Program-made: the position numbers and the translations under genes | Shown: piece after piece, positions 1 through 64,000 of the stretch | Layout: each line of letters opens with the position of its first letter | How positions within the stretch are numbered: position 1 is the stretch's first letter | Notes under the pieces: model-generated | What the model saw: the letters and a program-made list of their open reading frames with translations, nothing else | Told to the model about the DNA's origin: nothing | Database searches by the model: none | Assembly (NCBI RefSeq): GCF_947568905.1 | Contig: NC_079165.1 | Span: 4,030,001-4,094,000 of the forward strand | Reading direction: 5' to 3' | Origin: Ostrea edulis | Taxonomy: Eukaryota | DNA length: 64,000 nucleotides

Positions 1-23
1 TTAAGTTCCTGAATACTAAGGTA

Positions 24-219
24 CTGTAAACCAACTATCATTCGCGTGTAAGACATTTTGCGAGAACCTCACGGTCGCAAACACTCTCGTTGCAAACCAG
101 TCATTTGATGTCTTTCGTTTTGTAAAATTATATCGATTGCAAAATTTAGTCACAGTAAATCAGATTGTCATTGGTAAGTCGCGAAATAAAATCATTGCAA
201 AATAAAAGTTGGTTTATAG
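24..219. mobile_element. Small MITE-like element, about 200 bp
   Basis: Terminal inverted repeat CTGTAAACCAACT / AGTTGGTTTATAG with TA on the left; a related copy lies at 1824-2031. Confidence 0.5.
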
Positions 220-278
220 CATCACAACCAAACTGAAAATTATGAATATGTTTGACGGCAATTTCTCACAAATCATAC

Positions 279-2962
279 CCAATGCAGGAACAGAGGTGGA
301 CACTTGAGGTAAATGTCCAATTAACTGCAACAGGCAAACCATGAAGGATAGGAACAGAGACATTCCAAAGGAAATTTTCTCCCCAGCTTCACTAGGAATC
401 ACGTAGGAGATGAGAACTAGGACAGCGAGCATGGTTGTGGGCACCACATATAGAATAATGAGATAGAGAGGCTTCCTTCGAAGGCAGAAAAACACCTCCT
501 GATAACCGTAGGATGTATTTCTCAGTTTGATGTCTACTAAATCCCAGGTAGGGTTACCTTCCTGTTCTTTGTCTATTTTTACGGAGGTGATTTCTATGAA
601 GACATCTAAGTTGGAGTACATCTGGGAACCCACTTTGAAGGCACAAAGTTGATAATCAAACGGGAAGTAGGCGGGATTTGTGCTACAGTGGGTGGTCAAC
701 AGACCTAAAAACAACGTACTGACCGATCCATTGGACTGAACTTGGACACGACTAAAATCAACTCCTTGATTAGCCTCCATTCTGAAATATAAAGGAGGAA
801 GCCATTGTCAATATTGTTAACAGATACTATAACAGATCTGAGATCAGAATGCCTTGCGTCTCCTACATGTAGATCTGCCAGGACTGTATATACAGGTGTG
901 ATATGTTCACGTTTTGTAAGATTAAACACATCTCCTACATCTGCCAAGACTTTTCAAACAGGTGTGAGGTTAAAAGACCATTGAGCTCTAAAGTTTTTAC
1001 CTACATGATGCTTTGGAAAAAGAAAAACAAGCTGCATGCTTATATCAGTTACATAAAATGAGATTCTTTCGATTAACCGATGTACAGGTCCATTGCACAA
1101 ACTCAAAAGCTACATTTTGGACATTACGTATTGGTATTTAAGATTACAAATTTTGAATAAATCAATGAAGAAATGATAAGATTTCAAACAAATTACGAAT
1201 CGTTTGGAGGAGAATCTTAGATTACTTGTCCCAATTAATTATACTAATAGGAAAATCCACTGACGCAAAGAAATGTACCTCTACTTTAGGATATCTTGTG
1301 AGTTTGTTTGTTAAACACCATACGATAAGTTGTCACTCATAAAGAAACATGATCCTATGGAATTACTTAATTAGATCATTACAATGTCATTCAGTGAAAA
1401 TTCCTCCAAGCATTTTATTTGGATTAATTGACCATAACTTGAAAAAATTCAACCCCCATTCTGCACAAATTGATGTTAAGTTTCCTGAGAAGCAAATCAA
1501 TTAGTACTACATTTACGAAATAGATATGATGATAATGAATATTAAAAAAATCTCTGCGATTTTTTCTCAATTAAATTGAATACCTCCCAAAAATTGTGAC
1601 ATCAGGGGTCCAAAGAAATGATGGGTCGATAACAAAACTGTCTATGCCCTCATAATGACTAGCATTCCACGTCAAAAATTCGTCATTCCAGTTCTGAAAA
1701 GGATATTCAACTCTCTGTTACAAAGTGTTAATAATGAATCTAATCATCGTCCTGATTCCTATTTAATCAAGAAGTGTGATATAATCAGAAATATTTTCGT
1801 CTAATTTACATGAGTTGTTTACACTGTAAACCAACTTTTAGTCGCGAAGACTTTATTTCGCGATTTACCAGTGATAATCTGATTCGCTGCGACTAATTTT
1901 CGCGACTGAAATAATCTTAAACAAATACAGGAGATATTAAAGGACTGGTTCGCGGCAAAAAATGTTTGTGCCTATGAGGTTCTCGCTAACCTCACAAAAA
2001 AATTCACACTTGAATGAAAGTTAGTACACTGTATACTTACCAAATGGAGGTAACACGCTTGAGAAAAGGAACTTTCTCTTTCTTTCTGAAAAAGAAAAAC
2101 AGAGGGAACTATAGTTTAATTCATAGTTAAAATTGTGATACGGGAGATATCTTCTAAATAATAAATCCCTTAGTATATTTGTACAATAACAGATGTTCAT
2201 ATCAACTATATTATCTTTTTTATTACTTAAATGGAATGGATATCAGAGTCAAGAAGACCAAGCTGAAGTCAATAACAGGTTATTGCCCATCTAGATCTGC
2301 TGTTCAAAATTTTAAAAAAGATATGCACCTCATTCGAATGTAAAAGATTTTAGATGATAAAAAGAATTCTCTGAAGAAAAAAATCTACCTTGGTCTCGGG
2401 GTTAATGTTCCTGTAGTCCAAACAATGATGTATTCATAACATTCATTTACATTAATATTGTATTTTTATGCACATGATCCTATTAAAACTTAATTGATGA
2501 CTGCTTCTTAACATTAGTAGAAAACTCAAGTGCAAGAATAATACATCAACCCTAATCCCTGTGTCTCTCTTATGAGATACATCTTAAATGCATAATTATA
2601 TCGTTTTTTGATATGTGAAATGGAATAGCAAAAACAGATATCTTTTTGAAATGTACAAAAAATACGTACTAAACTGATGACGTACACGCTGGTCAGTTTA
2701 ATCCGCACGTTCACGATGTGGGAGGCATTGATTCGTGGCCGAACAAACTTATCATACACAGCAGGGTCCAACAGACTCCGCCTCAGATCGACTTCATTCA
2801 GAGACAGAATGGAAGGAATGCCTTCAAACGAAGACAATGTTTTCAAAATTTACAGAAATATCTTTTTCAATATTTACCGTGAAGATTTAATTGCTCCTTT
2901 TAAAGTTACAGCATACGTAAATACTACTCACCCAAAGAAATCATCAGGAGGTTAAAATTCAT
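279..2962 (-). CDS. Divergent nAChR-like Cys-loop ligand-gated ion channel subunit, copy A (3'-partial)
   Basis: Exons read by hand with GT-AG and consistent phases: 2962-2932 (MNFNLLMISLG), 2821-2670, 2085-2041 (45 nt, KERESSFSQACYLHL), 1693-1584 (110 nt, NWNDEFLTW..WTPDV), 781-279. Cys-loop CSTNPAYFPFDYQLC, M1, PSEAGEK, M2. The M3-M4 exon lies beyond the window start. Confidence 0.92.
1824..2031. mobile_element. Second copy of the CTGTAAACCAACT MITE, in an intron of copy A
   Basis: Same terminal motif as 24-219; degenerate right end. Confidence 0.4.
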
Positions 2963-3514
2963 TCTCAGAATATTTGATTCTTGTCACGTCCTGGAATCAC
3001 TTATAAATGATCAATTTGAACTATAGCATGAAACGTAGTAGGCATCCGTGCAAATAACATATTATCATCATTCTAATGATCGAGAAACTACGAAAGCCGA
3101 TTCGTATCAAAGGAAATAATTTACATTACTTGAACTAAAACTTGATTATTACATCAAAATTATCTCATTTCGAGTTCATTACTTCGTTATTACGTATGCA
3201 TAAAATATCTCGTAATTGAGAGCCGATATTCTCATTATCACAGTAAAAGATCTCGTTTAGATATTATTGATATAAAGAAAGAACATTTGTATTCAATTGC
3301 ATGCAATTTTGTCTTTCTCAAACATTTAAAAGAAATCACACAGCCCTTGTATATTTCATCACGCATTCTCTCATATCTAAGTATGCAATGAACATATATC
3401 CTATAAAAGAAAGGTTTCTATCTTTTATATCACATGACATAGTTATTCATCGGATGAGTATTTAATTCGTTTGCTTGTTATAAAAACAACAATCATGACA
3501 GCATGGTGTCCAGC

Positions 3515-3685
3515 ATCAGCTCTCAACGGGTGTGACCAGTGAACAGGGGATTCTTACTCATTCACTCCTCTTAGACACCTGATCCCACCTCAGGTATATC
3601 CAGGGATCCGTATTTGCCCAACTCTTAATTTTTATAACATGGGAATTAAATGGTTGATCACTCTTCGTTATCTTCACCTTTTCAT
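3515..3685 (+). mobile_element. Penelope-like element 3' fragment
   Basis: Matches the 3' end of the RT-bearing copy at 27535-29380 (GGTGTGACC..GGCACCTGATCCCACC..TTATCTTCACCTTT). Confidence 0.75.
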
Positions 3686-4256
3686 CCTTGATATTTCAAC
3701 CTTTTAAAGTAGATGACTTCATAGAGGCTAATGAAAATAAGAACACATTGTTAAAAGCATCCACTCATCTTAAATTACTGATAGAATTTCTTCTAAATAA
3801 GAAAATCGTGTGATTCATTCAATACCTCCACCCCATGAACTTGCCACTTATTTATCTGCACATTTAATATCGGTATCAACGCTCCTTTGAAAAGAAATTT
3901 GCGGTTTTGATTAGGCCAAATTGGGACTAATATAGAAAATCAAATGACTTCGGACGGCATCCCCTAAAGTAGGTCAAATGACATCACTAGCCATCCCTAT
4001 ATTGATTGAGTCGCATTTTTGATACATGTCATTCTTCTATATTATAGTCTAAGCTATTTATATTAACGCTTGTGCCTAAATGTTTAAATATATATAACAA
4101 ATTTAGAAGTATCATTGTTTTGTGGCGGGTGTAAATATGGGTTTCTTAATTTTTTTTTCAAAGAGGAATAATTCTTTTATTATTCACTTTAGCACTACTC
4201 AGATGAATTAACTGCTAACAACGAAGTTGCCAAAATTAATGTCATAGAATTCGTGT

Positions 4257-4625
4257 CTGTGAAGATAATCGATCACATAACTCTTATAAGGAATACCAAA
4301 AGGAGAGTTAGGCAAACACGGACCCCTGGGTATATCAGAGATGGGATCAGGTGCCTAGGAGGAGTAAGCAACCCAATTTGACCGGTCACACCCGCCGTGA
4401 ACACTATCTTGATCAGGTAAACAGAGTTATCCGTAGTCAAAATCAGTGTGTCAAGAACGGTCTAACAATCGGTATGAAACACATCAACCAGCATTTGACC
4501 CAATGATAGCATGTATTGGCAAACTAGATCATTATAACGACCATTGAATTTGCGAATTGCTGACTTGAAACGAGACTGTTGAAACCCCTGTAACATCAAC
4601 TTGTCTGTCAGTAGCCTTGGTGTAA
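4257..4625 (-). mobile_element. Penelope-like element 3' fragment
   Basis: Reverse complement of the same family tail plus the RT C-terminal coding region. Confidence 0.8.
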
Positions 4626-5717
4626 ATAATCAGCGGGAAGAAGCACAATTGATTCAGCATGCACTTTTCTGTAATCGTTCATCAATGGATACGTGTGAAG
4701 AAAATTGCAGCACTAGTTTTTTTTTCAAGTTGTATATAACAACTTTCAAAAGAACTTTTACTTTCGGTCAATATGCATGCATCACGCGCGAATTGCTGCA
4801 TGGGAAAATTAACACAACGTACTATTACTTTTATAATATATATATAGATCCTGGTCATATCTGATGGAGTCTCTTTAAGTAACATACGATTTATATATAA
4901 GATATTCGGATTATCAGAATCAGCCAATACTTCAATACGAATATTTTTTTTTTTATCGAAACAAGATAAAACTAATAGGTAGACTCGATATGTTTTCATC
5001 GTAAGCACACAATTTTTTTCTTCTAATAGGTCTTCTCTCGTGATTAAGATTGTGTTTTTATTCGTATATTGCGACATCTTTTCTAATTTTCGTAATGACG
5101 AGATAGGAATCCCGTTATTACGCGGTCTCTTCCGATAAATACGAACACAATTTTCTTCCTCGAGGCGAATCGGCTTTCATACGTAACATATACAACGTTT
5201 GTTTGAATCAAAGATAGGGTCCATTTCTAATAAGCCTTCAATCGTCTACAAATCAATGTTTCACAAAGTACTGTATTTACATATACCCCGAGAACAAATA
5301 ACGAACTATGCTGTAGTAATTAGGAAATGAAGGCAAACTCCATATCAAAAATGGAAAATAATTATGATGTTTGACTTCACAAAGGAACATGAATTATGGG
5401 GTAAGTGCATGACTGAGTGTTACTATTGGTTTTGAATGCCAGAAAAGACAGCTAGCAAGTTAACTAAAAGTTAAAGAGTAATGCTGCAAAATTGTATTTC
5501 TAATAAAAGTTAAAGATAACGAACAGCGACTAATCTCATAACTCCTATAAGAAAGAATTATCAAAGCACGTCCAGAATAAATATTTGCAAAAATCAATAT
5601 TTGAGGTGAAAACAGTTATTGATTGATAGGGAAAGAGTGGATTAAATATAAGATGAAACATTGCACCATTTTCAAGAGTTGAAAAATTCAAGACATCAAA
5701 CATGAATGAATATTATA

Positions 5718-6270
5718 GCGAAGATAACGAACAGTGATCAATCTCATAAATCCTTTAAAGAATACAAAATTTAGGAAAGGGGCAATCACGGAACCCTGGC
5801 CATACTAGAGGTGGTTCCAGCCCCCCCCCCCCTCCCCCCGAGGAGTAAGCTGATTCGATACGCAAGAGCTCGTTATGTTTTTAAATCGAGGCAAGCTACT
5901 GACAAACAAGTTGATGGTACAAGGGTTTCAACAGTCTCGATTAAAGTCAGCATTTCGCAAATTCTATGGTCGTTATAACGATCTAATTTGCCAATGCAAC
6001 CTATCATTTGATCAAATGCTGTCTGACGTGTTTCATACCGATTGTTAGACCGTTCACGGCACACTGATTTTGACTACGGATAACTCCGTTTACCTGATCA
6101 GGATATAGGGCTCACGGCGGGTGTGACCGGTCAACAGGGGATGCTTACTCCTCCTTGGCACCTGATCCCACTTCTGGTATATCCAGGGGTCCGTGTTTGC
6201 CCAACTATCTATTTTGTATTGCTTACAGGAATTATGGGATTGATCACTTTTCGTTATCTTCACTTTTCAT
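5718..6270 (+). mobile_element. Penelope-like element 3' fragment with inverted 5' piece
   Basis: 5718-5850 is the family tail in reverse orientation, joined to a sense copy encoding the RT C-terminus ([21 protein letters not shown]) and tail. Confidence 0.8.
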
Positions 6271-6275
6271 GCTTC

Positions 6276-6399
6276 CTTTGTTGTTTCATCGGGTGATGAA
6301 GGTAGCTAGCATTGCAGAAAAAATCGTAACCGGAGTAAGCGGTTATGTAAACTTTTTCTGCAATGATGGCTACCTTCATCATCCGATGAAACAACAAAG
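6276..6399. mobile_element. Short fold-back (hairpin) MITE-like element
   Basis: Arms of about 47 bp: CTTTGTTGTTTCATCGGGTGATGAAGGTAGC.. and its near-perfect inverse. Confidence 0.65.
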
Positions 6400-7234
6400 A
6401 AAGATATTTTATTGTTTATATTTATATTTTATGTATTGTTTTAAAATTTAAAAAATCGCTAAAATGCATCAAAGATGCGTATGGCTGAGTTGCAGTTTGG
6501 AAAATTATGCACGCTTGCATTCACGAAGTAAAAACATTCACGTATTTAATATAGTTTATACGTATGAAGCTTTGGATGACCGCAATAGATATTTAGTGTG
6601 ATAATGACCTTAACCTTTGGATTTCAAAAACAATATGAATCTTGAATGTCATCAGGATTTGAAGTCTGATAAACATGCACCAGCAAGTACATGTATTAAA
6701 GTTAGAGGCAAGCTCAAATCTACAGTATATAGTGAAAAAGAGACCTTGACCTTTGACTTTTTGACCTCAAAATAAATAGGAACCTTCCTCTTTTGGATGT
6801 GATCATGTTATGTAAGTCTCACAAAGATGCACTTAAAAGTATGAAAGTTAGAGACCGGACAAGATAATTGTGAACGCACCCCCCCCCCGTGCCCGACTGG
6901 ACGTCCATCCTTCGCCAATTTAAAAGCCGATATTTGCTACGCAACTCTGCTAACTAAATTCACGAGCACTAAAATATCATATGGTTGACCCATTCTTTAC
7001 GTTAAACGGAACAGGCAATGCAGCCTTTGACTTTGATGACGCTCCATATTTGGTAATGATTACAAAAACTTGTGGTACCAAAAAATCGGATCGGACTAGT
7101 TTGCAACAAACATGCATTTATTGTCGCAGATGAAAGCAATTTCAATTTCAATAGAAATATGAGAGAAAAGATTCATTGAATGTAAATATACTAAATTGAA
7201 GTTTCCAGAGCTTTCCATTTTACGACGCAGATAA

Positions 7235-7325
7235 ACATCATCTTTATATCGAACTCTGACAGACATGGTTGTAAATATAGAACATCTAGAATCGTGTCTA
7301 TGTTACAAGTGTCAGTCAAGTACAA
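7235..7325 (-). promoter_or_regulatory. Conserved non-coding block upstream of channel copy A
   Basis: The reverse complement aligns by eye with 35055-35135 upstream of copy B (TGTACTTG..GACACYTGTRACMTAGA..TTCTAGA.GTTC..TTTAC..AAAGATGAYGT). Confidence 0.5.
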
Positions 7326-7732
7326 ACGAATTCCACAGCACTCCCCCTCCCCTTACAAAGTTTGATTGACATTAAAATTCTTTAAAATATTTAACTCTTT
7401 GATATGTGTACCAAAATCAAAGCAATAAGTCTGAAACGGAAATACAGTATATCCATGGTGCTTTTGACAGGGTATCTGCAATATCATTGTTTTTTTGCCT
7501 TTGATATGTTTAATATCAATACCAACAATAACTTCATCCTGCTAGTCTTAGATTCTTATTTGCCATTGTATGTAACATGTGAGGAGTAATGATCCGTAAA
7601 AACAAGTATGGGATGTAGAGTAACATTCAAATAAACATCAAAATATTGTAAAGCTAACAACAAAGCAGAATACAAGGTCAAGGCCGCGATATTCAAAGTT
7701 AATGAGTGAGTGCCTGAAGTGTACAGAAAAAA

Positions 7733-8040
7733 ATCCATCAGATAGTGTAAAAAACAAAAACCATCAGAAAGTGTAAAAAAAAAAATAAAAAAAAATTAAA
7801 ACATCAGATAGTGTAAAAACAACCATCAGATAGTGTAAAAAAAATCAGATAATGTAAAATTAAAAAAACCAAAAAAAAAAAAAAAATAAAAAAAAACAAA
7901 CCCCATCAGTTATTGTAAAAAAAAAAAAACCCCCACCATCAGATAGTGTAAAAAACATCAGATAGTGTTAAAAAAAACCCATCAAATAGTGTAAAAAAAA
8001 CAAACCAAAAACAACAACATCATATAGTGTAAAAAAAACA
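7733..8040 (+). repeat. Irregular tandem array of CCATCAGATAGTGT followed by variable A-tracts
   Basis: About ten copies of the core, separated by A-rich linkers of variable length. Confidence 0.85.
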
Positions 8041-8369
8041 ACCCTGATGATCAAAGACGTTGAATTTGCAAAACGAAGAAAAAAATATTTTATTTCATTA
8101 ATATTTGAGATCTAAAAAGGTCCGTGTTTGCTCAACTATCTATTTTGAATTGCTTATAGGAGTTATGAGATTGATCAATGTTCGTTATCTTCACCTTTTA
8201 TCTAATAAAGTTTATGCAAATTTCAAAAACCTTCGTTAAATCATCCTAGTAGAAGAATATATTTATCAATAATTAATAACACATTTCTTCATTTTTAAAC
8301 CGAGACAGGTAACTGACAAACAAGTTGATGTTATAGACTCTAAGATTTCAGCAGTTTCGTTTAAGGTAG

Positions 8370-8880
8370 TTCCATCCTCATGTGACTTATCAATATTAAT
8401 GGTTAAATGTGGAAAAACTTTATTAATTTCCACTCAATATAGTTTAATTTAATTAATAACCAAAGAAAATGTATATGTTACCACCTTTTTAAAGATGTCA
8501 GGCATACAAAAACAGAAGTATACATCAACATCAGAAAATCACACATTTTCGTTAAACAGAATAATAAAAATAGATAAAAACTTGTTGAAATGACAAAACT
8601 TAGATATCAACAGTTTTAAAAAACTGCTAATTCATAAATATGTATAGATTAATAGTGCATATTAGGGAAACCAATGTATAACAGACATCCAGTAGAGGAA
8701 ATTCAAGCATAGGAGTTATTGCCCTTGACAACATTTTTAAAATCATAAATAATTGATTATCTATGGAAAATATAAACTTTTTCAGTATTATTAGTTTACC
8801 AGATATTTTATTATATTCAGTGAATAACATTCCTCAGAAAGATATATTTCTATCATGTGCAAAGTTTAATTTATTAAGAT
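8370..8880 (+). repeat. Dispersed repeat of about 500 bp (second copy at 17320-17810)
   Basis: Collinear similarity (AAGATGTCAG..CAACATCAGAAAA..TTGCCCTTGACAA..GCAAAGTTTAATT). The left end TTAAGGTAGTTCC suggests a degraded TTAA-targeting element. Confidence 0.55.
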
Positions 8881-8919
8881 TTTTGCAAAAACCTATGACA
8901 TCACATGAGGATCGATCGA

Positions 8920-9127
8920 CCTTAAAGTCAGCATTTCACAAATTCTGTGATCGTTACAACGGTCTTGTATGTCAATACAACATGTCATTCGGACAAATGC
9001 TGTCTGACGTGTTTTATACCATATATTAGGCCATGTTTTACACACAGATTTTGACTACGGATTACTCCGTTTGTCTGATGAAGATATTGGGCTCACTGCG
9101 AGTGTTTGCTCCTTCTAGGCACCTGAT
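8920..9127 (+). mobile_element. Penelope-like element 3' fragment
   Basis: Encodes LKSAFHKFCDRYNGLVCQYNMSFGQMLSDVF, the RT C-terminus of the family. Confidence 0.75.
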
Positions 9128-9704
9128 ATTCAAATGAGCCTTCTTGGCTTTCGCAGATATGTAATAATTCATATCTTCATCCATATGATTTGCCTAATCA
9201 TTTCTACCTTCAAACTCAATAAACACATGTATCGATATCGATCATATGTTTTCTCGCAATCGTATGATGATTAATGGTTCTAAAGGCAATAGTCATTTCC
9301 TTTCTCTGGCTCCTGCCTGAAATCTCGGTTCCCCCCCCCCCCCCAAATTTGTCAAAAAGATTTGGTGCAATAATTGCTGTGGATTTGAAATGCAATGTAT
9401 GAGATTCGGCTCAACTGGAAATTTGGACTGATGCCTTCACTGAAGGGACAGTCCCTCTTAATTGACATTGCCATTGCCATTTGTGTTAGATAAGTGATTT
9501 GACTGTTAAACTAACTATCTATCACTATTTGAATGCTGCATTACTTACCCTCTAGGTGTGTAAACCCCAAAATATTGATTGTATATTGTTTAAAGGGACT
9601 GATTCACGATTTCCCCACAGATTTTGTTTTTCATTTCAAATGATCAAAATCTACAGTCTAATATGTTAGAAAAGGTTTCCCAAAAAATTAAGGTTAAATA
9701 TCAA

Positions 9705-9882
9705 TGTAATAGTGTGCGCAGGGCTCATGCCATGAGCCTTATGGAGGAACAAAAACAACGTGCTCCTAACTGTAATTTTTATTAATGACCAACATGTGTG
9801 GGTCCACACGGGGTCCCGGATATATACAAAACATGTAAGAGCGATAACTCTAAGTATGTACAATCACAAGTCAAATGTTACA
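9705..9882 (-). repeat. 3' LTR
   Basis: 178 bp, TGTAAT..TTACA, preceded on the minus strand by the polypurine tract AAAAAGAGGGAGA (9883-9895). Confidence 0.95.
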
Positions 9883-9899
9883 TCTCCCTCTTTTTGAAA

Positions 9900-12800
9900 T
9901 TACATAGAAACAATTGTCTTTGGTTTGACAGCACGTCCAGAGCGTGTGATGTAGCAACCTTGACTAGAGTCATTTTTTGATTTAAGGGGACTGTTAATGT
10001 CAGACTTTTCAACCTCTAAATTTTCATGATCGTGATTGTTTGTGACCATGGGACTAGAATTTTGATTGTCCAAAACATTGGGAAAGGACTCAAACATAGA
10101 TACCTGGCTCAAGTCTGGTTCATTTGTCTTAAGCAAATGACGACGATTTCTCGTGTATTGCGCGCCATCAGCAGTGCGGACAGTGTATGACCTAGTGTTG
10201 TGTTTGTCAACAACAACTGCTGGTTTCCAAGATTTATTCTCGCCTTGGATTCTCACCGTTTCATTAAGAACCAGTGGTTTCAAAGGTTTTGCTTTTACAT
10301 CATAGTGATTTTTCTGTTCTAGACGAGATGACCTCATTAGACTCTTGATCTTTGGCAAATTTGGGGTTTCTGGGACCAGTTGAACAGGTAAACAAGGAAT
10401 AACAGATCTGAGTTTTTTACTCATTAAGACTTGGGAAGGGGAACAACCAGTATCTGACAACGGGGTTGTGCGATATTCTAAAACTGCTAATAGAGGGTCG
10501 GTACCACTCTTTCGCGTTTTCTTAAGGAGTCGCTTGACCGTTTGCACAGTTCGCTCGGCGAGACCGTTAGACTGTGGGTACCTAGGACTTGATGTTATGT
10601 GATCAAAGTTCCACTTCTTACTGAAGTCTTCAAATTCGTACGATGAGTATTGAGGACCATTGTCCGATACGACCTTTTCCGGGATACCGAATCGTGCAAA
10701 TATGGATTTTAGCTCATTGATAATCATGCTGCTGCTCGTGCTTCGAAGTTTCGTGTACTCAAAATATCTACTCAAATAATCAACTACCACGAGGTAGTCC
10801 TGACCTTCAAACGCGAACAAATCGGTTGCCACTATTTGCCAGGGATAATCAGGTATTTCATGACTGATTAAAGGTTCTTTTTGGTTTGACCTTCGAGACT
10901 CTAAGCATATCTTGCAGCTAGAAACAAGGTTCTGTATGTCACTTGACATTTTCGGCCAGAACATAATATCCCTTGCGCGGCTTAGACATTTATCGATGCC
11001 CATGTGGCCTGCATGGATTTTTTCGAGCATTTCAGTTCTGAGTGATTTCGGCATAACGATTTTGTTCCCTTTCAGAATCAATCCCGAAACGAACGACAAC
11101 TCGTCGCGATGGTTCCAATACTCGACAACACAAGGAGAACATTCCTTTCGCGATTCAGGCCAACCATTCAGAATTATCTCAGCTAATGTAGAAAGTTGCT
11201 CGTCACGACATGTAGCGGATCTTATCGCCTCTAATTTTCGTTCACTAATCGGTAGTGAAGATAAGACTGAATGTACCTGAAGGTCTAATCCTTCCGAAAT
11301 ATGTGGATAAGTATCCGGAAGAAACTTACGGGACAAAGTGTCAGCCACGGGTATGCTCTTTCCGGGCAAATGGTACAAGTCTATATCATATCTTTGAAGT
11401 TGCAATAGCATGCGCTGAAGCCTAGGAGGAGCCGCGCTGATCGGCTTCTTTACTATGCTTACAAGTGGTTTGTGATCGGTTTCGACTCGTACGGAGTGTC
11501 CGTAAACGTATTGGTGAAAATGTTTACAACCAAATAAGATGGCCAACATTTCCTTCTCAATTTGAGCGTAGTTCACTTCTGTGGAAGTGAGTGACTTCGA
11601 CGCGAATGCTATCGGTCTCTTATCTTGCATTAATGTAGCCCCTAAACCAAATTTAGAAGCGTCAACTTGCAAAGTGACTTCCTTGCCAGGGTCATAGTAT
11701 GCGAGTACTCGTCCTGGGCATTGAGTGATGACCTTTTTGACCTCATTGAATGCTCTTTCCTGGGGGTGGTCCCAAGAGAACTGCACATCTTTGTTCAACA
11801 GTTTTCGCATCGGACTGGTGATTTCCGAGAGGTTCGGCGCAAACTTTGCGAGATAATTGACCATCCCGAGTATTGTTTCAAGTTCAGCCTTGTTTTGCGG
11901 GGGTTTCATGTTACTGACGGCATTGACCTTTAACGGATCAGGCTTAAGACCTTGCGACGATATGACGTGTCCAAAATAGGACAGTTCTGTGACCCCGACC
12001 TCTAGTTTATCCTCGTTAAATCGGATGCCCTTGTCGCGTGCTCTTGCGAGAACGGATCTAAGGTTCTGATCGTGTTCTGCCCTAGAACTACCAAATACCA
12101 AGATGTCATCGACTATGGCTACGACACCGCTCAGACCTTCAAAGCACTCATCGATTTTCCTTTGGAACTCATCTTGCGATGATTTAAGTCCAAATGGGAG
12201 ACGGTGAAACCGGTAACGACCGAAAGGGGTGTTGAACGTTGTGAGGAAGGATGACTCCTCGTCCAACTTGAGAGCCCAGTAGCCAGACCGTGCATCTAGC
12301 TTAGTGAAAAATTTGGCTCCAGAGAGCTGCGGCAGGATATCGTCTAGGGTATGCATTGGGTAATGTGGACGCAAAATAGCCTTGTTCAAGTCTTGCGGAT
12401 CAAGACAGATGCGTAACTTACCGGAGCGCTTCTCGACTACCACAAGTGAGTTTACCCATTTCGTTGGTTCGGTGACCTTTGCAATTATAGATGCCTGCTC
12501 CATGCGTTCGAGCTCGGATTTCAATTTGTCGCGGATCGCGAATGGTACACGTCGTGGGGGGTGGACTACCGGTACGGCGTTCTGATCAATGTAGATCTTG
12601 ATTTCCCCTGGAAACAGTCCAATTCCTGAAAAAACATCTGAGTAACGTTTCAAAATTACTTCATTGTCTAATGAGCTAAATTGAGAGTGACCATCAGGTT
12701 CATGTTTGTGAACGCTTTTATCTGGACAGTGGACCTTGACATCACTGTCTGGGACTACTGTTTCAACAGAGTAGACTAATTTGATCAATTCAAAACTAAG

Positions 12801-13994
12801 ACATGACTGAAGACCTAAAATAGGGGGTCCTTCTGTATCGACAACATAGAACTCGAGGTTCTGTGACCTTTGACCTACTGTGCACGACAGACGACAAACA
12901 CCTAATGTGCGTAGTTGACCACCATCATAAGCTGACAGTTTACGCTGGGGACTACGAAGGATGTCAAGTGATTCTAGCTTATTGTAGACCTTTTCAGGCA
13001 ATATATTTGCTTGAGAACCAGTATCAAGTTTGAAATCTACAGGGAAGGATTTTGGACCGATATTTACCTTGGCAAAAGCCTGTTGATTTTTTATATGATC
13101 ATAATTTGACTCTATACTATCAATGTAGAAATCAGATTCAGTGTCAGACTCGGGGCATGCTGTAACTTCATGAACAGACTTTGATTTGTGCACAGAGCGA
13201 CACACTTTGGAGAAGTGATTCCACTTGTTACAGTTATCACAGCGTTTCCCCTTTGCTGGACAGACGTCAGCTTTTTTGTGAGTGTATCCACAGTTGCCAC
13301 ATGTAGAAGATCCTGAATTCTTCTGTTGGTTCTGCTGTTTGGATGAACGTCGATGATTGGAGTTACGGTTCTTGTATTTCGCATCACTTGGTTCCGAATT
13401 CGATCTGCTTCCTGTGCGAGACGGTTTGGACACTGCATGCACTTCGGCATTATGCGGCGACATCAAGCGTAATTGCTCTTGGGAGTATTCGTAACTCTGG
13501 CTAATTTCAATAGCTTTAACAAGTGTCAGTTTTTCTCCCTCATTTATGAGTCTCTCTCTCACCTTCGTAGATGACGTACCAAACACAATGCGGTCACGCA
13601 CCATCTCATCAGGGTCTCCGTAATTACAGTCTTGTACATGTAGTTTCAGACGTGTAACAAATTGTTCAGTAGTGTCACTGTTTTGAAGAATGTTATTGAA
13701 TTTGTACCTCGCAAAAACAGGGTTCAATTTGGGCTGGACATACGACTTGAATTTGTTAAAGTACACATTCAAAGTTTTTGCGTGCTCGGCTGAAAGTTCC
13801 GGCCAAGTGTTAAATACATCTCTGCCCTTGTCACCAACCCATAATAAGAGATACTTGCATTTTATTTCCTCGTCCTTGTCCTTTAAAGGCCCGTCGAAAA
13901 TAAGTTGCACATGTTGTTGAAATTTCTTCCACGCTTCTGGGAGATTGGTGCTATCCCAGTCCATTTTGGGCGTCGGAATGCCGGTCAAATCCAT
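9900..13994 (-). CDS. Gag-Pol polyprotein, 1364 aa
   Basis: Two zinc knuckles (CGNCGYTH..C, CDNCNKWNHFSKVC), protease LDTGS, RT (LDARSGYW, LPFGL, IVDD), RNase H (VDAS, EKE, TDHKPL, ADTLSR), integrase HHCC and DDE (TDLF, SDNGPQY, AER), in Gypsy order PR-RT-RH-IN. Confidence 0.97.
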   Translation of the reverse strand: MDLTGIPTPKMDWDSTNLPEAWKKFQQHVQLIFDGPLKDKDEEIKCKYLLLWVGDKGRDVFNTWPELSAEHAKTLNVYFNKFKSYVQPKLNPVFARYKFNNILQNSDTTEQFVTRLKLHVQDCNYGDPDEMVRDRIVFGTSSTKVRERLINEGEKLTLVKAIEISQSYEYSQEQLRLMSPHNAEVHAVSKPSRTGSRSNSEPSDAKYKNRNSNHRRSSKQQNQQKNSGSSTCGNCGYTHKKADVCPAKGKRCDNCNKWNHFSKVCRSVHKSKSVHEVTACPESDTESDFYIDSIESNYDHIKNQQAFAKVNIGPKSFPVDFKLDTGSQANILPEKVYNKLESLDILRSPQRKLSAYDGGQLRTLGVCRLSCTVGQRSQNLEFYVVDTEGPPILGLQSCLSFELIKLVYSVETVVPDSDVKVHCPDKSVHKHEPDGHSQFSSLDNEVILKRYSDVFSGIGLFPGEIKIYIDQNAVPVVHPPRRVPFAIRDKLKSELERMEQASIIAKVTEPTKWVNSLVVVEKRSGKLRICLDPQDLNKAILRPHYPMHTLDDILPQLSGAKFFTKLDARSGYWALKLDEESSFLTTFNTPFGRYRFHRLPFGLKSSQDEFQRKIDECFEGLSGVVAIVDDILVFGSSRAEHDQNLRSVLARARDKGIRFNEDKLEVGVTELSYFGHVISSQGLKPDPLKVNAVSNMKPPQNKAELETILGMVNYLAKFAPNLSEITSPMRKLLNKDVQFSWDHPQERAFNEVKKVITQCPGRVLAYYDPGKEVTLQVDASKFGLGATLMQDKRPIAFASKSLTSTEVNYAQIEKEMLAILFGCKHFHQYVYGHSVRVETDHKPLVSIVKKPISAAPPRLQRMLLQLQRYDIDLYHLPGKSIPVADTLSRKFLPDTYPHISEGLDLQVHSVLSSLPISERKLEAIRSATCRDEQLSTLAEIILNGWPESRKECSPCVVEYWNHRDELSFVSGLILKGNKIVMPKSLRTEMLEKIHAGHMGIDKCLSRARDIMFWPKMSSDIQNLVSSCKICLESRRSNQKEPLISHEIPDYPWQIVATDLFAFEGQDYLVVVDYLSRYFEYTKLRSTSSSMIINELKSIFARFGIPEKVVSDNGPQYSSYEFEDFSKKWNFDHITSSPRYPQSNGLAERTVQTVKRLLKKTRKSGTDPLLAVLEYRTTPLSDTGCSPSQVLMSKKLRSVIPCLPVQLVPETPNLPKIKSLMRSSRLEQKNHYDVKAKPLKPLVLNETVRIQGENKSWKPAVVVDKHNTRSYTVRTADGAQYTRNRRHLLKTNEPDLSQVSMFESFPNVLDNQNSSPMVTNNHDHENLEVEKSDINSPLKSKNDSSQGCYITRSGRAVKPKTIVSM

Positions 13995-14033
13995 TTTGAA
14001 GTGTTGACAGGATTCTCTCTGTAAATCTGGTTT

Positions 14034-14046
14034 ACTTCTGACACCA
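14034..14046 (-). other. Primer binding site TGGTGTCAGAAGT
   Basis: Directly follows the 5' LTR and is complementary to a tRNA-Leu type 3' end (ACUUCUGACACCA). Confidence 0.8.
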
Positions 14047-14224
14047 TGTAATAGTGTGCGCAGGGCTCATGCCATGAGCCTTATGGAGGAACAAAAACAA
14101 CGTGCTCCTAACTGTAATTTTTATTAATGACCAACATGTGTGGGTCCACACGGGGTCCCGGATATATACAAAACATGTAAGAGCGATAACTCTAAGTATG
14201 TACAATCACAAGTCAAATGTTACA
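14047..14224 (-). repeat. 5' LTR
   Basis: 178 bp, no difference from 9705-9882 seen by eye. Confidence 0.95.
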
Positions 14225-14697
14225 ATCAAAACAGAAGCTCATTATAGAGAGTTTATTATTTGTTTTGAAAACAAAGAGTGAGGTGTGTTATTGTTTACGA
14301 AGTTTTCAAATAAATGGATATTGATCTAAGTTTATTACATATATCACATCTCAAGTACATGTATACTTTAGATAAAATGTGTCATTTAAAAGTTAAAATT
14401 TGTGATTGTACAAAATGAAGATGCTTTGAATTACAAAAAAGAAAAAAACAACAACGTTTCACTGGCTTGTTTACATAAAAAGACTTGAGTCTAAAGTTGT
14501 TCATATAGCACTGAATCAAAGCTAAATTATAGCTCTTATCCTTGCATTCAGACGGTCCAAATTTGGTTGTCAACATTAAATGAGTTATATTTTTTATTTT
14601 TAACCAAAAACAAAAAACAAAAAAAACCCCACCAAATAAAAGGAGACATATTTCTTTAAAAACCGTGAACCAGTCCCTTTAACGTCCCTGTCGTAAA

Positions 14698-14919
14698 ATA
14701 AAAACAGTCACTGAATTATCCTTTCAAAAGAAGATTCGAATGACGTAATTGTTTATTTCTTGATATTAGAAAGTTGCAATAGTCTACAGTAGGTGTGTGG
14801 GCAACTGCTATGTCACTAATAAATAAAAATAGACAATAGGAACTCTTTAATGTTTGGAGATAAACAATTACGTCATGGGAGTCTTCATTTGAACGGAAAG
14901 TATTGTGACTGTTTTTATA
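14698..14919. mobile_element. Degenerate fold-back MITE
   Basis: Long imperfect inverted arms ATAAAAACAGTCAC..TGACGTAATTGTTTAT. Confidence 0.5.
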
Positions 14920-16176
14920 ATGGGATTTACATTGTACATACCTAAACGGAGTGTTACACCATTAATAGTTATAGAGAGTATGTTCAACCGTTATATAACT
15001 TACCTGAAGCAAATAGTAGTATTACGCAAGCGTACACAAACTGCTAGAACCGGAGTAAGGTGAGTGTGAATTTTCAAACTTGAATTAAGTTGTGTGGAAT
15101 CAATTTTTTTAAAGTCACGTTTTTGAATCTGTTAATATATTATATGAGTAGCATTGCAAGACATTTTCCGTGCGGTATTCAAAATTCTGAAAAGGTAAAA
15201 ACGTGTTTTATCGTGATAAAATAATTCTGCCTGTGATTGCAGAGGCAAAATCAGTGGTTTAATAAAATAAGACTTTGCTGTGTTTAAACAATACAATGCG
15301 GTTAACGAAAGAACAAGGTATTCTCTGGTCTTCTTAAGTCCCAGGTGACGAGCTAGCAGAATGTCGTTACCCAAAGATAACTTGATTCTTTTATCATTTA
15401 TTGATATATCGTTTATATTTTTTTTTCTTCAAAGAAAGAGTCATGATTGGTCTTAAACATGAAATTTTAAAATAATTTAGGGGAGGGGTGGGGGAACAAT
15501 CGACCCCCCCCCCCCCCCACTAAATCGGCTATATACATGTATCTAAACTTCAAAGAATGAACTACATGAAAATGTAGACGCTCTGCTCTGCATTTTGTAG
15601 TTATAAGGAAGTCTCAAGTTTCACAAAACGTAAATGTTATCCATGTATATGTAAGGATCACTTACTATAGATGACGCAATATAGCTTTATCCTTTAGGAA
15701 ATATTGACTTTATAAATATTGTTCAGGATTGCACTTCTTACGGAAGGAGTGTGACAGTTATTGAAATAGGAAAACCATTCTTGAGCAGCTTATTTTGACA
15801 TTATGTAATCCACATGATTAAATTTCAACAGAGGGTTTTTTTTTTCGTTGGATCGCGATCCTAGCTCTTTCCTTTAATCAAATGTGAAAAGGCGGGGGAG
15901 ACTTTACATCGGGGTATCGTGTCTTATCTAATGACCCACGTGCATGTACCTTATTTTATCATTTATCAGCTGTCGCCAGTCTACGCCAGTGTTACACAGA
16001 GAATAAAAAGAAACAAAAACCAAACAACCCCTCTTTTTCCGTACCCACAGAGAATTCGACCTGGAAACTGACCAATGAGAGACGAGCGAGTTATCAGTGG
16101 TGACACACAACATTCCGTCGAGTTAAATTCCTGGAACACTAAAAACCTTATTTTGATGTAAAATATTGTCACAAGG

Positions 16177-16597
16177 ATGCCTAAGGAGGTAAGCTTTTAT
16201 TTTTAAAGTGATGGGGTCGTGTGCTAGCTGTAGAAAATAAAGAACATCTCTAAATTACGATTTAATAAGGAATTTCGGGGGGAAAACTTAAATTGAAATT
16301 TATTTGTAATATAGTTTTTCCTCCTAATTTTCTCCATGTTTAGTTTCCTTTCCTAAAAACAAAATCTACAGAAACCGATAGGTGCCAGGGTATAGAATCA
16401 ATATTCATTTAACTGGCAGCCGCCAGTTAATTTAACTGGCGACCGCCACTTATTATTACCTGGCAGCCGCCATATAAAGTAACTGGCGGCCGCCACTTAT
16501 TATCTGGCGGCCAGTTAATTTATGTGGCGACCGCCAGTTAATTTATATGGCGGCCGCCACTCAATTCAAATTATTTATATGGCGGTGGCCAGTTATT

Positions 16598-16651
<54 letters not shown>

Positions 16652-19600
16652 ATGAAAGGGGTGCAATCCCTCCCCAATGCTTAGTAATATGCATGTGATC
16701 TATAATTAAGAGCATTAAATTATTGTTTTTCGATTGTGCTGCGTATTAGGCACGTAGAACCACTGGGCTGATCCTCCATTTTTTGACAACGTTCATTTTC
16801 TGTTATTTTCATATGAAAACTAAGTTATTTTCATATGTGAAATAAGATAAATTGGCGGATTGGTCCCCACTCCACTCTTTGATTGTAGTAATGAGTGGTA
16901 AAAATGTAATAATGAATGAACTGATCAATTGAAGGATGAACGAAGTCTCCTCCCTCAATTTAGGAATACGAAGTTAGGGGAATAGAGACATTTTAGGTTC
17001 CTTTTCTGCTTGTCAACAATTGTAGAAGATAATTTCTCCGACGACTGTCCCTACACTTTGAAAACGACACTGCGTGTTTGCGTACTATTCTAAATCTTTC
17101 CAAAATAATCACTCAGCAAAACGAATTAAATTGTTTTTGCAATTGGCAGTCGCCATGTATAAATTAAGTGGCGGCCAGCAGTTAATTTATATGGCGGCCG
17201 CCAGATAATAAGTGGCGGCCACCAGTTAAATAAATATTAATTCTATACCCTGGCACCTATCGGCTTCCGTAAAAATCTGAATTTTGGGGTGTTATCGAAG
17301 TGTTTGGTTTTATCGATTCCACCTTCATTGGGATTCACAATATTAAGGGTTCAAAGAAGAAAAACTGTTTTGATTTCCATTCAATGTAGCTTAATTTAAT
17401 CAATAAACAAAGAAAATTTATGTTGTCACCTTTTTAAGATGTCAGATATACATAAACAAAGGTATATATCAACATCAGAAAATTGTACACTTTTCGTTAA
17501 ACAATGTTTGGAAATACTTAAAACTTAGTTGAATGATAAAACTTTAATTTCAACACTTTAAAAAAACTGATAATGTATGAATGTACATAAATTAGGAAAA
17601 TCATTGTATTTAAAATAAACATAGAATAGAAAATAATATCAGGGGTCATTGCCCTTGACAATATTTTACTAATGATAAACTTTTTAAGTGTTAGATAGTT
17701 TACCAGATTTTATTTTTATTGTACCTAGTGAATAAAATCCCTTCAAAAGATATGTTTCTATCATGCACAAAGTTTAATTAATCAAATACGGTTGGGTGAA
17801 ACTACGAACTTGGCTTAAAACGCGTCTGCTCGTTTCCCTATTAATTCCCGATAACACTGCTATCTGCGATTTTGTACACTAACCCCTAATTAATCTTTGT
17901 ATCCTGCCCTAGCTAAACATTTCATTTTGGACATATTTTTTCTTCCTTGTTCTCCTGAAATCAAAGAGAAAGGACCTTTCTAGACAGCAACCAAAATACT
18001 TCGGAAACCCGATTTACAAGGCATGACGTAGTGTTGGACCTACTTAATAGTTCAATCCCCCCTATATTTATGATTCTAAATTTATATTGATTCCGCTAGT
18101 GTTACACCATGAACATTCCTAATCTTAACAATTATTCAATTTATTTCTTGGGCCGAAGCTCAGGGTTTGAGAGGGTAGTGACTTTTTTGCCAATATTCTT
18201 TGATCATCAATTAAAGAATTTAATAACAACTGAGGTTTTCCATGTCAAGAACCCTCACTGTTTTGTATAAATAGCAGGTCGATAAGAATGCGCAGAAGAC
18301 CCCCCAACCCAATTTTCGGAAATTTATAAATATAACACCCCCCACCCCCCAAATAATAATTGAAAATCAGAAGTTTTGGCTGACCTCTTCTGCATTAGCT
18401 GGTTATATATCACTTCTCAATATATCTGAAAAATACAGGCTTACATTTAAAATATTTAGCATATACAATGACCATGGGATATCAATCAAATGCGTTTACC
18501 AGCTTCCCAGGAATTCGGAAATTCGAATTAAATTGTTGAAAAAAAAGTAATCTAACTGGCAATTCACAAATTCATCGGACTTTGTTAACATAAAATCAGA
18601 TAGCGACAGCTTTTTGAGATACTAGAACATGTACACATTCATTTTGGTTCAAGAAATCATTTCTTGAAAACTAAACCTATATATATATATATATATAAAT
18701 ATATATAATAAAAATCTGACATCAATAAATAGCTTGTTGACATTTTTACTTTATTTATCAGCTGTCAACAGTGACAAATTTAAAGCCGTGGAATGACAGG
18801 TATATAGGTTGTTTTTAAGGAGGATATGTTTGTTGAGATAGGTGCAGTGAAACTGAAGTACAAGGTACCTAATCTCTAACTCTCTTGTCGCCATGCATGT
18901 TCTAATCAGATCAAATAAAATATTTCACAACACATTTTACCTGGTGTTTATATCGTATCTATAGTTTGTGTTGATTATCTCTAAGGCTTACTAATAATGC
19001 AAAGTGTTTGTTAGAATCTTTTCAAATCAATTTTCATAATAAATATGCAAAAATTAAATGAACGTTTACGAACATTTAAGTTTTACCGCAGGTTCTATAC
19101 ACATGTATAGATAATTTTCGGTCTGCTTTCTCTCTGTGTCGATAGAATGGGAGGAGGGAGTGGGGGGGGGGGGTGGATTTTGATATATTGACGAAGTGTT
19201 TATATTAACGAGTGACGTAACCTCTGTTTATACAGACTAGACGTCCAGGACCCTCGCAGTTTGTATCTCGGTTATCAGCTATACGTTTGTTTACGACTGA
19301 ATGTACCAGACCACTTACATGACCCTAAGATTAAAAACAAAGACAAACTTCCTTTCCACCCCATATCATATCAATCAAATAAAATCAGAAGGTAGAGAGT
19401 GTGTTGAAGAATGCTTATTGATCAAAAGTTCAATCAGTAATTGGCATAAAATTATAAACATACAGGACAATCAAATATAAATTTAACCTTGTACAAAAAC
19501 TTCTTTTCAGAAACAGTTACATGCATCATCATCAGTTACATGTATCATCATATTACGAAGGTCCATTGAGATAATTTTTTGTAGCATAAAATACAATTTC

Positions 19601-22600
19601 GCGGTATAACGCGAAACTTTCGCGAATAAGCGCGTAAATAAGTAAGTTTAAAGTAAGAACTATATACACACGCGAATACGCCTACATTTTACACATACAT
19701 ATTTGAGAATTTTTGGCATATATGCTATAAAAGTTTTTATTGAATGCAAAGCAGAATTCATATTTGTTATTGATTAATACCAGTGTTGCTTAGCTAACAA
19801 CATATTTTGATAATTGGGGTATAAAATTTCGGTCATTGAATTAAGCCTTAAAATGTCATAGAACATCGAAGTACTATTGGATTATCAACCACTAAATCTC
19901 TGAATTTTTGTTATGTTATTAAGTAAACAATGCTTAATTTACATTTGCTTTTGAAACATTTGATAACCTGAAATACCCCCCAGATTGTCACTAGAAAGCA
20001 CTTGGTCACCTAAGTTCTTTCAATAATAAATGAATCCACACTTTTCAAAAGTTATGTCCCTTGGCTACCATGTTTTGGAAAAAACTCATAGAATTCTCAC
20101 AGCAACCTTTGTAACTAACTATTTTATGATTTTGTCATGCTTTTGGTTTGGTTTTAACATGGTTTATCGTGAAAGACCTCTCCTATGTGACAACTAATAT
20201 CACAAAATATGTACATCAGAATTAAAGGTCAATAAGATGATCTTCTTAAAGCAGGCAAATTATATCAAGAGATATGCATATACAAAATTACAAAGTACAG
20301 CTGGACAAGTTTGTTGTTAATTTTCTTCATAGTAATCATGCTACTTTTTTAATATTGAGCGCATTCAATCCGTGTTTATAAACAAAATATACGCTTTATA
20401 ATGTAAAGGTTTCGTGTTATAACGCGCAATTTTCGCGCTATAACGCAAAAGTTACGCGTTTTTTCGCGAAAGTCTCGCGTTATTAACGTGTTAATTCGCG
20501 AAAGGTTCGCGTAACAACGCAAAAATTACGTGTTAATTCTCGAAAGTTTCGCGTTACAACTAGAAACTCGCATTTTACGGTTGTTTGTCTGATACGTAAC
20601 AGTGGCCGATTTAGAGGGGCGTGACGTGATTTACAACCCCATTTGGACAAACCATTTTAGCAATTATTTTGCCATTGTCGAAAAGGGTACAAACTTGAAT
20701 CAGACCCCCTCCAAGGGGCCCTGGATACAACAGAGGTGAGATCATGTGCCTAAGGGGAGTAAGCATTCCCTGTCGACCGGTCACATCCTCCGTGAGCCCT
20801 ATATCTTGATCAGAAAAACGAAGTAATCAGTAGTCAAAATCTAGGAGGAGTAAGCTAAAACTTCATGATTCCATTATTTTCATTCCACCAGAATCCAAGC
20901 AAATTAGACAATTTGAATTTTACTTGCATAATATTTTAAACAGTATAACATTTTAACAGTCTCGTTTAAAGTCAGTATTTCGCAAATTCTATGGTCGTAA
21001 TAACGATCTAGTTTGCCAATACAACCTATCATTGGGTCTAATGCTGTCTGACGTGTTTCATACCGATTGTTAGGCCGTTCTTGGCACACTAATTTTGACT
21101 ACGGATAACTCCGTTTGCCTGATCAAGATATAGGGCTCACGGTGGGTGTGACCGGTCTACAGGGGGTGCGTACTCCTCCTAGGCGTCTGATCTCACCTCT
21201 GGTGTGTCCAGGGGTTCTTATTTGTCCAACTCTTTATTCTATATTGCTTATGGGAGTTTTGAGATTGATCACTGTTTGTTATCTTCACATTTCACTTGTC
21301 GTGTTTTTTTGTTTTTTTTAACATCATTTTTTTTTAATTTATTGATTAATTGATTTATTTATTTGACTTTTTTGGATTAATTTCTATTGAAATCAATTTA
21401 TTTGTATTCGCTTTATTGAATACACATAGTTAAATCCGATTTATTGATTTTCTGCCATCTGTCCGCGTAAGAATATCAGTTCGCGACCTACTTTGCGGCT
21501 TTGTTGAAAAACATGTTTTTCTATTTATTTTTACTATTTATTTGAATAAGCATGATAAATAACACTTACCCATTTCATTTGAAGGTTTACGTTTAGCGTT
21601 AAAGTTTGTCCTTAAGTATTGGACGATTTCCTTTTACTATCGTTCAGCTGTTATGGTTAGTTAGATAACTTAAATTTCAATGATATCTATATTTCACGTA
21701 CTTGAAATACCACACATAAAAAAAAAATACAGAAAAATATAAATACTTATTAAAATGTTTTTCTTCGGTTTGTTAAACGGGAGATGAAAGTGACAAAATA
21801 TTGAAGAAAAACGCGGGTTATGCATCTTTCTTTTTGTCAATGTGTTGCGACCTTCATCTCGACCGTTTCACAAACCAAAGAAAAACATTTGATTATTCAA
21901 ATAAGAACATACCGGTACTTGTGAAATCCGTATTATATTCGGTGTAAAGAGGAATTCGATGAGTCGGACACAAACACTCCGTGTCACACAATACCTTGCA
22001 AAATGCCTTTACTGTAATTAGTTGGGTTTTCTTTTTCAGGCAAAGAGAGCTGGCTGGTCCAATCCGATTGAATTTGTCTTGACCCTAATTGGGTTTGCCG
22101 TGGGTTTGGGGAATGTTTGGAGATTTCCTTACCTCGCTTACAAAAATGGGGGAGGTATGCTTAAATACAGAAATATTTACAATATCATGTTTATACGATT
22201 CATTTTTAACTTAACAAAATGAAGTCCCGTGAACAACTTGTCATTACGAGAAGACGGTCTCACATGGCCAGAATACGACTTTATCATACACCCAACATTG
22301 ACGCTTGAGGACTGGACCCTTCTCTCCCCCCAGCCCTCACGATTTACGCACAACTAATTATATACAGTAGGCAGATAAAGTAATTCAGTTAAAATTTATT
22401 TTGATCATAATAATTATTTTTACATAGGTATATTTTCTTGGGAGGAGGCGGGGTATCCTGACCCCAAGTGTCTATGTATGATAAAGTTGTATTCCGGGGT
22501 GCAGATCAAATATTCCGTGAATGTTTAATTTTTATTACTAAGGACGTTATGCAAAGAAATTTATAGATTTATCATGAAAATGAAGTAAATAGATTTTCTG

Positions 22601-25600
22601 ACAAGCTTCCACCTGCGAAATATATGACATTTTGTTTCTAGAAATACAATTTACTTTTCGAGTAAGATTAGATATTTTTTGGAAGTAATATACAATCTAA
22701 TTAACAGAATTCTGCATTTACAGGTGCTTTTCTCATCCCATATTTCGTTTGCTTGCTGCTGATTGGAATTCCACTTTTCTTTCTTGAACTGTCATTTGGA
22801 CAGTTTGCTAGTTTGGGCCCAATAAAGATATGGATTGTGAATCCTGCATTCAAAGGTATAAACTTTTACAGATTGCATACAATGTACATTCAACACATGA
22901 AATCCATTTAAAATAAACACTTTAAAATCCATAATTGTACATTATCGTCCAGCCTCAAATTTTTTCAATTGTTGTTGTTTATTAGTCAAAAGTAAATACA
23001 GCTTATAGACATAGTATACAATGTAATAAATCCAAAATCATATAAAGATCAAGAAAGAATAGAAATTGTGCTTATACATTGGTATTGTTAATTTCAAAGG
23101 AATTCTTAATTTTACCCAAGTTACATAATTCCTTTACATTCTTTGTCGATAATAGTTGAATTAATTTAAAGACAGAGGGTCTGATATAACAATACTTTTT
23201 CAAAAATTGGATTCTTAAATGACTGTAATAGATACACTTAAAGTAAAAATGAAACTCATCTTGTACATCTAAGGTACATAAAGGGCACAAACGTCTTTCT
23301 AAAGGAGCATTTTTGTATCTAGCGGTTTCAATAACTAACCAGTGAGACGATAATCTTAACTTACATATAAACTTTTTGTACTGCATAGGAATTCTTTTAG
23401 TTAAGTAGGATTGCAAAGTAAAATGGTTAATCAAATGTTTATAAATTCTACATTTTGAGGAAGATTTGATTTCAGAAAGTATTGTTTGTTTACAATTATC
23501 AAAAATACGTTGCTTAGCAACTGCAAACATGTATTGTGGCTTCAAAGTACATTGATTTAACCATAGGTTCATCAGTCCAACATTTGACAAAATACCTTTA
23601 ACATTTACTACCCAATTTTTACAGTTTTGTTTACTACTGAAATTACACGTAAGTTGCAAACCTCGGAATTTCATGTTCCTGTAATCTGAGATTCGGGGGC
23701 ATATATACCGGTATTTTTGGTTTGCCCGTCTGTCTGTCTGATTGTCAGCAAAGACTTTCACTTTGAATTGACAATAACCTTTAAATGGTTGGTGGTATAC
23801 CTTGTGGCAAGATCATTCTTTTGGAACCAAAAGTTTCGACTTTATGACCTTTACCGTCGGCTTTTACCTAATTTTGAACACTTTAACATAAGACATAACT
23901 TTTGAACGGTTAGTGCTAAATCTATCATATTTCACACGTGTACACCTTGTGACAACACCTGTCTTTGGGTACCAATGTTTTTTAATCTCGTGACCTTGAC
24001 TTCGGGTTTGGCCTTCTTTTACAATACTTTAACTTTGGCCATAATCAATTTAGCTGTCATAAGGGGGCATCAGTCTTTCACAAATACACCGTGTTTTTCC
24101 ATAGCTATTAGTTTACATTATTTCTTTTGGAACTTCACAGGTCTGGGGTTTGCCATGACCATTATATCAGCATTGATTGCCCTATACTACAACGTCGTGA
24201 TAGCTTGGTGCTTATTCTACCTGTTCGCTTCCATGACATCACACTTGCCCTGGCAGGATTGTTACAACGATTGGAACACGTGCTTGTGTTCCGATAAAAC
24301 CACGAATTTTTCCAGTTCTGATCCATGGAGCGGGAAAAAACCAGAATGCTGTAATCAAATTATCCTCATATTTTTTTTTTTATTATGTTATATTTTATAC
24401 AATTCGCGTACGAGGAATATCCACAAGTTTGACGGGCAATTCAGGATCACCGTAATATTTCTCACATAATTCCACGTCTGACCAAATACGTCGCCATAGC
24501 CAACACGTCAAAAGGCAATCCTCGGATGATTCCGTTACGCTTCGGCTACACTTCACTTCAGTCAATCGTAACTACTCGCCTATTCCCCTAACTGCAAATT
24601 AACCATGTATGTAGTTCGACGCCATCAGAATCAGTTGCTATGTGGACATAAATGTAAGTATGACGTCACAGTCGTACTTTACAATATGAAACGCAACTGC
24701 ATTTAAGATATCATACATATCTAAGGTATTCTACCACTATCAATGTCCACTTTTATGTTTGTCTATTATGATGAATAAGACGTTAATGATACATAAACTG
24801 AATTTGTAATGGGAATCAAAATATCATATTATACAAGGATTCGGTTCTCGCCTTCATCCACAGGCGCTCTTCCGGCGAAGAAATGCGTCTTAGCGCCGAT
24901 CCACGTCAGAGTCATATTACCTGTTAGGAAAAGGACGAGCGCGTGATCCGATTGCACTTCTGTGTGCGAAGTACGAGCCATGCGAGGAATTCCGAGTGGT
25001 CAACTGCTACAAGACACTCGAAGCGTAACGAAATCACCCGAGGATTGCTGATTGTCTACGAGCAAAGAATAGATGAGTTTTCCCTGATTCAAGTAAACAC
25101 AAAAGGTGAAAATATATCATGTGACGGAATCTAATCATGACGTGTCGGACATTATGACGTATTTTATCAGTTGTGAAATTCACCGAATCATTGAATCAAT
25201 ACTATGTCTGTGATCCGTGAAGGGTTCTGTTTATCTGTGTGCACCAACATGAGGTGTGAATCATGTGACGGAATCTAATCATGACGTGTCGGACATAATG
25301 ACGTATTTTATCAGTTGTGAAATTCACCGAATCATTGAATCAATACTATGTCTGTGATCCGTGAAGGGTTCTGTTTATCTGTGTGCACCAGCATGAGGTG
25401 TGAATAACTCTCTGACGATGATGCAACATGTCTACTATTGACTCTTCACGATTAAAAGTTTTAGCAAATGTTGGATGATGAGTATTTTTCACTTTCCCAT
25501 TATTTGCAGTGCCCGATCTTCCGAATATTGTTAACGCCTCTAAGAAAACCCCAAGTTCGGAGTATTTCAGGTAAAGTACATTCATTGTTGCTGGAGTGAA

Positions 25601-28600
25601 TTTTTGTTTTTGATAAAAATGAATTAGATAATTTTAAGCATATTAAAACTAAAATCTACAAATAGCCACAGGGTACTGGGAATAACTGATTCCTGGACGG
25701 AACCGGGGGGAGTGAAATGGGATGTGACCTTGTGTAACCTGTTGGCGTGGCTGATTGTGTTTTTGGTCTTGTCCAAAGGTATCAAATCCNNNNNNNNNNN
25801 NNNNNNNNNNNNNNNNNNNNNNNNNNNNNNNNNNNNNNNNNNNNNNNNNNNNNNNNNNNNNNNNNNNNNNNNNNNNNNNNNNNNNNNNNNNNNNNNNNNN
25901 NNNNNNNNNNNNNNNNNNNNNNNNNNNNGTCATTTGATATACGTTTTTGAAATTACAATCGTCAAAAAATCTTGAATAATTTTAAGTCCTTTCTCATACC
26001 AGTCTTTGATAAAAACTGGTTTTGGTACGTGATTCTCCAAATTGACCAGCTACTCTTATTTTCTTACAGGTTGTATACTTTACAGCCATATTTCCGTACA
26101 TCCTGCTCACAGTCTTGCTGGTTCGAGGGTTAACTTTGGAAGGGTCTTACTCGGGTGTCATGTACTACTTAACACCAAACTGGGATCGACTGACGCAAGC
26201 CAGTGTAGGGTTCTACTGATTCAGCATTATTCTTATTCAAAATTTTATCTACACATTCAATAAAAAGTTTGACAACAGTGTCTGTGGTTTTGTGGTATAG
26301 GTTTGGTCTGATGCCGCAGTACAGATTTTCTACTCACTCAGTGCCTGTTCAGGTGGACTGATTGCCATGGCGAGTTACAACAAGTTTAATAATAATGTAC
26401 TAAGGTATGTTACTATTTTTCTATTCAACCGTCGTAGTAGTAGTGGGAATAATAGTAGTAGTTGCTGTTTTGTAGTAGTAGTAGGAGGAGTAATAGTAGT
26501 ATAATAATAATAATGATAGTAGTAGTAGAACTAATATTGATAGTAGTTGTTGTTAGTAAAAAATATTACATGTTTTGGTGGATGACAATTTCACGTGTTA
26601 CCCTACAAAAAATATTTTTTAGTTATATGCATTTAACAACGGTTAAACATACGCGCAAACATTTTGCGCATTTAACCATTTTTATACTGCAGCGCGTCGT
26701 GATGCATTGTCAACCGTTGTTATGTACTGTTACCCGGGGGCGTGGTTTATGCAAGCTGTAGGGTTAAAGTACCTTTTATCAAATTTTTCTAAACCAATCA
26801 CATTCGTCTAATTTGAGAGGGACGTTAAAGAGTATACAATCAATCTAATTTACATTAAAGTATAACAATATAAGTTGTTCTTATTGTTTTGTTGACATTG
26901 TTGTGCACATTCAGTACTAGTAGTAATTATTGTTAGAATTGTTTGTTGTTGGCAGTGTTGATGTAATTTGCAATACACCATTCATGTTTTTATCTTTCAG
27001 GGATTCGTTGCTGGTCCCCATAATAAACTGCTTCACGAGCTTCTATGCCGGCTTTGTTATCTTCTCAGTTCTTGGCTATATGGCAGAATACAAACAGGAG
27101 TCAATGGACAATGTTGTTGATGGAGGTAATCCTATGAATGGATGAAAGGAAGCAAGGAATTGAAATATAACATGTACATTATACGAATGCACACAAAACT
27201 GTCATATTTTACAATAGTTGTAGAGCTACAGCCATCCGAAATTGCAGATTTTCCCGTTGAGCTACGGTTCTGTCGCTAATTTTGTTTCTTATTGTTATAT
27301 CAAACAGGACCAGGCCTTACGTTTGTGGTTTACCCAGAAGCCCTTGCACAGATGCCAGTCGCTCCGCTGTGGGCTATCTTATTTTTCTTCATGATGGCCA
27401 CCCTTGGATTCAGTTCACAGGTCTTTAAAACGATCCATTCATTAAATTTTATCTAGATAAAAATAGATTTAATGATATTTGTTTGCCTATCATTGTGTTA
27501 GGGGAAAACATAGTTCAACTATATGTATACATGTATGAAAGGTGAAGATAACGAACAGTGATCAATCTCATAACTTCTATAAGCAATACAAAATAGAGAG
27601 TTGGGCAAACACGGACCCCTGGATGTACCAGAGGTGGCATCAGGTGCCTAGGAAGAGTAAGCATCCCCTGTCGAACGGTCACAACGCCCAGAGTTCTATA
27701 TCTTGATCCGGTAAACGGAGTTATCCATAAAATCAGTGTATCAAGAACGACCTAACAATCGGCATGAAACACGTCAAACAGCATTTGACCCAATGTTGGG
27801 TTGTATTGGCAAACTAGATCATTATAACGACTAGAGAATTTGCGAAATGCTGATTTTAAACGAAACTGTTGGAACCCCTGCACCATCAACTTGTTTGTCA
27901 GTAGCCTACTTCAATTTAAAAACTGACCATACTCAGAACAAGCTCTTGCGTATCGAATCAGTTGAGAGATGTAAACACTTTATGTAGGTGACAATGGAAT
28001 ATTACTACATAAATATGGGAAGTTGACGATGGGGAAGTTTAAATCATCCCGTTTTTCATACAGTTGAGTTGTTAGTTTGCCGTTAATATCTACTTTCAAT
28101 AAAATATCTAAGTAAGAAGCAGAAGTGGACGACTCTGTGGTGTCTTTTATTTCGAGTTCACTGGTATATATTGAAACGACATATGAAGGAAAATTATTAT
28201 TGTTAATAGATAATACATCGGCGATATATCTAAATGTCGAATTGAAGGCCACAGCAAGATAGTTTTTCTTCTCAAGTAGAAGTTTTTGAATAAATGGGGA
28301 TTCCAACAGATTGTTGGACGACCTGATCACCAAAAACAACGAAGATATTGTCAATGAGGAACTCCAGCACATTTTTTAATCTCAAGTATACAGTACTGGT
28401 GCGTGGAATCAGATTGGCGTTTAACAAAAAAAAATTCTGGATGACTGATCACTAGATAGGAATATATGCGTTTTCCATTTTTGTTGAAGAAGCAACTCTC
28501 TATGATGTCAAAAAGTCTAGTCTTTAATTTATCGTGAGGAATGATCGTGTAAAGAGTTGAAAAGTCATACGTTTTGATGTTGTGTTTTGTGATTTTTAAG

Positions 28601-30800
28601 TTTACTAAAAGTTCTTTAGAATTTTTTTGAATCCATATTTGATTTACTCCACTTCTGTATATGTAGTCGCACAGTAAGTTTGAAGTTTCTCCTTCACAGC
28701 TGTTAATCTTTTCGTGAGGAGCAAAGATAGGGGCTTGGAAGAGCACTTACTGGATCCAGCCATGTATCTTTGTTTGTAAGGGTTTTTATGTAGTTTAGGA
28801 ATTCAGTATAGGTATGGTAACTTATTCGACCCATTGACTGGGATATTGAATGTGTCTAAAACTGAAGCATGGGTTTGAAGAATTTCGTCTTTTGAAAGGG
28901 CAGTTGGAGTATAGGTACGATTACCAAAAGTGGAAGTAATGCCAAGTTCGTTTAAAATACAGTTGTAAGAATGAGCCTTACAAACAAAGACAACGTTGTT
29001 ACTAGCTTTGTCAGCTGGAACCAAAACATATTCCTCATGTAACCTATCTAATTCTTTTATCACTTCTGGTTTACTAAACACAGAAGGATAGATGATACGT
29101 ACTTTTTATATGTCTAATGGGGGATTTTAATATTCCTCTTATACCTTTAATCCATTCTGACAATGTATCAATTTCTTCTTTTTCATATTTAGCTCATAGT
29201 CTGGCATAATCCTCGACATGATTCATAATAGAAATTTAAGTTATATCGCCAATTGAAAGACCGAGGTTCTCTGTATTTAGGACCTTTTAGAATAAGTGAT
29301 TTGAGGTCCTCATTTTCAACTCCATCAACATCAACAGTAATAACATGTCCAGCTGAAATAGAGTTTAATTTTGTGATGGCAAAACTATGCGTTTTTCATT
29401 TAAACTATTATTGTTTTAGTTTTCAATCACGGAGACAGTTATGACCGGGATAATGGACGAATTTTCCACCTTCTTCAACAACAAACGGAGAAGGATCCTG
29501 TTCAGAGCCGGAGTATGTTCCGTTGCGTTTCTACTTGGTTTACCGATGACGTGCAGGGTAAATATGAATGAATAAATAAATGTGTGATTGAGTATGGGTG
29601 TGGTTACAGCAAACACGTGTATAATGCATTCACACCTACAGCAAAGTGATTTTCATTCCTTGTAGTTTTGAAAACATTTTCCGACCTTATTGGAGATAAC
29701 GAATTACGTTTAGAACGAATCAAATTTTTGTTTGTCCCTATCACTTCGCTGAAAGTGTGCTATACTATTCATTTGAATTCCATTTTGATGCTTTGCTTGT
29801 GATATTGTGTTTTATGGAATCGTGATCATTTTCCAGAAAACTAGTTCAGTATATTTATCATGAAACGACTTGCAAACAAGCTTCACGATTCCTATTCCTA
29901 TCATTTATTGGCTAGGATGTTGACCAATGATAACTTATTTTATTTTCATTGACCAATAATATCGTGTTTTATTTACATTGACAGGGTGGAGAGTACACTT
30001 TGAATTTAATGGACACCTTTGTTGGAGGTTTTCCGCTGTTGTTCGTGGGGCTATTTGAAATAATTGCCATCATCTATATTTATGGTATACATAGACTGTT
30101 CAGTTTTATTTCTTACATTCGTATGAATATTTCATCCCTTTCAAATCCTGTTTCGAAACAAACAAAAAGTATCCTAACCTAATGGATGAAAAGGTTGCTG
30201 TGCGTAAAACAATTGATGTAAACAAGTGGATACATTTATTCTATTGAACCTTTTTCTTATCATTTTCAGGATTCTTCCGGTTTAAGAGAGACATAGAGAT
30301 GATGCTGGGATCAAATATTGTGATCAATATCTTTTTCTGCTATTTTGGGGCCACCTGGATGTTGATTTCACCTCTGGCGTTGTTAGTCAGTAATATATAT
30401 ATTGTTCTAATCCTAGCTGTTGTCGTTTTGTCTGCTTGTCTCTCTGTCAGTAATACAGATATCGTTCTAATCCTAGCTGTTGTCGTTTTGTCTGTTTGTC
30501 TCTCTGTCAGTAATACAGATATCGTTCTAATCCTAGCTGTTGTCGTTTTGTCTGCTTGTATGTCTGTTAGTAACAACTTGGGTTCCTGATGAAATGGTAA
30601 AATAGCGATGAAACTCCACAATAGTTGCCATGACTTCTAATTTCACCTGTTCAATGCTGAAAGTCACTGGGTCATATATTGTAGGAGGGATGGTTTCTTA
30701 ATTATACGCCAGATAGCCAATGACTCCATATGCATTTTTTAAAAATAAAGAGTGGCCCATATAGCTTAAATGATATCAAAAAGTTTAATATGGTCATCAG

Positions 30801-30843
<43 letters not shown>

Positions 30844-31073
30844 TGTAAATAAAGAATTCGGTATTTGATACCGTAAATACATCCAATAATAAAAGTCAAG
30901 AAACACAAAACTCGAATAACATTTCACTGTTAGCGCTTTCGGCTTTAATGCCTCTTCAGACAGTTATAAAAAAAAACTGTCTGAAGAGGCATTAAAGCCG
31001 AAAACGCTAACAGTGAAATGTTATTCGAGTTTTGTGTTTCTTGACTTTTATTATTGGATATATATATATATAT

Positions 31074-31115
<42 letters not shown>

Positions 31116-32962
31116 GGTAATAATGGTCTAAGTTTCTTAGACAATTATAGGAGTTATGAGATTAATTACTATTCGTTATCTTCACCTTTCATTCTGATTT
31201 AGCAATGAAACTTTACAAGAAAAGTCTTCGTATATTGTTTCTCCTTTTTAAACAAACACAAATGAAACAGATATATATATGTAACTGAAAGTATGAAACA
31301 CGTTCAGTTACTGCATTTCGCTTGTTAAATTCATGATATGATGTGAATTATTTAACATTCATTTCACCTAAACGTTTGTAAGCAGTTTTATTCAAGTTGT
31401 GTTATAGTAACTGAAAATATAGTTTGTCTATATGCTATATGAGAATCGTAAAATCTTCCACAAAATGTATTCAGTAACACCACCTTTTTAAAGTGTTCGT
31501 CAAATCAGGTATTTATCTATCTCTTTATTCATTTTTGACTGAAAAGCGATTACGTACATGTAAACATCAAATTTTATGTTTGAGTGGTGTTTCATATTTT
31601 TTCAGGTATTTGTAAATTCTTATTAATAAATCTATTAACATGAATCCCTTACACTATACTGATTTGAAGACCGGGAAGGACATTTTCTACAGGACAAAAT
31701 CTATAAATTTTATTGATTTGGTGAAAAATAAAAATAAAACGTACAGGAATGAAACATTAGAATGGTAAAGTATCTAATGCAATGGACTCTTAATTAATTA
31801 ATTAATATAACGCAAACACAAAAACACTTACCAAATATGAAGAATGGACCTAGCTAGGTATATACGAAGAAAATATATACCAAAATATTTTCTTACGCAG
31901 ATGTAGCAATATCTATCACTTCACTTAAACGATTTGTGCATGACTCAAAAATAAAATAACTTTAATCATTAAAAGTCGCATGATGATTTTTTTTTTCTAG
32001 ATTACATTCTGTCCTATGTATTGATCTTTGTGGTGAGAGAAAACACGCAAGATTTAAGGAATTTGAATTCAACTGATTATCAATTAAGTTTACATTTGGT
32101 AAATGTGTTCTCTCTCGTAATTCCACATTCTTCACACAGGCTGTCATAATTTTCAAAGCCATACAGACGAAACCTGTAACAGATGGTAGCTATGTGTATC
32201 CAGACGGCGGCCAGGCTATGGGCTGGTTGATTGTACTGGCGCCTTTGATCTGGATCCCAGTCGTCTTCTTCTTCGAGGCTTTCAGAAATGGACTCGGAAA
32301 GGTACCCGTAACACATGTTTAGTTCCATGTGTACTTCTACAAAGAAACTCTCTCTCTCTCTTTCTTTCTCTCTCTCTCTCCAACTGAAGTAAATCTATGA
32401 TAAATAGTACTTTAATGTTTGAAGTTGTTCAGTTATTATTAATTTGAACTACGGTTTGCAGGGCGAATCACGAGTTTTGGTTATGATATGTGGGTTGTAA
32501 AATTGAAAATTACTTGTAATTTTTAAGATGATTAATGTGTGTCAGATTTGCAATTATTAACATGTTTTATAAAATAATTTCTTCTGCAATGTCGTCATAA
32601 ATGTATTTCAGTATCTGGTTAAGATAACTTCCCCTAAACATAACTGGGGACCAGCATTGGAAGAGTACCGGGTAGGACGATATAGTGAAGAAAGCAATAC
32701 ACGGAAAGACCAGAACGGCACCAGTTCCTATGTTATAAGCTCTTCCGGTCAGGAAAAATACAAACACCTTCAACCCACGTTCGTCACGTCAAATTCATCG
32801 AATGACAATCCAGAACAGCATACGGTGACAATGGAAAGTGGAAATGAAGAAAATGGACAGCCAATAAAGGACACCGTTTTGAAAAATGGAGGAGTTGAAC
32901 CCCAGGAGCCAAATGTTTCGTTCAAGAATCCAGGTTTCGAAAACGATGAGGGAAAATATTGA
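16177..32962 (+). CDS. SLC6 (NSS) sodium- and chloride-dependent amino-acid-type transporter, GlyT/PROT-like
   Basis: Exons: 16177-16188 (MPKE, tentative; GAG|GTAAGC, phase fits), 22040-22154 ([14 protein letters not shown]), 22724-22855, 24141-24350, 25510-25570, 25666-gap, 26070-26204, 26301-26404 ([12 protein letters not shown]), 27001-27125, 27308-27420 ([12 protein letters not shown]), 29420-29557, 29985-30084, 30270-30385, 32140-32301, 32612-32962. All visible junctions are GT-AG and in phase. Gly in TM1 marks an amino-acid rather than monoamine transporter. Confidence 0.93.
16369..17269. mobile_element. Non-autonomous TIR element of about 900 bp with GGCGGCCGCC subterminal repeats and an internal (CT)n
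   Basis: TA|CAGAAACCGATAGGTGCCAGGGTATAGAAT ... ATTCTATACCCTGGCACCTATCGGCTTCCG|TA; (CT)n at 16603-16648. Confidence 0.75.
19595..20580. repeat. Element bounded by arrays of the CpG-rich palindromic motif TTTCGCGTTATAACGCGAAA
   Basis: Motif clusters at 19595-19640 and 20410-20580 around an AT-rich core; termini not resolved. Confidence 0.5.
20720..21297 (+). mobile_element. Penelope-like element 3' fragment with inverted 5' piece
   Basis: Reverse tail at 20720-20840, sense tail at 20955-21297. Confidence 0.75.
22965..23690 (-). mobile_element. 5'-truncated LINE 3' end (RTEX-like ORF2 C-terminus)
   Basis: ORF 23072-23761 contains LRLSSH..IETARY..RLCPLC..DEFHF.FKC..Y..LR, the C-terminal CCHC region of non-LTR ORF2, followed by AATAAA and a (CAA)n tail. 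Confidence 0.8.
23690..24105 (+). mobile_element. Pearl/CvA/HINE-type non-autonomous Helentron-like element
   Basis: (GTCT)n microsatellite, then TGACCTT-rich core repeats and a GGGGGCAT..TCACAAA.AC 3' end, the architecture of bivalve HINE-like elements. A probable reverse relic lies at about 6590-6960. Confidence 0.6.
25116..25404 (+). repeat. 144-bp tandem duplication, two copies
   Basis: Units start at 25116 and 25260; two substitutions seen. Confidence 0.9.
25790..25928. other. Assembly gap (139 N) truncating an SLC6 exon
   Basis: The N run begins after ..SKGIKS. Confidence 1.
27535..29380 (-). mobile_element. Penelope-like retroelement, 5'-truncated with decayed RT, in an SLC6 intron
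   Basis: [39 protein letters not shown] (YIDD mutated) and SASYLD motifs across frameshifted ORFs 28803-29081, 28351-28746 and 27980-28372. The RT is followed directly by the non-coding tail, with no endonuclease. Confidence 0.85.
30386..30570 (+). repeat. 60-bp minisatellite, three copies, starting exactly at an SLC6 splice donor
   Basis: Units start at 30386, 30446 and 30506, with a remnant at 30566; each begins GTCAGT or GTTAGT. Confidence 0.95.
30926..30964 (-). ncRNA. Minimal type-I hammerhead ribozyme, intact core
   Basis: ACUGU-CUGAAGA-GGC(AUUAAA)GCC-GAAA-GCGC-UA-ACAGU: stem I 5 bp, stem II 3 bp, palindromic stem III AGCGCU. Confidence 0.8.
30976..31014 (+). ncRNA. Minimal type-I hammerhead ribozyme, stem III mutated
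   Basis: Inverted copy of 30926-30964 with GAAAACGCUA instead of GAAAGCGCUA. Confidence 0.65.
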
Positions 32963-35054
32963 ACATAAGGCAGGGGACCACGAAAGAGAGCAACTGGTTA
33001 TAATCCACAAAATAATTGCCAAAATGTAATAAGGAGTATAAATTTTGTGATGAAATTTACGTAGTACAAGAACATACCCATTACATATGCACATATATAT
33101 TATATCGGTATGCCGAATGCTTTGCTTTCAATTTGTAGATATCAAAGTAATGTTTTATCTATAACTCTAGTGGCATATATATTTTAATATGTAATCAGTT
33201 TTCATACTTCGAATTCCTTTCAGATATAACGTACAAAAACTCAGGCCTCTTGTCACGTTGTTTGCACGATAAATAACTCCGTAATCGCCATGCATGAGTC
33301 AAAATTTGTGGCACTTCATCTACAGATGATGACGTCTCTACATGAGTGAATTATCGACGTGACGTAAAATCACCAAACAATTCATCTGCCAAAACACACT
33401 TTGTAAAGTGATTGTTAACAGTTGTCCTAAGGCAGGATTTGTTGAACCCACTTACGAAAAAATAAATATCCAAACGTAAAATTTGAAAATTAGCATTACA
33501 ATACTGCAATGATGAAACCTTTCAGCGGGCTCCCATATTGTATGAAACATTTTGTAAAATTCAGCTACTACTCACGTATCAGTATCAAATACTATGTTGC
33601 GTTTATGACTACTTTTTGTAGTGAAATTCGAATTACAAATAAAATGCTTGTATTTGATGTGAACTGAACATGAGGAATCCCACTATGCCTATCTGAATTT
33701 ATTCTAATGGATTACTAATTTATTATGATTTTATCTGATGTTGGATTCTGTATAAATCTTTAAACATGTCTCCAAATAAATCAGAGATAACGGTGACTAG
33801 AGTTGCTTCGATTGTTTATCGCAACGTGTTTTCTTACAATAATGCTGCTAGATCTACTTCGTTTTGGTGTGCGGAGAAGTTGATTTAGCTGCGCTCATTA
33901 ACCCCAAACAATTATTATGTACAAATATGCTAATTTTTGACATCCATACATATTCAATCTGGAGTTTGTAAATGGTTAATGGAAATGGGTAGACATGTGG
34001 TAGAAATAACATGAACGTTTTGCTTCATAGAATGTGGGAAATGGGTACTGCGTCACTGAAAATGTTGCTTCGATTGCAACACAGAAAAGTCTGTTCTGTC
34101 GATTGTAAAGAATTGTACATAACAAGTCCTCCCTGAATATCGCTAAATTGTTTGACACGCCTCTTATATAGCCTTATGAAGACACGATAAAGAGACGTTT
34201 AAAGTTTTCATTAGATTTTCAAACTTTTGCTGAATTCATGTCCTCCATGCTCACATGCTAGGAATCGATAATGGATCCAGAAAATTTTCAAAGGGGGGGG
34301 GGCTCAAATCTGTATATTTTCCGCCCAAGAGGAAAGAGGAAGGGAGTGTGAAAACCCCAAACCTGCAAACATTACCTTTTTGAAAAACAATTGCAACCCT
34401 GTAACACAACACCCCCACTAGATCCACCACTGAGCTTCAAGTTTTGGAATGCCCGATTACATGTACATTGCACGTCAACAATGTATTGATTAGGAGGGAG
34501 GGTCTTCCTTTCGCCATGTTGTTGATGCAAGCAGAATAAAGACCAGTTCTATTCCCCAAAACACCTGGTCCCTGTCGTTTGTTGGTTGAAAAATATGTCA
34601 ATTAATTATAAATTGATTTTCATATGGACTAGTATAGATTTATCCACTGACTTGTGAGTGGGGCAGCTCTTTTATCAAAAAAAACAGAATCATTCCCCAA
34701 GGACTTGCCCAAGGGGAATGATACTGATCTATATATTCATTATTATTATTGTCTAATTATATGGGGGAAAAGAAAACCAAATTTCAATTTCAAGAAGCAT
34801 TTAATTGATGATCAACAAAGAACACCCAGGTCAGTTTGTGAGAGTGTGTATTGAATTTGAAGTACATGTATATGCTGTAAGCCTAACGTTGCTCAGCTTT
34901 GATATTACAATTTTCTCACAGTTTTACTTCTGGTTCTCTCTCTAACTGCTTTTTGAAAAAGTATATGGACAAAGGCTCCTCGGTTTTTGTGTGAGTTCTC
35001 CGAACGTCTACTCGCCAAAACAACATCTAATTATGTAAGGTGTTGTCTACTACA

Positions 35055-35135
35055 TGTACTTGCAATTGACGGACACCTGTGACCTAGATTGTTCTAGAGT
35101 TCAATGTTTACTTGTTTAGCAGAAAGATGACGTAA
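35055..35135 (+). promoter_or_regulatory. Conserved non-coding block upstream of channel copy B
   Basis: Contains CACCTGTGACCTA and AAAGATGACGTAA; homologous to 7235-7325 and shares both motifs with 47210-47242. Confidence 0.5.
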
Positions 35136-35424
35136 TGATTGCATAACTGTGTCGTTGAAGAATGTACTAGAAAATTTATTCTCATTATAAATACACTGAA
35201 GTTTTATGACCGAAAGCTATGGTTAAACAAGCACTTTACGAATTTGGTTTATATTAGTGAGAACTAGGAGTATTTAAGATTTTCATTGGAATATTAACAG
35301 TTGATGTGTGATTGATTTTTTTTAGTAGATTCAGCTCGTCACAGGCTTAATTATTGTTCGCCTGTTGTAAGTTAGTACTTTGTCATAATTTTCTTTCAAA
35401 AATTGTAAATAAATCTTAATTATG

Positions 35425-35574
35425 TGTGACCAGTCGACAGAAGATGCTCACTCCTCCTAGGCACCTGATCCCACGTCTGGTATATTCAGGGATCCGTGTT
35501 TGCCCAACTCTCTATTTTGTATTGCTTATAGAAGTTATGAGATTGATCACTGTTCGTTATCTTCACCTTTCATT
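35425..35574 (+). mobile_element. Penelope-like element 3' fragment
   Basis: Family tail ending TTATCTTCACCTTTCAT. Confidence 0.75.
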
Positions 35575-36148
35575 GATGCCCACAAGCTTGAATGTTTTTC
35601 ATTTCAAAAGCTCACACTCCAACTTTACCAATGATGTTCGTTGAAGGATATGACCAAATTTTTTTTTACCTCGTTCCTTAAACGTTGCTAAGGTGAATAA
35701 ATGCCATGTATGCATCAATTAATAATTGAGTCTTCGTAACATTAATCGATGATTTTTTTTATTAAGATAAGGAAATAAGAAGAATTTTTAAGAAGACCCA
35801 AGAGTCAAGGTGTGCCCCATCATGTATTCTATTGTCAGTCCCATATTACTGGAAAACCGCTATTGTTCTTGGCGACCATAGTGACCATAGATTCAAAATT
35901 AAGATCGATTTCGTGAATCGGATGACTAATTATCCATATTTCCATTACAAAGCCATTTGTTATATCAACATTATCGATGCATAAAGATGAAAAGTACGGA
36001 AAATTGTTTCCTAAATACTAATGAATGGAATTTAAAATCGTTATCCGGACTCGGGTTTGTGCAAACAATCTATCTTACGAAGGACACGTGATCCATCGAT
36101 GGAACAAAACACTTGGAAAATGAATTTATGTCATTCAGCATTTTCAGG

Positions 36149-39100
36149 ATGTATCGCCATTTTTTCCTAATTTCATTGGGTGAGTATTTTCCAGACCTAT
36201 ACGAATTAACAATCCTAAAATTCAAGAAATCAATGAAATCTAATATGTTTTTCTGTAAAGGTGGTAACATTTTAAACAAAACTCTCTACCCTAGCCCTGT
36301 TTAAAGGATTTCATTCTGTCTTGTCCCTCAATGAAGTGGATCTGAAGCGAAGTTTGTTGGACCCAACTGTGTATGATAAAACAGTCCGACCACGCATCAA
36401 CACCACCCACACCGTGAAGGTAGAGGTTGGTTTTACCAATGTGTTCGTCGTCGATGTAGTGAGTACCTTTTTAACTATACTAAAGTATAAGTATTCCACT
36501 TTCATTAGGACGCGAATTTGCGATTCATCGAATGAAACTATATACTACTCAAAATTTGATGAGGATCATAGATATTTTTCTGTTTAAAAAATTAATAACT
36601 GCATAACTGGCAATATTGTGTCCAAGTGAAATAAAAAAAAAAACGTCTTCAACAAACTTGCACGTGCATTTCATGCCATGGGAAATGCGTTTCTCATCAC
36701 AGTTTATGCTTTTGCTACCATTGCACGATTTTCACTCAGGCATCGCTGTCTGATTCTTTCTAAAATTTCAAACTCACTTGAGTGTTTACACTACGTTTAT
36801 CAACACAATGCCCCCTCAACGTGTAAGGTGTCGCATGACGACAGAACAACTGGGCAGATGTATTGGAATGCTTGACGCTGGCTATTCACAACGTGACGTT
36901 GCAAATGCACTAAACGTCAGTCAGAGCGTTGTAAACAGGGCCTGGAACCGACAGCAAACTTTTGGTACAGCAGCCTACCGACATGGCGGTGGTCGTCAGA
37001 GGTCGACAACCCAACGCCAAGACCATTTTGTGGCTCTTTAGGCACGACGCCATCCCTTCTGGACAGCAACCAGCCTACGTAACGACCTCCTGAACGCCTC
37101 GGGGGTGAATGTGTCCACTCAGGAGATACGGAATCGGCTTCACAATGCAGATCTCAACTAGAGAAGGGCATGTGTTCGAGTCCCTCTGACTGTTCGACAT
37201 CGGCGGGAGCGATTGGACTGGCCTGAAGATCATGTCACTTGGACACAGAACGATTGGGTTCAAGTTCTGTTCACCGATGAGTCCAGGTATTTGGACTTTA
37301 CAGACAGGAGGCACCGAGTGTGGCGACGACAACGTGAACGTTTCCATGATGCCAACATCAGTGAACAAGACCGTTATGGTGGTGGTTCCATCATGGTCTG
37401 GGGTTGAATCAGCAGGGATGGAAGAACATATCTTCATGTCCTGGAGAGAGGAACAATGACGGGGGTGCGGTACAGGGATGAGATCCTCGATGTTTACGTA
37501 AGACCCTACGCTGGTGCTGTTGGCCCTGAGTTCATCCTGATGGATGATAACGCCCGTCCTCATCGCGCCAGGGTGGTTGAGCAGTACCTCCAGCAGGAGA
37601 CAATTATCCGTATGGACTGGTCAGCGCGCTCGCCGGACTTGAAGCCGATTGAGCATGTATGGAACATGCTGCAGGTTGCCCTTGCACGCCGTAGAGCACA
37701 ACCCACGACTTTAGCAGAGCTCGGAAACGCACTCGTGGAAGAGTGGAACAACCTTCCCATTGGAAACATCCGGGTGCTTATTGACAGCATGGCTCGACGT
37801 TGTCAAGCCGTCATTGATGCAAGGGGAGGCCATACCCGGTATTGACACTTCATCGACTAAGTGTAATGATGGACTATCCCCAAAAACTGTGTAATGTTTT
37901 CTCTGGTTTGCTGTTAACTTTTTGTAATGAAATGCCTTTTGGTGTTGTTATCAGATTTCAAGCATTCCGTATTGATAAAAGTTCATGCCGTTCATGAATT
38001 TTCATTCATAACCTGAGTAAACACGTTTCTGGGTCAAATTTATGTCTTTTGTTATGTTAGTGGTAAATTACACAGATATAACCTAGTGATCCTTATCAAT
38101 TTTGAGTAGTATATATTAGGATTCCCATATACAGAAACGTGTGTATGAAGAAATTTAATCACATGATAATTATTATTCCAGGATGAAAAAGGAAGTTCTC
38201 TTTCTCAAGCATGTTACTTATTCGTTGTAAGTGAATATAAATGTTAATAGATGAGAATACAACAATATCAAATGCTTGTCATCACTTTAGATTACATGAG
38301 TAATGTGATGACATAATATATTCATATCGGTCAGCTTTGTCGGTTAATTTCAGGGTTGGAATGACGAATTTTTGACATGGAACGCCAGTCAATACGAGGG
38401 TATAGACGATTTTATTATCGATATTTCATCCATATGGAATCCGGATGTGTCACTTCTTGGAAGGTATTAAACTATTGAAACATTTTGACTAGGTGATGTT
38501 TAATGTTTGGGGTTATGTTTTCGGTTTATGATTATAAACTATGAAAATAATTATCATATCACATTCGTGTTACAATGTGTACAATGTGTTCAACACTCAC
38601 ATTTAACATTACATGTGTTCAACACTCACATTTAACATTACATGTGTTCAACACTCACATTTAACATTACGTGTTCAACACTCACATTACATGTGTTCAA
38701 CACTCACATTTAACATTACGTGTTCAACACTCACATTTAACATTACGTGTTCAACACTCACATTTAACATTAGATGTGTTCAACACTCACATTTAACATT
38801 ACATGTGGTTTTGTATGTTTGGTTTACGTCCCTTCCAGAATTAATCACTCATACTTAGATTTATGCATGGCGCTTAGAGTCGATGTAGTGAGGGTTCTTT
38901 AACATGCCAAGACTTACTGTGATACAGAACCTCCGTTTTAAAGGTCATATCCGAAAGACCCAACTCTCACTTCTAAATACCGAACATTCGATAAAGAAGC
39001 AATCACTACCTATTTTACATTTTGAGTCAGACGCGGGCTTCTTACTCTTCCTAGGCACCTGATCGCAATTCTGGTATATCCAAGGGCTCGTGTTTGACCA

Positions 39101-40635
39101 ACTCTCTATTTTGCATTCCTTATAGGAGTTATGAGATTAATCATTGTTATCTTCACCTTTCATTGATCACTGTTCGTTATCTCCACGTTTTCATTCAGGA
39201 GGAGTAAGCATTCGCTGTCGACCTGTCACACATAGCATTTTTTTTTATTATACCGCGTATTGTATTGACAGTATTTTGGTTAATATGAAGGAGGCATCAA
39301 AAGGCATACCTTCAACAAATAAAATGAGAAATAAATGTTTGCTTCAGTTGACGAAAGCGTACGTTATCGTATAGTAAGATATGAACCATTCTCAAGAGTT
39401 TTATCGTTGGATAATCAGGTAATATTTTACGAGCGTTTCTGGAACTTCATATCCGTTGAGCCTGATTTACATAGCTTACTGTTGAGAACATGTGCATATC
39501 CTTATCTTTGTAGAATGGAGATTGATCAAGAAGTGAAGTTTAGTCGAGCAAGAGTGCAGTCCAATGGCACAGTCAATACGACATTTGTAGGACAGCTGAT
39601 AACCCATTGCAACACAGACCCCTCCCACTTCCCGTTCGATTATCAGCTTTGCAACATCAGACTGGACTCTCAAATTTATACTAAATCCGAAGTTGACATG
39701 GAATTCACCTTCGCAAAGATGATACCAGACTACAAATCAAATCCGAATTGGAACACAGCATACATTACACGTAACTCTATTGACAAGCAGGAAATCAACG
39801 TCTGTCTTCAAAGGAAATCTCTGTATCTAAGCGCGTTATACATGGTGCCAACTACGATGCATGCCGTTTTGATTCTCGTTTCTTTCTTAGTTCCCAGTGA
39901 AGCTGGAGAGAAAATATCATTCGGAATGTCTCTGTTCCTATCCTTTATGGTTTTGCTGTTGCAGTTAAATGGGGATTTACCTGAGGTGTCAACCTCCATT
40001 CCAGCATTAGGTGGGTAGGACTGGGAACAGCATAATTGAACGGTTTTCAGGATTATTAGATTAGATTTATCTGGAACAGTATTAGGTGGGTATGTATGAG
40101 AAAGCATTAAGTAGATATTTCCGAGAAGTGTTTAGGACTATTCAATTCTAATCTGTTTTTGTCAGCTTGTGATTCATCAACTTAGATTTATATTGGGTTT
40201 TTTTTTTTTTATCTGTAATCGCTTACATGTAAGACTTGCATAATATTCTCTAGATAAGAGTGAAAAAATGTACAAAAGATGCATTGATACATGATATATT
40301 GTTATGTACAATATTTTACAGAGATCTACGTTATGCTTCACTTGGTGAGTGGGGTCGTTTCCCTGGTTGTCTCCTCCTTCACAGCTTATATTAAACAGAA
40401 CAGCGACCAATCAGAATATCGAAATGACGCAAAGGTAAAGGACGTATCCTCCATCGTTCCAAACAACAAAGGCAAACCTAACAATAAAAGAAGAACGAAC
40501 ATATGCGAACGACTCAGATCCGAGATATTCCTCAACCGACTTGGATTTGTTTCGTCCTTCATTCTGATTCTAGCAGCTAACTGTGTAATGTTAAATGCCA
40601 AAGTGGTATCGACGGATTGTGGTCATCTCCTTTGA
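36149..40635 (+). CDS. Divergent nAChR-like Cys-loop channel subunit, copy B, 382 aa
   Basis: Exons 36149-36179, 36307-36458, 38182-38226, 38354-38463, 39514-40010, 40322-40635 (1149 nt, open frame). Signal peptide MYRHFFLISLGFHSVLS, Cys-loop CNTDPSHFPFDYQLC, four TM helices and a short M3-M4 loop. Confidence 0.95.
36543..38111 (+). mobile_element. Tc1/mariner DNA transposon, 1569 bp, in intron 2 of copy B
   Basis: TIRs of about 26 bp TACTACTCAAAATT(T)GATRAGGATCA, TA duplication on both sides. Confidence 0.92.
36808..37845 (+). pseudogene. Tc1 transposase (DD34E) with three in-frame stops
   Basis: HTH N-terminus, FTDES, MDDNARPH and SPDLKPIE with 34 residues between D and E; stops TAG, TAG and TGA in one frame. 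Confidence 0.92.
38584..38806 (+). repeat. 29-bp minisatellite ATGTGTTCAACACTCACATTTAACATTAC, about eight copies
   Basis: Direct inspection; some units are shortened. Confidence 0.92.
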
Positions 40636-41023
40636 TAAACATTGTCTATTAGTGTGTTGTAATTGGGGGTGATCATAATGATCGTCCGCTTACGAATGGT
40701 GATTGTAAGTGGATTCCAATGCACACAAAGCGAAAAAACATAGCTAAATAACGACACCAGGAATAACTCTTCTGTCTATATCCCGGTAATGTAGTTTAAC
40801 ATATCATTCACATTTGCGTCATCACAATTCCATTATTGAGTGGTAACTAATCATCCATTTTAGCTGATGAATGTTTGTACAAACAATTTGAAATTAAAAC
40901 AATTGTCAATCACATGGAGTAAACGAAATATTTCTGCCTCATGAAAACTAAATGTGAAAATAAAGAATTACAGACAATTATTACTGATAAATACTTAATA
41001 TTACTTATATTGTGGTGTTGGTA

Positions 41024-43129
41024 CAGTACCCGCAACGTTATTCTTGACATGATAAACGATAGAACACGATACACGCACGATAGGATAGGATTCACGCACG
41101 ATACGATAGGATACACGCACGATACGATAGGATACACGGTAAACCTGATAAACGCAAAACCTGATAAACGATCTTCACGATAGACCTGATAAACGCAAAA
41201 CACGATAAACGATCTTCACGATAAACGGAAAACCTGATAGAAATGTTGTAAATCTAGAAACAAATTAAACAGAACGAAAGTTTGATACGTACAAAATAAT
41301 TTCATTATGTTGATAATAATATTGAAGGATTTCAATACTTAATATATACCTAAAGCATATAATGTAATTATCCACGGTTGTACGTTTATTTTTTTTTAAA
41401 TTCTATTTATGTATTCTTTAACGTCATTACAGCTAAAATCCGGAAGCTAAACTATATACGGTATTGAATTCATTATTTGATATCTATATGAATTTTATCA
41501 GCCAATGATTCTAAAACGTATATTGTCACCTTGAATGTTTAATATATGAATCATAAATGGAGTGATTGATTTTTATCTTGCTTAACGTCACCATGACCGG
41601 TGAAGAGCTTTTAAATTTAGGCTTATGCTCGGCAATTACGGCCATTGAACAGTGAGGGTTTTTTTAGCGTGCCACACCTACCGTGACACGGGGCGTCTGT
41701 TTTTAAGGTCATCTCCGAGGACCCGTGGTATTCACACTTGATACCGAGTGTTTAGCAATTAAACAGGGAATTAACAAAATGGAATATAATGTAGTGATAT
41801 CATGCTTCAATAGCTCTCTTATTCTGTTGTCTATTATCTTGGATATCAAATAAAACTAAGTAATATTTTGTGTGTAGCGAGGAGGGGGGTTATTTTGCAT
41901 CAAGCTCTGAGTTCACCGCTCTTTCAACAACTACAATTATTTTCATAATGACCGCTTTAAATTCAATTCACTGCACTACACCATATGCTCATATGTTAGA
42001 TATTTCTACACTATGAGTGATAATTGATAGTCATAAGTAATTGGAACATATTCATATGAATTGATATTTTGTTAACAAAAAATAAATAAACTATTAAAAA
42101 CATATACGAAACCCGGCTTGATTTAATGTCGCAATTTAGAAACGCTTTAAATTAAATGTTTGTGTTTAGCATGTAAAAAAATTCAAATAATCATCAAAAC
42201 CGGCATACATTTCCAGTATCTACACGTACGACTATTGGTATATGTGTACATGTACATGTACAAAAAAACAACAACAAAAACAACGATGACAGCTGAATCG
42301 TGCCCAATTGAGCAGAACTTTGGGAGATGCAATATACCCTTGCACTCTTTTAAAACTTAATCTTCTAAATGTGTGAAATACAATGCCTCTGAGAATGTTT
42401 ACTGTCAAAACACGGGTGATACACAAAATCAGATAGATAAGAATGCGCACAAGTTCAGTAGTTGGTATATAAGTTGAATACAGGTGAACAAAATCGGAAG
42501 AAAAAGAACCATTATTAAAATATATGTAATAAACAATGTAATTTACTGATTTTTCCTTTCAGATCGGAACTTTCTATTTCTCTGTTAGTGTTAATTACAA
42601 ATAATTGTTTCTAGACAAGGAACTGTTTATGAACTCCAGATGAAGGAGCTTTCAGTTTTATTGTCCTCGGGTTGCTCGGCAAACCACTGCCTACTTTCCA
42701 GACAGAATGACATTGCGATAAATTTTCACCCTCTCTGGACAGACATATAGCTCTTTTTCTGCTTTAAAATCAACAGCTTTATGTTCTCCTTCAAATATAC
42801 TGTCTTTCCTCGATTCCTAAAAATAGCTTCTTTAACAAAACGAATAAAGCTTTCGGAAAGTATCTTACTTTTTCATTAGATTTAATATACGATCCCGATA
42901 GTTTCCGAAGCTACACGATAAACGATTTTCACGATAAACGGAAAACCTGATACACGCATAATACGATACACGATAGACCTGATAAACGCAAAACACGATA
43001 GAAAACGGAAAACCTGATACACGATAGGATAGGATACACGCACGATACGATAGGATACACGCACGATACGATAGGATACACGCATGATAGAACACGATAG
43101 GAATGTCAAGAATAACGTTGCGGGTACTG
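41024..43129. mobile_element. 2.1-kb non-autonomous TIR element (TA target, CAGT termini) with subterminal ACGAT/AGGAT arrays
   Basis: 27-bp TIR CAGTACCCGCAACGTTATTCTTGACAT and its exact inverse; contains a SINE fragment at about 41570-41760. Confidence 0.85.
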
Positions 43130-43344
43130 TACTGATACGTTCTAATGATTACTTGTATTATCTATACTGTTACTAGTGGTGTATGTTGATACTGCTAATA
43201 TTTGTTTATAAGTTCTGAGGACCATAATATCGATGCTGAGTACGAATATGTACTGCAGCTACTGTTTTCCATGTAGAAGATTTTAAAATAAAACGAGGGC
43301 AAAATAGACATTATGTAGGTTGTGTTACAATATTTTAAAACGAC

Positions 43345-43860
43345 CTTTATCGTCAACTTCCCATATTTATGTAGCAATATTCCATTATCACCTGTATATG
43401 GTGATTATGATACTCAACTGATTTGATACACAAGAACATGCTTGTGTATCAGATTTTGAATCGAGGAAGGTTACTGACAAACAAATTTATATTATATGGT
43501 TTTCGACAGTCTCGTGTAAAGTCAGCATTTTGCGAATTCTATGGTCGTTTTACCAAAACAAACTTCCATTGGGCCAAATGCTGTCTAACGTGTTTCATAC
43601 CCATTGTTATGCCGTTCTTTACGCACAGAATGTGACTACGGATTACACCGTATACCTAATCAAGATATAGGGCTCACAGAGGGCGTGACCGGTCGACAGG
43701 GGATGCTTACTTCTTTTAGGTACCTGATCCCACCTCTGGTAGGTCCAGCGGTCCGTGTTTGCCCTACTTTTAATTTCTTCTTCTTTTATAAGAATTATGA
43801 GATTGATCACTGTTCGTTATATCCACCTTTCATCAATATTCGTTATATTCACCTTTTCAT
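43345..43860 (+). mobile_element. Penelope-like element 3' fragment
   Basis: [15 protein letters not shown]-type RT C-terminus plus family tail. Confidence 0.8.
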
Positions 43861-45103
43861 GATGTGTATATATCGGTTTTCAGCAGATTGAGACACTTGC
43901 AACCAATCCAAGCTGAGAGAATTGTGCCTTTTGATATTGGAGATGATTGTAATAATTTCATTCCGTATATTGATTTCTTAATGTAAAAATATTGTAGTTA
44001 ATAATTTCTAAAAACAAAAATGTAAATTTTAAGAAAAATATGAATGGGTTAAACAAAAGAAATGGATAACATTCATATCAATAAAATGTTTCATGCATCC
44101 ATATTTTTGTATACGAGTTGGACAAGCGACATCACTATTCAGGAACTGCAAAATAAACTCATTGATGAAATATATCATTAGGGGCATTAATTAAACGCCA
44201 ATGCACTATTTTTTCTCCACGAATTCTTTGATTCAATTGATTTACGTTCTGCTTTCGTGATGAAAATTATTCAATTCGGATTTAGGGAAAAAAACAACTT
44301 TTTTGGTGTCGAGTAACATTTTTTATTTAAACAATAACGTAAATCAATTGAAGTAAACAGAGATATAATCGGTTAACCACGAAGGAAAGTATTTACTTAG
44401 CATTCGAATTTTACCGAGATTTTTATTTACTTTAATCGAGAATGACATCATATGAAATATAGACAATGGGAACATTGATCTTGCTTTGTTTTCAATATAC
44501 ATTCATTCATCATAACTTGACTGTCTGAATAATGCAATGGTAAGTTAACAATAGAACTAACCAGAATCGACTAATAGGGAAATTTAAAAGTTACAAACGT
44601 GATTGACTTCCAACAGAAGATAGGACGGTGCAACAGAATAGTCGTCATTATATATTTAAGGTGAAATATTGAGCTTTTACGAATTCTTTGCTTAATCAAA
44701 CATTGTGCATGATAGAAATCTGGCTTTTAGAGGAATTTTATTCGCAAGGAATGATACCAATTTGGAAAACTATATAAAAAAACCGTACTCATATATTTAT
44801 ATTTTCTATGAATAATCAATTATTTACAACTCATAATTTTATGACAAACGGAATGATTTTAGCCTCTCCATTGTCAACTCCCCATATTTAGGTAGCAATA
44901 TCCCATTATCACCTGCTTATGGTCTCATCCGAAGGACCGTCCCATTTAATTTAGTCGCCTCTTACGACCCCCCCCCCCCCCCTCGTGAAAATTAAATCAG
45001 TCTTGAGTATTCAAATAACAAAACCATGAAAAATCAATTAATTATATAATTAAACATAACGTGAATTGAAGGTGATCTAATGTGTCGCGGATTAATTATT
45101 GCG

Positions 45104-45178
45104 ACATTTGTTATTTTCACGGTGTAAAAATAACAATCGGGATGGTTGTTATTTTTACACCGTGAAAATAACAAATGT
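45104..45178. repeat. Perfect palindrome with 33-bp arms and a 9-nt spacer
   Basis: ACATTTGTTATTTTCACGGTGTAAAAATAACAA / exact inverse. Confidence 0.9.
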
Positions 45179-45630
45179 GAAAATATAAATTTTTACTAAA
45201 TAGTTTAATTTCAGTATTTTACTGTAGAAAATGTAATAGACACGCACTAGTGTATTCTTGCAATATATATAGATATACAAATCAATTCAATCACAATAGA
45301 CGTCTCTAAGATCAACAACTTCATATTCAATCTGTATTCACTTGAGGATGAATGTTACAATCCAGAAAGCGATTAATAGTGATTTGAATATATTTTGGAA
45401 CTACATATTTTCCTGCTTTTATGATAACTACTTTCCGCAATGATCGGTAAAAGTATAGGTAAAAAGATAGAAAACTGTAAACATTACGTTATGATTTAAT
45501 TTTACCTGTAACACGGAATTTGATTGGCCGAGCAGACTGAAAACAAATTGTTTATAAAGGGCGAAGCACTCTCACGGTCCAAAGGACCGTGAGAGCGGAG
45601 CTCTCCCTATAGGTAACACGTTTATATATG

Positions 45631-46634
45631 TTTAAAAGGAAAATATAGAAAACTAATGAAAAATTTAACCATACCTATGGAACTTGAAAATTTTTGTCCC
45701 AATAGCGTCGATTCGAATACCAGCGCGTGGACACGTATTTCTCCAATTTGAATCTCGTGTACCCAAGTTCACGTCGTTCTTGGATATTACATACAATCCA
45801 TAAAAGCATGTATATCTTATTTTCTTAATCATATATATGATCACTCCTCGATTATCGCGATTGTTCAATGTCGCCTATGTTTGTGAATTTACTAAACACC
45901 GACGCTGAATATGACGTCACAATACACTGTTTACATCAGTTGCATAGCGTTTCCCACGTTTAATGAATAGGCGGATCAAAAATGTCTAAACTTAGAATAT
46001 TTTGAAAGAGCTCCGTCTTCACACGTTAGGTGCTAATATTTCGGGATATTTTTTGTCCTGTTATGGATCTAGATACTAATGCCAATATTTTTTGCTTCGC
46101 CCTCAAACACGGTCACGTCATACGACATATTATTGTATAATGTACATGTAACTTGGTGTGAGAAGCTCTACCTAACGTAACATGTATGTACATTTTTAAA
46201 AGGAAAATATAGAAAACTAATGAAAAATTAAACCATACCTATGGAGCTTGAAATTTTTTGTCCCAATGGCGTCGATTCGAATACTAGCGCGTGGACATCC
46301 GTAAAAGCATGTAAATCTTATTTTCTTAATCATATATAATCACTCCTCGATTAACGCGATTGAACCATGTATATTCTATGTTTGTGAATTTGTTAAACAC
46401 CGACGCTGAATATGACGTCACAATGCACTGTTTACATCAATTACGTTATTTTCCCCGCGTTCCGTAGGCAGATCAAATGTATAAAGTGTTAGGATGCTTT
46501 GATAGAGCTATGTCTTCAAACGTTAGGTGTTAAAGTTCTTCGGTATATTTTTGTCCTGCTACGGATATAGATTCTAATGCCAGTATTTTTCGCTTCGCCC
46601 TCAAACACAGTCAAGCCATCAATAAGACATATTA
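45631..46634 (+). repeat. Diverged tandem duplication, period about 564 bp
   Basis: TTTAAAAGGAAAATATAGAAAACTAATG at 45631 and 46195; the second unit has an internal deletion. Confidence 0.85.
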
Positions 46635-46670
46635 CAATATCCGTAAAGTAATACATTCTTTATTTTCAAT

Positions 46671-46940
46671 CCGTGGGTGGATCCGGGTTAGAATAGGTCA
46701 TCAGTACCCTTTGCTTGACGTAAAAGGCAACTAAATGGGGTGGTTCTTCAGATGAGACCGCAAAAACCTAAGTCCCTTGTCAAAGTAGGTGTGGCACGAT
46801 AAAGATCCCTCCCTGCTCAATGTCCATAAGCGCCGAGCATAGGCCTATATTTTGCAGCCCTTCACCGGTAATGGTTACATCCCCTCATCAGTGAAAGATT
46901 ATCTCGAGGTACGTTAAATACTATGCAATCAATCAATCAA
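46671..46940 (+). mobile_element. SINE, non-tRNA head variant
   Basis: CCGTGGG..GATCCGGGTTAGAATAGG head, GATGAGAC..GGTGTGGCACGATAAAGATCCCTCC core, (CAAT)n tail. Confidence 0.75.
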
Positions 46941-46961
46941 TGACCCATGTACTACTTTATC

Positions 46962-47053
46962 TAGTCTTGTTCTACCAGACGCGCTGCTGTTTTCGCTAAT
47001 CTCCGACGAGCAATGGTTTACGGAGACAGCCGAGCGTCTGGTTGCACGAGACA
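46962..47053. repeat. Hairpin element of about 90 bp
   Basis: AGTCTTGTTCTACCAGACGC / GCGTCTGGTTGCACGAGAC inverted arms. Confidence 0.55.
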
Positions 47054-47209
47054 ACACAAGACTAAACTTCCGCCAGAGTTCGTTTGCTATTCGTAGGTGA
47101 CGTAATGAGGCCTCAACGAGGAGTTTGTACTTTATTAAGACAACTGTTACGTCACAATCAAATGTGCACGTAATTGTAGACGTTGAGTTGTACCATTTGC
47201 GTAACCAAC

Positions 47210-47242
47210 AAAGATGACGTAAGCATACCTGTGACCTACGTT
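47210..47242 (+). promoter_or_regulatory. Candidate promoter motifs upstream of channel copy C
   Basis: AAAGATGACGTAA and ACCTGTGACCTA, as upstream of copy B; a donor-like CAG|GTAAAA follows at about 47313. Confidence 0.4.
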
Positions 47243-47381
47243 AAGAAAGAGAGAGTTATGAATCAAAGTTTTGAATTGTTGGTCAAAATGCTGAATTTTC
47301 ATACAAAATGTCAGGTAAAACAATTATTATTCTTTTAAGAATCGGAGCGAGTGGTGGGGTGGGGGGGTGGGGTGGGGGGGT

Positions 47382-47830
47382 TAGTCCGAAATATCTGACG
47401 TTTTCCTGGATTTTTTTATTATTATTTTTTTATTTTGATATTTACCGTGCCAGGTTCTTTTGTCACATAAACAGTCTCCTCAAAATTTTTTAACAAACTG
47501 TCGAGCTTTGTTTTGAGTCACGTGACTCGTTCGTTCAAATGACAGCGAAAATTCGGCTGACTACAATTGTGTGCTAAATTCTGTTATCGAATTTTGGAGT
47601 GATATTTTCTTTTAATCGATATTAGTAAGTACCAGAAGCATCGTTTTATTGATTAATTGTGAGTTTAACATTGAATTCGACTTCAAGGTATTTAAATTCG
47701 GCCCGAGAATGCCGCCTCCAGTTGGAGGCGGCAAATTTCTAGTTACGTAATGGCGCCGGTTCTGACTTTTCCTTGCATGTAAATATCAAAATCATATAAA
47801 AGCCAGGAAAACGTCAGATATCTCGGACTA
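47382..47830. mobile_element. MITE-like element of about 450 bp between G-runs
   Basis: TIR TAGTCCGA(G)AATATCTGACGTTTTCCTGG. Confidence 0.7.
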
Positions 47831-48041
47831 GGGGGGGGGGGGGTGTTTAGAAAAATGTTAACGATAAAAGAAGCACTGATTTCTTCCACTCTCGGAAAAA
47901 TAGATGACCTATCTTTTGATTTATTGAATTACATTTATTGGGAGAACGTGCATTATTTTCAGAAACCCTTAAAATGTTGCGTCATTTCATTATTTTCACC
48001 ATATAAAAAATACAGAAATAAGTTAAAATGACCACAGACTG

Positions 48042-48470
48042 CATTGGCGGATTTAAGGGGGGAGGCGCAGCCAGCCCCCCCCCCCCCCCTAAAATTTTCA
48101 AATTTAGGGTAAAATGTATTAAACGATATAAGAAGCAATAATTTCTTCCACTCCCGAAGAAATAAATGAAAAAATCTTTTGATTTCTTGAATTACTTTGA
48201 TGGGATAACTTAATTTTTTCCAAAAAACCCTAATATTTGCGTCATCTTATTAATTTCACCTTATAAAAAATGATAGAAAATAGTACAAATGACTAAATAG
48301 GAGACATATTTCAATCCCTGTAAAATCCAGGAGCTTCCGGGAGCTTCGCCCTCTTGGCTGCTCCCACCAGGGCTTCGCCCTGGACCCACTGGGGGCCTCA
48401 AGGCGGCCCCCAGACCCCCTGCCTCATAAAGTGGCGCCCCCCGTAACCGCAATTCCTGGATCCGCCCCTG
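48042..48470. mobile_element. MITE with CA(T/G)(T/G)GGCGGAT termini; a partial tandem copy lies at 47835-48040
   Basis: CATTGGCGGATTT / GGATCCGCCCCTG inverted ends. Confidence 0.55.
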
Positions 48471-48585
48471 GACTGTGGACAAAAGCATTCCGGCGCACGG
48501 TCGCGTCATTTTTCAAGCGTGTTTATCGAGTACCGTACATTGCGGGTTATCTTTCTTTGCACAGACAGGATTTATCCTTTCATCG

Positions 48586-48917
48586 ATTGTATTGTATCTT
48601 GTTTAACGTCCCTCTCGAGAATTTTGCTCTCATATGGAGACGTCACCAAGACTGGCGAAGAGCTTCAAATTTAGGCCTATGCCCGACGCTTTGACCATTG
48701 AGCAGTGATGGTCCTTTAGCGTGCCACACCTACTATGCCACGGGTCATCCGTTTTAAGGTCATCTCAGAGGACCGTGACATTCACACCTGATGCCGAGCG
48801 TTTGGCGATGGAACTGTCACTACCTGTTTTAACGACTTAGGTCTGTCGCGGCAGGGATTCGAACCCCGACCTTTCGCATGCAGGGCGAACGCCCTATCTC
48901 TAGACCACTGCGGCGGT
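48586..48917 (-). mobile_element. Full-length tRNA-derived SINE
   Basis: Head with B-box GGTTCGAATCC and an anticodon-like arm TTCGC-CCTGCAT-GCGAA (TGC, Ala-like); same core and 3' tail as the other SINE copies. Confidence 0.85.
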
Positions 48918-49024
48918 TATCTTTCATCAATTATGCATTTAAAAAGTTAAGGTCATAAATGTGACGTAAAGATTCTTTTTGTCGTCTGCAACTCTGATTA
49001 TACATGCAAGGTATTGATTAGAAA

Positions 49025-49825
49025 ACATGGGTTAAACTCAGTAAGGGCTGCAAAGAAAACATCGTGACATTAGTCGAGGAAGTTAAAAGTTTCAGGGAAG
49101 TTGCAAAATTATTGAAAATTCCTATACCAACTGTGTATAGTGCTTGGAAAAAGGTTCGAGAGCGAGGTACAACAAAAACAACAACAACAACAAAGCATTG
49201 TACGAAATAAATTAGTAGATGAACGCACAGAACGGAGACTTGTTAGACACAGTCGGATAGAAAAAGACCACCGTCGGACGTTACAAGAAAACAGAATGAA
49301 AATAACGATGCAAAGTATTCCAAGAAAATTATTTGGCGATGTTTAAGACAAAATGGATACTTAATATGTCTTTGTATAAAGAAAATACGGTCAGAGTTGC
49401 CAATCGTGTGAAACGTTGGCAATGGTGTGCGGGTAAAAGAAACTGGACCGTGGAAAATGAATGGAAAAAGGTACTTTTTCTAATGAGTGTCAGATTGACG
49501 TTGAAAATGACTACCAAGTATGGAGAGTGATGAATCTTGACTACCGGACTGTAACACCCCCACCCCACCCCACCCCCCGCCGAAACTGGTAAAATATTTG
49601 GGGGTGCATTACATGTCTTATGTTGGTACTCTTTGTAGAGTAAATGTCAACATTAATTCTGAAAAATATATAGATAACTTGTAGCCTGTTGTAGCAAAAC
49701 TTTTTCAAGATGACAATCATCTGTAACTTATGGATGACAACTGCACCTGTTCATCGATCTTGTCTTTCAACAGATTACAAAATTGGCAACCAAATTCCAG
49801 CACTGAAGTGGCCCACACGATGACC
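49025..49825 (+). pseudogene. Highly degraded Tc1-like transposase
   Basis: HTH-like SFREVAKLLKIPIPTVYSAWKK, then WTVENEWKKVLF, WGCI, DDN and KWP fragments across frameshifts. Confidence 0.65.
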
Positions 49826-50061
49826 TCTCTAGAATTTTTTCACCCATATGGAAACGTGACCATTGTAGATGAAGGGCTGCAAAATTAAGGCCTATGCTCG
49901 GCGCTTACGGCCTTTGGGCAGGAGGGGTCTTTATCGTGCCACACCTGCTGTGACACGGGACCTCGGTTTTTGCGGTCTCATTTGGCGGTCCGCCCCATTC
50001 AATCACCTCTTACGACAAGTAAGGGATACTGAGGACGTATTTTAACCCAGATCCCCACGGG
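49824..50061 (-). mobile_element. SINE, non-tRNA head variant
   Basis: Ends exactly at CCCGTGGGGATC on the minus strand. Confidence 0.75.
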
Positions 50062-50164
50062 ATACTCTGCATTAAAAGAGATGGTTTTCATTCAAGAGGG
50101 AGAATCGAACTTTATTTGACTACTGTTTTGCGTTAGTACAAACTAACATCCAATAACTAGAGGT

Positions 50165-50428
50165 AGCCAATTAAATGGTGACGGGCCTGACTCGTTATTC
50201 TAATGTTCTTACCATCAACTCTCTTGTCTTAGCCAATTAAATGATGACGGGCCTGACTCGTTATTCTAATGTTCTTACCATCAACTCTCTTGTCTTAGCC
50301 AATTAAATGATGACGGGCCTGACTCGTTATTCTAATGTTCTTACCATCAACTCTCTTGTCTTAGCCAATTAAATGATGACGGGCCTGACTCGTTATTCTA
50401 ATGTTCTCACCATCCACTCTCCTGTCGT
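50165..50428 (+). repeat. 66-bp minisatellite, four copies
   Basis: AGCCAATTAAATGATGACGGGCCTGACTCGTTATTCTAATGTTCTTACCATCAACTCTCTTGTCTT. Confidence 0.95.
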
Positions 50429-51070
50429 AGTCCTCCACTTCACCGTCTGGTCTTAAAGGGAGGGAACATGAGTTGCACTGTACATGCTTCGAATTTTATG
50501 CATCACACCATATTGTCAACACTAGAATATCGGTAGAATGCTGTCTGTTTATTAGTATTGTTTAACTGCTGGATTTTATTTTTTGTTCTTTGCATTATGT
50601 ATTCCTGTACACATTCATTCCCCGTCCATAGGAATGGACATGCTGTCCCCCAAAACAACTTGACGATTAATATTGTTTGTTCATCGCTAATTTTTATGCT
50701 TTTTATCATATAAATATTCTTATCAACCATGCACCTATTTAATAGAGTCAACGCTATTAGACAAAGAGTGCTGTTGCTGATATATTTAATCACCCACACA
50801 GTCGTTTGTAATTATCACTAGCTCCGTCTGCAACATCCCTTTGTCCCTTGATGCATTCTAATCAGCTATATTGATAAACTATGTTCAAAGGCGATCTGCG
50901 CATGAATAACATTTCAAAATATTCATCTAGATATTTCATTATGGGTTTGTAACTTCCACATCCATTATCAAAATATGAAGGTGAACTGACAATTGTTTCT
51001 TAATGATAGGTGATCCATTAAGGGAACAAAAATATTGGATAATGAATCGATGTGATTAAATATTTCCACT

Positions 51071-54000
51071 ATGTGTTGCCACATGCTCCTGATTTTATTG
51101 GGTGAGTAGTTTACATGTATATTTCAGACCTATTTCACACCACAATTCTGTAACTTCACAAATCGTTCAAGCTTGCTGTTTGTCAGTAAGATTACTTAAA
51201 TCTACGACAAAAGTTGTATTCCTACCTTGTCTTTAAAGGGGTTAATTATGTCTTGTCCCTCAATGAAGTTGATCTGAAGCGGATGCTTTTCTCCCCTGCT
51301 GTGTATGATAAGTCTGTCCGACCACGCATTAACGCCACTCACACTGTAGAAGTAGGGGTTGGTTTTACCAACGTGTTTGTAGTCGACTTAGTAAGTACAC
51401 ATTTTCTAATCTTGCAACAGGAAGTATTGTACATTCCGAATGTATACGAACTTGAAACTCTTTGAATGAAACTACTCATATAAACTTCTTTGACATTTGG
51501 ACAAATCAGTCCATGAGTTGATTTTATTTTATAAACGTAAATGATTATCATTTCAGGATGAAAAGGGAAGTTCCCTCTCTCAAGCATGTTTCTTATATGT
51601 GGTAGGTGAAGATACACTTAATTAGTTATATGTTAATTATATGTGGTAGGTGAAGACACATTTAATTAGTTACATGTTACTTATATTTGATAAGTGAAGA
51701 CACGCTTAATTAGTTACATGTTACTTATATAAGGTAAGTGAAGACACACATAATTAATTACATGTTTATTAAATGTGGTGGATGGAGACCCACTTAATTA
51801 GTTAAGAATGCTTTATTTCAAATGATTAACTTGATCTTTGCACTAACTAAAAGAGATTAATTTAATTGATGATAAAATAGATTCATAACGGTCATATAAA
51901 GCTGTGTCGATAAATTTCAGGGGTGGAAGGACGAATTTTTGACATGGAATGCCAGTCATTACGAGGGTATAGAGAGTTTTGTTGTCGACATATCATCCAT
52001 ATGGTATCCAGATGTGTCAATTCTAGGAAGGTATTTAATTATAGTGTAAATTGAAAACTATTCGTTATAGTGGTTTGTTTATTGGCCATAAACTATGAAA
52101 ACCATTATCATATCTTGATTGTATTACCATTTGTCGACACTGTCTTTAGTTGTAGTATCTCTCTCATCCGCTCACGTTCTGTAAGCTACGGTACGTAGTA
52201 ATTGATTTTATAAAGAATTACATCGGTGTAACTGTTTTGTGCTCTTTAAACAAATTAGGTCATTTAATCAAACCAACGGATTGATTAATTTATCAATCGA
52301 ATTGATCAAGCAGTTGATTGAACGGAACTTGTTGACCGTTTTATTGGTATTATTTTACTGATAATTCACTATTTCTTGTTATGTGATGGAGAACCGTGTC
52401 GTTAAAATATTCTAATTTGCAAATATAACTGATCAAAGGGCGAATGTTGTCTCATGTGTCTCGTTAACAGCTGTCAAAATAGATTTTGACTATGGATTAC
52501 TTCGTTTACCTGATCAGGATATAAGGTTCACAACGAGTGTGACCGGTCGATAGGAATGTGTACTCCTCCTTGACACCCGACCCCACCTCAGGTGTACAGG
52601 AATCCTCGTTTGTCTTCTTAATTTTGTATTCTTCATAGGATTTAGGACATTGACCACTCTTTATTATCTTCACTTTTTCATTCCGGTGACTTCCTCGTTT
52701 TGTTCTAGTAAATATGCTGGTTGCCACTCGGTCTCCACCATGTGGTAGGTTTGTGATACCATGTTTTACTTGTTTTTTTCCTGCTTTGAAATACTGGTGG
52801 TTTCATAGTATTTTCCCTGTGAATCGGTCCTGTGGAATGTTGGTTGTCTCCTGCTTTTTGTATTGGTGAATCTGTCCCTTCCTATACTGGTGGCTGTTTG
52901 ATTTTGTGCTAGTGATTCATTCTGCGATGTACTGATGTTCTCTTTGTTTTGTGCTAGTAAATCGGCCATGTGGGATATTAGAGTTCTAGTTTCGTGCTCC
53001 TGAATTCATTCTATGATATACTGGAGATTGCCTCATTTCATGCTTGTAAAGCTATCCTGTAAAATTCATTGGGTTTTACTTTTCAAGTTTTTTCTTTAAT
53101 CTTTTAAATTTAAACAGTATATTATTATGTATAACATAATTAGATAAGGCACCAGACAGAACCCATATAAGCCCTCTCATTAAAGGCGCAAGGTACATGT
53201 AATGTCCACATAATTATAAACTGAAAGATTACATATATGATAATCCTTAGACGAATTTGACTTCACTTTTTGGCACACTGTTTCCCCCTATAATAGCTGT
53301 AAAACTTCATTGTTATATCGGATTTCAAACATTTCGGCTGAGTATCACTGAAGAGACATTATTTGTCGAAATGCGCATCTGGTGCATCAAAATTGGTACC
53401 GTATAAGTTTTACATAATATCTCAATATATATGAAGTAAAAAGATAATATAACATGCAAAGTGCAATGAAAATACAAATGTAATCACTGTATATAAATAA
53501 TCCACTAATAAAAACAAAACAAAAAATGGAAAAGAAAGAAAACAATGAGGTGGTGCTTAATGGAAAGTAAGAAAGAGAGTCAAAGGAAAACAAATCAAAT
53601 TGAGAAAAAGAAGGAAGAAATAAACACAAAAAGGGGGAAAAAGTAAGGGGTACCGATTCAACAGGAGAAGGTAAATCTGTCCTGTGAAATTCCTGGGCTT
53701 TTTTATTTTTATTATTGCTTATAACATTCTGCGTATAGTCAGTTTTTAAATCAAGGTAAGCTACTGACAAACAAGTTGATGGTACAGGGGTTTAACAGTC
53801 TCGATTGAAGTCAGCATTTCGCAAATTCTATGGTCGATATAACGATCTAGTTCGTCAATAAAACCTATCATTGGGTCAAATGTTGTCTGACGTGTTTCAT
53901 ATCGATTGTTAAGCCGTTCTTGAGACACTGATTTTGGCTGCAGATAACTCCGTTTACCTGAACGGGATATAGGGCTCACGGCGGGTGTGACCGGTCGACA

Positions 54001-56528
54001 GGGGATGTTTACTCCTTCTAGGCACCTGATCCCACTTCTGGTGTGTCCAGGGGTCCGTGTTTGCCCAACTATCTATTTTGTATTGCTTGTAGGAGTTATG
54101 AGATTGATCACTGTTCGTTATCTTCACCTTTCATTGCCCTGTAGAGTACTGGTTGCTTGTTGCGTTTTTGTGCCGGAGAATTAGTCTTCTAGAATGCTGG
54201 TAGTTGGCTGGTTTGTGTTTTTGTGCCGGAGAATTAGTCTTCTAGAATGCTGGTAGTTGGCTGCTTTGCGTTCTTGAGTCGCTGGTGTGATAAGTTTGTG
54301 ATTTTCCAGTTTTGTGTTGCTGAATTTATCCTGTAATGTACTGTCGATTTCCTAGTTTTATGCAATGAATTATCATCTGCCTGTACTTTCATATTGGCTT
54401 ATGATTTTAAAATATTATAGTTAGAGTATAAAAATATATCTTTGAGTAACAAATTGTCGTTATTTTCATTGCATCCACTTTCTGTTACATTGGAAAATAC
54501 GAATCATTAAGTTGAATTGTATCCATGGATATTCACGTCATACATTATAAATATACCATGATAATCCAGACCCTCAGAGTTTTTGGACAGTGAGTCTTTT
54601 TATGTTTGAATTACAACCTTTCTATGTATCTTAAATTTTTCAGAATGGAGATTGATCAAGAAGTGAAGTTTAATCGAGCACGAGTACAGTCCAATGGTAT
54701 GGTCAACACCACATTTGTAGGACCGCTGACAACCCATTGCAGCACAGATCCCTCCCACTTCCCGTTCGATTATCAGCTTTGTGAATTCAGGCTGGATTCT
54801 CAAATCTATACTAAATCCGAAGTTAAAATGAAGTTCACCTTCACAAACATGATGGAAAACTACAAATCAAATCCAAATTGGAACACAGCGTACATTAACT
54901 TTGTTGCTGATCAGCAACTCTATTTCTGTCTTCAAAGGAAATCGCTGTATTTAAGCATGCTCTATATGGTGCCAACTACAATGCATGCCGTATTGATTCT
55001 CGTTTCTTTCATAGTTCCTAGCGAAGCTGGGGAGAAAATATCATTCGGAATGTCTCTGTTTCTATCCTTTATGGTTTTACTGTTACAGTTAAATGGAGAT
55101 TTACCGGAAGTATCGACCTCCATTCCAGCGTTAGGTAGGTAGGTGTGGGACCTGCGTTAGGAGGATATGGCTGGGGCCAGCAGTACTTAACTGTTTTCAG
55201 GATTATTAGGTTGAAGTTTGTCTTTGTCAGTTTTCAGTTTATTAGTGTTATGTAATCGAGTTATAATCTCCATTTAAATTACAGTCTTCAATGTACTTCA
55301 CTACATTACGACGGCTAATACTTATCAGATATAAGGATATTCTTTAAAAATACGAGAGTTAATGGATTTTGTAGTATTGATTGATTGAATATTGTTTTAC
55401 GTCCCTCTCGAGAATATTTTACTCATATGCACTGCCGGTGAAGGGCTGCAAAATTTCGGTCTATGCTCGACGCTTTTGGCCATTGAGCAGGGAGGTATCT
55501 TTATCGTGTCACACCTGCTGTGACACGGGACCTCGGTTTTTGCGGTCTCATCCGAAGGACCACCCCATTTAGTCTCCTCTTACGACAAGTAAAGGGGTAC
55601 TGAGGACCTATTCTAACCCGGATCCCCACGGGATTGTCTCATCCAAAGGACCGCACCATTTAGTCGCCTCTTACGACAAGCAAGGGGGTACTGAGGACCT
55701 ATTCTAACCCGGATCCTCACGGGATGTTGTATTAGACACAAATTTTAGAATGGCATAATTTGAAAGGAATATGCAAAAAATTTCCTGTAAATAACAAATA
55801 TACAGATGGAAGTCGACTTTATGGATGTTTCATTAGACAGTTTTTTCTGGTTTGAATAGATTCTCAGTACCCCTTGCTTGTCTAGATGAGACCGTAATGG
55901 CTGAGACACTGTGTCACAGCAGGTGGGGCACGATAAAGAGCCCTCCATGCTTAAAGGCCGTCAGCGCAGAGTATAGCCTAAAATTTTCAGCGCTTCACCG
56001 ACAAGGGTGACATCTCCATATGAGTGAAAAATTCTCTCAAGAGACGTTAAACAATAATAAATTAATGAATCTCATCTGTAATTGATAACCGGTACAATTT
56101 TCTTGAGACGTATAATTATTGTCAAGAGGGAAGTACAGAAAATTTAACAATTTACTATAATAAAAGATCAACCGTTATATCATCTATATTGTTATGTGCA
56201 ATATTTTACAGAGATCTACGTTTTGCTTCACATGGTGAGTGGGGTCGTTTCCTTGGTTGTCTCCTCTTTCACAGCTTACGTCAAGCAGACCAGAGACCAA
56301 TTAAAATATCGAACTGAGACAAAAGTGAAGGACGTATCGTCCCTCGTTCCCAACAACAAATGCAAACCTAACAATAAAAGAAGAACGAACATCTGTGAAC
56401 GCCTCAGATCCGAGATATTCCTCAACCGGCTGGGATTTGCCGTGTCGTTCATTCTTATTCTAGCAGCAAACTGTGTAATGTTAAATGCCAAATTTGTCTC
56501 AACAAGCTGTGGCCATTTTCTATTGTAA
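51071..56528 (+). CDS. Divergent nAChR-like Cys-loop channel subunit, copy C, 381 aa
   Basis: Exons 51071-51101, 51239-51390, 51557-51601, 51921-52030, 54644-55134, 56212-56528 (1146 nt, open frame). Signal peptide MCCHMLLILLGVNYVLS, Cys-loop CSTDPSHFPFDYQLC, GEK and M1-M4. Confidence 0.95.
51585..51805 (+). repeat. 44-bp tandem repeat spanning the exon 3 donor of copy C, five units
   Basis: Donor-equivalent positions at 51602, 51646, 51690 (mutated), 51734 and 51778. Confidence 0.85.
53342..53385 (+). ncRNA. Minimal type-I hammerhead ribozyme in intron 4 of copy C, within a repeat of about 170 bp (53245-53415)
   Basis: GUAUCA-CUGAAGA-GAC(AUUAUUU)GUC-GAAA-UGCGCA-UC-UGGUGC: full core, stem I 6 bp with two G.U pairs, palindromic stem III, predicted cleavage after 53379. 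Confidence 0.85.
53735..54134 (+). mobile_element. Penelope-like element 3' fragment
   Basis: RT C-terminus plus tail. Further copies at about 8115-8200, 31145-31192, 39040-39200, 52470-52680, 56930-57180, 57340-57450, 60510-60640 and 60900-61150. Confidence 0.8.
55377..55723 (-). mobile_element. SINE, non-tRNA head variant, with a tandemly duplicated head
   Basis: The head ends at 55632 and again at 55723. Confidence 0.8.
55849..56068 (+). mobile_element. SINE copy inverted relative to 55377-55723
   Basis: Same core and tail, with an internal deletion in the head. Confidence 0.7.
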
Positions 56529-58419
56529 ACATTGGACATCTTTGAATTGAATTTGGTAGTGATCGTAATAATCGGTCTGGTATTGAATGATGACTAAAGC
56601 TGTATGGAATTACAACATAGGACTGTTTTCTACAGTTAAGAACCATAGCTGAAAACATAAATGAAACAACTACAAGGACATGTATGTCTCTTCTGCGTTT
56701 GAAACCAGAACACTCTTATTATATATTTCCAATACTTAATGTGTTATATTAACCTAAAAATGGGCCTGTAAAATTTATATGATGTACTTTAATCTTGTTA
56801 CATCATCAACCATATCTTTCACATTTACACCATCACAAAGACTCCATTATTCGGCGGCAACACATCAATGGGTAATTAATCAATGATAAAGATGAATAGA
56901 GATTCGATTAGTTATTAGGTCAAATGCTGTCTGGCGTTCGTTCATACATGTTCATTTATCAATTGGTAAAACCGTTCTATGCCTACTAATTTTGACTACG
57001 GATTATTCCGTTTACGTGATATATAGCTCACTGTGAGTATTACCAGTCAATAGGGTATGGGTATTTCCCCTAGGCACCTGATACCACCTTTAATGTGTCC
57101 AAGGAGTTCGTGTTTGCCCTACTCCTAATTCGTTTAATTTTGAATTATGCGATTGATTGTTGTTTGTTTTCATAACTTTTTACGAATTTTTCTCAGATCT
57201 TGATATGTTAAAGTATTGCATTGATAGTTATACAATAGTGTCCACCATCTAGAGTAAATATCCTCCAAATTCTCCTTGTTGAATATCGTCTAGCATCCAA
57301 ATACTTTCCACTTTTTTGTTGTCTATATCCTGGTGAGTTAGGGATTCTTACTCACCCTAGGCACCTGATCCCACTCCTGGTGTGTACCAGAGGTCCATGC
57401 TTGCCCTTCTCTGGTGGGATTTATTGCTGCTCGTTATCTTCACTTTTCCTTTTGTTTTAATGAATAATAAACATTGTCGTTATCGCTAGTTTTGTTTGAA
57501 ACATTTCCTGCGTTATTTAAGTAGAAATATTGATGCGCTCTGTGAATAAATGACCTGATACACTTAAATCACCTGGCACTATTGTTTAGATATGTTTTAA
57601 TGGAGGTAAAACATGAAAGACAAATGAACAATGATTTAATCAACATTCATTATATGGGTTCGAGTTACCTGCAAACGATTCAAATTTTGATAATCAAAGC
57701 AAGCATTGCAATATTAATCATCACCTTCTCTCTTAGAAAGATAATTTTTTTAAAGGTACTCTCTATATACATAGATATCCTTGTGTTCTTCGTTGCATCC
57801 ATGGATTGTGCATCGGAACTAGGCATGGTCTTTTATTTTGATAATCATTTCTCCGCGTGGTTGATCTGTTTCAAGACATCAATTGGTCTAAATTTAATGA
57901 ACATAACAAAGTTTAGATTTAAAACATCTAATTTTGATTATATTGTCAATGTTAGTAAACGGAGTAATCCGTAGTCAGAATCAATGTTATTTGATATGAA
58001 ACTATTTATGATCAAGAAAACAAAGAACCTCCAGAGACGGTTTGATCAGAGATGACGGTATCTTAGTAGCTCATTCAGTACTTGGTGAAGCACTTGCCTG
58101 GAAGTTAAATAGTCCCCACTTCGAATCTCAGTATCATTAATTTCTTGTAGTTCTCTCTTTTTATCTTACATTTATTATAATAAATATCCCAGGGCATGTC
58201 ACATGAAAATGTCTCCATGGGAGAGAGCTAATCTGGTTATCTTCAAGTCCTGAAAAAAACTAAGGGTAGATGTACCAACCATGGTGGTTCCACTACCCAA
58301 CTAGATACACTTAGTTAAGTGCTAGAACATATGGTGAAGATCAGAATTCAATTCAAGGTGTTCCATTTTTTAATCCAGTCTGGTCAGTTGTATTTCTTTT
58401 TTTATGTAGTAATATTCTA

Positions 58420-58870
58420 TTGTCTCCTGCATATGGTGTTTATATATCTCAACTGATTCGCAGGAGATTGTTCTGCTTATGGTCAGTTTTTAAATCGCGG
58501 CAAGCTACTGACGAACAAGTTGGTGGTACAGGAGTCTCGATTGAAGTCAGCATTTCGCAAATTCTATGGCCGTTATAACGATCTAGTTTGCCAATAAAAC
58601 CTATCATTGGGTCATATGCTGTCTCTGATGTGTTTCATTCCGATTGTTAGACCGTTCTTGGCACACTGATTCTGACGACGGATAACTCCGTTTACCCTAT
58701 CAAGATATAGGGCCCACGGCGGGTGTGACCGGTCGATAGGAGATGCTTATTCCTCCAAGGCACCTGATTCCACCTCTGGTGTGTCCAGGAGTCCGTGTTT
58801 CCCCAACTATCTATTTTTTATCGCTTATAGAAGTTATGAGATCGATCACTGTTCGTTATCTTCACCTTCC
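58420..58870 (+). mobile_element. Penelope-like element 3' fragment
   Basis: RT C-terminus plus tail. Confidence 0.8.
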
Positions 58871-59674
58871 ACACACAGAAATATATTTTGCAGCAGATAT
58901 AATTTTCCATTCAACACTAGTTGTAATTATGAATTAGTAGTTTGTAATTACAAAATATCGATTTTCGATTACAAATTATTGATTTGAAATTTACAAATTG
59001 TTGACTTGATATTTGTAATTGAATTTAAAATCACTCATCAGATTTTTTGTGTGATTTTGTGTTTAATCAAATATCTAAAGAAAGCTGATATTTTTCGCAT
59101 TGAAAATGAAAATGTCAAACAAGGATAATTCTGTCGTTAAGATGTGTGCATTACAATATTCGCCCAGACACAGTATTGGACACCAATCCAATGCAAAATA
59201 ATTCAAAAGCAATATTTGTTTCCATTTCCAATACAAGCTGATGTAGAGGATTTCATATCCTATCCCTGTACCGCTTTATCAATCCCTGTTCTTTCTGCGT
59301 CTGAAAATACCAACCGCCCACAACTAGCAACAAGTAAAATGTATCAACCTCATCGTATGTCAGGCGATGCAACACACGGCGATCCCCCCCCCCCCCCCTC
59401 ATTGGTTTAGTTTTAGTTTAGCATGCATGCACATTATGAAAATCAACAATGTCACTAACTATGACAGAGAAATACATTATTGTACTGATGACTATGAACA
59501 TATCTTACTGTTACCGGATCCCAAAGTATCATTATAACATTAACAAATGGGAGTGTCAAACATATGCTATATGCGAATGTTGAAATATTTAATCAAAGAT
59601 AAGAATTTCATATGATGAAATATAATCTCCTCTATCAAAATATGCTATATTTCACCGCGATTCTTTTAATTGAA

Positions 59675-60100
59675 TGAAAGGTGAAGATAAGGGTGATCAA
59701 TCTCATAACTCCTACAAGCAATACAAAATAGATAGTTGGGCAAACACGGACACCTGGATACACCAGAGGTGGGAGCAGGTGCCTAGGAGGAGTAATCATC
59801 CCCTGTCGACCGGTCACACCCACCGTGAGCCCTATATCCTGAGCAAGTGAACGGAGTTATCCGCAGTCAAAATAAGTGTGCCAAGAACTGCCTAACAATC
59901 GGTATGAAATATGTCAGACAACATTTGACCCAATGATAGGTTGTATTGACGAACTACATCGTTATATCGACCATAGAATTTGTGACATGTTGACTTCAAT
60001 CGAGACTGTTGAAACCCATGTACCATCAACTTGTTTGTCAGTAGCTTGCCTCGATTCAAAAACTGACTATACGTAGAACAAGCTCTTGCAATACCAACTT
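59675..60100 (-). mobile_element. Penelope-like element 3' fragment
   Basis: ORF 59892-60212 ends ..[41 protein letters not shown]. Confidence 0.8.
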
Positions 60101-61349
60101 CAGAGTGATTGTGTATAGAATCAGAGCAGTGTTTAGAAAGTAATTTATTTTGGATTAATGATATCAATATTCCCATCATAATTTTTAAAGAAGCAGCTGT
60201 CCATGATGTCAAAGTCGGACCTTTAAGTTAAAACTGCTTTTCCTTACCAAACATTGAATTGCTTGCAGTTAACTCGAACTTAGAAAAGGGATGTTGATTA
60301 AATTAGTAGTAACTAAGGAACATTATTGTAAAGGTGTCTTTCATGATTTACCTCTATCATGAATTCAAACAATTACCAGCAGTTACAAGTGTATAGATAA
60401 CTTATTCATAGATACATCAATATTTTTACTTAAACATTTGACATTGTATGGTGTGGAAAATATTTCAGGTAAAATTAGCAATAACAGCAATGTTTATCAT
60501 TCATTACGACAAAAGGAAATGTAAAGATAACGAGATGCGATCAATCTGATAAATCCTATAGAGATACAACGTTGAGAATATGGCAAATATGGACCCTTGA
60601 ACATAACAGAGGTGGGATCAGGTGCCTGGGATAAATAATCTTCCCCTGTTGACAAGGGTGTAGAGGAGAAACGATTGAAGCAAATTGAGATAGGACATTC
60701 GGATAGAGGACCAATATTTCCACTCAAATGAATTACTTGACTCCAGTGATCGAACGTCCATCTGTTCGACTTTTCGGTGATCGTCATCGAGGACAATAAG
60801 TTCGATTCAAAGCAATGTAGTTTACCCTTTGGATTATAGACACTATTGAATAACTATTTATACAATATTTCAATATCATCTCAGTAGTATTTATAAAAAT
60901 GTGAAGATAACGAACACTGATCAATCTCATCATTCCTATAAACAATACAAAATTAAGAAGAAGGCAAACATGGAACCCTTGGACACACCAGAGGTGGGAT
61001 CAGGTGCCTACGAGTAGTAAGCATTTGTTTACCGGTTACACCCGCCGTGAGCTCTGTATAAAATAAACTGAATAATCTGTAACCAAAATTAGTATGTACA
61101 TAATTTGTAAGAAAAATTAAGACACGTCAGACAATATTTGACCCAATAACAATTTCTTAATCCGTTCTTTATTCATTAAAAAGTTCCCCTTCCATATGTT
61201 GCGTCGAAAAATGGATTTTTTGTGATGGTGTAGGTCAATGAGGTAACGAAATTAAGATACATTACAGATATTTTACATGACTCTTCTTAAGAACGTATAA
61301 CACATTAAGTATTGATAATGTATGACAGTTCTCTAGTTATTAACACAGA

Positions 61350-61389
<40 letters not shown>

Positions 61390-61553
61390 GTGTAGTTGTT
61401 CCATTTATGTTTTTAGCTGCAGGTACAGAAACTGAGTATGTTTCTTCACTATAGAACAGTCATACGTTGTAATTCCGCACACCTTCAGTCATCATTCAAT
61501 AACAGAACCAGTATTACGATCACTACCAAAGTCAATATAATAATGTCAAATGT

Positions 61554-62898
61554 TTACAATAGAAAATGGCCACAGCTTGTTGAGACAAATTTGGCGTTTA
61601 GCATTACACAGTTTGCTGCTAGAATAAGAATAAGCGACACGACAAATCCCAGTCGGTTGAGGAATATCCCGGATCTGAGTCGTTCACAGATGCCCTTCCA
61701 TCTTTTATTGTTGACCCTGTCTTTGCTGTTGGAAACGATGGAGGGTACGTCCTTCACATTTGTCTCATTTCGATGTTTTGATTGATCGCTGTTCTGTTTA
61801 AAATAAACAGTGAAGGAGGAGACAACCAGGGAAACGACCCCACTCACCAAGTGAAGCATAACGTAGATCTCTGTAAAATATTGTAGAACATGCAGTTGAT
61901 ATAGTAATGTATATTTTACCCTAGAAAGCAGTGATGACTTTTTTTCACTGTCCTCTTGAGTATATAGATGTAAATCTTAAGCAAACTGTAGTGTTTAACA
62001 ATTACAGATGATAAAATAACTGTCTTATGAAACATTGATAAAGTCAACTTCCATTTGTATATTTATATTATTTACAGAAAATCTGTGTTAACCACACAAG
62101 CAATTAACTCTCGTAGTGCGAAAGAATATCCTTATCTCTGATAATTATCACCCGTCGTAATGTAACGATGTAAATCGAAGACAGTAATGACCTTCATTTT
62201 GCAGTTACTGCCCTTACACCGGAAGTAGGGGCGTGCTTACCGATGAGGTCCTAAGCTTCAGATAAAATAGCAGTGACAAATAGGGTATAGTAAAGCTTAC
62301 AGTATCAAAATCTTTATTATGAGCGGGGTTTTTACAGGTTGTATCATATTTCTTATAATTACAAAGTTTAGTTTATTCGATTTTACGAAGAACACTTTTT
62401 TTAAATACACTATACATTTCATTAAACCCAAAGGATGGGAAGGGGGAGAAGTATAGCAGATCTATATCCAGTATTTGGTGCTTAATTCTGTCCAAGAAAT
62501 AGTACTATTAATACCAAAACTTTCATGAGTAATTAAGCAGCCCAGACACCTGGGAACAAAAGCACGATGAAACCATATGATAATATAAATATAATCGCGT
62601 ATGTCACATTGTTTTCAAAAAGGGGGGAGGCATGATGGCCTTCACAATTGTATGAAAATTCTTGACAAGCAAAAACAAACAAATGTAACAAAACCCAAAC
62701 CCCCCAAATCCTACATTGTGGAAAAAAGGGGGAAGTCCTGAAATTCAATTAATTGGTTCCTTAAATTTTATAGTTTAATTATAATTCAATACTACTATAT
62801 AAAAAGGGGTAACCTATATATCAAACTTTGTTAAAATAACCAACTTAGCATGTAATGACAACAGATAAAGTACATTTTCTGTAAAATAGGACAGCCCC

Positions 62899-62946
<48 letters not shown>

Positions 62947-64000
62947 CTATGTGCTTGATGGTTTTTTGTGTGTACCTTTGGTTAAGTTGATTTACACAAA
63001 CGTTAATTTTCAAAAGATTGAATCACTCGCGTACGTTAGAAAACAGAGTTCAACAGAAAAATTACATTAGAGATACAGATTTGGTATACTTAATATGTTC
63101 CGTTCATTGCAGCGACACCAGATGTACATATTTTTGTTAATTATTGCATGCGTTGGTTGTACATGTAATTTCTGGCATATTCAGTGTGGTTTTCTGGTCA
63201 TCTATAATATAATTGATAAAAAGTAATAATGAGGAATTGCTCACCCTGATTATTCTGATCTAAACTGAGATGCCGTGGACTGCGGAAAAATCACTTATGG
63301 GACACATAAATATAATAAATGACTAAGAATTTTGTACTGTCATATTATTTGTCAGTAATTACATTTAATTTCTACGAAATTTCCTTAACTGCATGGAACT
63401 TAATTCTAATGAGAAATAGTAAATTATCTATTCCTTATAATCACGCAATCACTTGAGGACCCCTTCGTGTTGTGTGCCCCTGTATTCAGGGGGGGGGGGA
63501 TAACTTGTGCAGCACTGTGAACAATGCATTCCATTCTAATTGAGATTATAACTCGATTGCATAACACTAATAAACTGAAAACTCAAACTTCAATCTAATA
63601 ATCATGAAAACAGTTAAATAATGCTGATCCCAGTCATACCCACTTTACGCAGGTCCCTGATCTACCTACCTAATGCTGGAATGGAGGTAGACACCTCAGG
63701 TAAATCTCCATTTAACTGTAACAGCAAAACCATAAAGGATAGGAACAGAGACATTCCGAATGATATTTTCTCCCCGGATTCGCTGGGAACTAAGAAAGAA
63801 ACGAGAATCAGAACAGCATGCATTGTAGTTGGCACCATATAGAGCATGCTTAAATACAGTGATTTCCTTTGAAGACAGAGAGTTGCTGATCATCAACAAA
63901 GTTAATATACGCCCTGTTCCAATTTGGATTTGATTTGTAGTTTTGTATCATGTTTGCGGAGGTGAATTTCATGTCAACCTCAGATTTAGTATAAATTTGA
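61554..64000 (-). pseudogene. Divergent nAChR-like channel subunit, copy D, frameshifted and 5'-partial
   Basis: Exons >64000-63670 and 61870-61554 with intact splice sites. A 4-nt deletion relative to copy C at about 63879 (CAGCAACTC[TATT]TCTGTCTTC) gives a TAA at 63852-63850, before M1. Confidence 0.85.

Follow-up and report, generated by a model that had tools for sequence, protein, structure and literature searches.

A tandem, intron-retaining family of nicotinic-type Cys-loop subunits in Ostrea edulis apparently lacking the canonical acetylcholine site

An eight-locus tandem cluster in the oyster Ostrea edulis very probably represents a family of compact (~380 aa), intron-retaining, nicotinic-type cationic Cys-loop subunits that is restricted to Ostreidae. 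Taken whole, this identity plus a proposed gating by something other than acetylcholine (ACh) is an explanation to which we give even chances. Four of the genes lie in the window, i.e., the stretch of 64,000 nucleotides of chromosome OX387705.1 (4.03–4.09 Mb) analysed here. An earlier note on this DNA had regarded them as sensory receptor candidates derived from nicotinic acetylcholine receptors (nAChRs); its observation was confirmed, while its interpretation was partly supported, with no support for a sensory role or for environmental ligands.

Gene organization in the window

A six-frame motif search recovers four nAChR-like genes in tandem in the window, two of them complete, one cut by the edge, and one frameshifted, and the gene models confirm both these paralogues and the 31/152/45/110-nt exon plan that had been read in copies A, B, and C. 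All introns of the modelled copies are GT-AG. Copy A (279–2962, minus strand; RefSeq P0154) holds exons 1–5 in the window (2932–2962, 2670–2821, 2041–2085, 1584–1693, and 279–781, with 31/152/45/110/503 nt), with the loop B motif GSQMY at 630–616 and the pore at 396–337. Its last exon, encoding M3–M4, was found in L001, 167–477 nt before window position 1; the gene is intact at the genome level (383 aa), and the 280 aa coded inside the window match the first part of P0154 exactly.

Copy B (36149–40635, plus strand) is complete, with 382 aa encoded by exons at 36149–36179, 36307–36458, 38182–38226, 38354–38463, 39514–40010, and 40322–40635. The Cys-loop maps to 39608–39652, loop B (DSQIY) to 39665–39679, the β9–loop C–β10 segment to 39740–39817, and PSEAGEK-M2 to 39893–39952. 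RefSeq holds two isoforms, P0155 and P0161, differing at the 5' end; isoform X1 starts from an upstream ATG, and its acceptor is displaced by 12 nt in the 5' direction, which gives exons of 52/164 nt instead of 31/152. Intron 2 of this copy holds a Tc1/mariner remnant. Copy C (51071–56528, plus strand), also complete, encodes 381 aa identical to RefSeq P0156 in exons at 51071–51101, 51239–51390, 51557–51601, 51921–52030, 54644–55134, and 56212–56528, with the Cys-loop at 54738–54782, loop B at 54795–54809, the loop C region at 54870–54941, and the pore at 55017–55076.

The 45-nt exon (B 38182–38226, plus strand; A 2041–2085, minus strand; C 51557–51601, plus strand) bears the loop D position, encodes DEKGSSLSQACYLFV in B, and is common to all eight O. 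edulis copies and to Magallana gigas. The 110-nt exon (B 38354–38463, plus strand; A 1584–1693, minus strand; C 51921–52030, plus strand) runs from W-x-P-D to loop A. This 45/110-nt plan is common to the oyster family and its sister gene, and the first three introns have been described as already present in the ancestor of every vertebrate nAChR gene (PMC6354393). The N gap at 25790–25928 lies within an unrelated gene, that of an SLC6 transporter situated between A and B, adjoining an exon that reads '...KGIKS' up to the gap (the next SLC6 exon begins 'VVYFTA...'). All receptor exons are over 10 kb away; the gap touches none of them and leaves the four receptor models unaffected.

Only the 3' part of copy D (61554–64000, minus strand) is in the window, comprising the end of exon 5 (63670–64000) and the last exon (61554–61870); exons 1–4 lie beyond the window end, exons 2–4 being intact in locus L002. 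A 4-nt deletion relative to B and C (63879–63880, minus strand), seen by nucleotide alignment and as split tblastn HSPs, shifts the frame just before M1. No second lesion was seen, and the frames on either side stay open, with a dN/dS of 0.29 against copy C. No full-length RefSeq protein for copy D was recovered, a 133-aa product alone being called at the locus. Judged from its sequence, copy D is probably a pseudogene, or else an assembly error.

Domain structure, pore, and fold

The Pfam matches (Neur_chan_LBD, E ~1e-32; Neur_chan_memb, E ~1e-14) place the receptor assignment far beyond chance. The motif search verified the C-x13-C Cys-loop and the PSEAGEK/M2 pore of the earlier reading, with PSESGEK in copy D. 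M2, ISFGMSLFLSFMV, is near-invariant and carries −1' Glu, 9' Leu, and 13' Val, and 20 of the 28 M1–M2/M2 positions do not vary among three genera. Other parts needed for a working channel are kept as well, namely the signal peptide, the FPFDYQ motif of the Cys-loop, the pre-M1 Arg, and the M2–M3 Pro. The M3–M4 loop, previously put at about 55 aa, actually has ~43 aa (38–44 across the oyster family).

The best PDB sequence matches are nAChR beta, the cephalopod chemotactile receptor (CR) CRT1, and alpha7 (E 1e-24 to 1e-29). The AF2 monomer model of copy C (pLDDT 90.1, pTM 0.81) finds its best structural matches in nAChR beta1 (Z 29, rmsd 2.2 A over 338 aa) and alpha7 (Z 28.6). These Pfam, PDB, and fold matches, together with the GT-AG exons, uphold the claim of nAChR-derived, intron-retaining, tandem cation channel genes, and support their assignment as nAChR-type cationic pentameric ligand-gated channel subunits with a GEK pore and nAChR-type introns.

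Loss of the acetylcholine site

The binding loops were compared with those of alpha-type relatives carrying YxCC, an alignment in which the proposed substitutions all reappear: the loop B Trp is replaced by Gln in the window copies (Gln, Glu, or Asp across the family), the loop A Tyr by Phe in A and by Leu in B and C, and loop C lacks the vicinal CC. The loop D aromatic, which was thought to be retained, is indeed present in A, B, and C (Tyr, Tyr, and Phe instead of Trp) but is not conserved in the wider family, where the position varies (F/Y/I/N/R/T/S/H). Loop C is 9–17 residues shorter than in the alpha-type relatives. The stretch between the loop F Trp and the pre-M1 Arg measures 20–24 aa in the family, compared to 27–28 in typical non-alpha and 33–37 in alpha types, and in the AF2 model β9 (192–200) and β10 (204–211) are joined by three residues. 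With all principal-face determinants absent, the alignment supports the prediction that canonical ACh binding would be impossible at the orthosteric site. That most bivalve nAChRs have lost residues of the ACh site has already been published (Jiao 2019, PMC6896357).

Family range, selection, and expression

Eight family loci are present in O. edulis, two in M. gigas, and one was found in Saccostrea, and the named members come from Ostrea, Magallana/Crassostrea, and Saccostrea only. Among 1.84 billion cluster representatives, two match at E<1e-30, the next ones being ~30% identical. The family is monophyletic (100/100), with a long stem (0.91). Its tree sisters are one Saccostrea gene (P0018/P0165, S. 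cucullata) and one Mytilus gene (P0132, M. coruscus 'CHRNA7'), which form one clade with it (100/99). They share with the oyster family the absence of the loop B Trp, a short loop C (24–25 aa), and a Cys in the post-M4 tail, and P0018 has the same exon plan. However, they are only 27–28% identical to the family and hold a longer intracellular domain (ICD; 55–74 aa), and P0132 lacks the pre-M1 Cys and, in its model, the 45-nt-exon segment. Tree and database searches support a clade that is bivalve-specific, as had been claimed, and in fact confined to Ostreidae.

The ratio dN/dS between paralogues is 0.21–0.31 (0.10–0.18 in the transmembrane domain), which supports purifying selection on the family as judged from the coding sequences. 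Reading frames are open in seven of the eight O. edulis loci. The binding loops have a pN/pS of 0.44, well below 1, and the remainder of the extracellular domain (ECD) one of 0.28; the faster evolution of these loops relative to the rest of the ECD is not significant (Fisher p=0.14), and this comparison gives no signal of positive selection. Such a rate would be explained equally well by weakened constraint on a site no longer in use and by diversification of ligands.

Full-length spliced transcripts are present in six RNA-seq assemblies. The family is thus transcribed in Magallana; the assemblies searched contained no transcript that codes for exactly A or C. For the M. gigas pair, represented by the fused gene model OYG10009701 and belonging to another genus than Ostrea, expression is highest in D-larvae (RPKM 1.5–2.7) and reaches 0.5–1.9 up to the pediveliger. 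This model is absent from the adult-organ listings; its expression is weak and confined to larvae, with <1 RPKM in mantle, gill, and labial palp.

Related systems and alternative explanations

Beta1 is a purely structural nAChR subunit. The muscle beta1 chains (PDB 6UWZ chain C and 9GU1 chain B) are the top match of the oyster family (E 2e-29; Z 29, rmsd 2.2 A, 26% identity), with which they share a cationic GEK-type pore, the absence of vicinal Cys, and degenerate loop A, B, and D aromatics. As a counterpoint to the channel reading, it can be observed that in beta1, the nearest solved structure, the loop A Tyr and the Trp residues of loops B and D are missing too. Beta1 differs, however, in its full-length loop C and long M3–M4 domain, compared to a three-residue turn and ~43 aa in the oyster family, and it is a conserved, single-copy, obligate alpha1 partner, whereas the oyster family is lineage-restricted and tandemly expanded. 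Other ACh-insensitive nAChR-like channels serve as precedents, namely the cephalopod CRs, Alpo4 from Alvinella (PMC10338036), and ZAC, in which loop C is very short (PMC11536092). Like the oyster family, CRT1 (PDB 8EIS/9E6B) is nAChR-derived and ACh-insensitive in design, lacks the aromatic box and the CC, and combines a compact size (~380–410 aa) with a shortened loop C and a short ICD; its alignment to the family spans the full length including M4 (E 4e-29), and both groups form clustered, lineage-specific expansions. On the other hand, cephalopod CRs are reported to be intronless retrogenes (PMC13174522), unlike the oyster genes with five introns at nAChR positions, and over exon 5 nAChR beta and alpha7 are at least as near as CRT1, which is also missing from the top 50 structural matches. 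The proposed independence from the CRs is thus indirectly backed by the introns and by the lack of any CR among the 150 nearest cluster representatives, the tree itself containing no CRs. Alpo4 and the bivalve nAChR expansion resemble the oyster family as orphan members of the lophotrochozoan nAChR-like expansion, although Alpo4 keeps the key aromatics and a long loop C (PMC10338036), and most of the expanded bivalve nAChRs are intronless or have one or two introns, while the oyster family is intron-rich.

These likenesses bear on several alternatives. The genes may encode accessory subunits that occupy non-binding positions of heteromeric ACh-gated receptors with oyster alpha-type subunits, forming no channels alone and tuning conductance, trafficking, or desensitisation, like vertebrate beta1. 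Because beta1, a structural subunit at a non-binding position, is the nearest solved structure, this explanation stands, although we consider it rather unlikely. Muscle/Torpedo beta1 chains head the matches in both sequence and fold, and their loops A, B, and D are degenerate in the same manner; RefSeq names the genes beta-like, unc-29-like, or lev-1-like; pore and coupling elements are strongly conserved; and neither the principal nor the complementary face keeps conserved ACh contacts, as expected at a non-binding position. However, a distribution in one bivalve family only, with one to eight copies, is unusual for an obligatory structural partner, the near-invariant M2 is the family's own and unlike that of alpha-type relatives, beta1 and typical non-alpha relatives have a much longer loop C, and the binding loops of the family are still constrained. 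Decaying, functionless relics of the bivalve nAChR expansion are already disfavoured and hardly credible: the frameshift in copy D and the very low orthologue expression (RPKM 2.7 or less) are outweighed by the seven open frames, by a dN/dS of 0.2–0.3 and a near-invariant pore across genera diverged to synonymous saturation, and by correctly spliced transcripts.

A role as chemosensory receptors that detect non-cholinergic cues from the environment, in convergence with cephalopod CRs, would be a special case of non-ACh gating, and an improbable one. Tandem paralogues differ most at the pocket: the equivalent of the loop D Trp reads Y/I/N/Y/F/Y/S/H over the eight copies, and within the ECD the greatest variability falls in loops E, F, and C. 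The compact size, short ICD, and short loop C recall CRT1, expression in larvae as late as the pediveliger would fit the sensing of settlement cues, and a preprint floats ionotropic chemosensation by divergent molluscan nAChR clades (PMC13174522). Nevertheless, the M. gigas orthologue stays below 1 RPKM in the adult organs named above, its expression peaks in D-larvae rather than in competent pediveligers, positive selection leaves no signal, and one to eight genes are few next to known chemoreceptor repertoires. Also conceivable, but quite improbable, is a ZAC-like channel gated not by an organic agonist but by Zn2+, Cu2+, or H+/pH at the acidic/polar cleft or at Cys-loop residues, or else constitutively active. 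ZAC is a chordate gene. It is likewise a compact cationic Cys-loop channel with a very short, poorly conserved loop C (PMC11536092); the ZACN cluster comes first in the protein-language-model search (0.97), and the loop B Trp position holds Gln, Glu, or Asp. However, Atlas ranks 2 and 3, which are molluscan and arthropod nAChR-like clusters, score 0.96, and the ZAC lead is therefore not discriminating. Moreover, no ZAC is found among the best 60 sequence or best 50 structural matches, no detectable kinship in sequence or fold is closer than that to nAChRs, and no conserved His/Cys/Asp metal-type cluster is seen.

Proposed mode of action and significance

Cation channels made of the family's own subunits and opened by a non-ACh stimulus are the mode of action that we favour, at slightly less than even chances. 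The subunits would assemble alone or with their own paralogues, and the stimulus would act at an open, cap-less intersubunit cleft. The walls of this cleft would be formed by the invariant Gln/Glu/Asp-x-Tyr of loop B together with residues of loops D, E, and F that evolve fast and vary from one paralogue to the next. From there, the Cys-loop and the M2–M3 coupling, both of them conserved, would carry the signal to the pore. From the expression of the M. gigas orthologue, the site of action is predicted to be a few cells of the shelled larva, from D-veliger to pediveliger, rather than adult organs.

The novelty of the family had been overstated, because the genes are already in RefSeq as "nAChR beta-like", the M. 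gigas pair is included in the Jiao 2019 data set as OYG10009701, and the loss of the ACh site is published. In C. gigas, 33 of 132 nAChR-like genes are of the alpha type, and 13 of those 33 keep the full principal site (PMC6896357). The cluster is thus a further example of the known bivalve expansion of orphan nicotinic-like receptors.

Organisation of the cluster

A six-frame motif search places the pore motif four times in the window, at 396-337 on the minus strand (copy A), at 39893-39952 (copy B) and 55017-55076 (copy C) on the plus strand and, in the form PSESGEK, at about 63790-63728 on the minus strand (copy D). Exon models were derived from paralogue-to-paralogue blastn and splice-site inspection; all splice sites are GT-AG, each copy has five introns, and window position x equals position 4,030,000 + x of the Ostrea edulis record OX387705.1 (exact matches). 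On the plus strand, copy B comprises exons at 36149-36179, 36307-36458, 38182-38226, 38354-38463, 39514-40010, and 40322-40635, with a product of 382 residues, and copy C comprises exons at 51071-51101, 51239-51390, 51557-51601, 51921-52030, 54644-55134, and 56212-56528, with a product of 381 residues and a model identical to RefSeq P0156 ("acetylcholine receptor subunit beta-like"). On the minus strand, copy A, which is RefSeq P0154 ("neuronal acetylcholine receptor subunit beta-4-like"), holds exons at 2932-2962, 2670-2821, 2041-2085, 1584-1693, and 279-781, encoding 280 residues within the window, and its last exon lies 167-477 nt ahead of the window start. Copy D, also on the minus strand, is represented by its 3' part only, with the end of exon 5 at 63670-64000 and the last exon at 61554-61870 according to splice-site models. 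Compared with copies B and C, it lacks 4 nt at 63880|63879, a true deletion or an assembly error that shifts its frame immediately ahead of M1, and its exons 2-4 are intact in the adjoining DNA of the same record. The earlier note ascribed a plan of 31/152/45/110-nt exons to A, B, and C; A and C follow it, as does B in one of its models.

Copy B corresponds to two RefSeq entries, P0155 and P0161, which are isoforms differing at the 5' end. This gene holds an in-frame upstream ATG (36128-36179) and an alternative exon 2 acceptor 12 nt upstream (36295-36306), both taken by RefSeq isoform X1 to give a leader of 28 residues rather than 17, and parts of exons 2 and 5 are skipped in isoform X3.

The cluster extends past the window on both sides, with the RefSeq models P0157 and P0159 below its start and two further copies above its end, joined in the RefSeq model P0173, so that the whole comprises eight loci over about 123 kb. 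P0159 carries a 17-residue insert between exons 2 and 3 that is in no other copy. The fusion of neighbouring paralogues recurs in public gene models: P0173 (673 residues; positions 10001-32957 of the flanking record L002, 4,102,346-4,125,302 of the O. edulis record) consists of copy E minus its last exon plus copy F, and the 2012 Crassostrea gigas model (UniProt K1QW88, also OYG10009701) merges the two tandem copies of Magallana gigas.

An SLC6 gene and mobile elements, one of the Ty3/gypsy type along with Tc1/mariner remnants, break up the cluster. The first of these is an unrelated multi-exon SLC6/SNF sodium:neurotransmitter symporter gene between copies A and B, from about 22022 to about 32959 on the plus strand (matches to profile PF00209), with a TA-rich microsatellite, spotted in translation, in one of its introns (30803-31113). 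The run of N at 25790-25928 lies inside this gene, where the exon ending in KGIKS abuts the gap with its 3' end cut and the following exon opens with VVYFTA. Since the gap is within the transporter gene, 10 kb from the nearest receptor exon of copy B and 23 kb from that of copy A, the four receptor models are unaffected, and a disturbance of these models by the gap is ruled out.

As for the mobile elements, the stretch from copy A to the SLC6 gene contains an uninterrupted gag-pol ORF of the Ty3/gypsy type (1388 codons; 9903-14066, minus strand) with protease, reverse transcriptase, RNase H, and integrase; it looks like a recently active LTR retrotransposon. Two frame-broken Tc1/mariner transposase remnants (DDE_3; Sleeping-Beauty-type HTH) are found on the plus strand, one within intron 2 of copy B (36754-37842) and the other about 1 kb upstream of copy C (49022-50042). 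In addition, a dispersed repeat of about 150-400 nt, with 70-90% identity between its copies, occurs at least 12 times on both strands in the introns and spacers of the cluster (for example, at 4268-4391, 35424-35575, 39041-39165, 43449-43833, 53985-54136, 58723-58871, 59673-59819, and 60897-61024). Its translations share one recurring 20-residue stretch, and the repeat probably belongs to the SINE- or MITE-like elements.

Domain architecture, pore, and fold

The genes are functional-looking, selected, and transcribed nAChR-type subunits with a cation-type pore. Eight members match the Pfam profiles Neur_chan_LBD (E 1e-27 to 1e-35) and Neur_chan_memb (E 1e-8 to 1e-14), and the AF2 model of copy C (pLDDT 90.1, pTM 0.81) exhibits the beta-sandwich followed by M1-M4. 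The C-x13-C Cys-loop noticed earlier is intact, C145 and C159 being invariant with FPFDYQ between them, and the pore described in the earlier note as PSEAGEK, with Glu at -1' and Leu at 9', is borne out as PSE(A/S)GEK-ISFGMSLFLSFMV in all four window copies, copy D having the PSESGEK variant. The Glu at -1' (GEK), the Leu at 9', and the lack of a Pro insertion at -2' make this pore one of the cation type, with a selectivity predicted from sequence. The linker between M1 and M2 together with M2 is invariant at 20 of 28 positions over three genera, and the coupling elements (FPFDYQ, the pre-M1 Arg, and the Pro between M2 and M3) are kept in the family.

Intron positions of the nAChR type, delimiting exons of 45 and 110 nt, are present. 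Vertebrate nAChR genes typically have exons of these two sizes, a point for which the literature searched gave no source. The first three introns are described as shared and ancestral in vertebrate nAChR genes (PMC6354393).

Among solved structures, the ranking by sequence is headed by Torpedo/muscle beta (2e-29) and CRT1, the octopus chemotactile receptor (CR) structure (4e-29), followed by beta4, gamma, alpha7, alpha4, and 5-HT3A. By fold, the closest matches of the copy C model are muscle/Torpedo beta1 chains, with Z 29 and an rmsd of 2.2 A across 338 residues; alpha7 (Z 28.6) and 5-HT3A (Z 27) come next, and neither CRT1 nor the zinc-activated channel ZAC is among its best 50 structural matches.

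Ligand-binding site and additional conserved residues

The means of canonical ACh binding are missing on both faces of the family subunits. In an alignment of 59 of the nearest full-length relatives, nine of them with YxCC, the GSW-x-Y of loop B in alpha-type relatives corresponds to (G/D/A)S(Q/E/D)-x-Y in the family, the LYNN of loop A to (L/F/Y)G(R/K), and the Trp of loop D to a variable residue. Thus, the aromatic box is not kept, with Gln, Glu, or Asp in loop B, Leu, Phe, or Tyr in loop A, the loop C tyrosines deleted, and loop D variable. The distance from the loop F Trp to the pre-M1 Arg is 33-37 residues in alpha-type and 27-28 in typical non-alpha relatives, whereas it is 20-24 in the family, and the beta9-beta10 connection has been reduced to three residues in the AF2 model of copy C. 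The vicinal Cys pair at the tip of loop C (YxCC) is absent in 11 of 11 family members and at all eight O. edulis loci. Comparison with the YxCC relatives thereby upholds the loss of the loop B Trp and of YxCC read earlier from the sequence; however, the loop D aromatic, then thought to be retained, varies over the family and is no family feature, and the M3-M4 loop has about 43 residues instead of about 55.

Two extra cysteines, C208 and C376 in copy C numbering (codons 54929-54931 and 56508-56510, plus strand; same positions in all copies), are invariant in the 11 family members and at the eight O. edulis loci, and are also found in the Saccostrea sister gene. C208 is on beta10, three residues ahead of the pre-M1 Arg, and C376 is in the short tail after M4, making them candidates for a disulfide that would tether the C-terminus of M4 to the extracellular domain (ECD). 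The fast-evolving M3-M4 loop, in turn, holds a sole conserved stretch, K-V-(K/N/T/R)-D-(V/E)-S at residues of about 312-318 of copy C, which occurs in all family members, with V315 invariant and D317 nearly so, and may be a trafficking or phosphorylation site.

Distribution and evolutionary relationships

When exon 5 of copy C was run with HMMER against 1.84 billion cluster representatives in an exhaustive scan, 2951 relatives came up, of which two reached E<1e-30 and the others were about 30% identical. A member and the family profile, used as queries in word-indexed searches, retrieved proteins of Ostrea, Magallana/Crassostrea, and Saccostrea only, the next matches having 24% identity. M. 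gigas holds two tandem copies, and one copy was found in S. cucullata, with no second copy within 10 kb of the locus; the loci of both species adjoin a TPR-repeat gene.

In a maximum-likelihood tree, which took in no CR, ZAC, or vertebrate reference sequences, the family, supported at 100/100, stands on a stem whose length is 0.91 substitutions per site. Sister to it (100/99) are one gene from S. cucullata (P0018), whose exon plan matches that of the family (45/110/large/last), and one from Mytilus coruscus (P0132), and every YxCC sequence lies beyond a 100/100 branch from the family side. All O. edulis copies may form one clade (supports 59-86). Most O. edulis pairs have synonymous distances of about 0.15-1.15, whereas those to Magallana are larger (saturated between copy C and the first M. 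gigas copy, and 1.54 between the latter and copy A), which favours duplication within the Ostrea lineage.

CRs have been reported to be intronless retrogenes (PMC13174522), unlike the oyster family, with five introns in every copy, and this difference argues indirectly against a descent of the family from the CR retrogene lineage. No CR sequence is among the 150 nearest cluster representatives, and the score of CRT1 does not exceed those of nAChR beta and alpha7. The beta1 chains are the nearest solved relatives, although the family stands on a long branch of its own with sisters from bivalves only. A kinship with ZAC was raised by the Atlas language-model feature search, in which the ZACN cluster reached 0.97 versus 0.96 for nAChR-like clusters. 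ZAC has a short loop C in common with the oyster family; however, it is not among the best PDB matches by sequence or by fold, so these rankings give the kinship no backing and the likeness is one of architecture.

Selective constraint and expression

For the pairs formed by A, B, and C, dN/dS is 0.21-0.24. By region, pairwise Nei-Gojobori estimates over all eight O. edulis copies give an omega of 0.10-0.18 for the transmembrane domain (TMD) in most pairs (with values as high as 0.38 for the two closest pairs), 0.14-0.32 for the ECD outside the pocket, 0.13-0.59 for the pocket loops, and 0.2-1.2 for the intracellular domain. Pooling four independent pairs gives a pN/pS of 0.44 for the pocket loops versus 0.28 for the rest of the ECD and 0.25 for the TMD, which indicates that the pocket is under less constraint, although its excess over the other ECD is not significant in these four pairs (p=0.14). 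Diversifying selection on the pocket loops found no support, the pairwise omega of these loops being 0.3-0.6 and never above 1. The pocket is less constrained, yet not neutral, and positive selection is not demonstrable.

The Magallana orthologues are represented by full-length, intron-free transcripts in six RNA-seq assemblies, and no paper citing the run accessions, and hence the source tissue, was found. For O. edulis copies A and C, no exact-match transcripts were found in the assemblies searched, the matches being to the genome record only. In the data of Jiao et al. 2019 (PMC6896357), the fused C. gigas model OYG10009701, whose two Cys-loops are precisely those of the M. gigas pair, has an RPKM of about 0 until the early D-larva, 1.5-2.7 in D-larvae, 0.5-1.9 from umbo through pediveliger, 0.86 in spat, and 0.21 in juveniles, and is not in the table of genes above RPKM 1 for mantle, digestive gland, gill, adductor, haemocytes, labial palp, and gonads. 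Of the tissues in which the earlier note had proposed to look, bulk M. gigas data thus give a low signal in larvae and none above RPKM 1 in mantle, gill, or labial palp. These data count against those adult organs and point to shelled larvae as the place where a function should be sought.

Functional interpretation and significance

With the pore and coupling elements preserved and the ACh site dismantled, the subunits may assemble into channels that respond to a stimulus other than ACh. Channels opened by non-ACh stimuli have precedents in the CRs, in the orphan Alpo4 (PMC10338036), and in ZAC. The main rival to this reading is an accessory role in heteromers similar to that of beta1, the closest relative with a solved structure, whose loops A, B, and D are similarly degenerate; however, the restricted taxonomic range of the family, its varying copy number, and a family-specific, near-invariant M2 speak against such a role. 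As to what would open channels gated by a non-ACh stimulus, a sensory or environmental reading is possible, its two grounds being analogy and the variability of the pocket among paralogues. A more specific scenario, which we regard as improbable, would make these proteins oyster-specific ionotropic chemoreceptors of larvae, with an intron-bearing nAChR gene as their source and an origin separate from that of the CRs; an open pocket devoid of loop C would have been diversified among tandem paralogues for external cues, such as settlement signals, and a disulfide between C208 on beta10 and C376 after M4 would be a family-specific tether.

Part of this picture is already known. The genes are annotated, and the bivalve nAChR expansion is published: C. 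gigas holds 132 nAChR genes, of which 33 are alpha-type and 13 retain the principal site in full, and other ligands have been proposed for divergent ligand-binding domains (PMC6896357). Molluscan clades in which binding residues are substituted, together with a CR-like clade that includes bivalves, are described in a 2026 preprint (PMC13174522). What is new is the delimitation of an Ostreidae-only, intron-retaining subfamily without loop C and the eight-locus map in O. edulis, as well as the selection profile, the larval expression, and the invariant extra Cys pair of this subfamily.

At present, a well-delimited, intron-retaining subfamily restricted to Ostreidae is added to the known bivalve nAChR expansion, and several fused or partial gene models are corrected. 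Should the subunits indeed assemble into channels with a non-ACh gating stimulus, they would represent a second, independent molluscan case, after the cephalopod CRs, of a transmitter receptor turned to another ligand, and a Cys-loop receptor able to work with loop C essentially deleted, whose small size and short intracellular loop would make it convenient for structural work.
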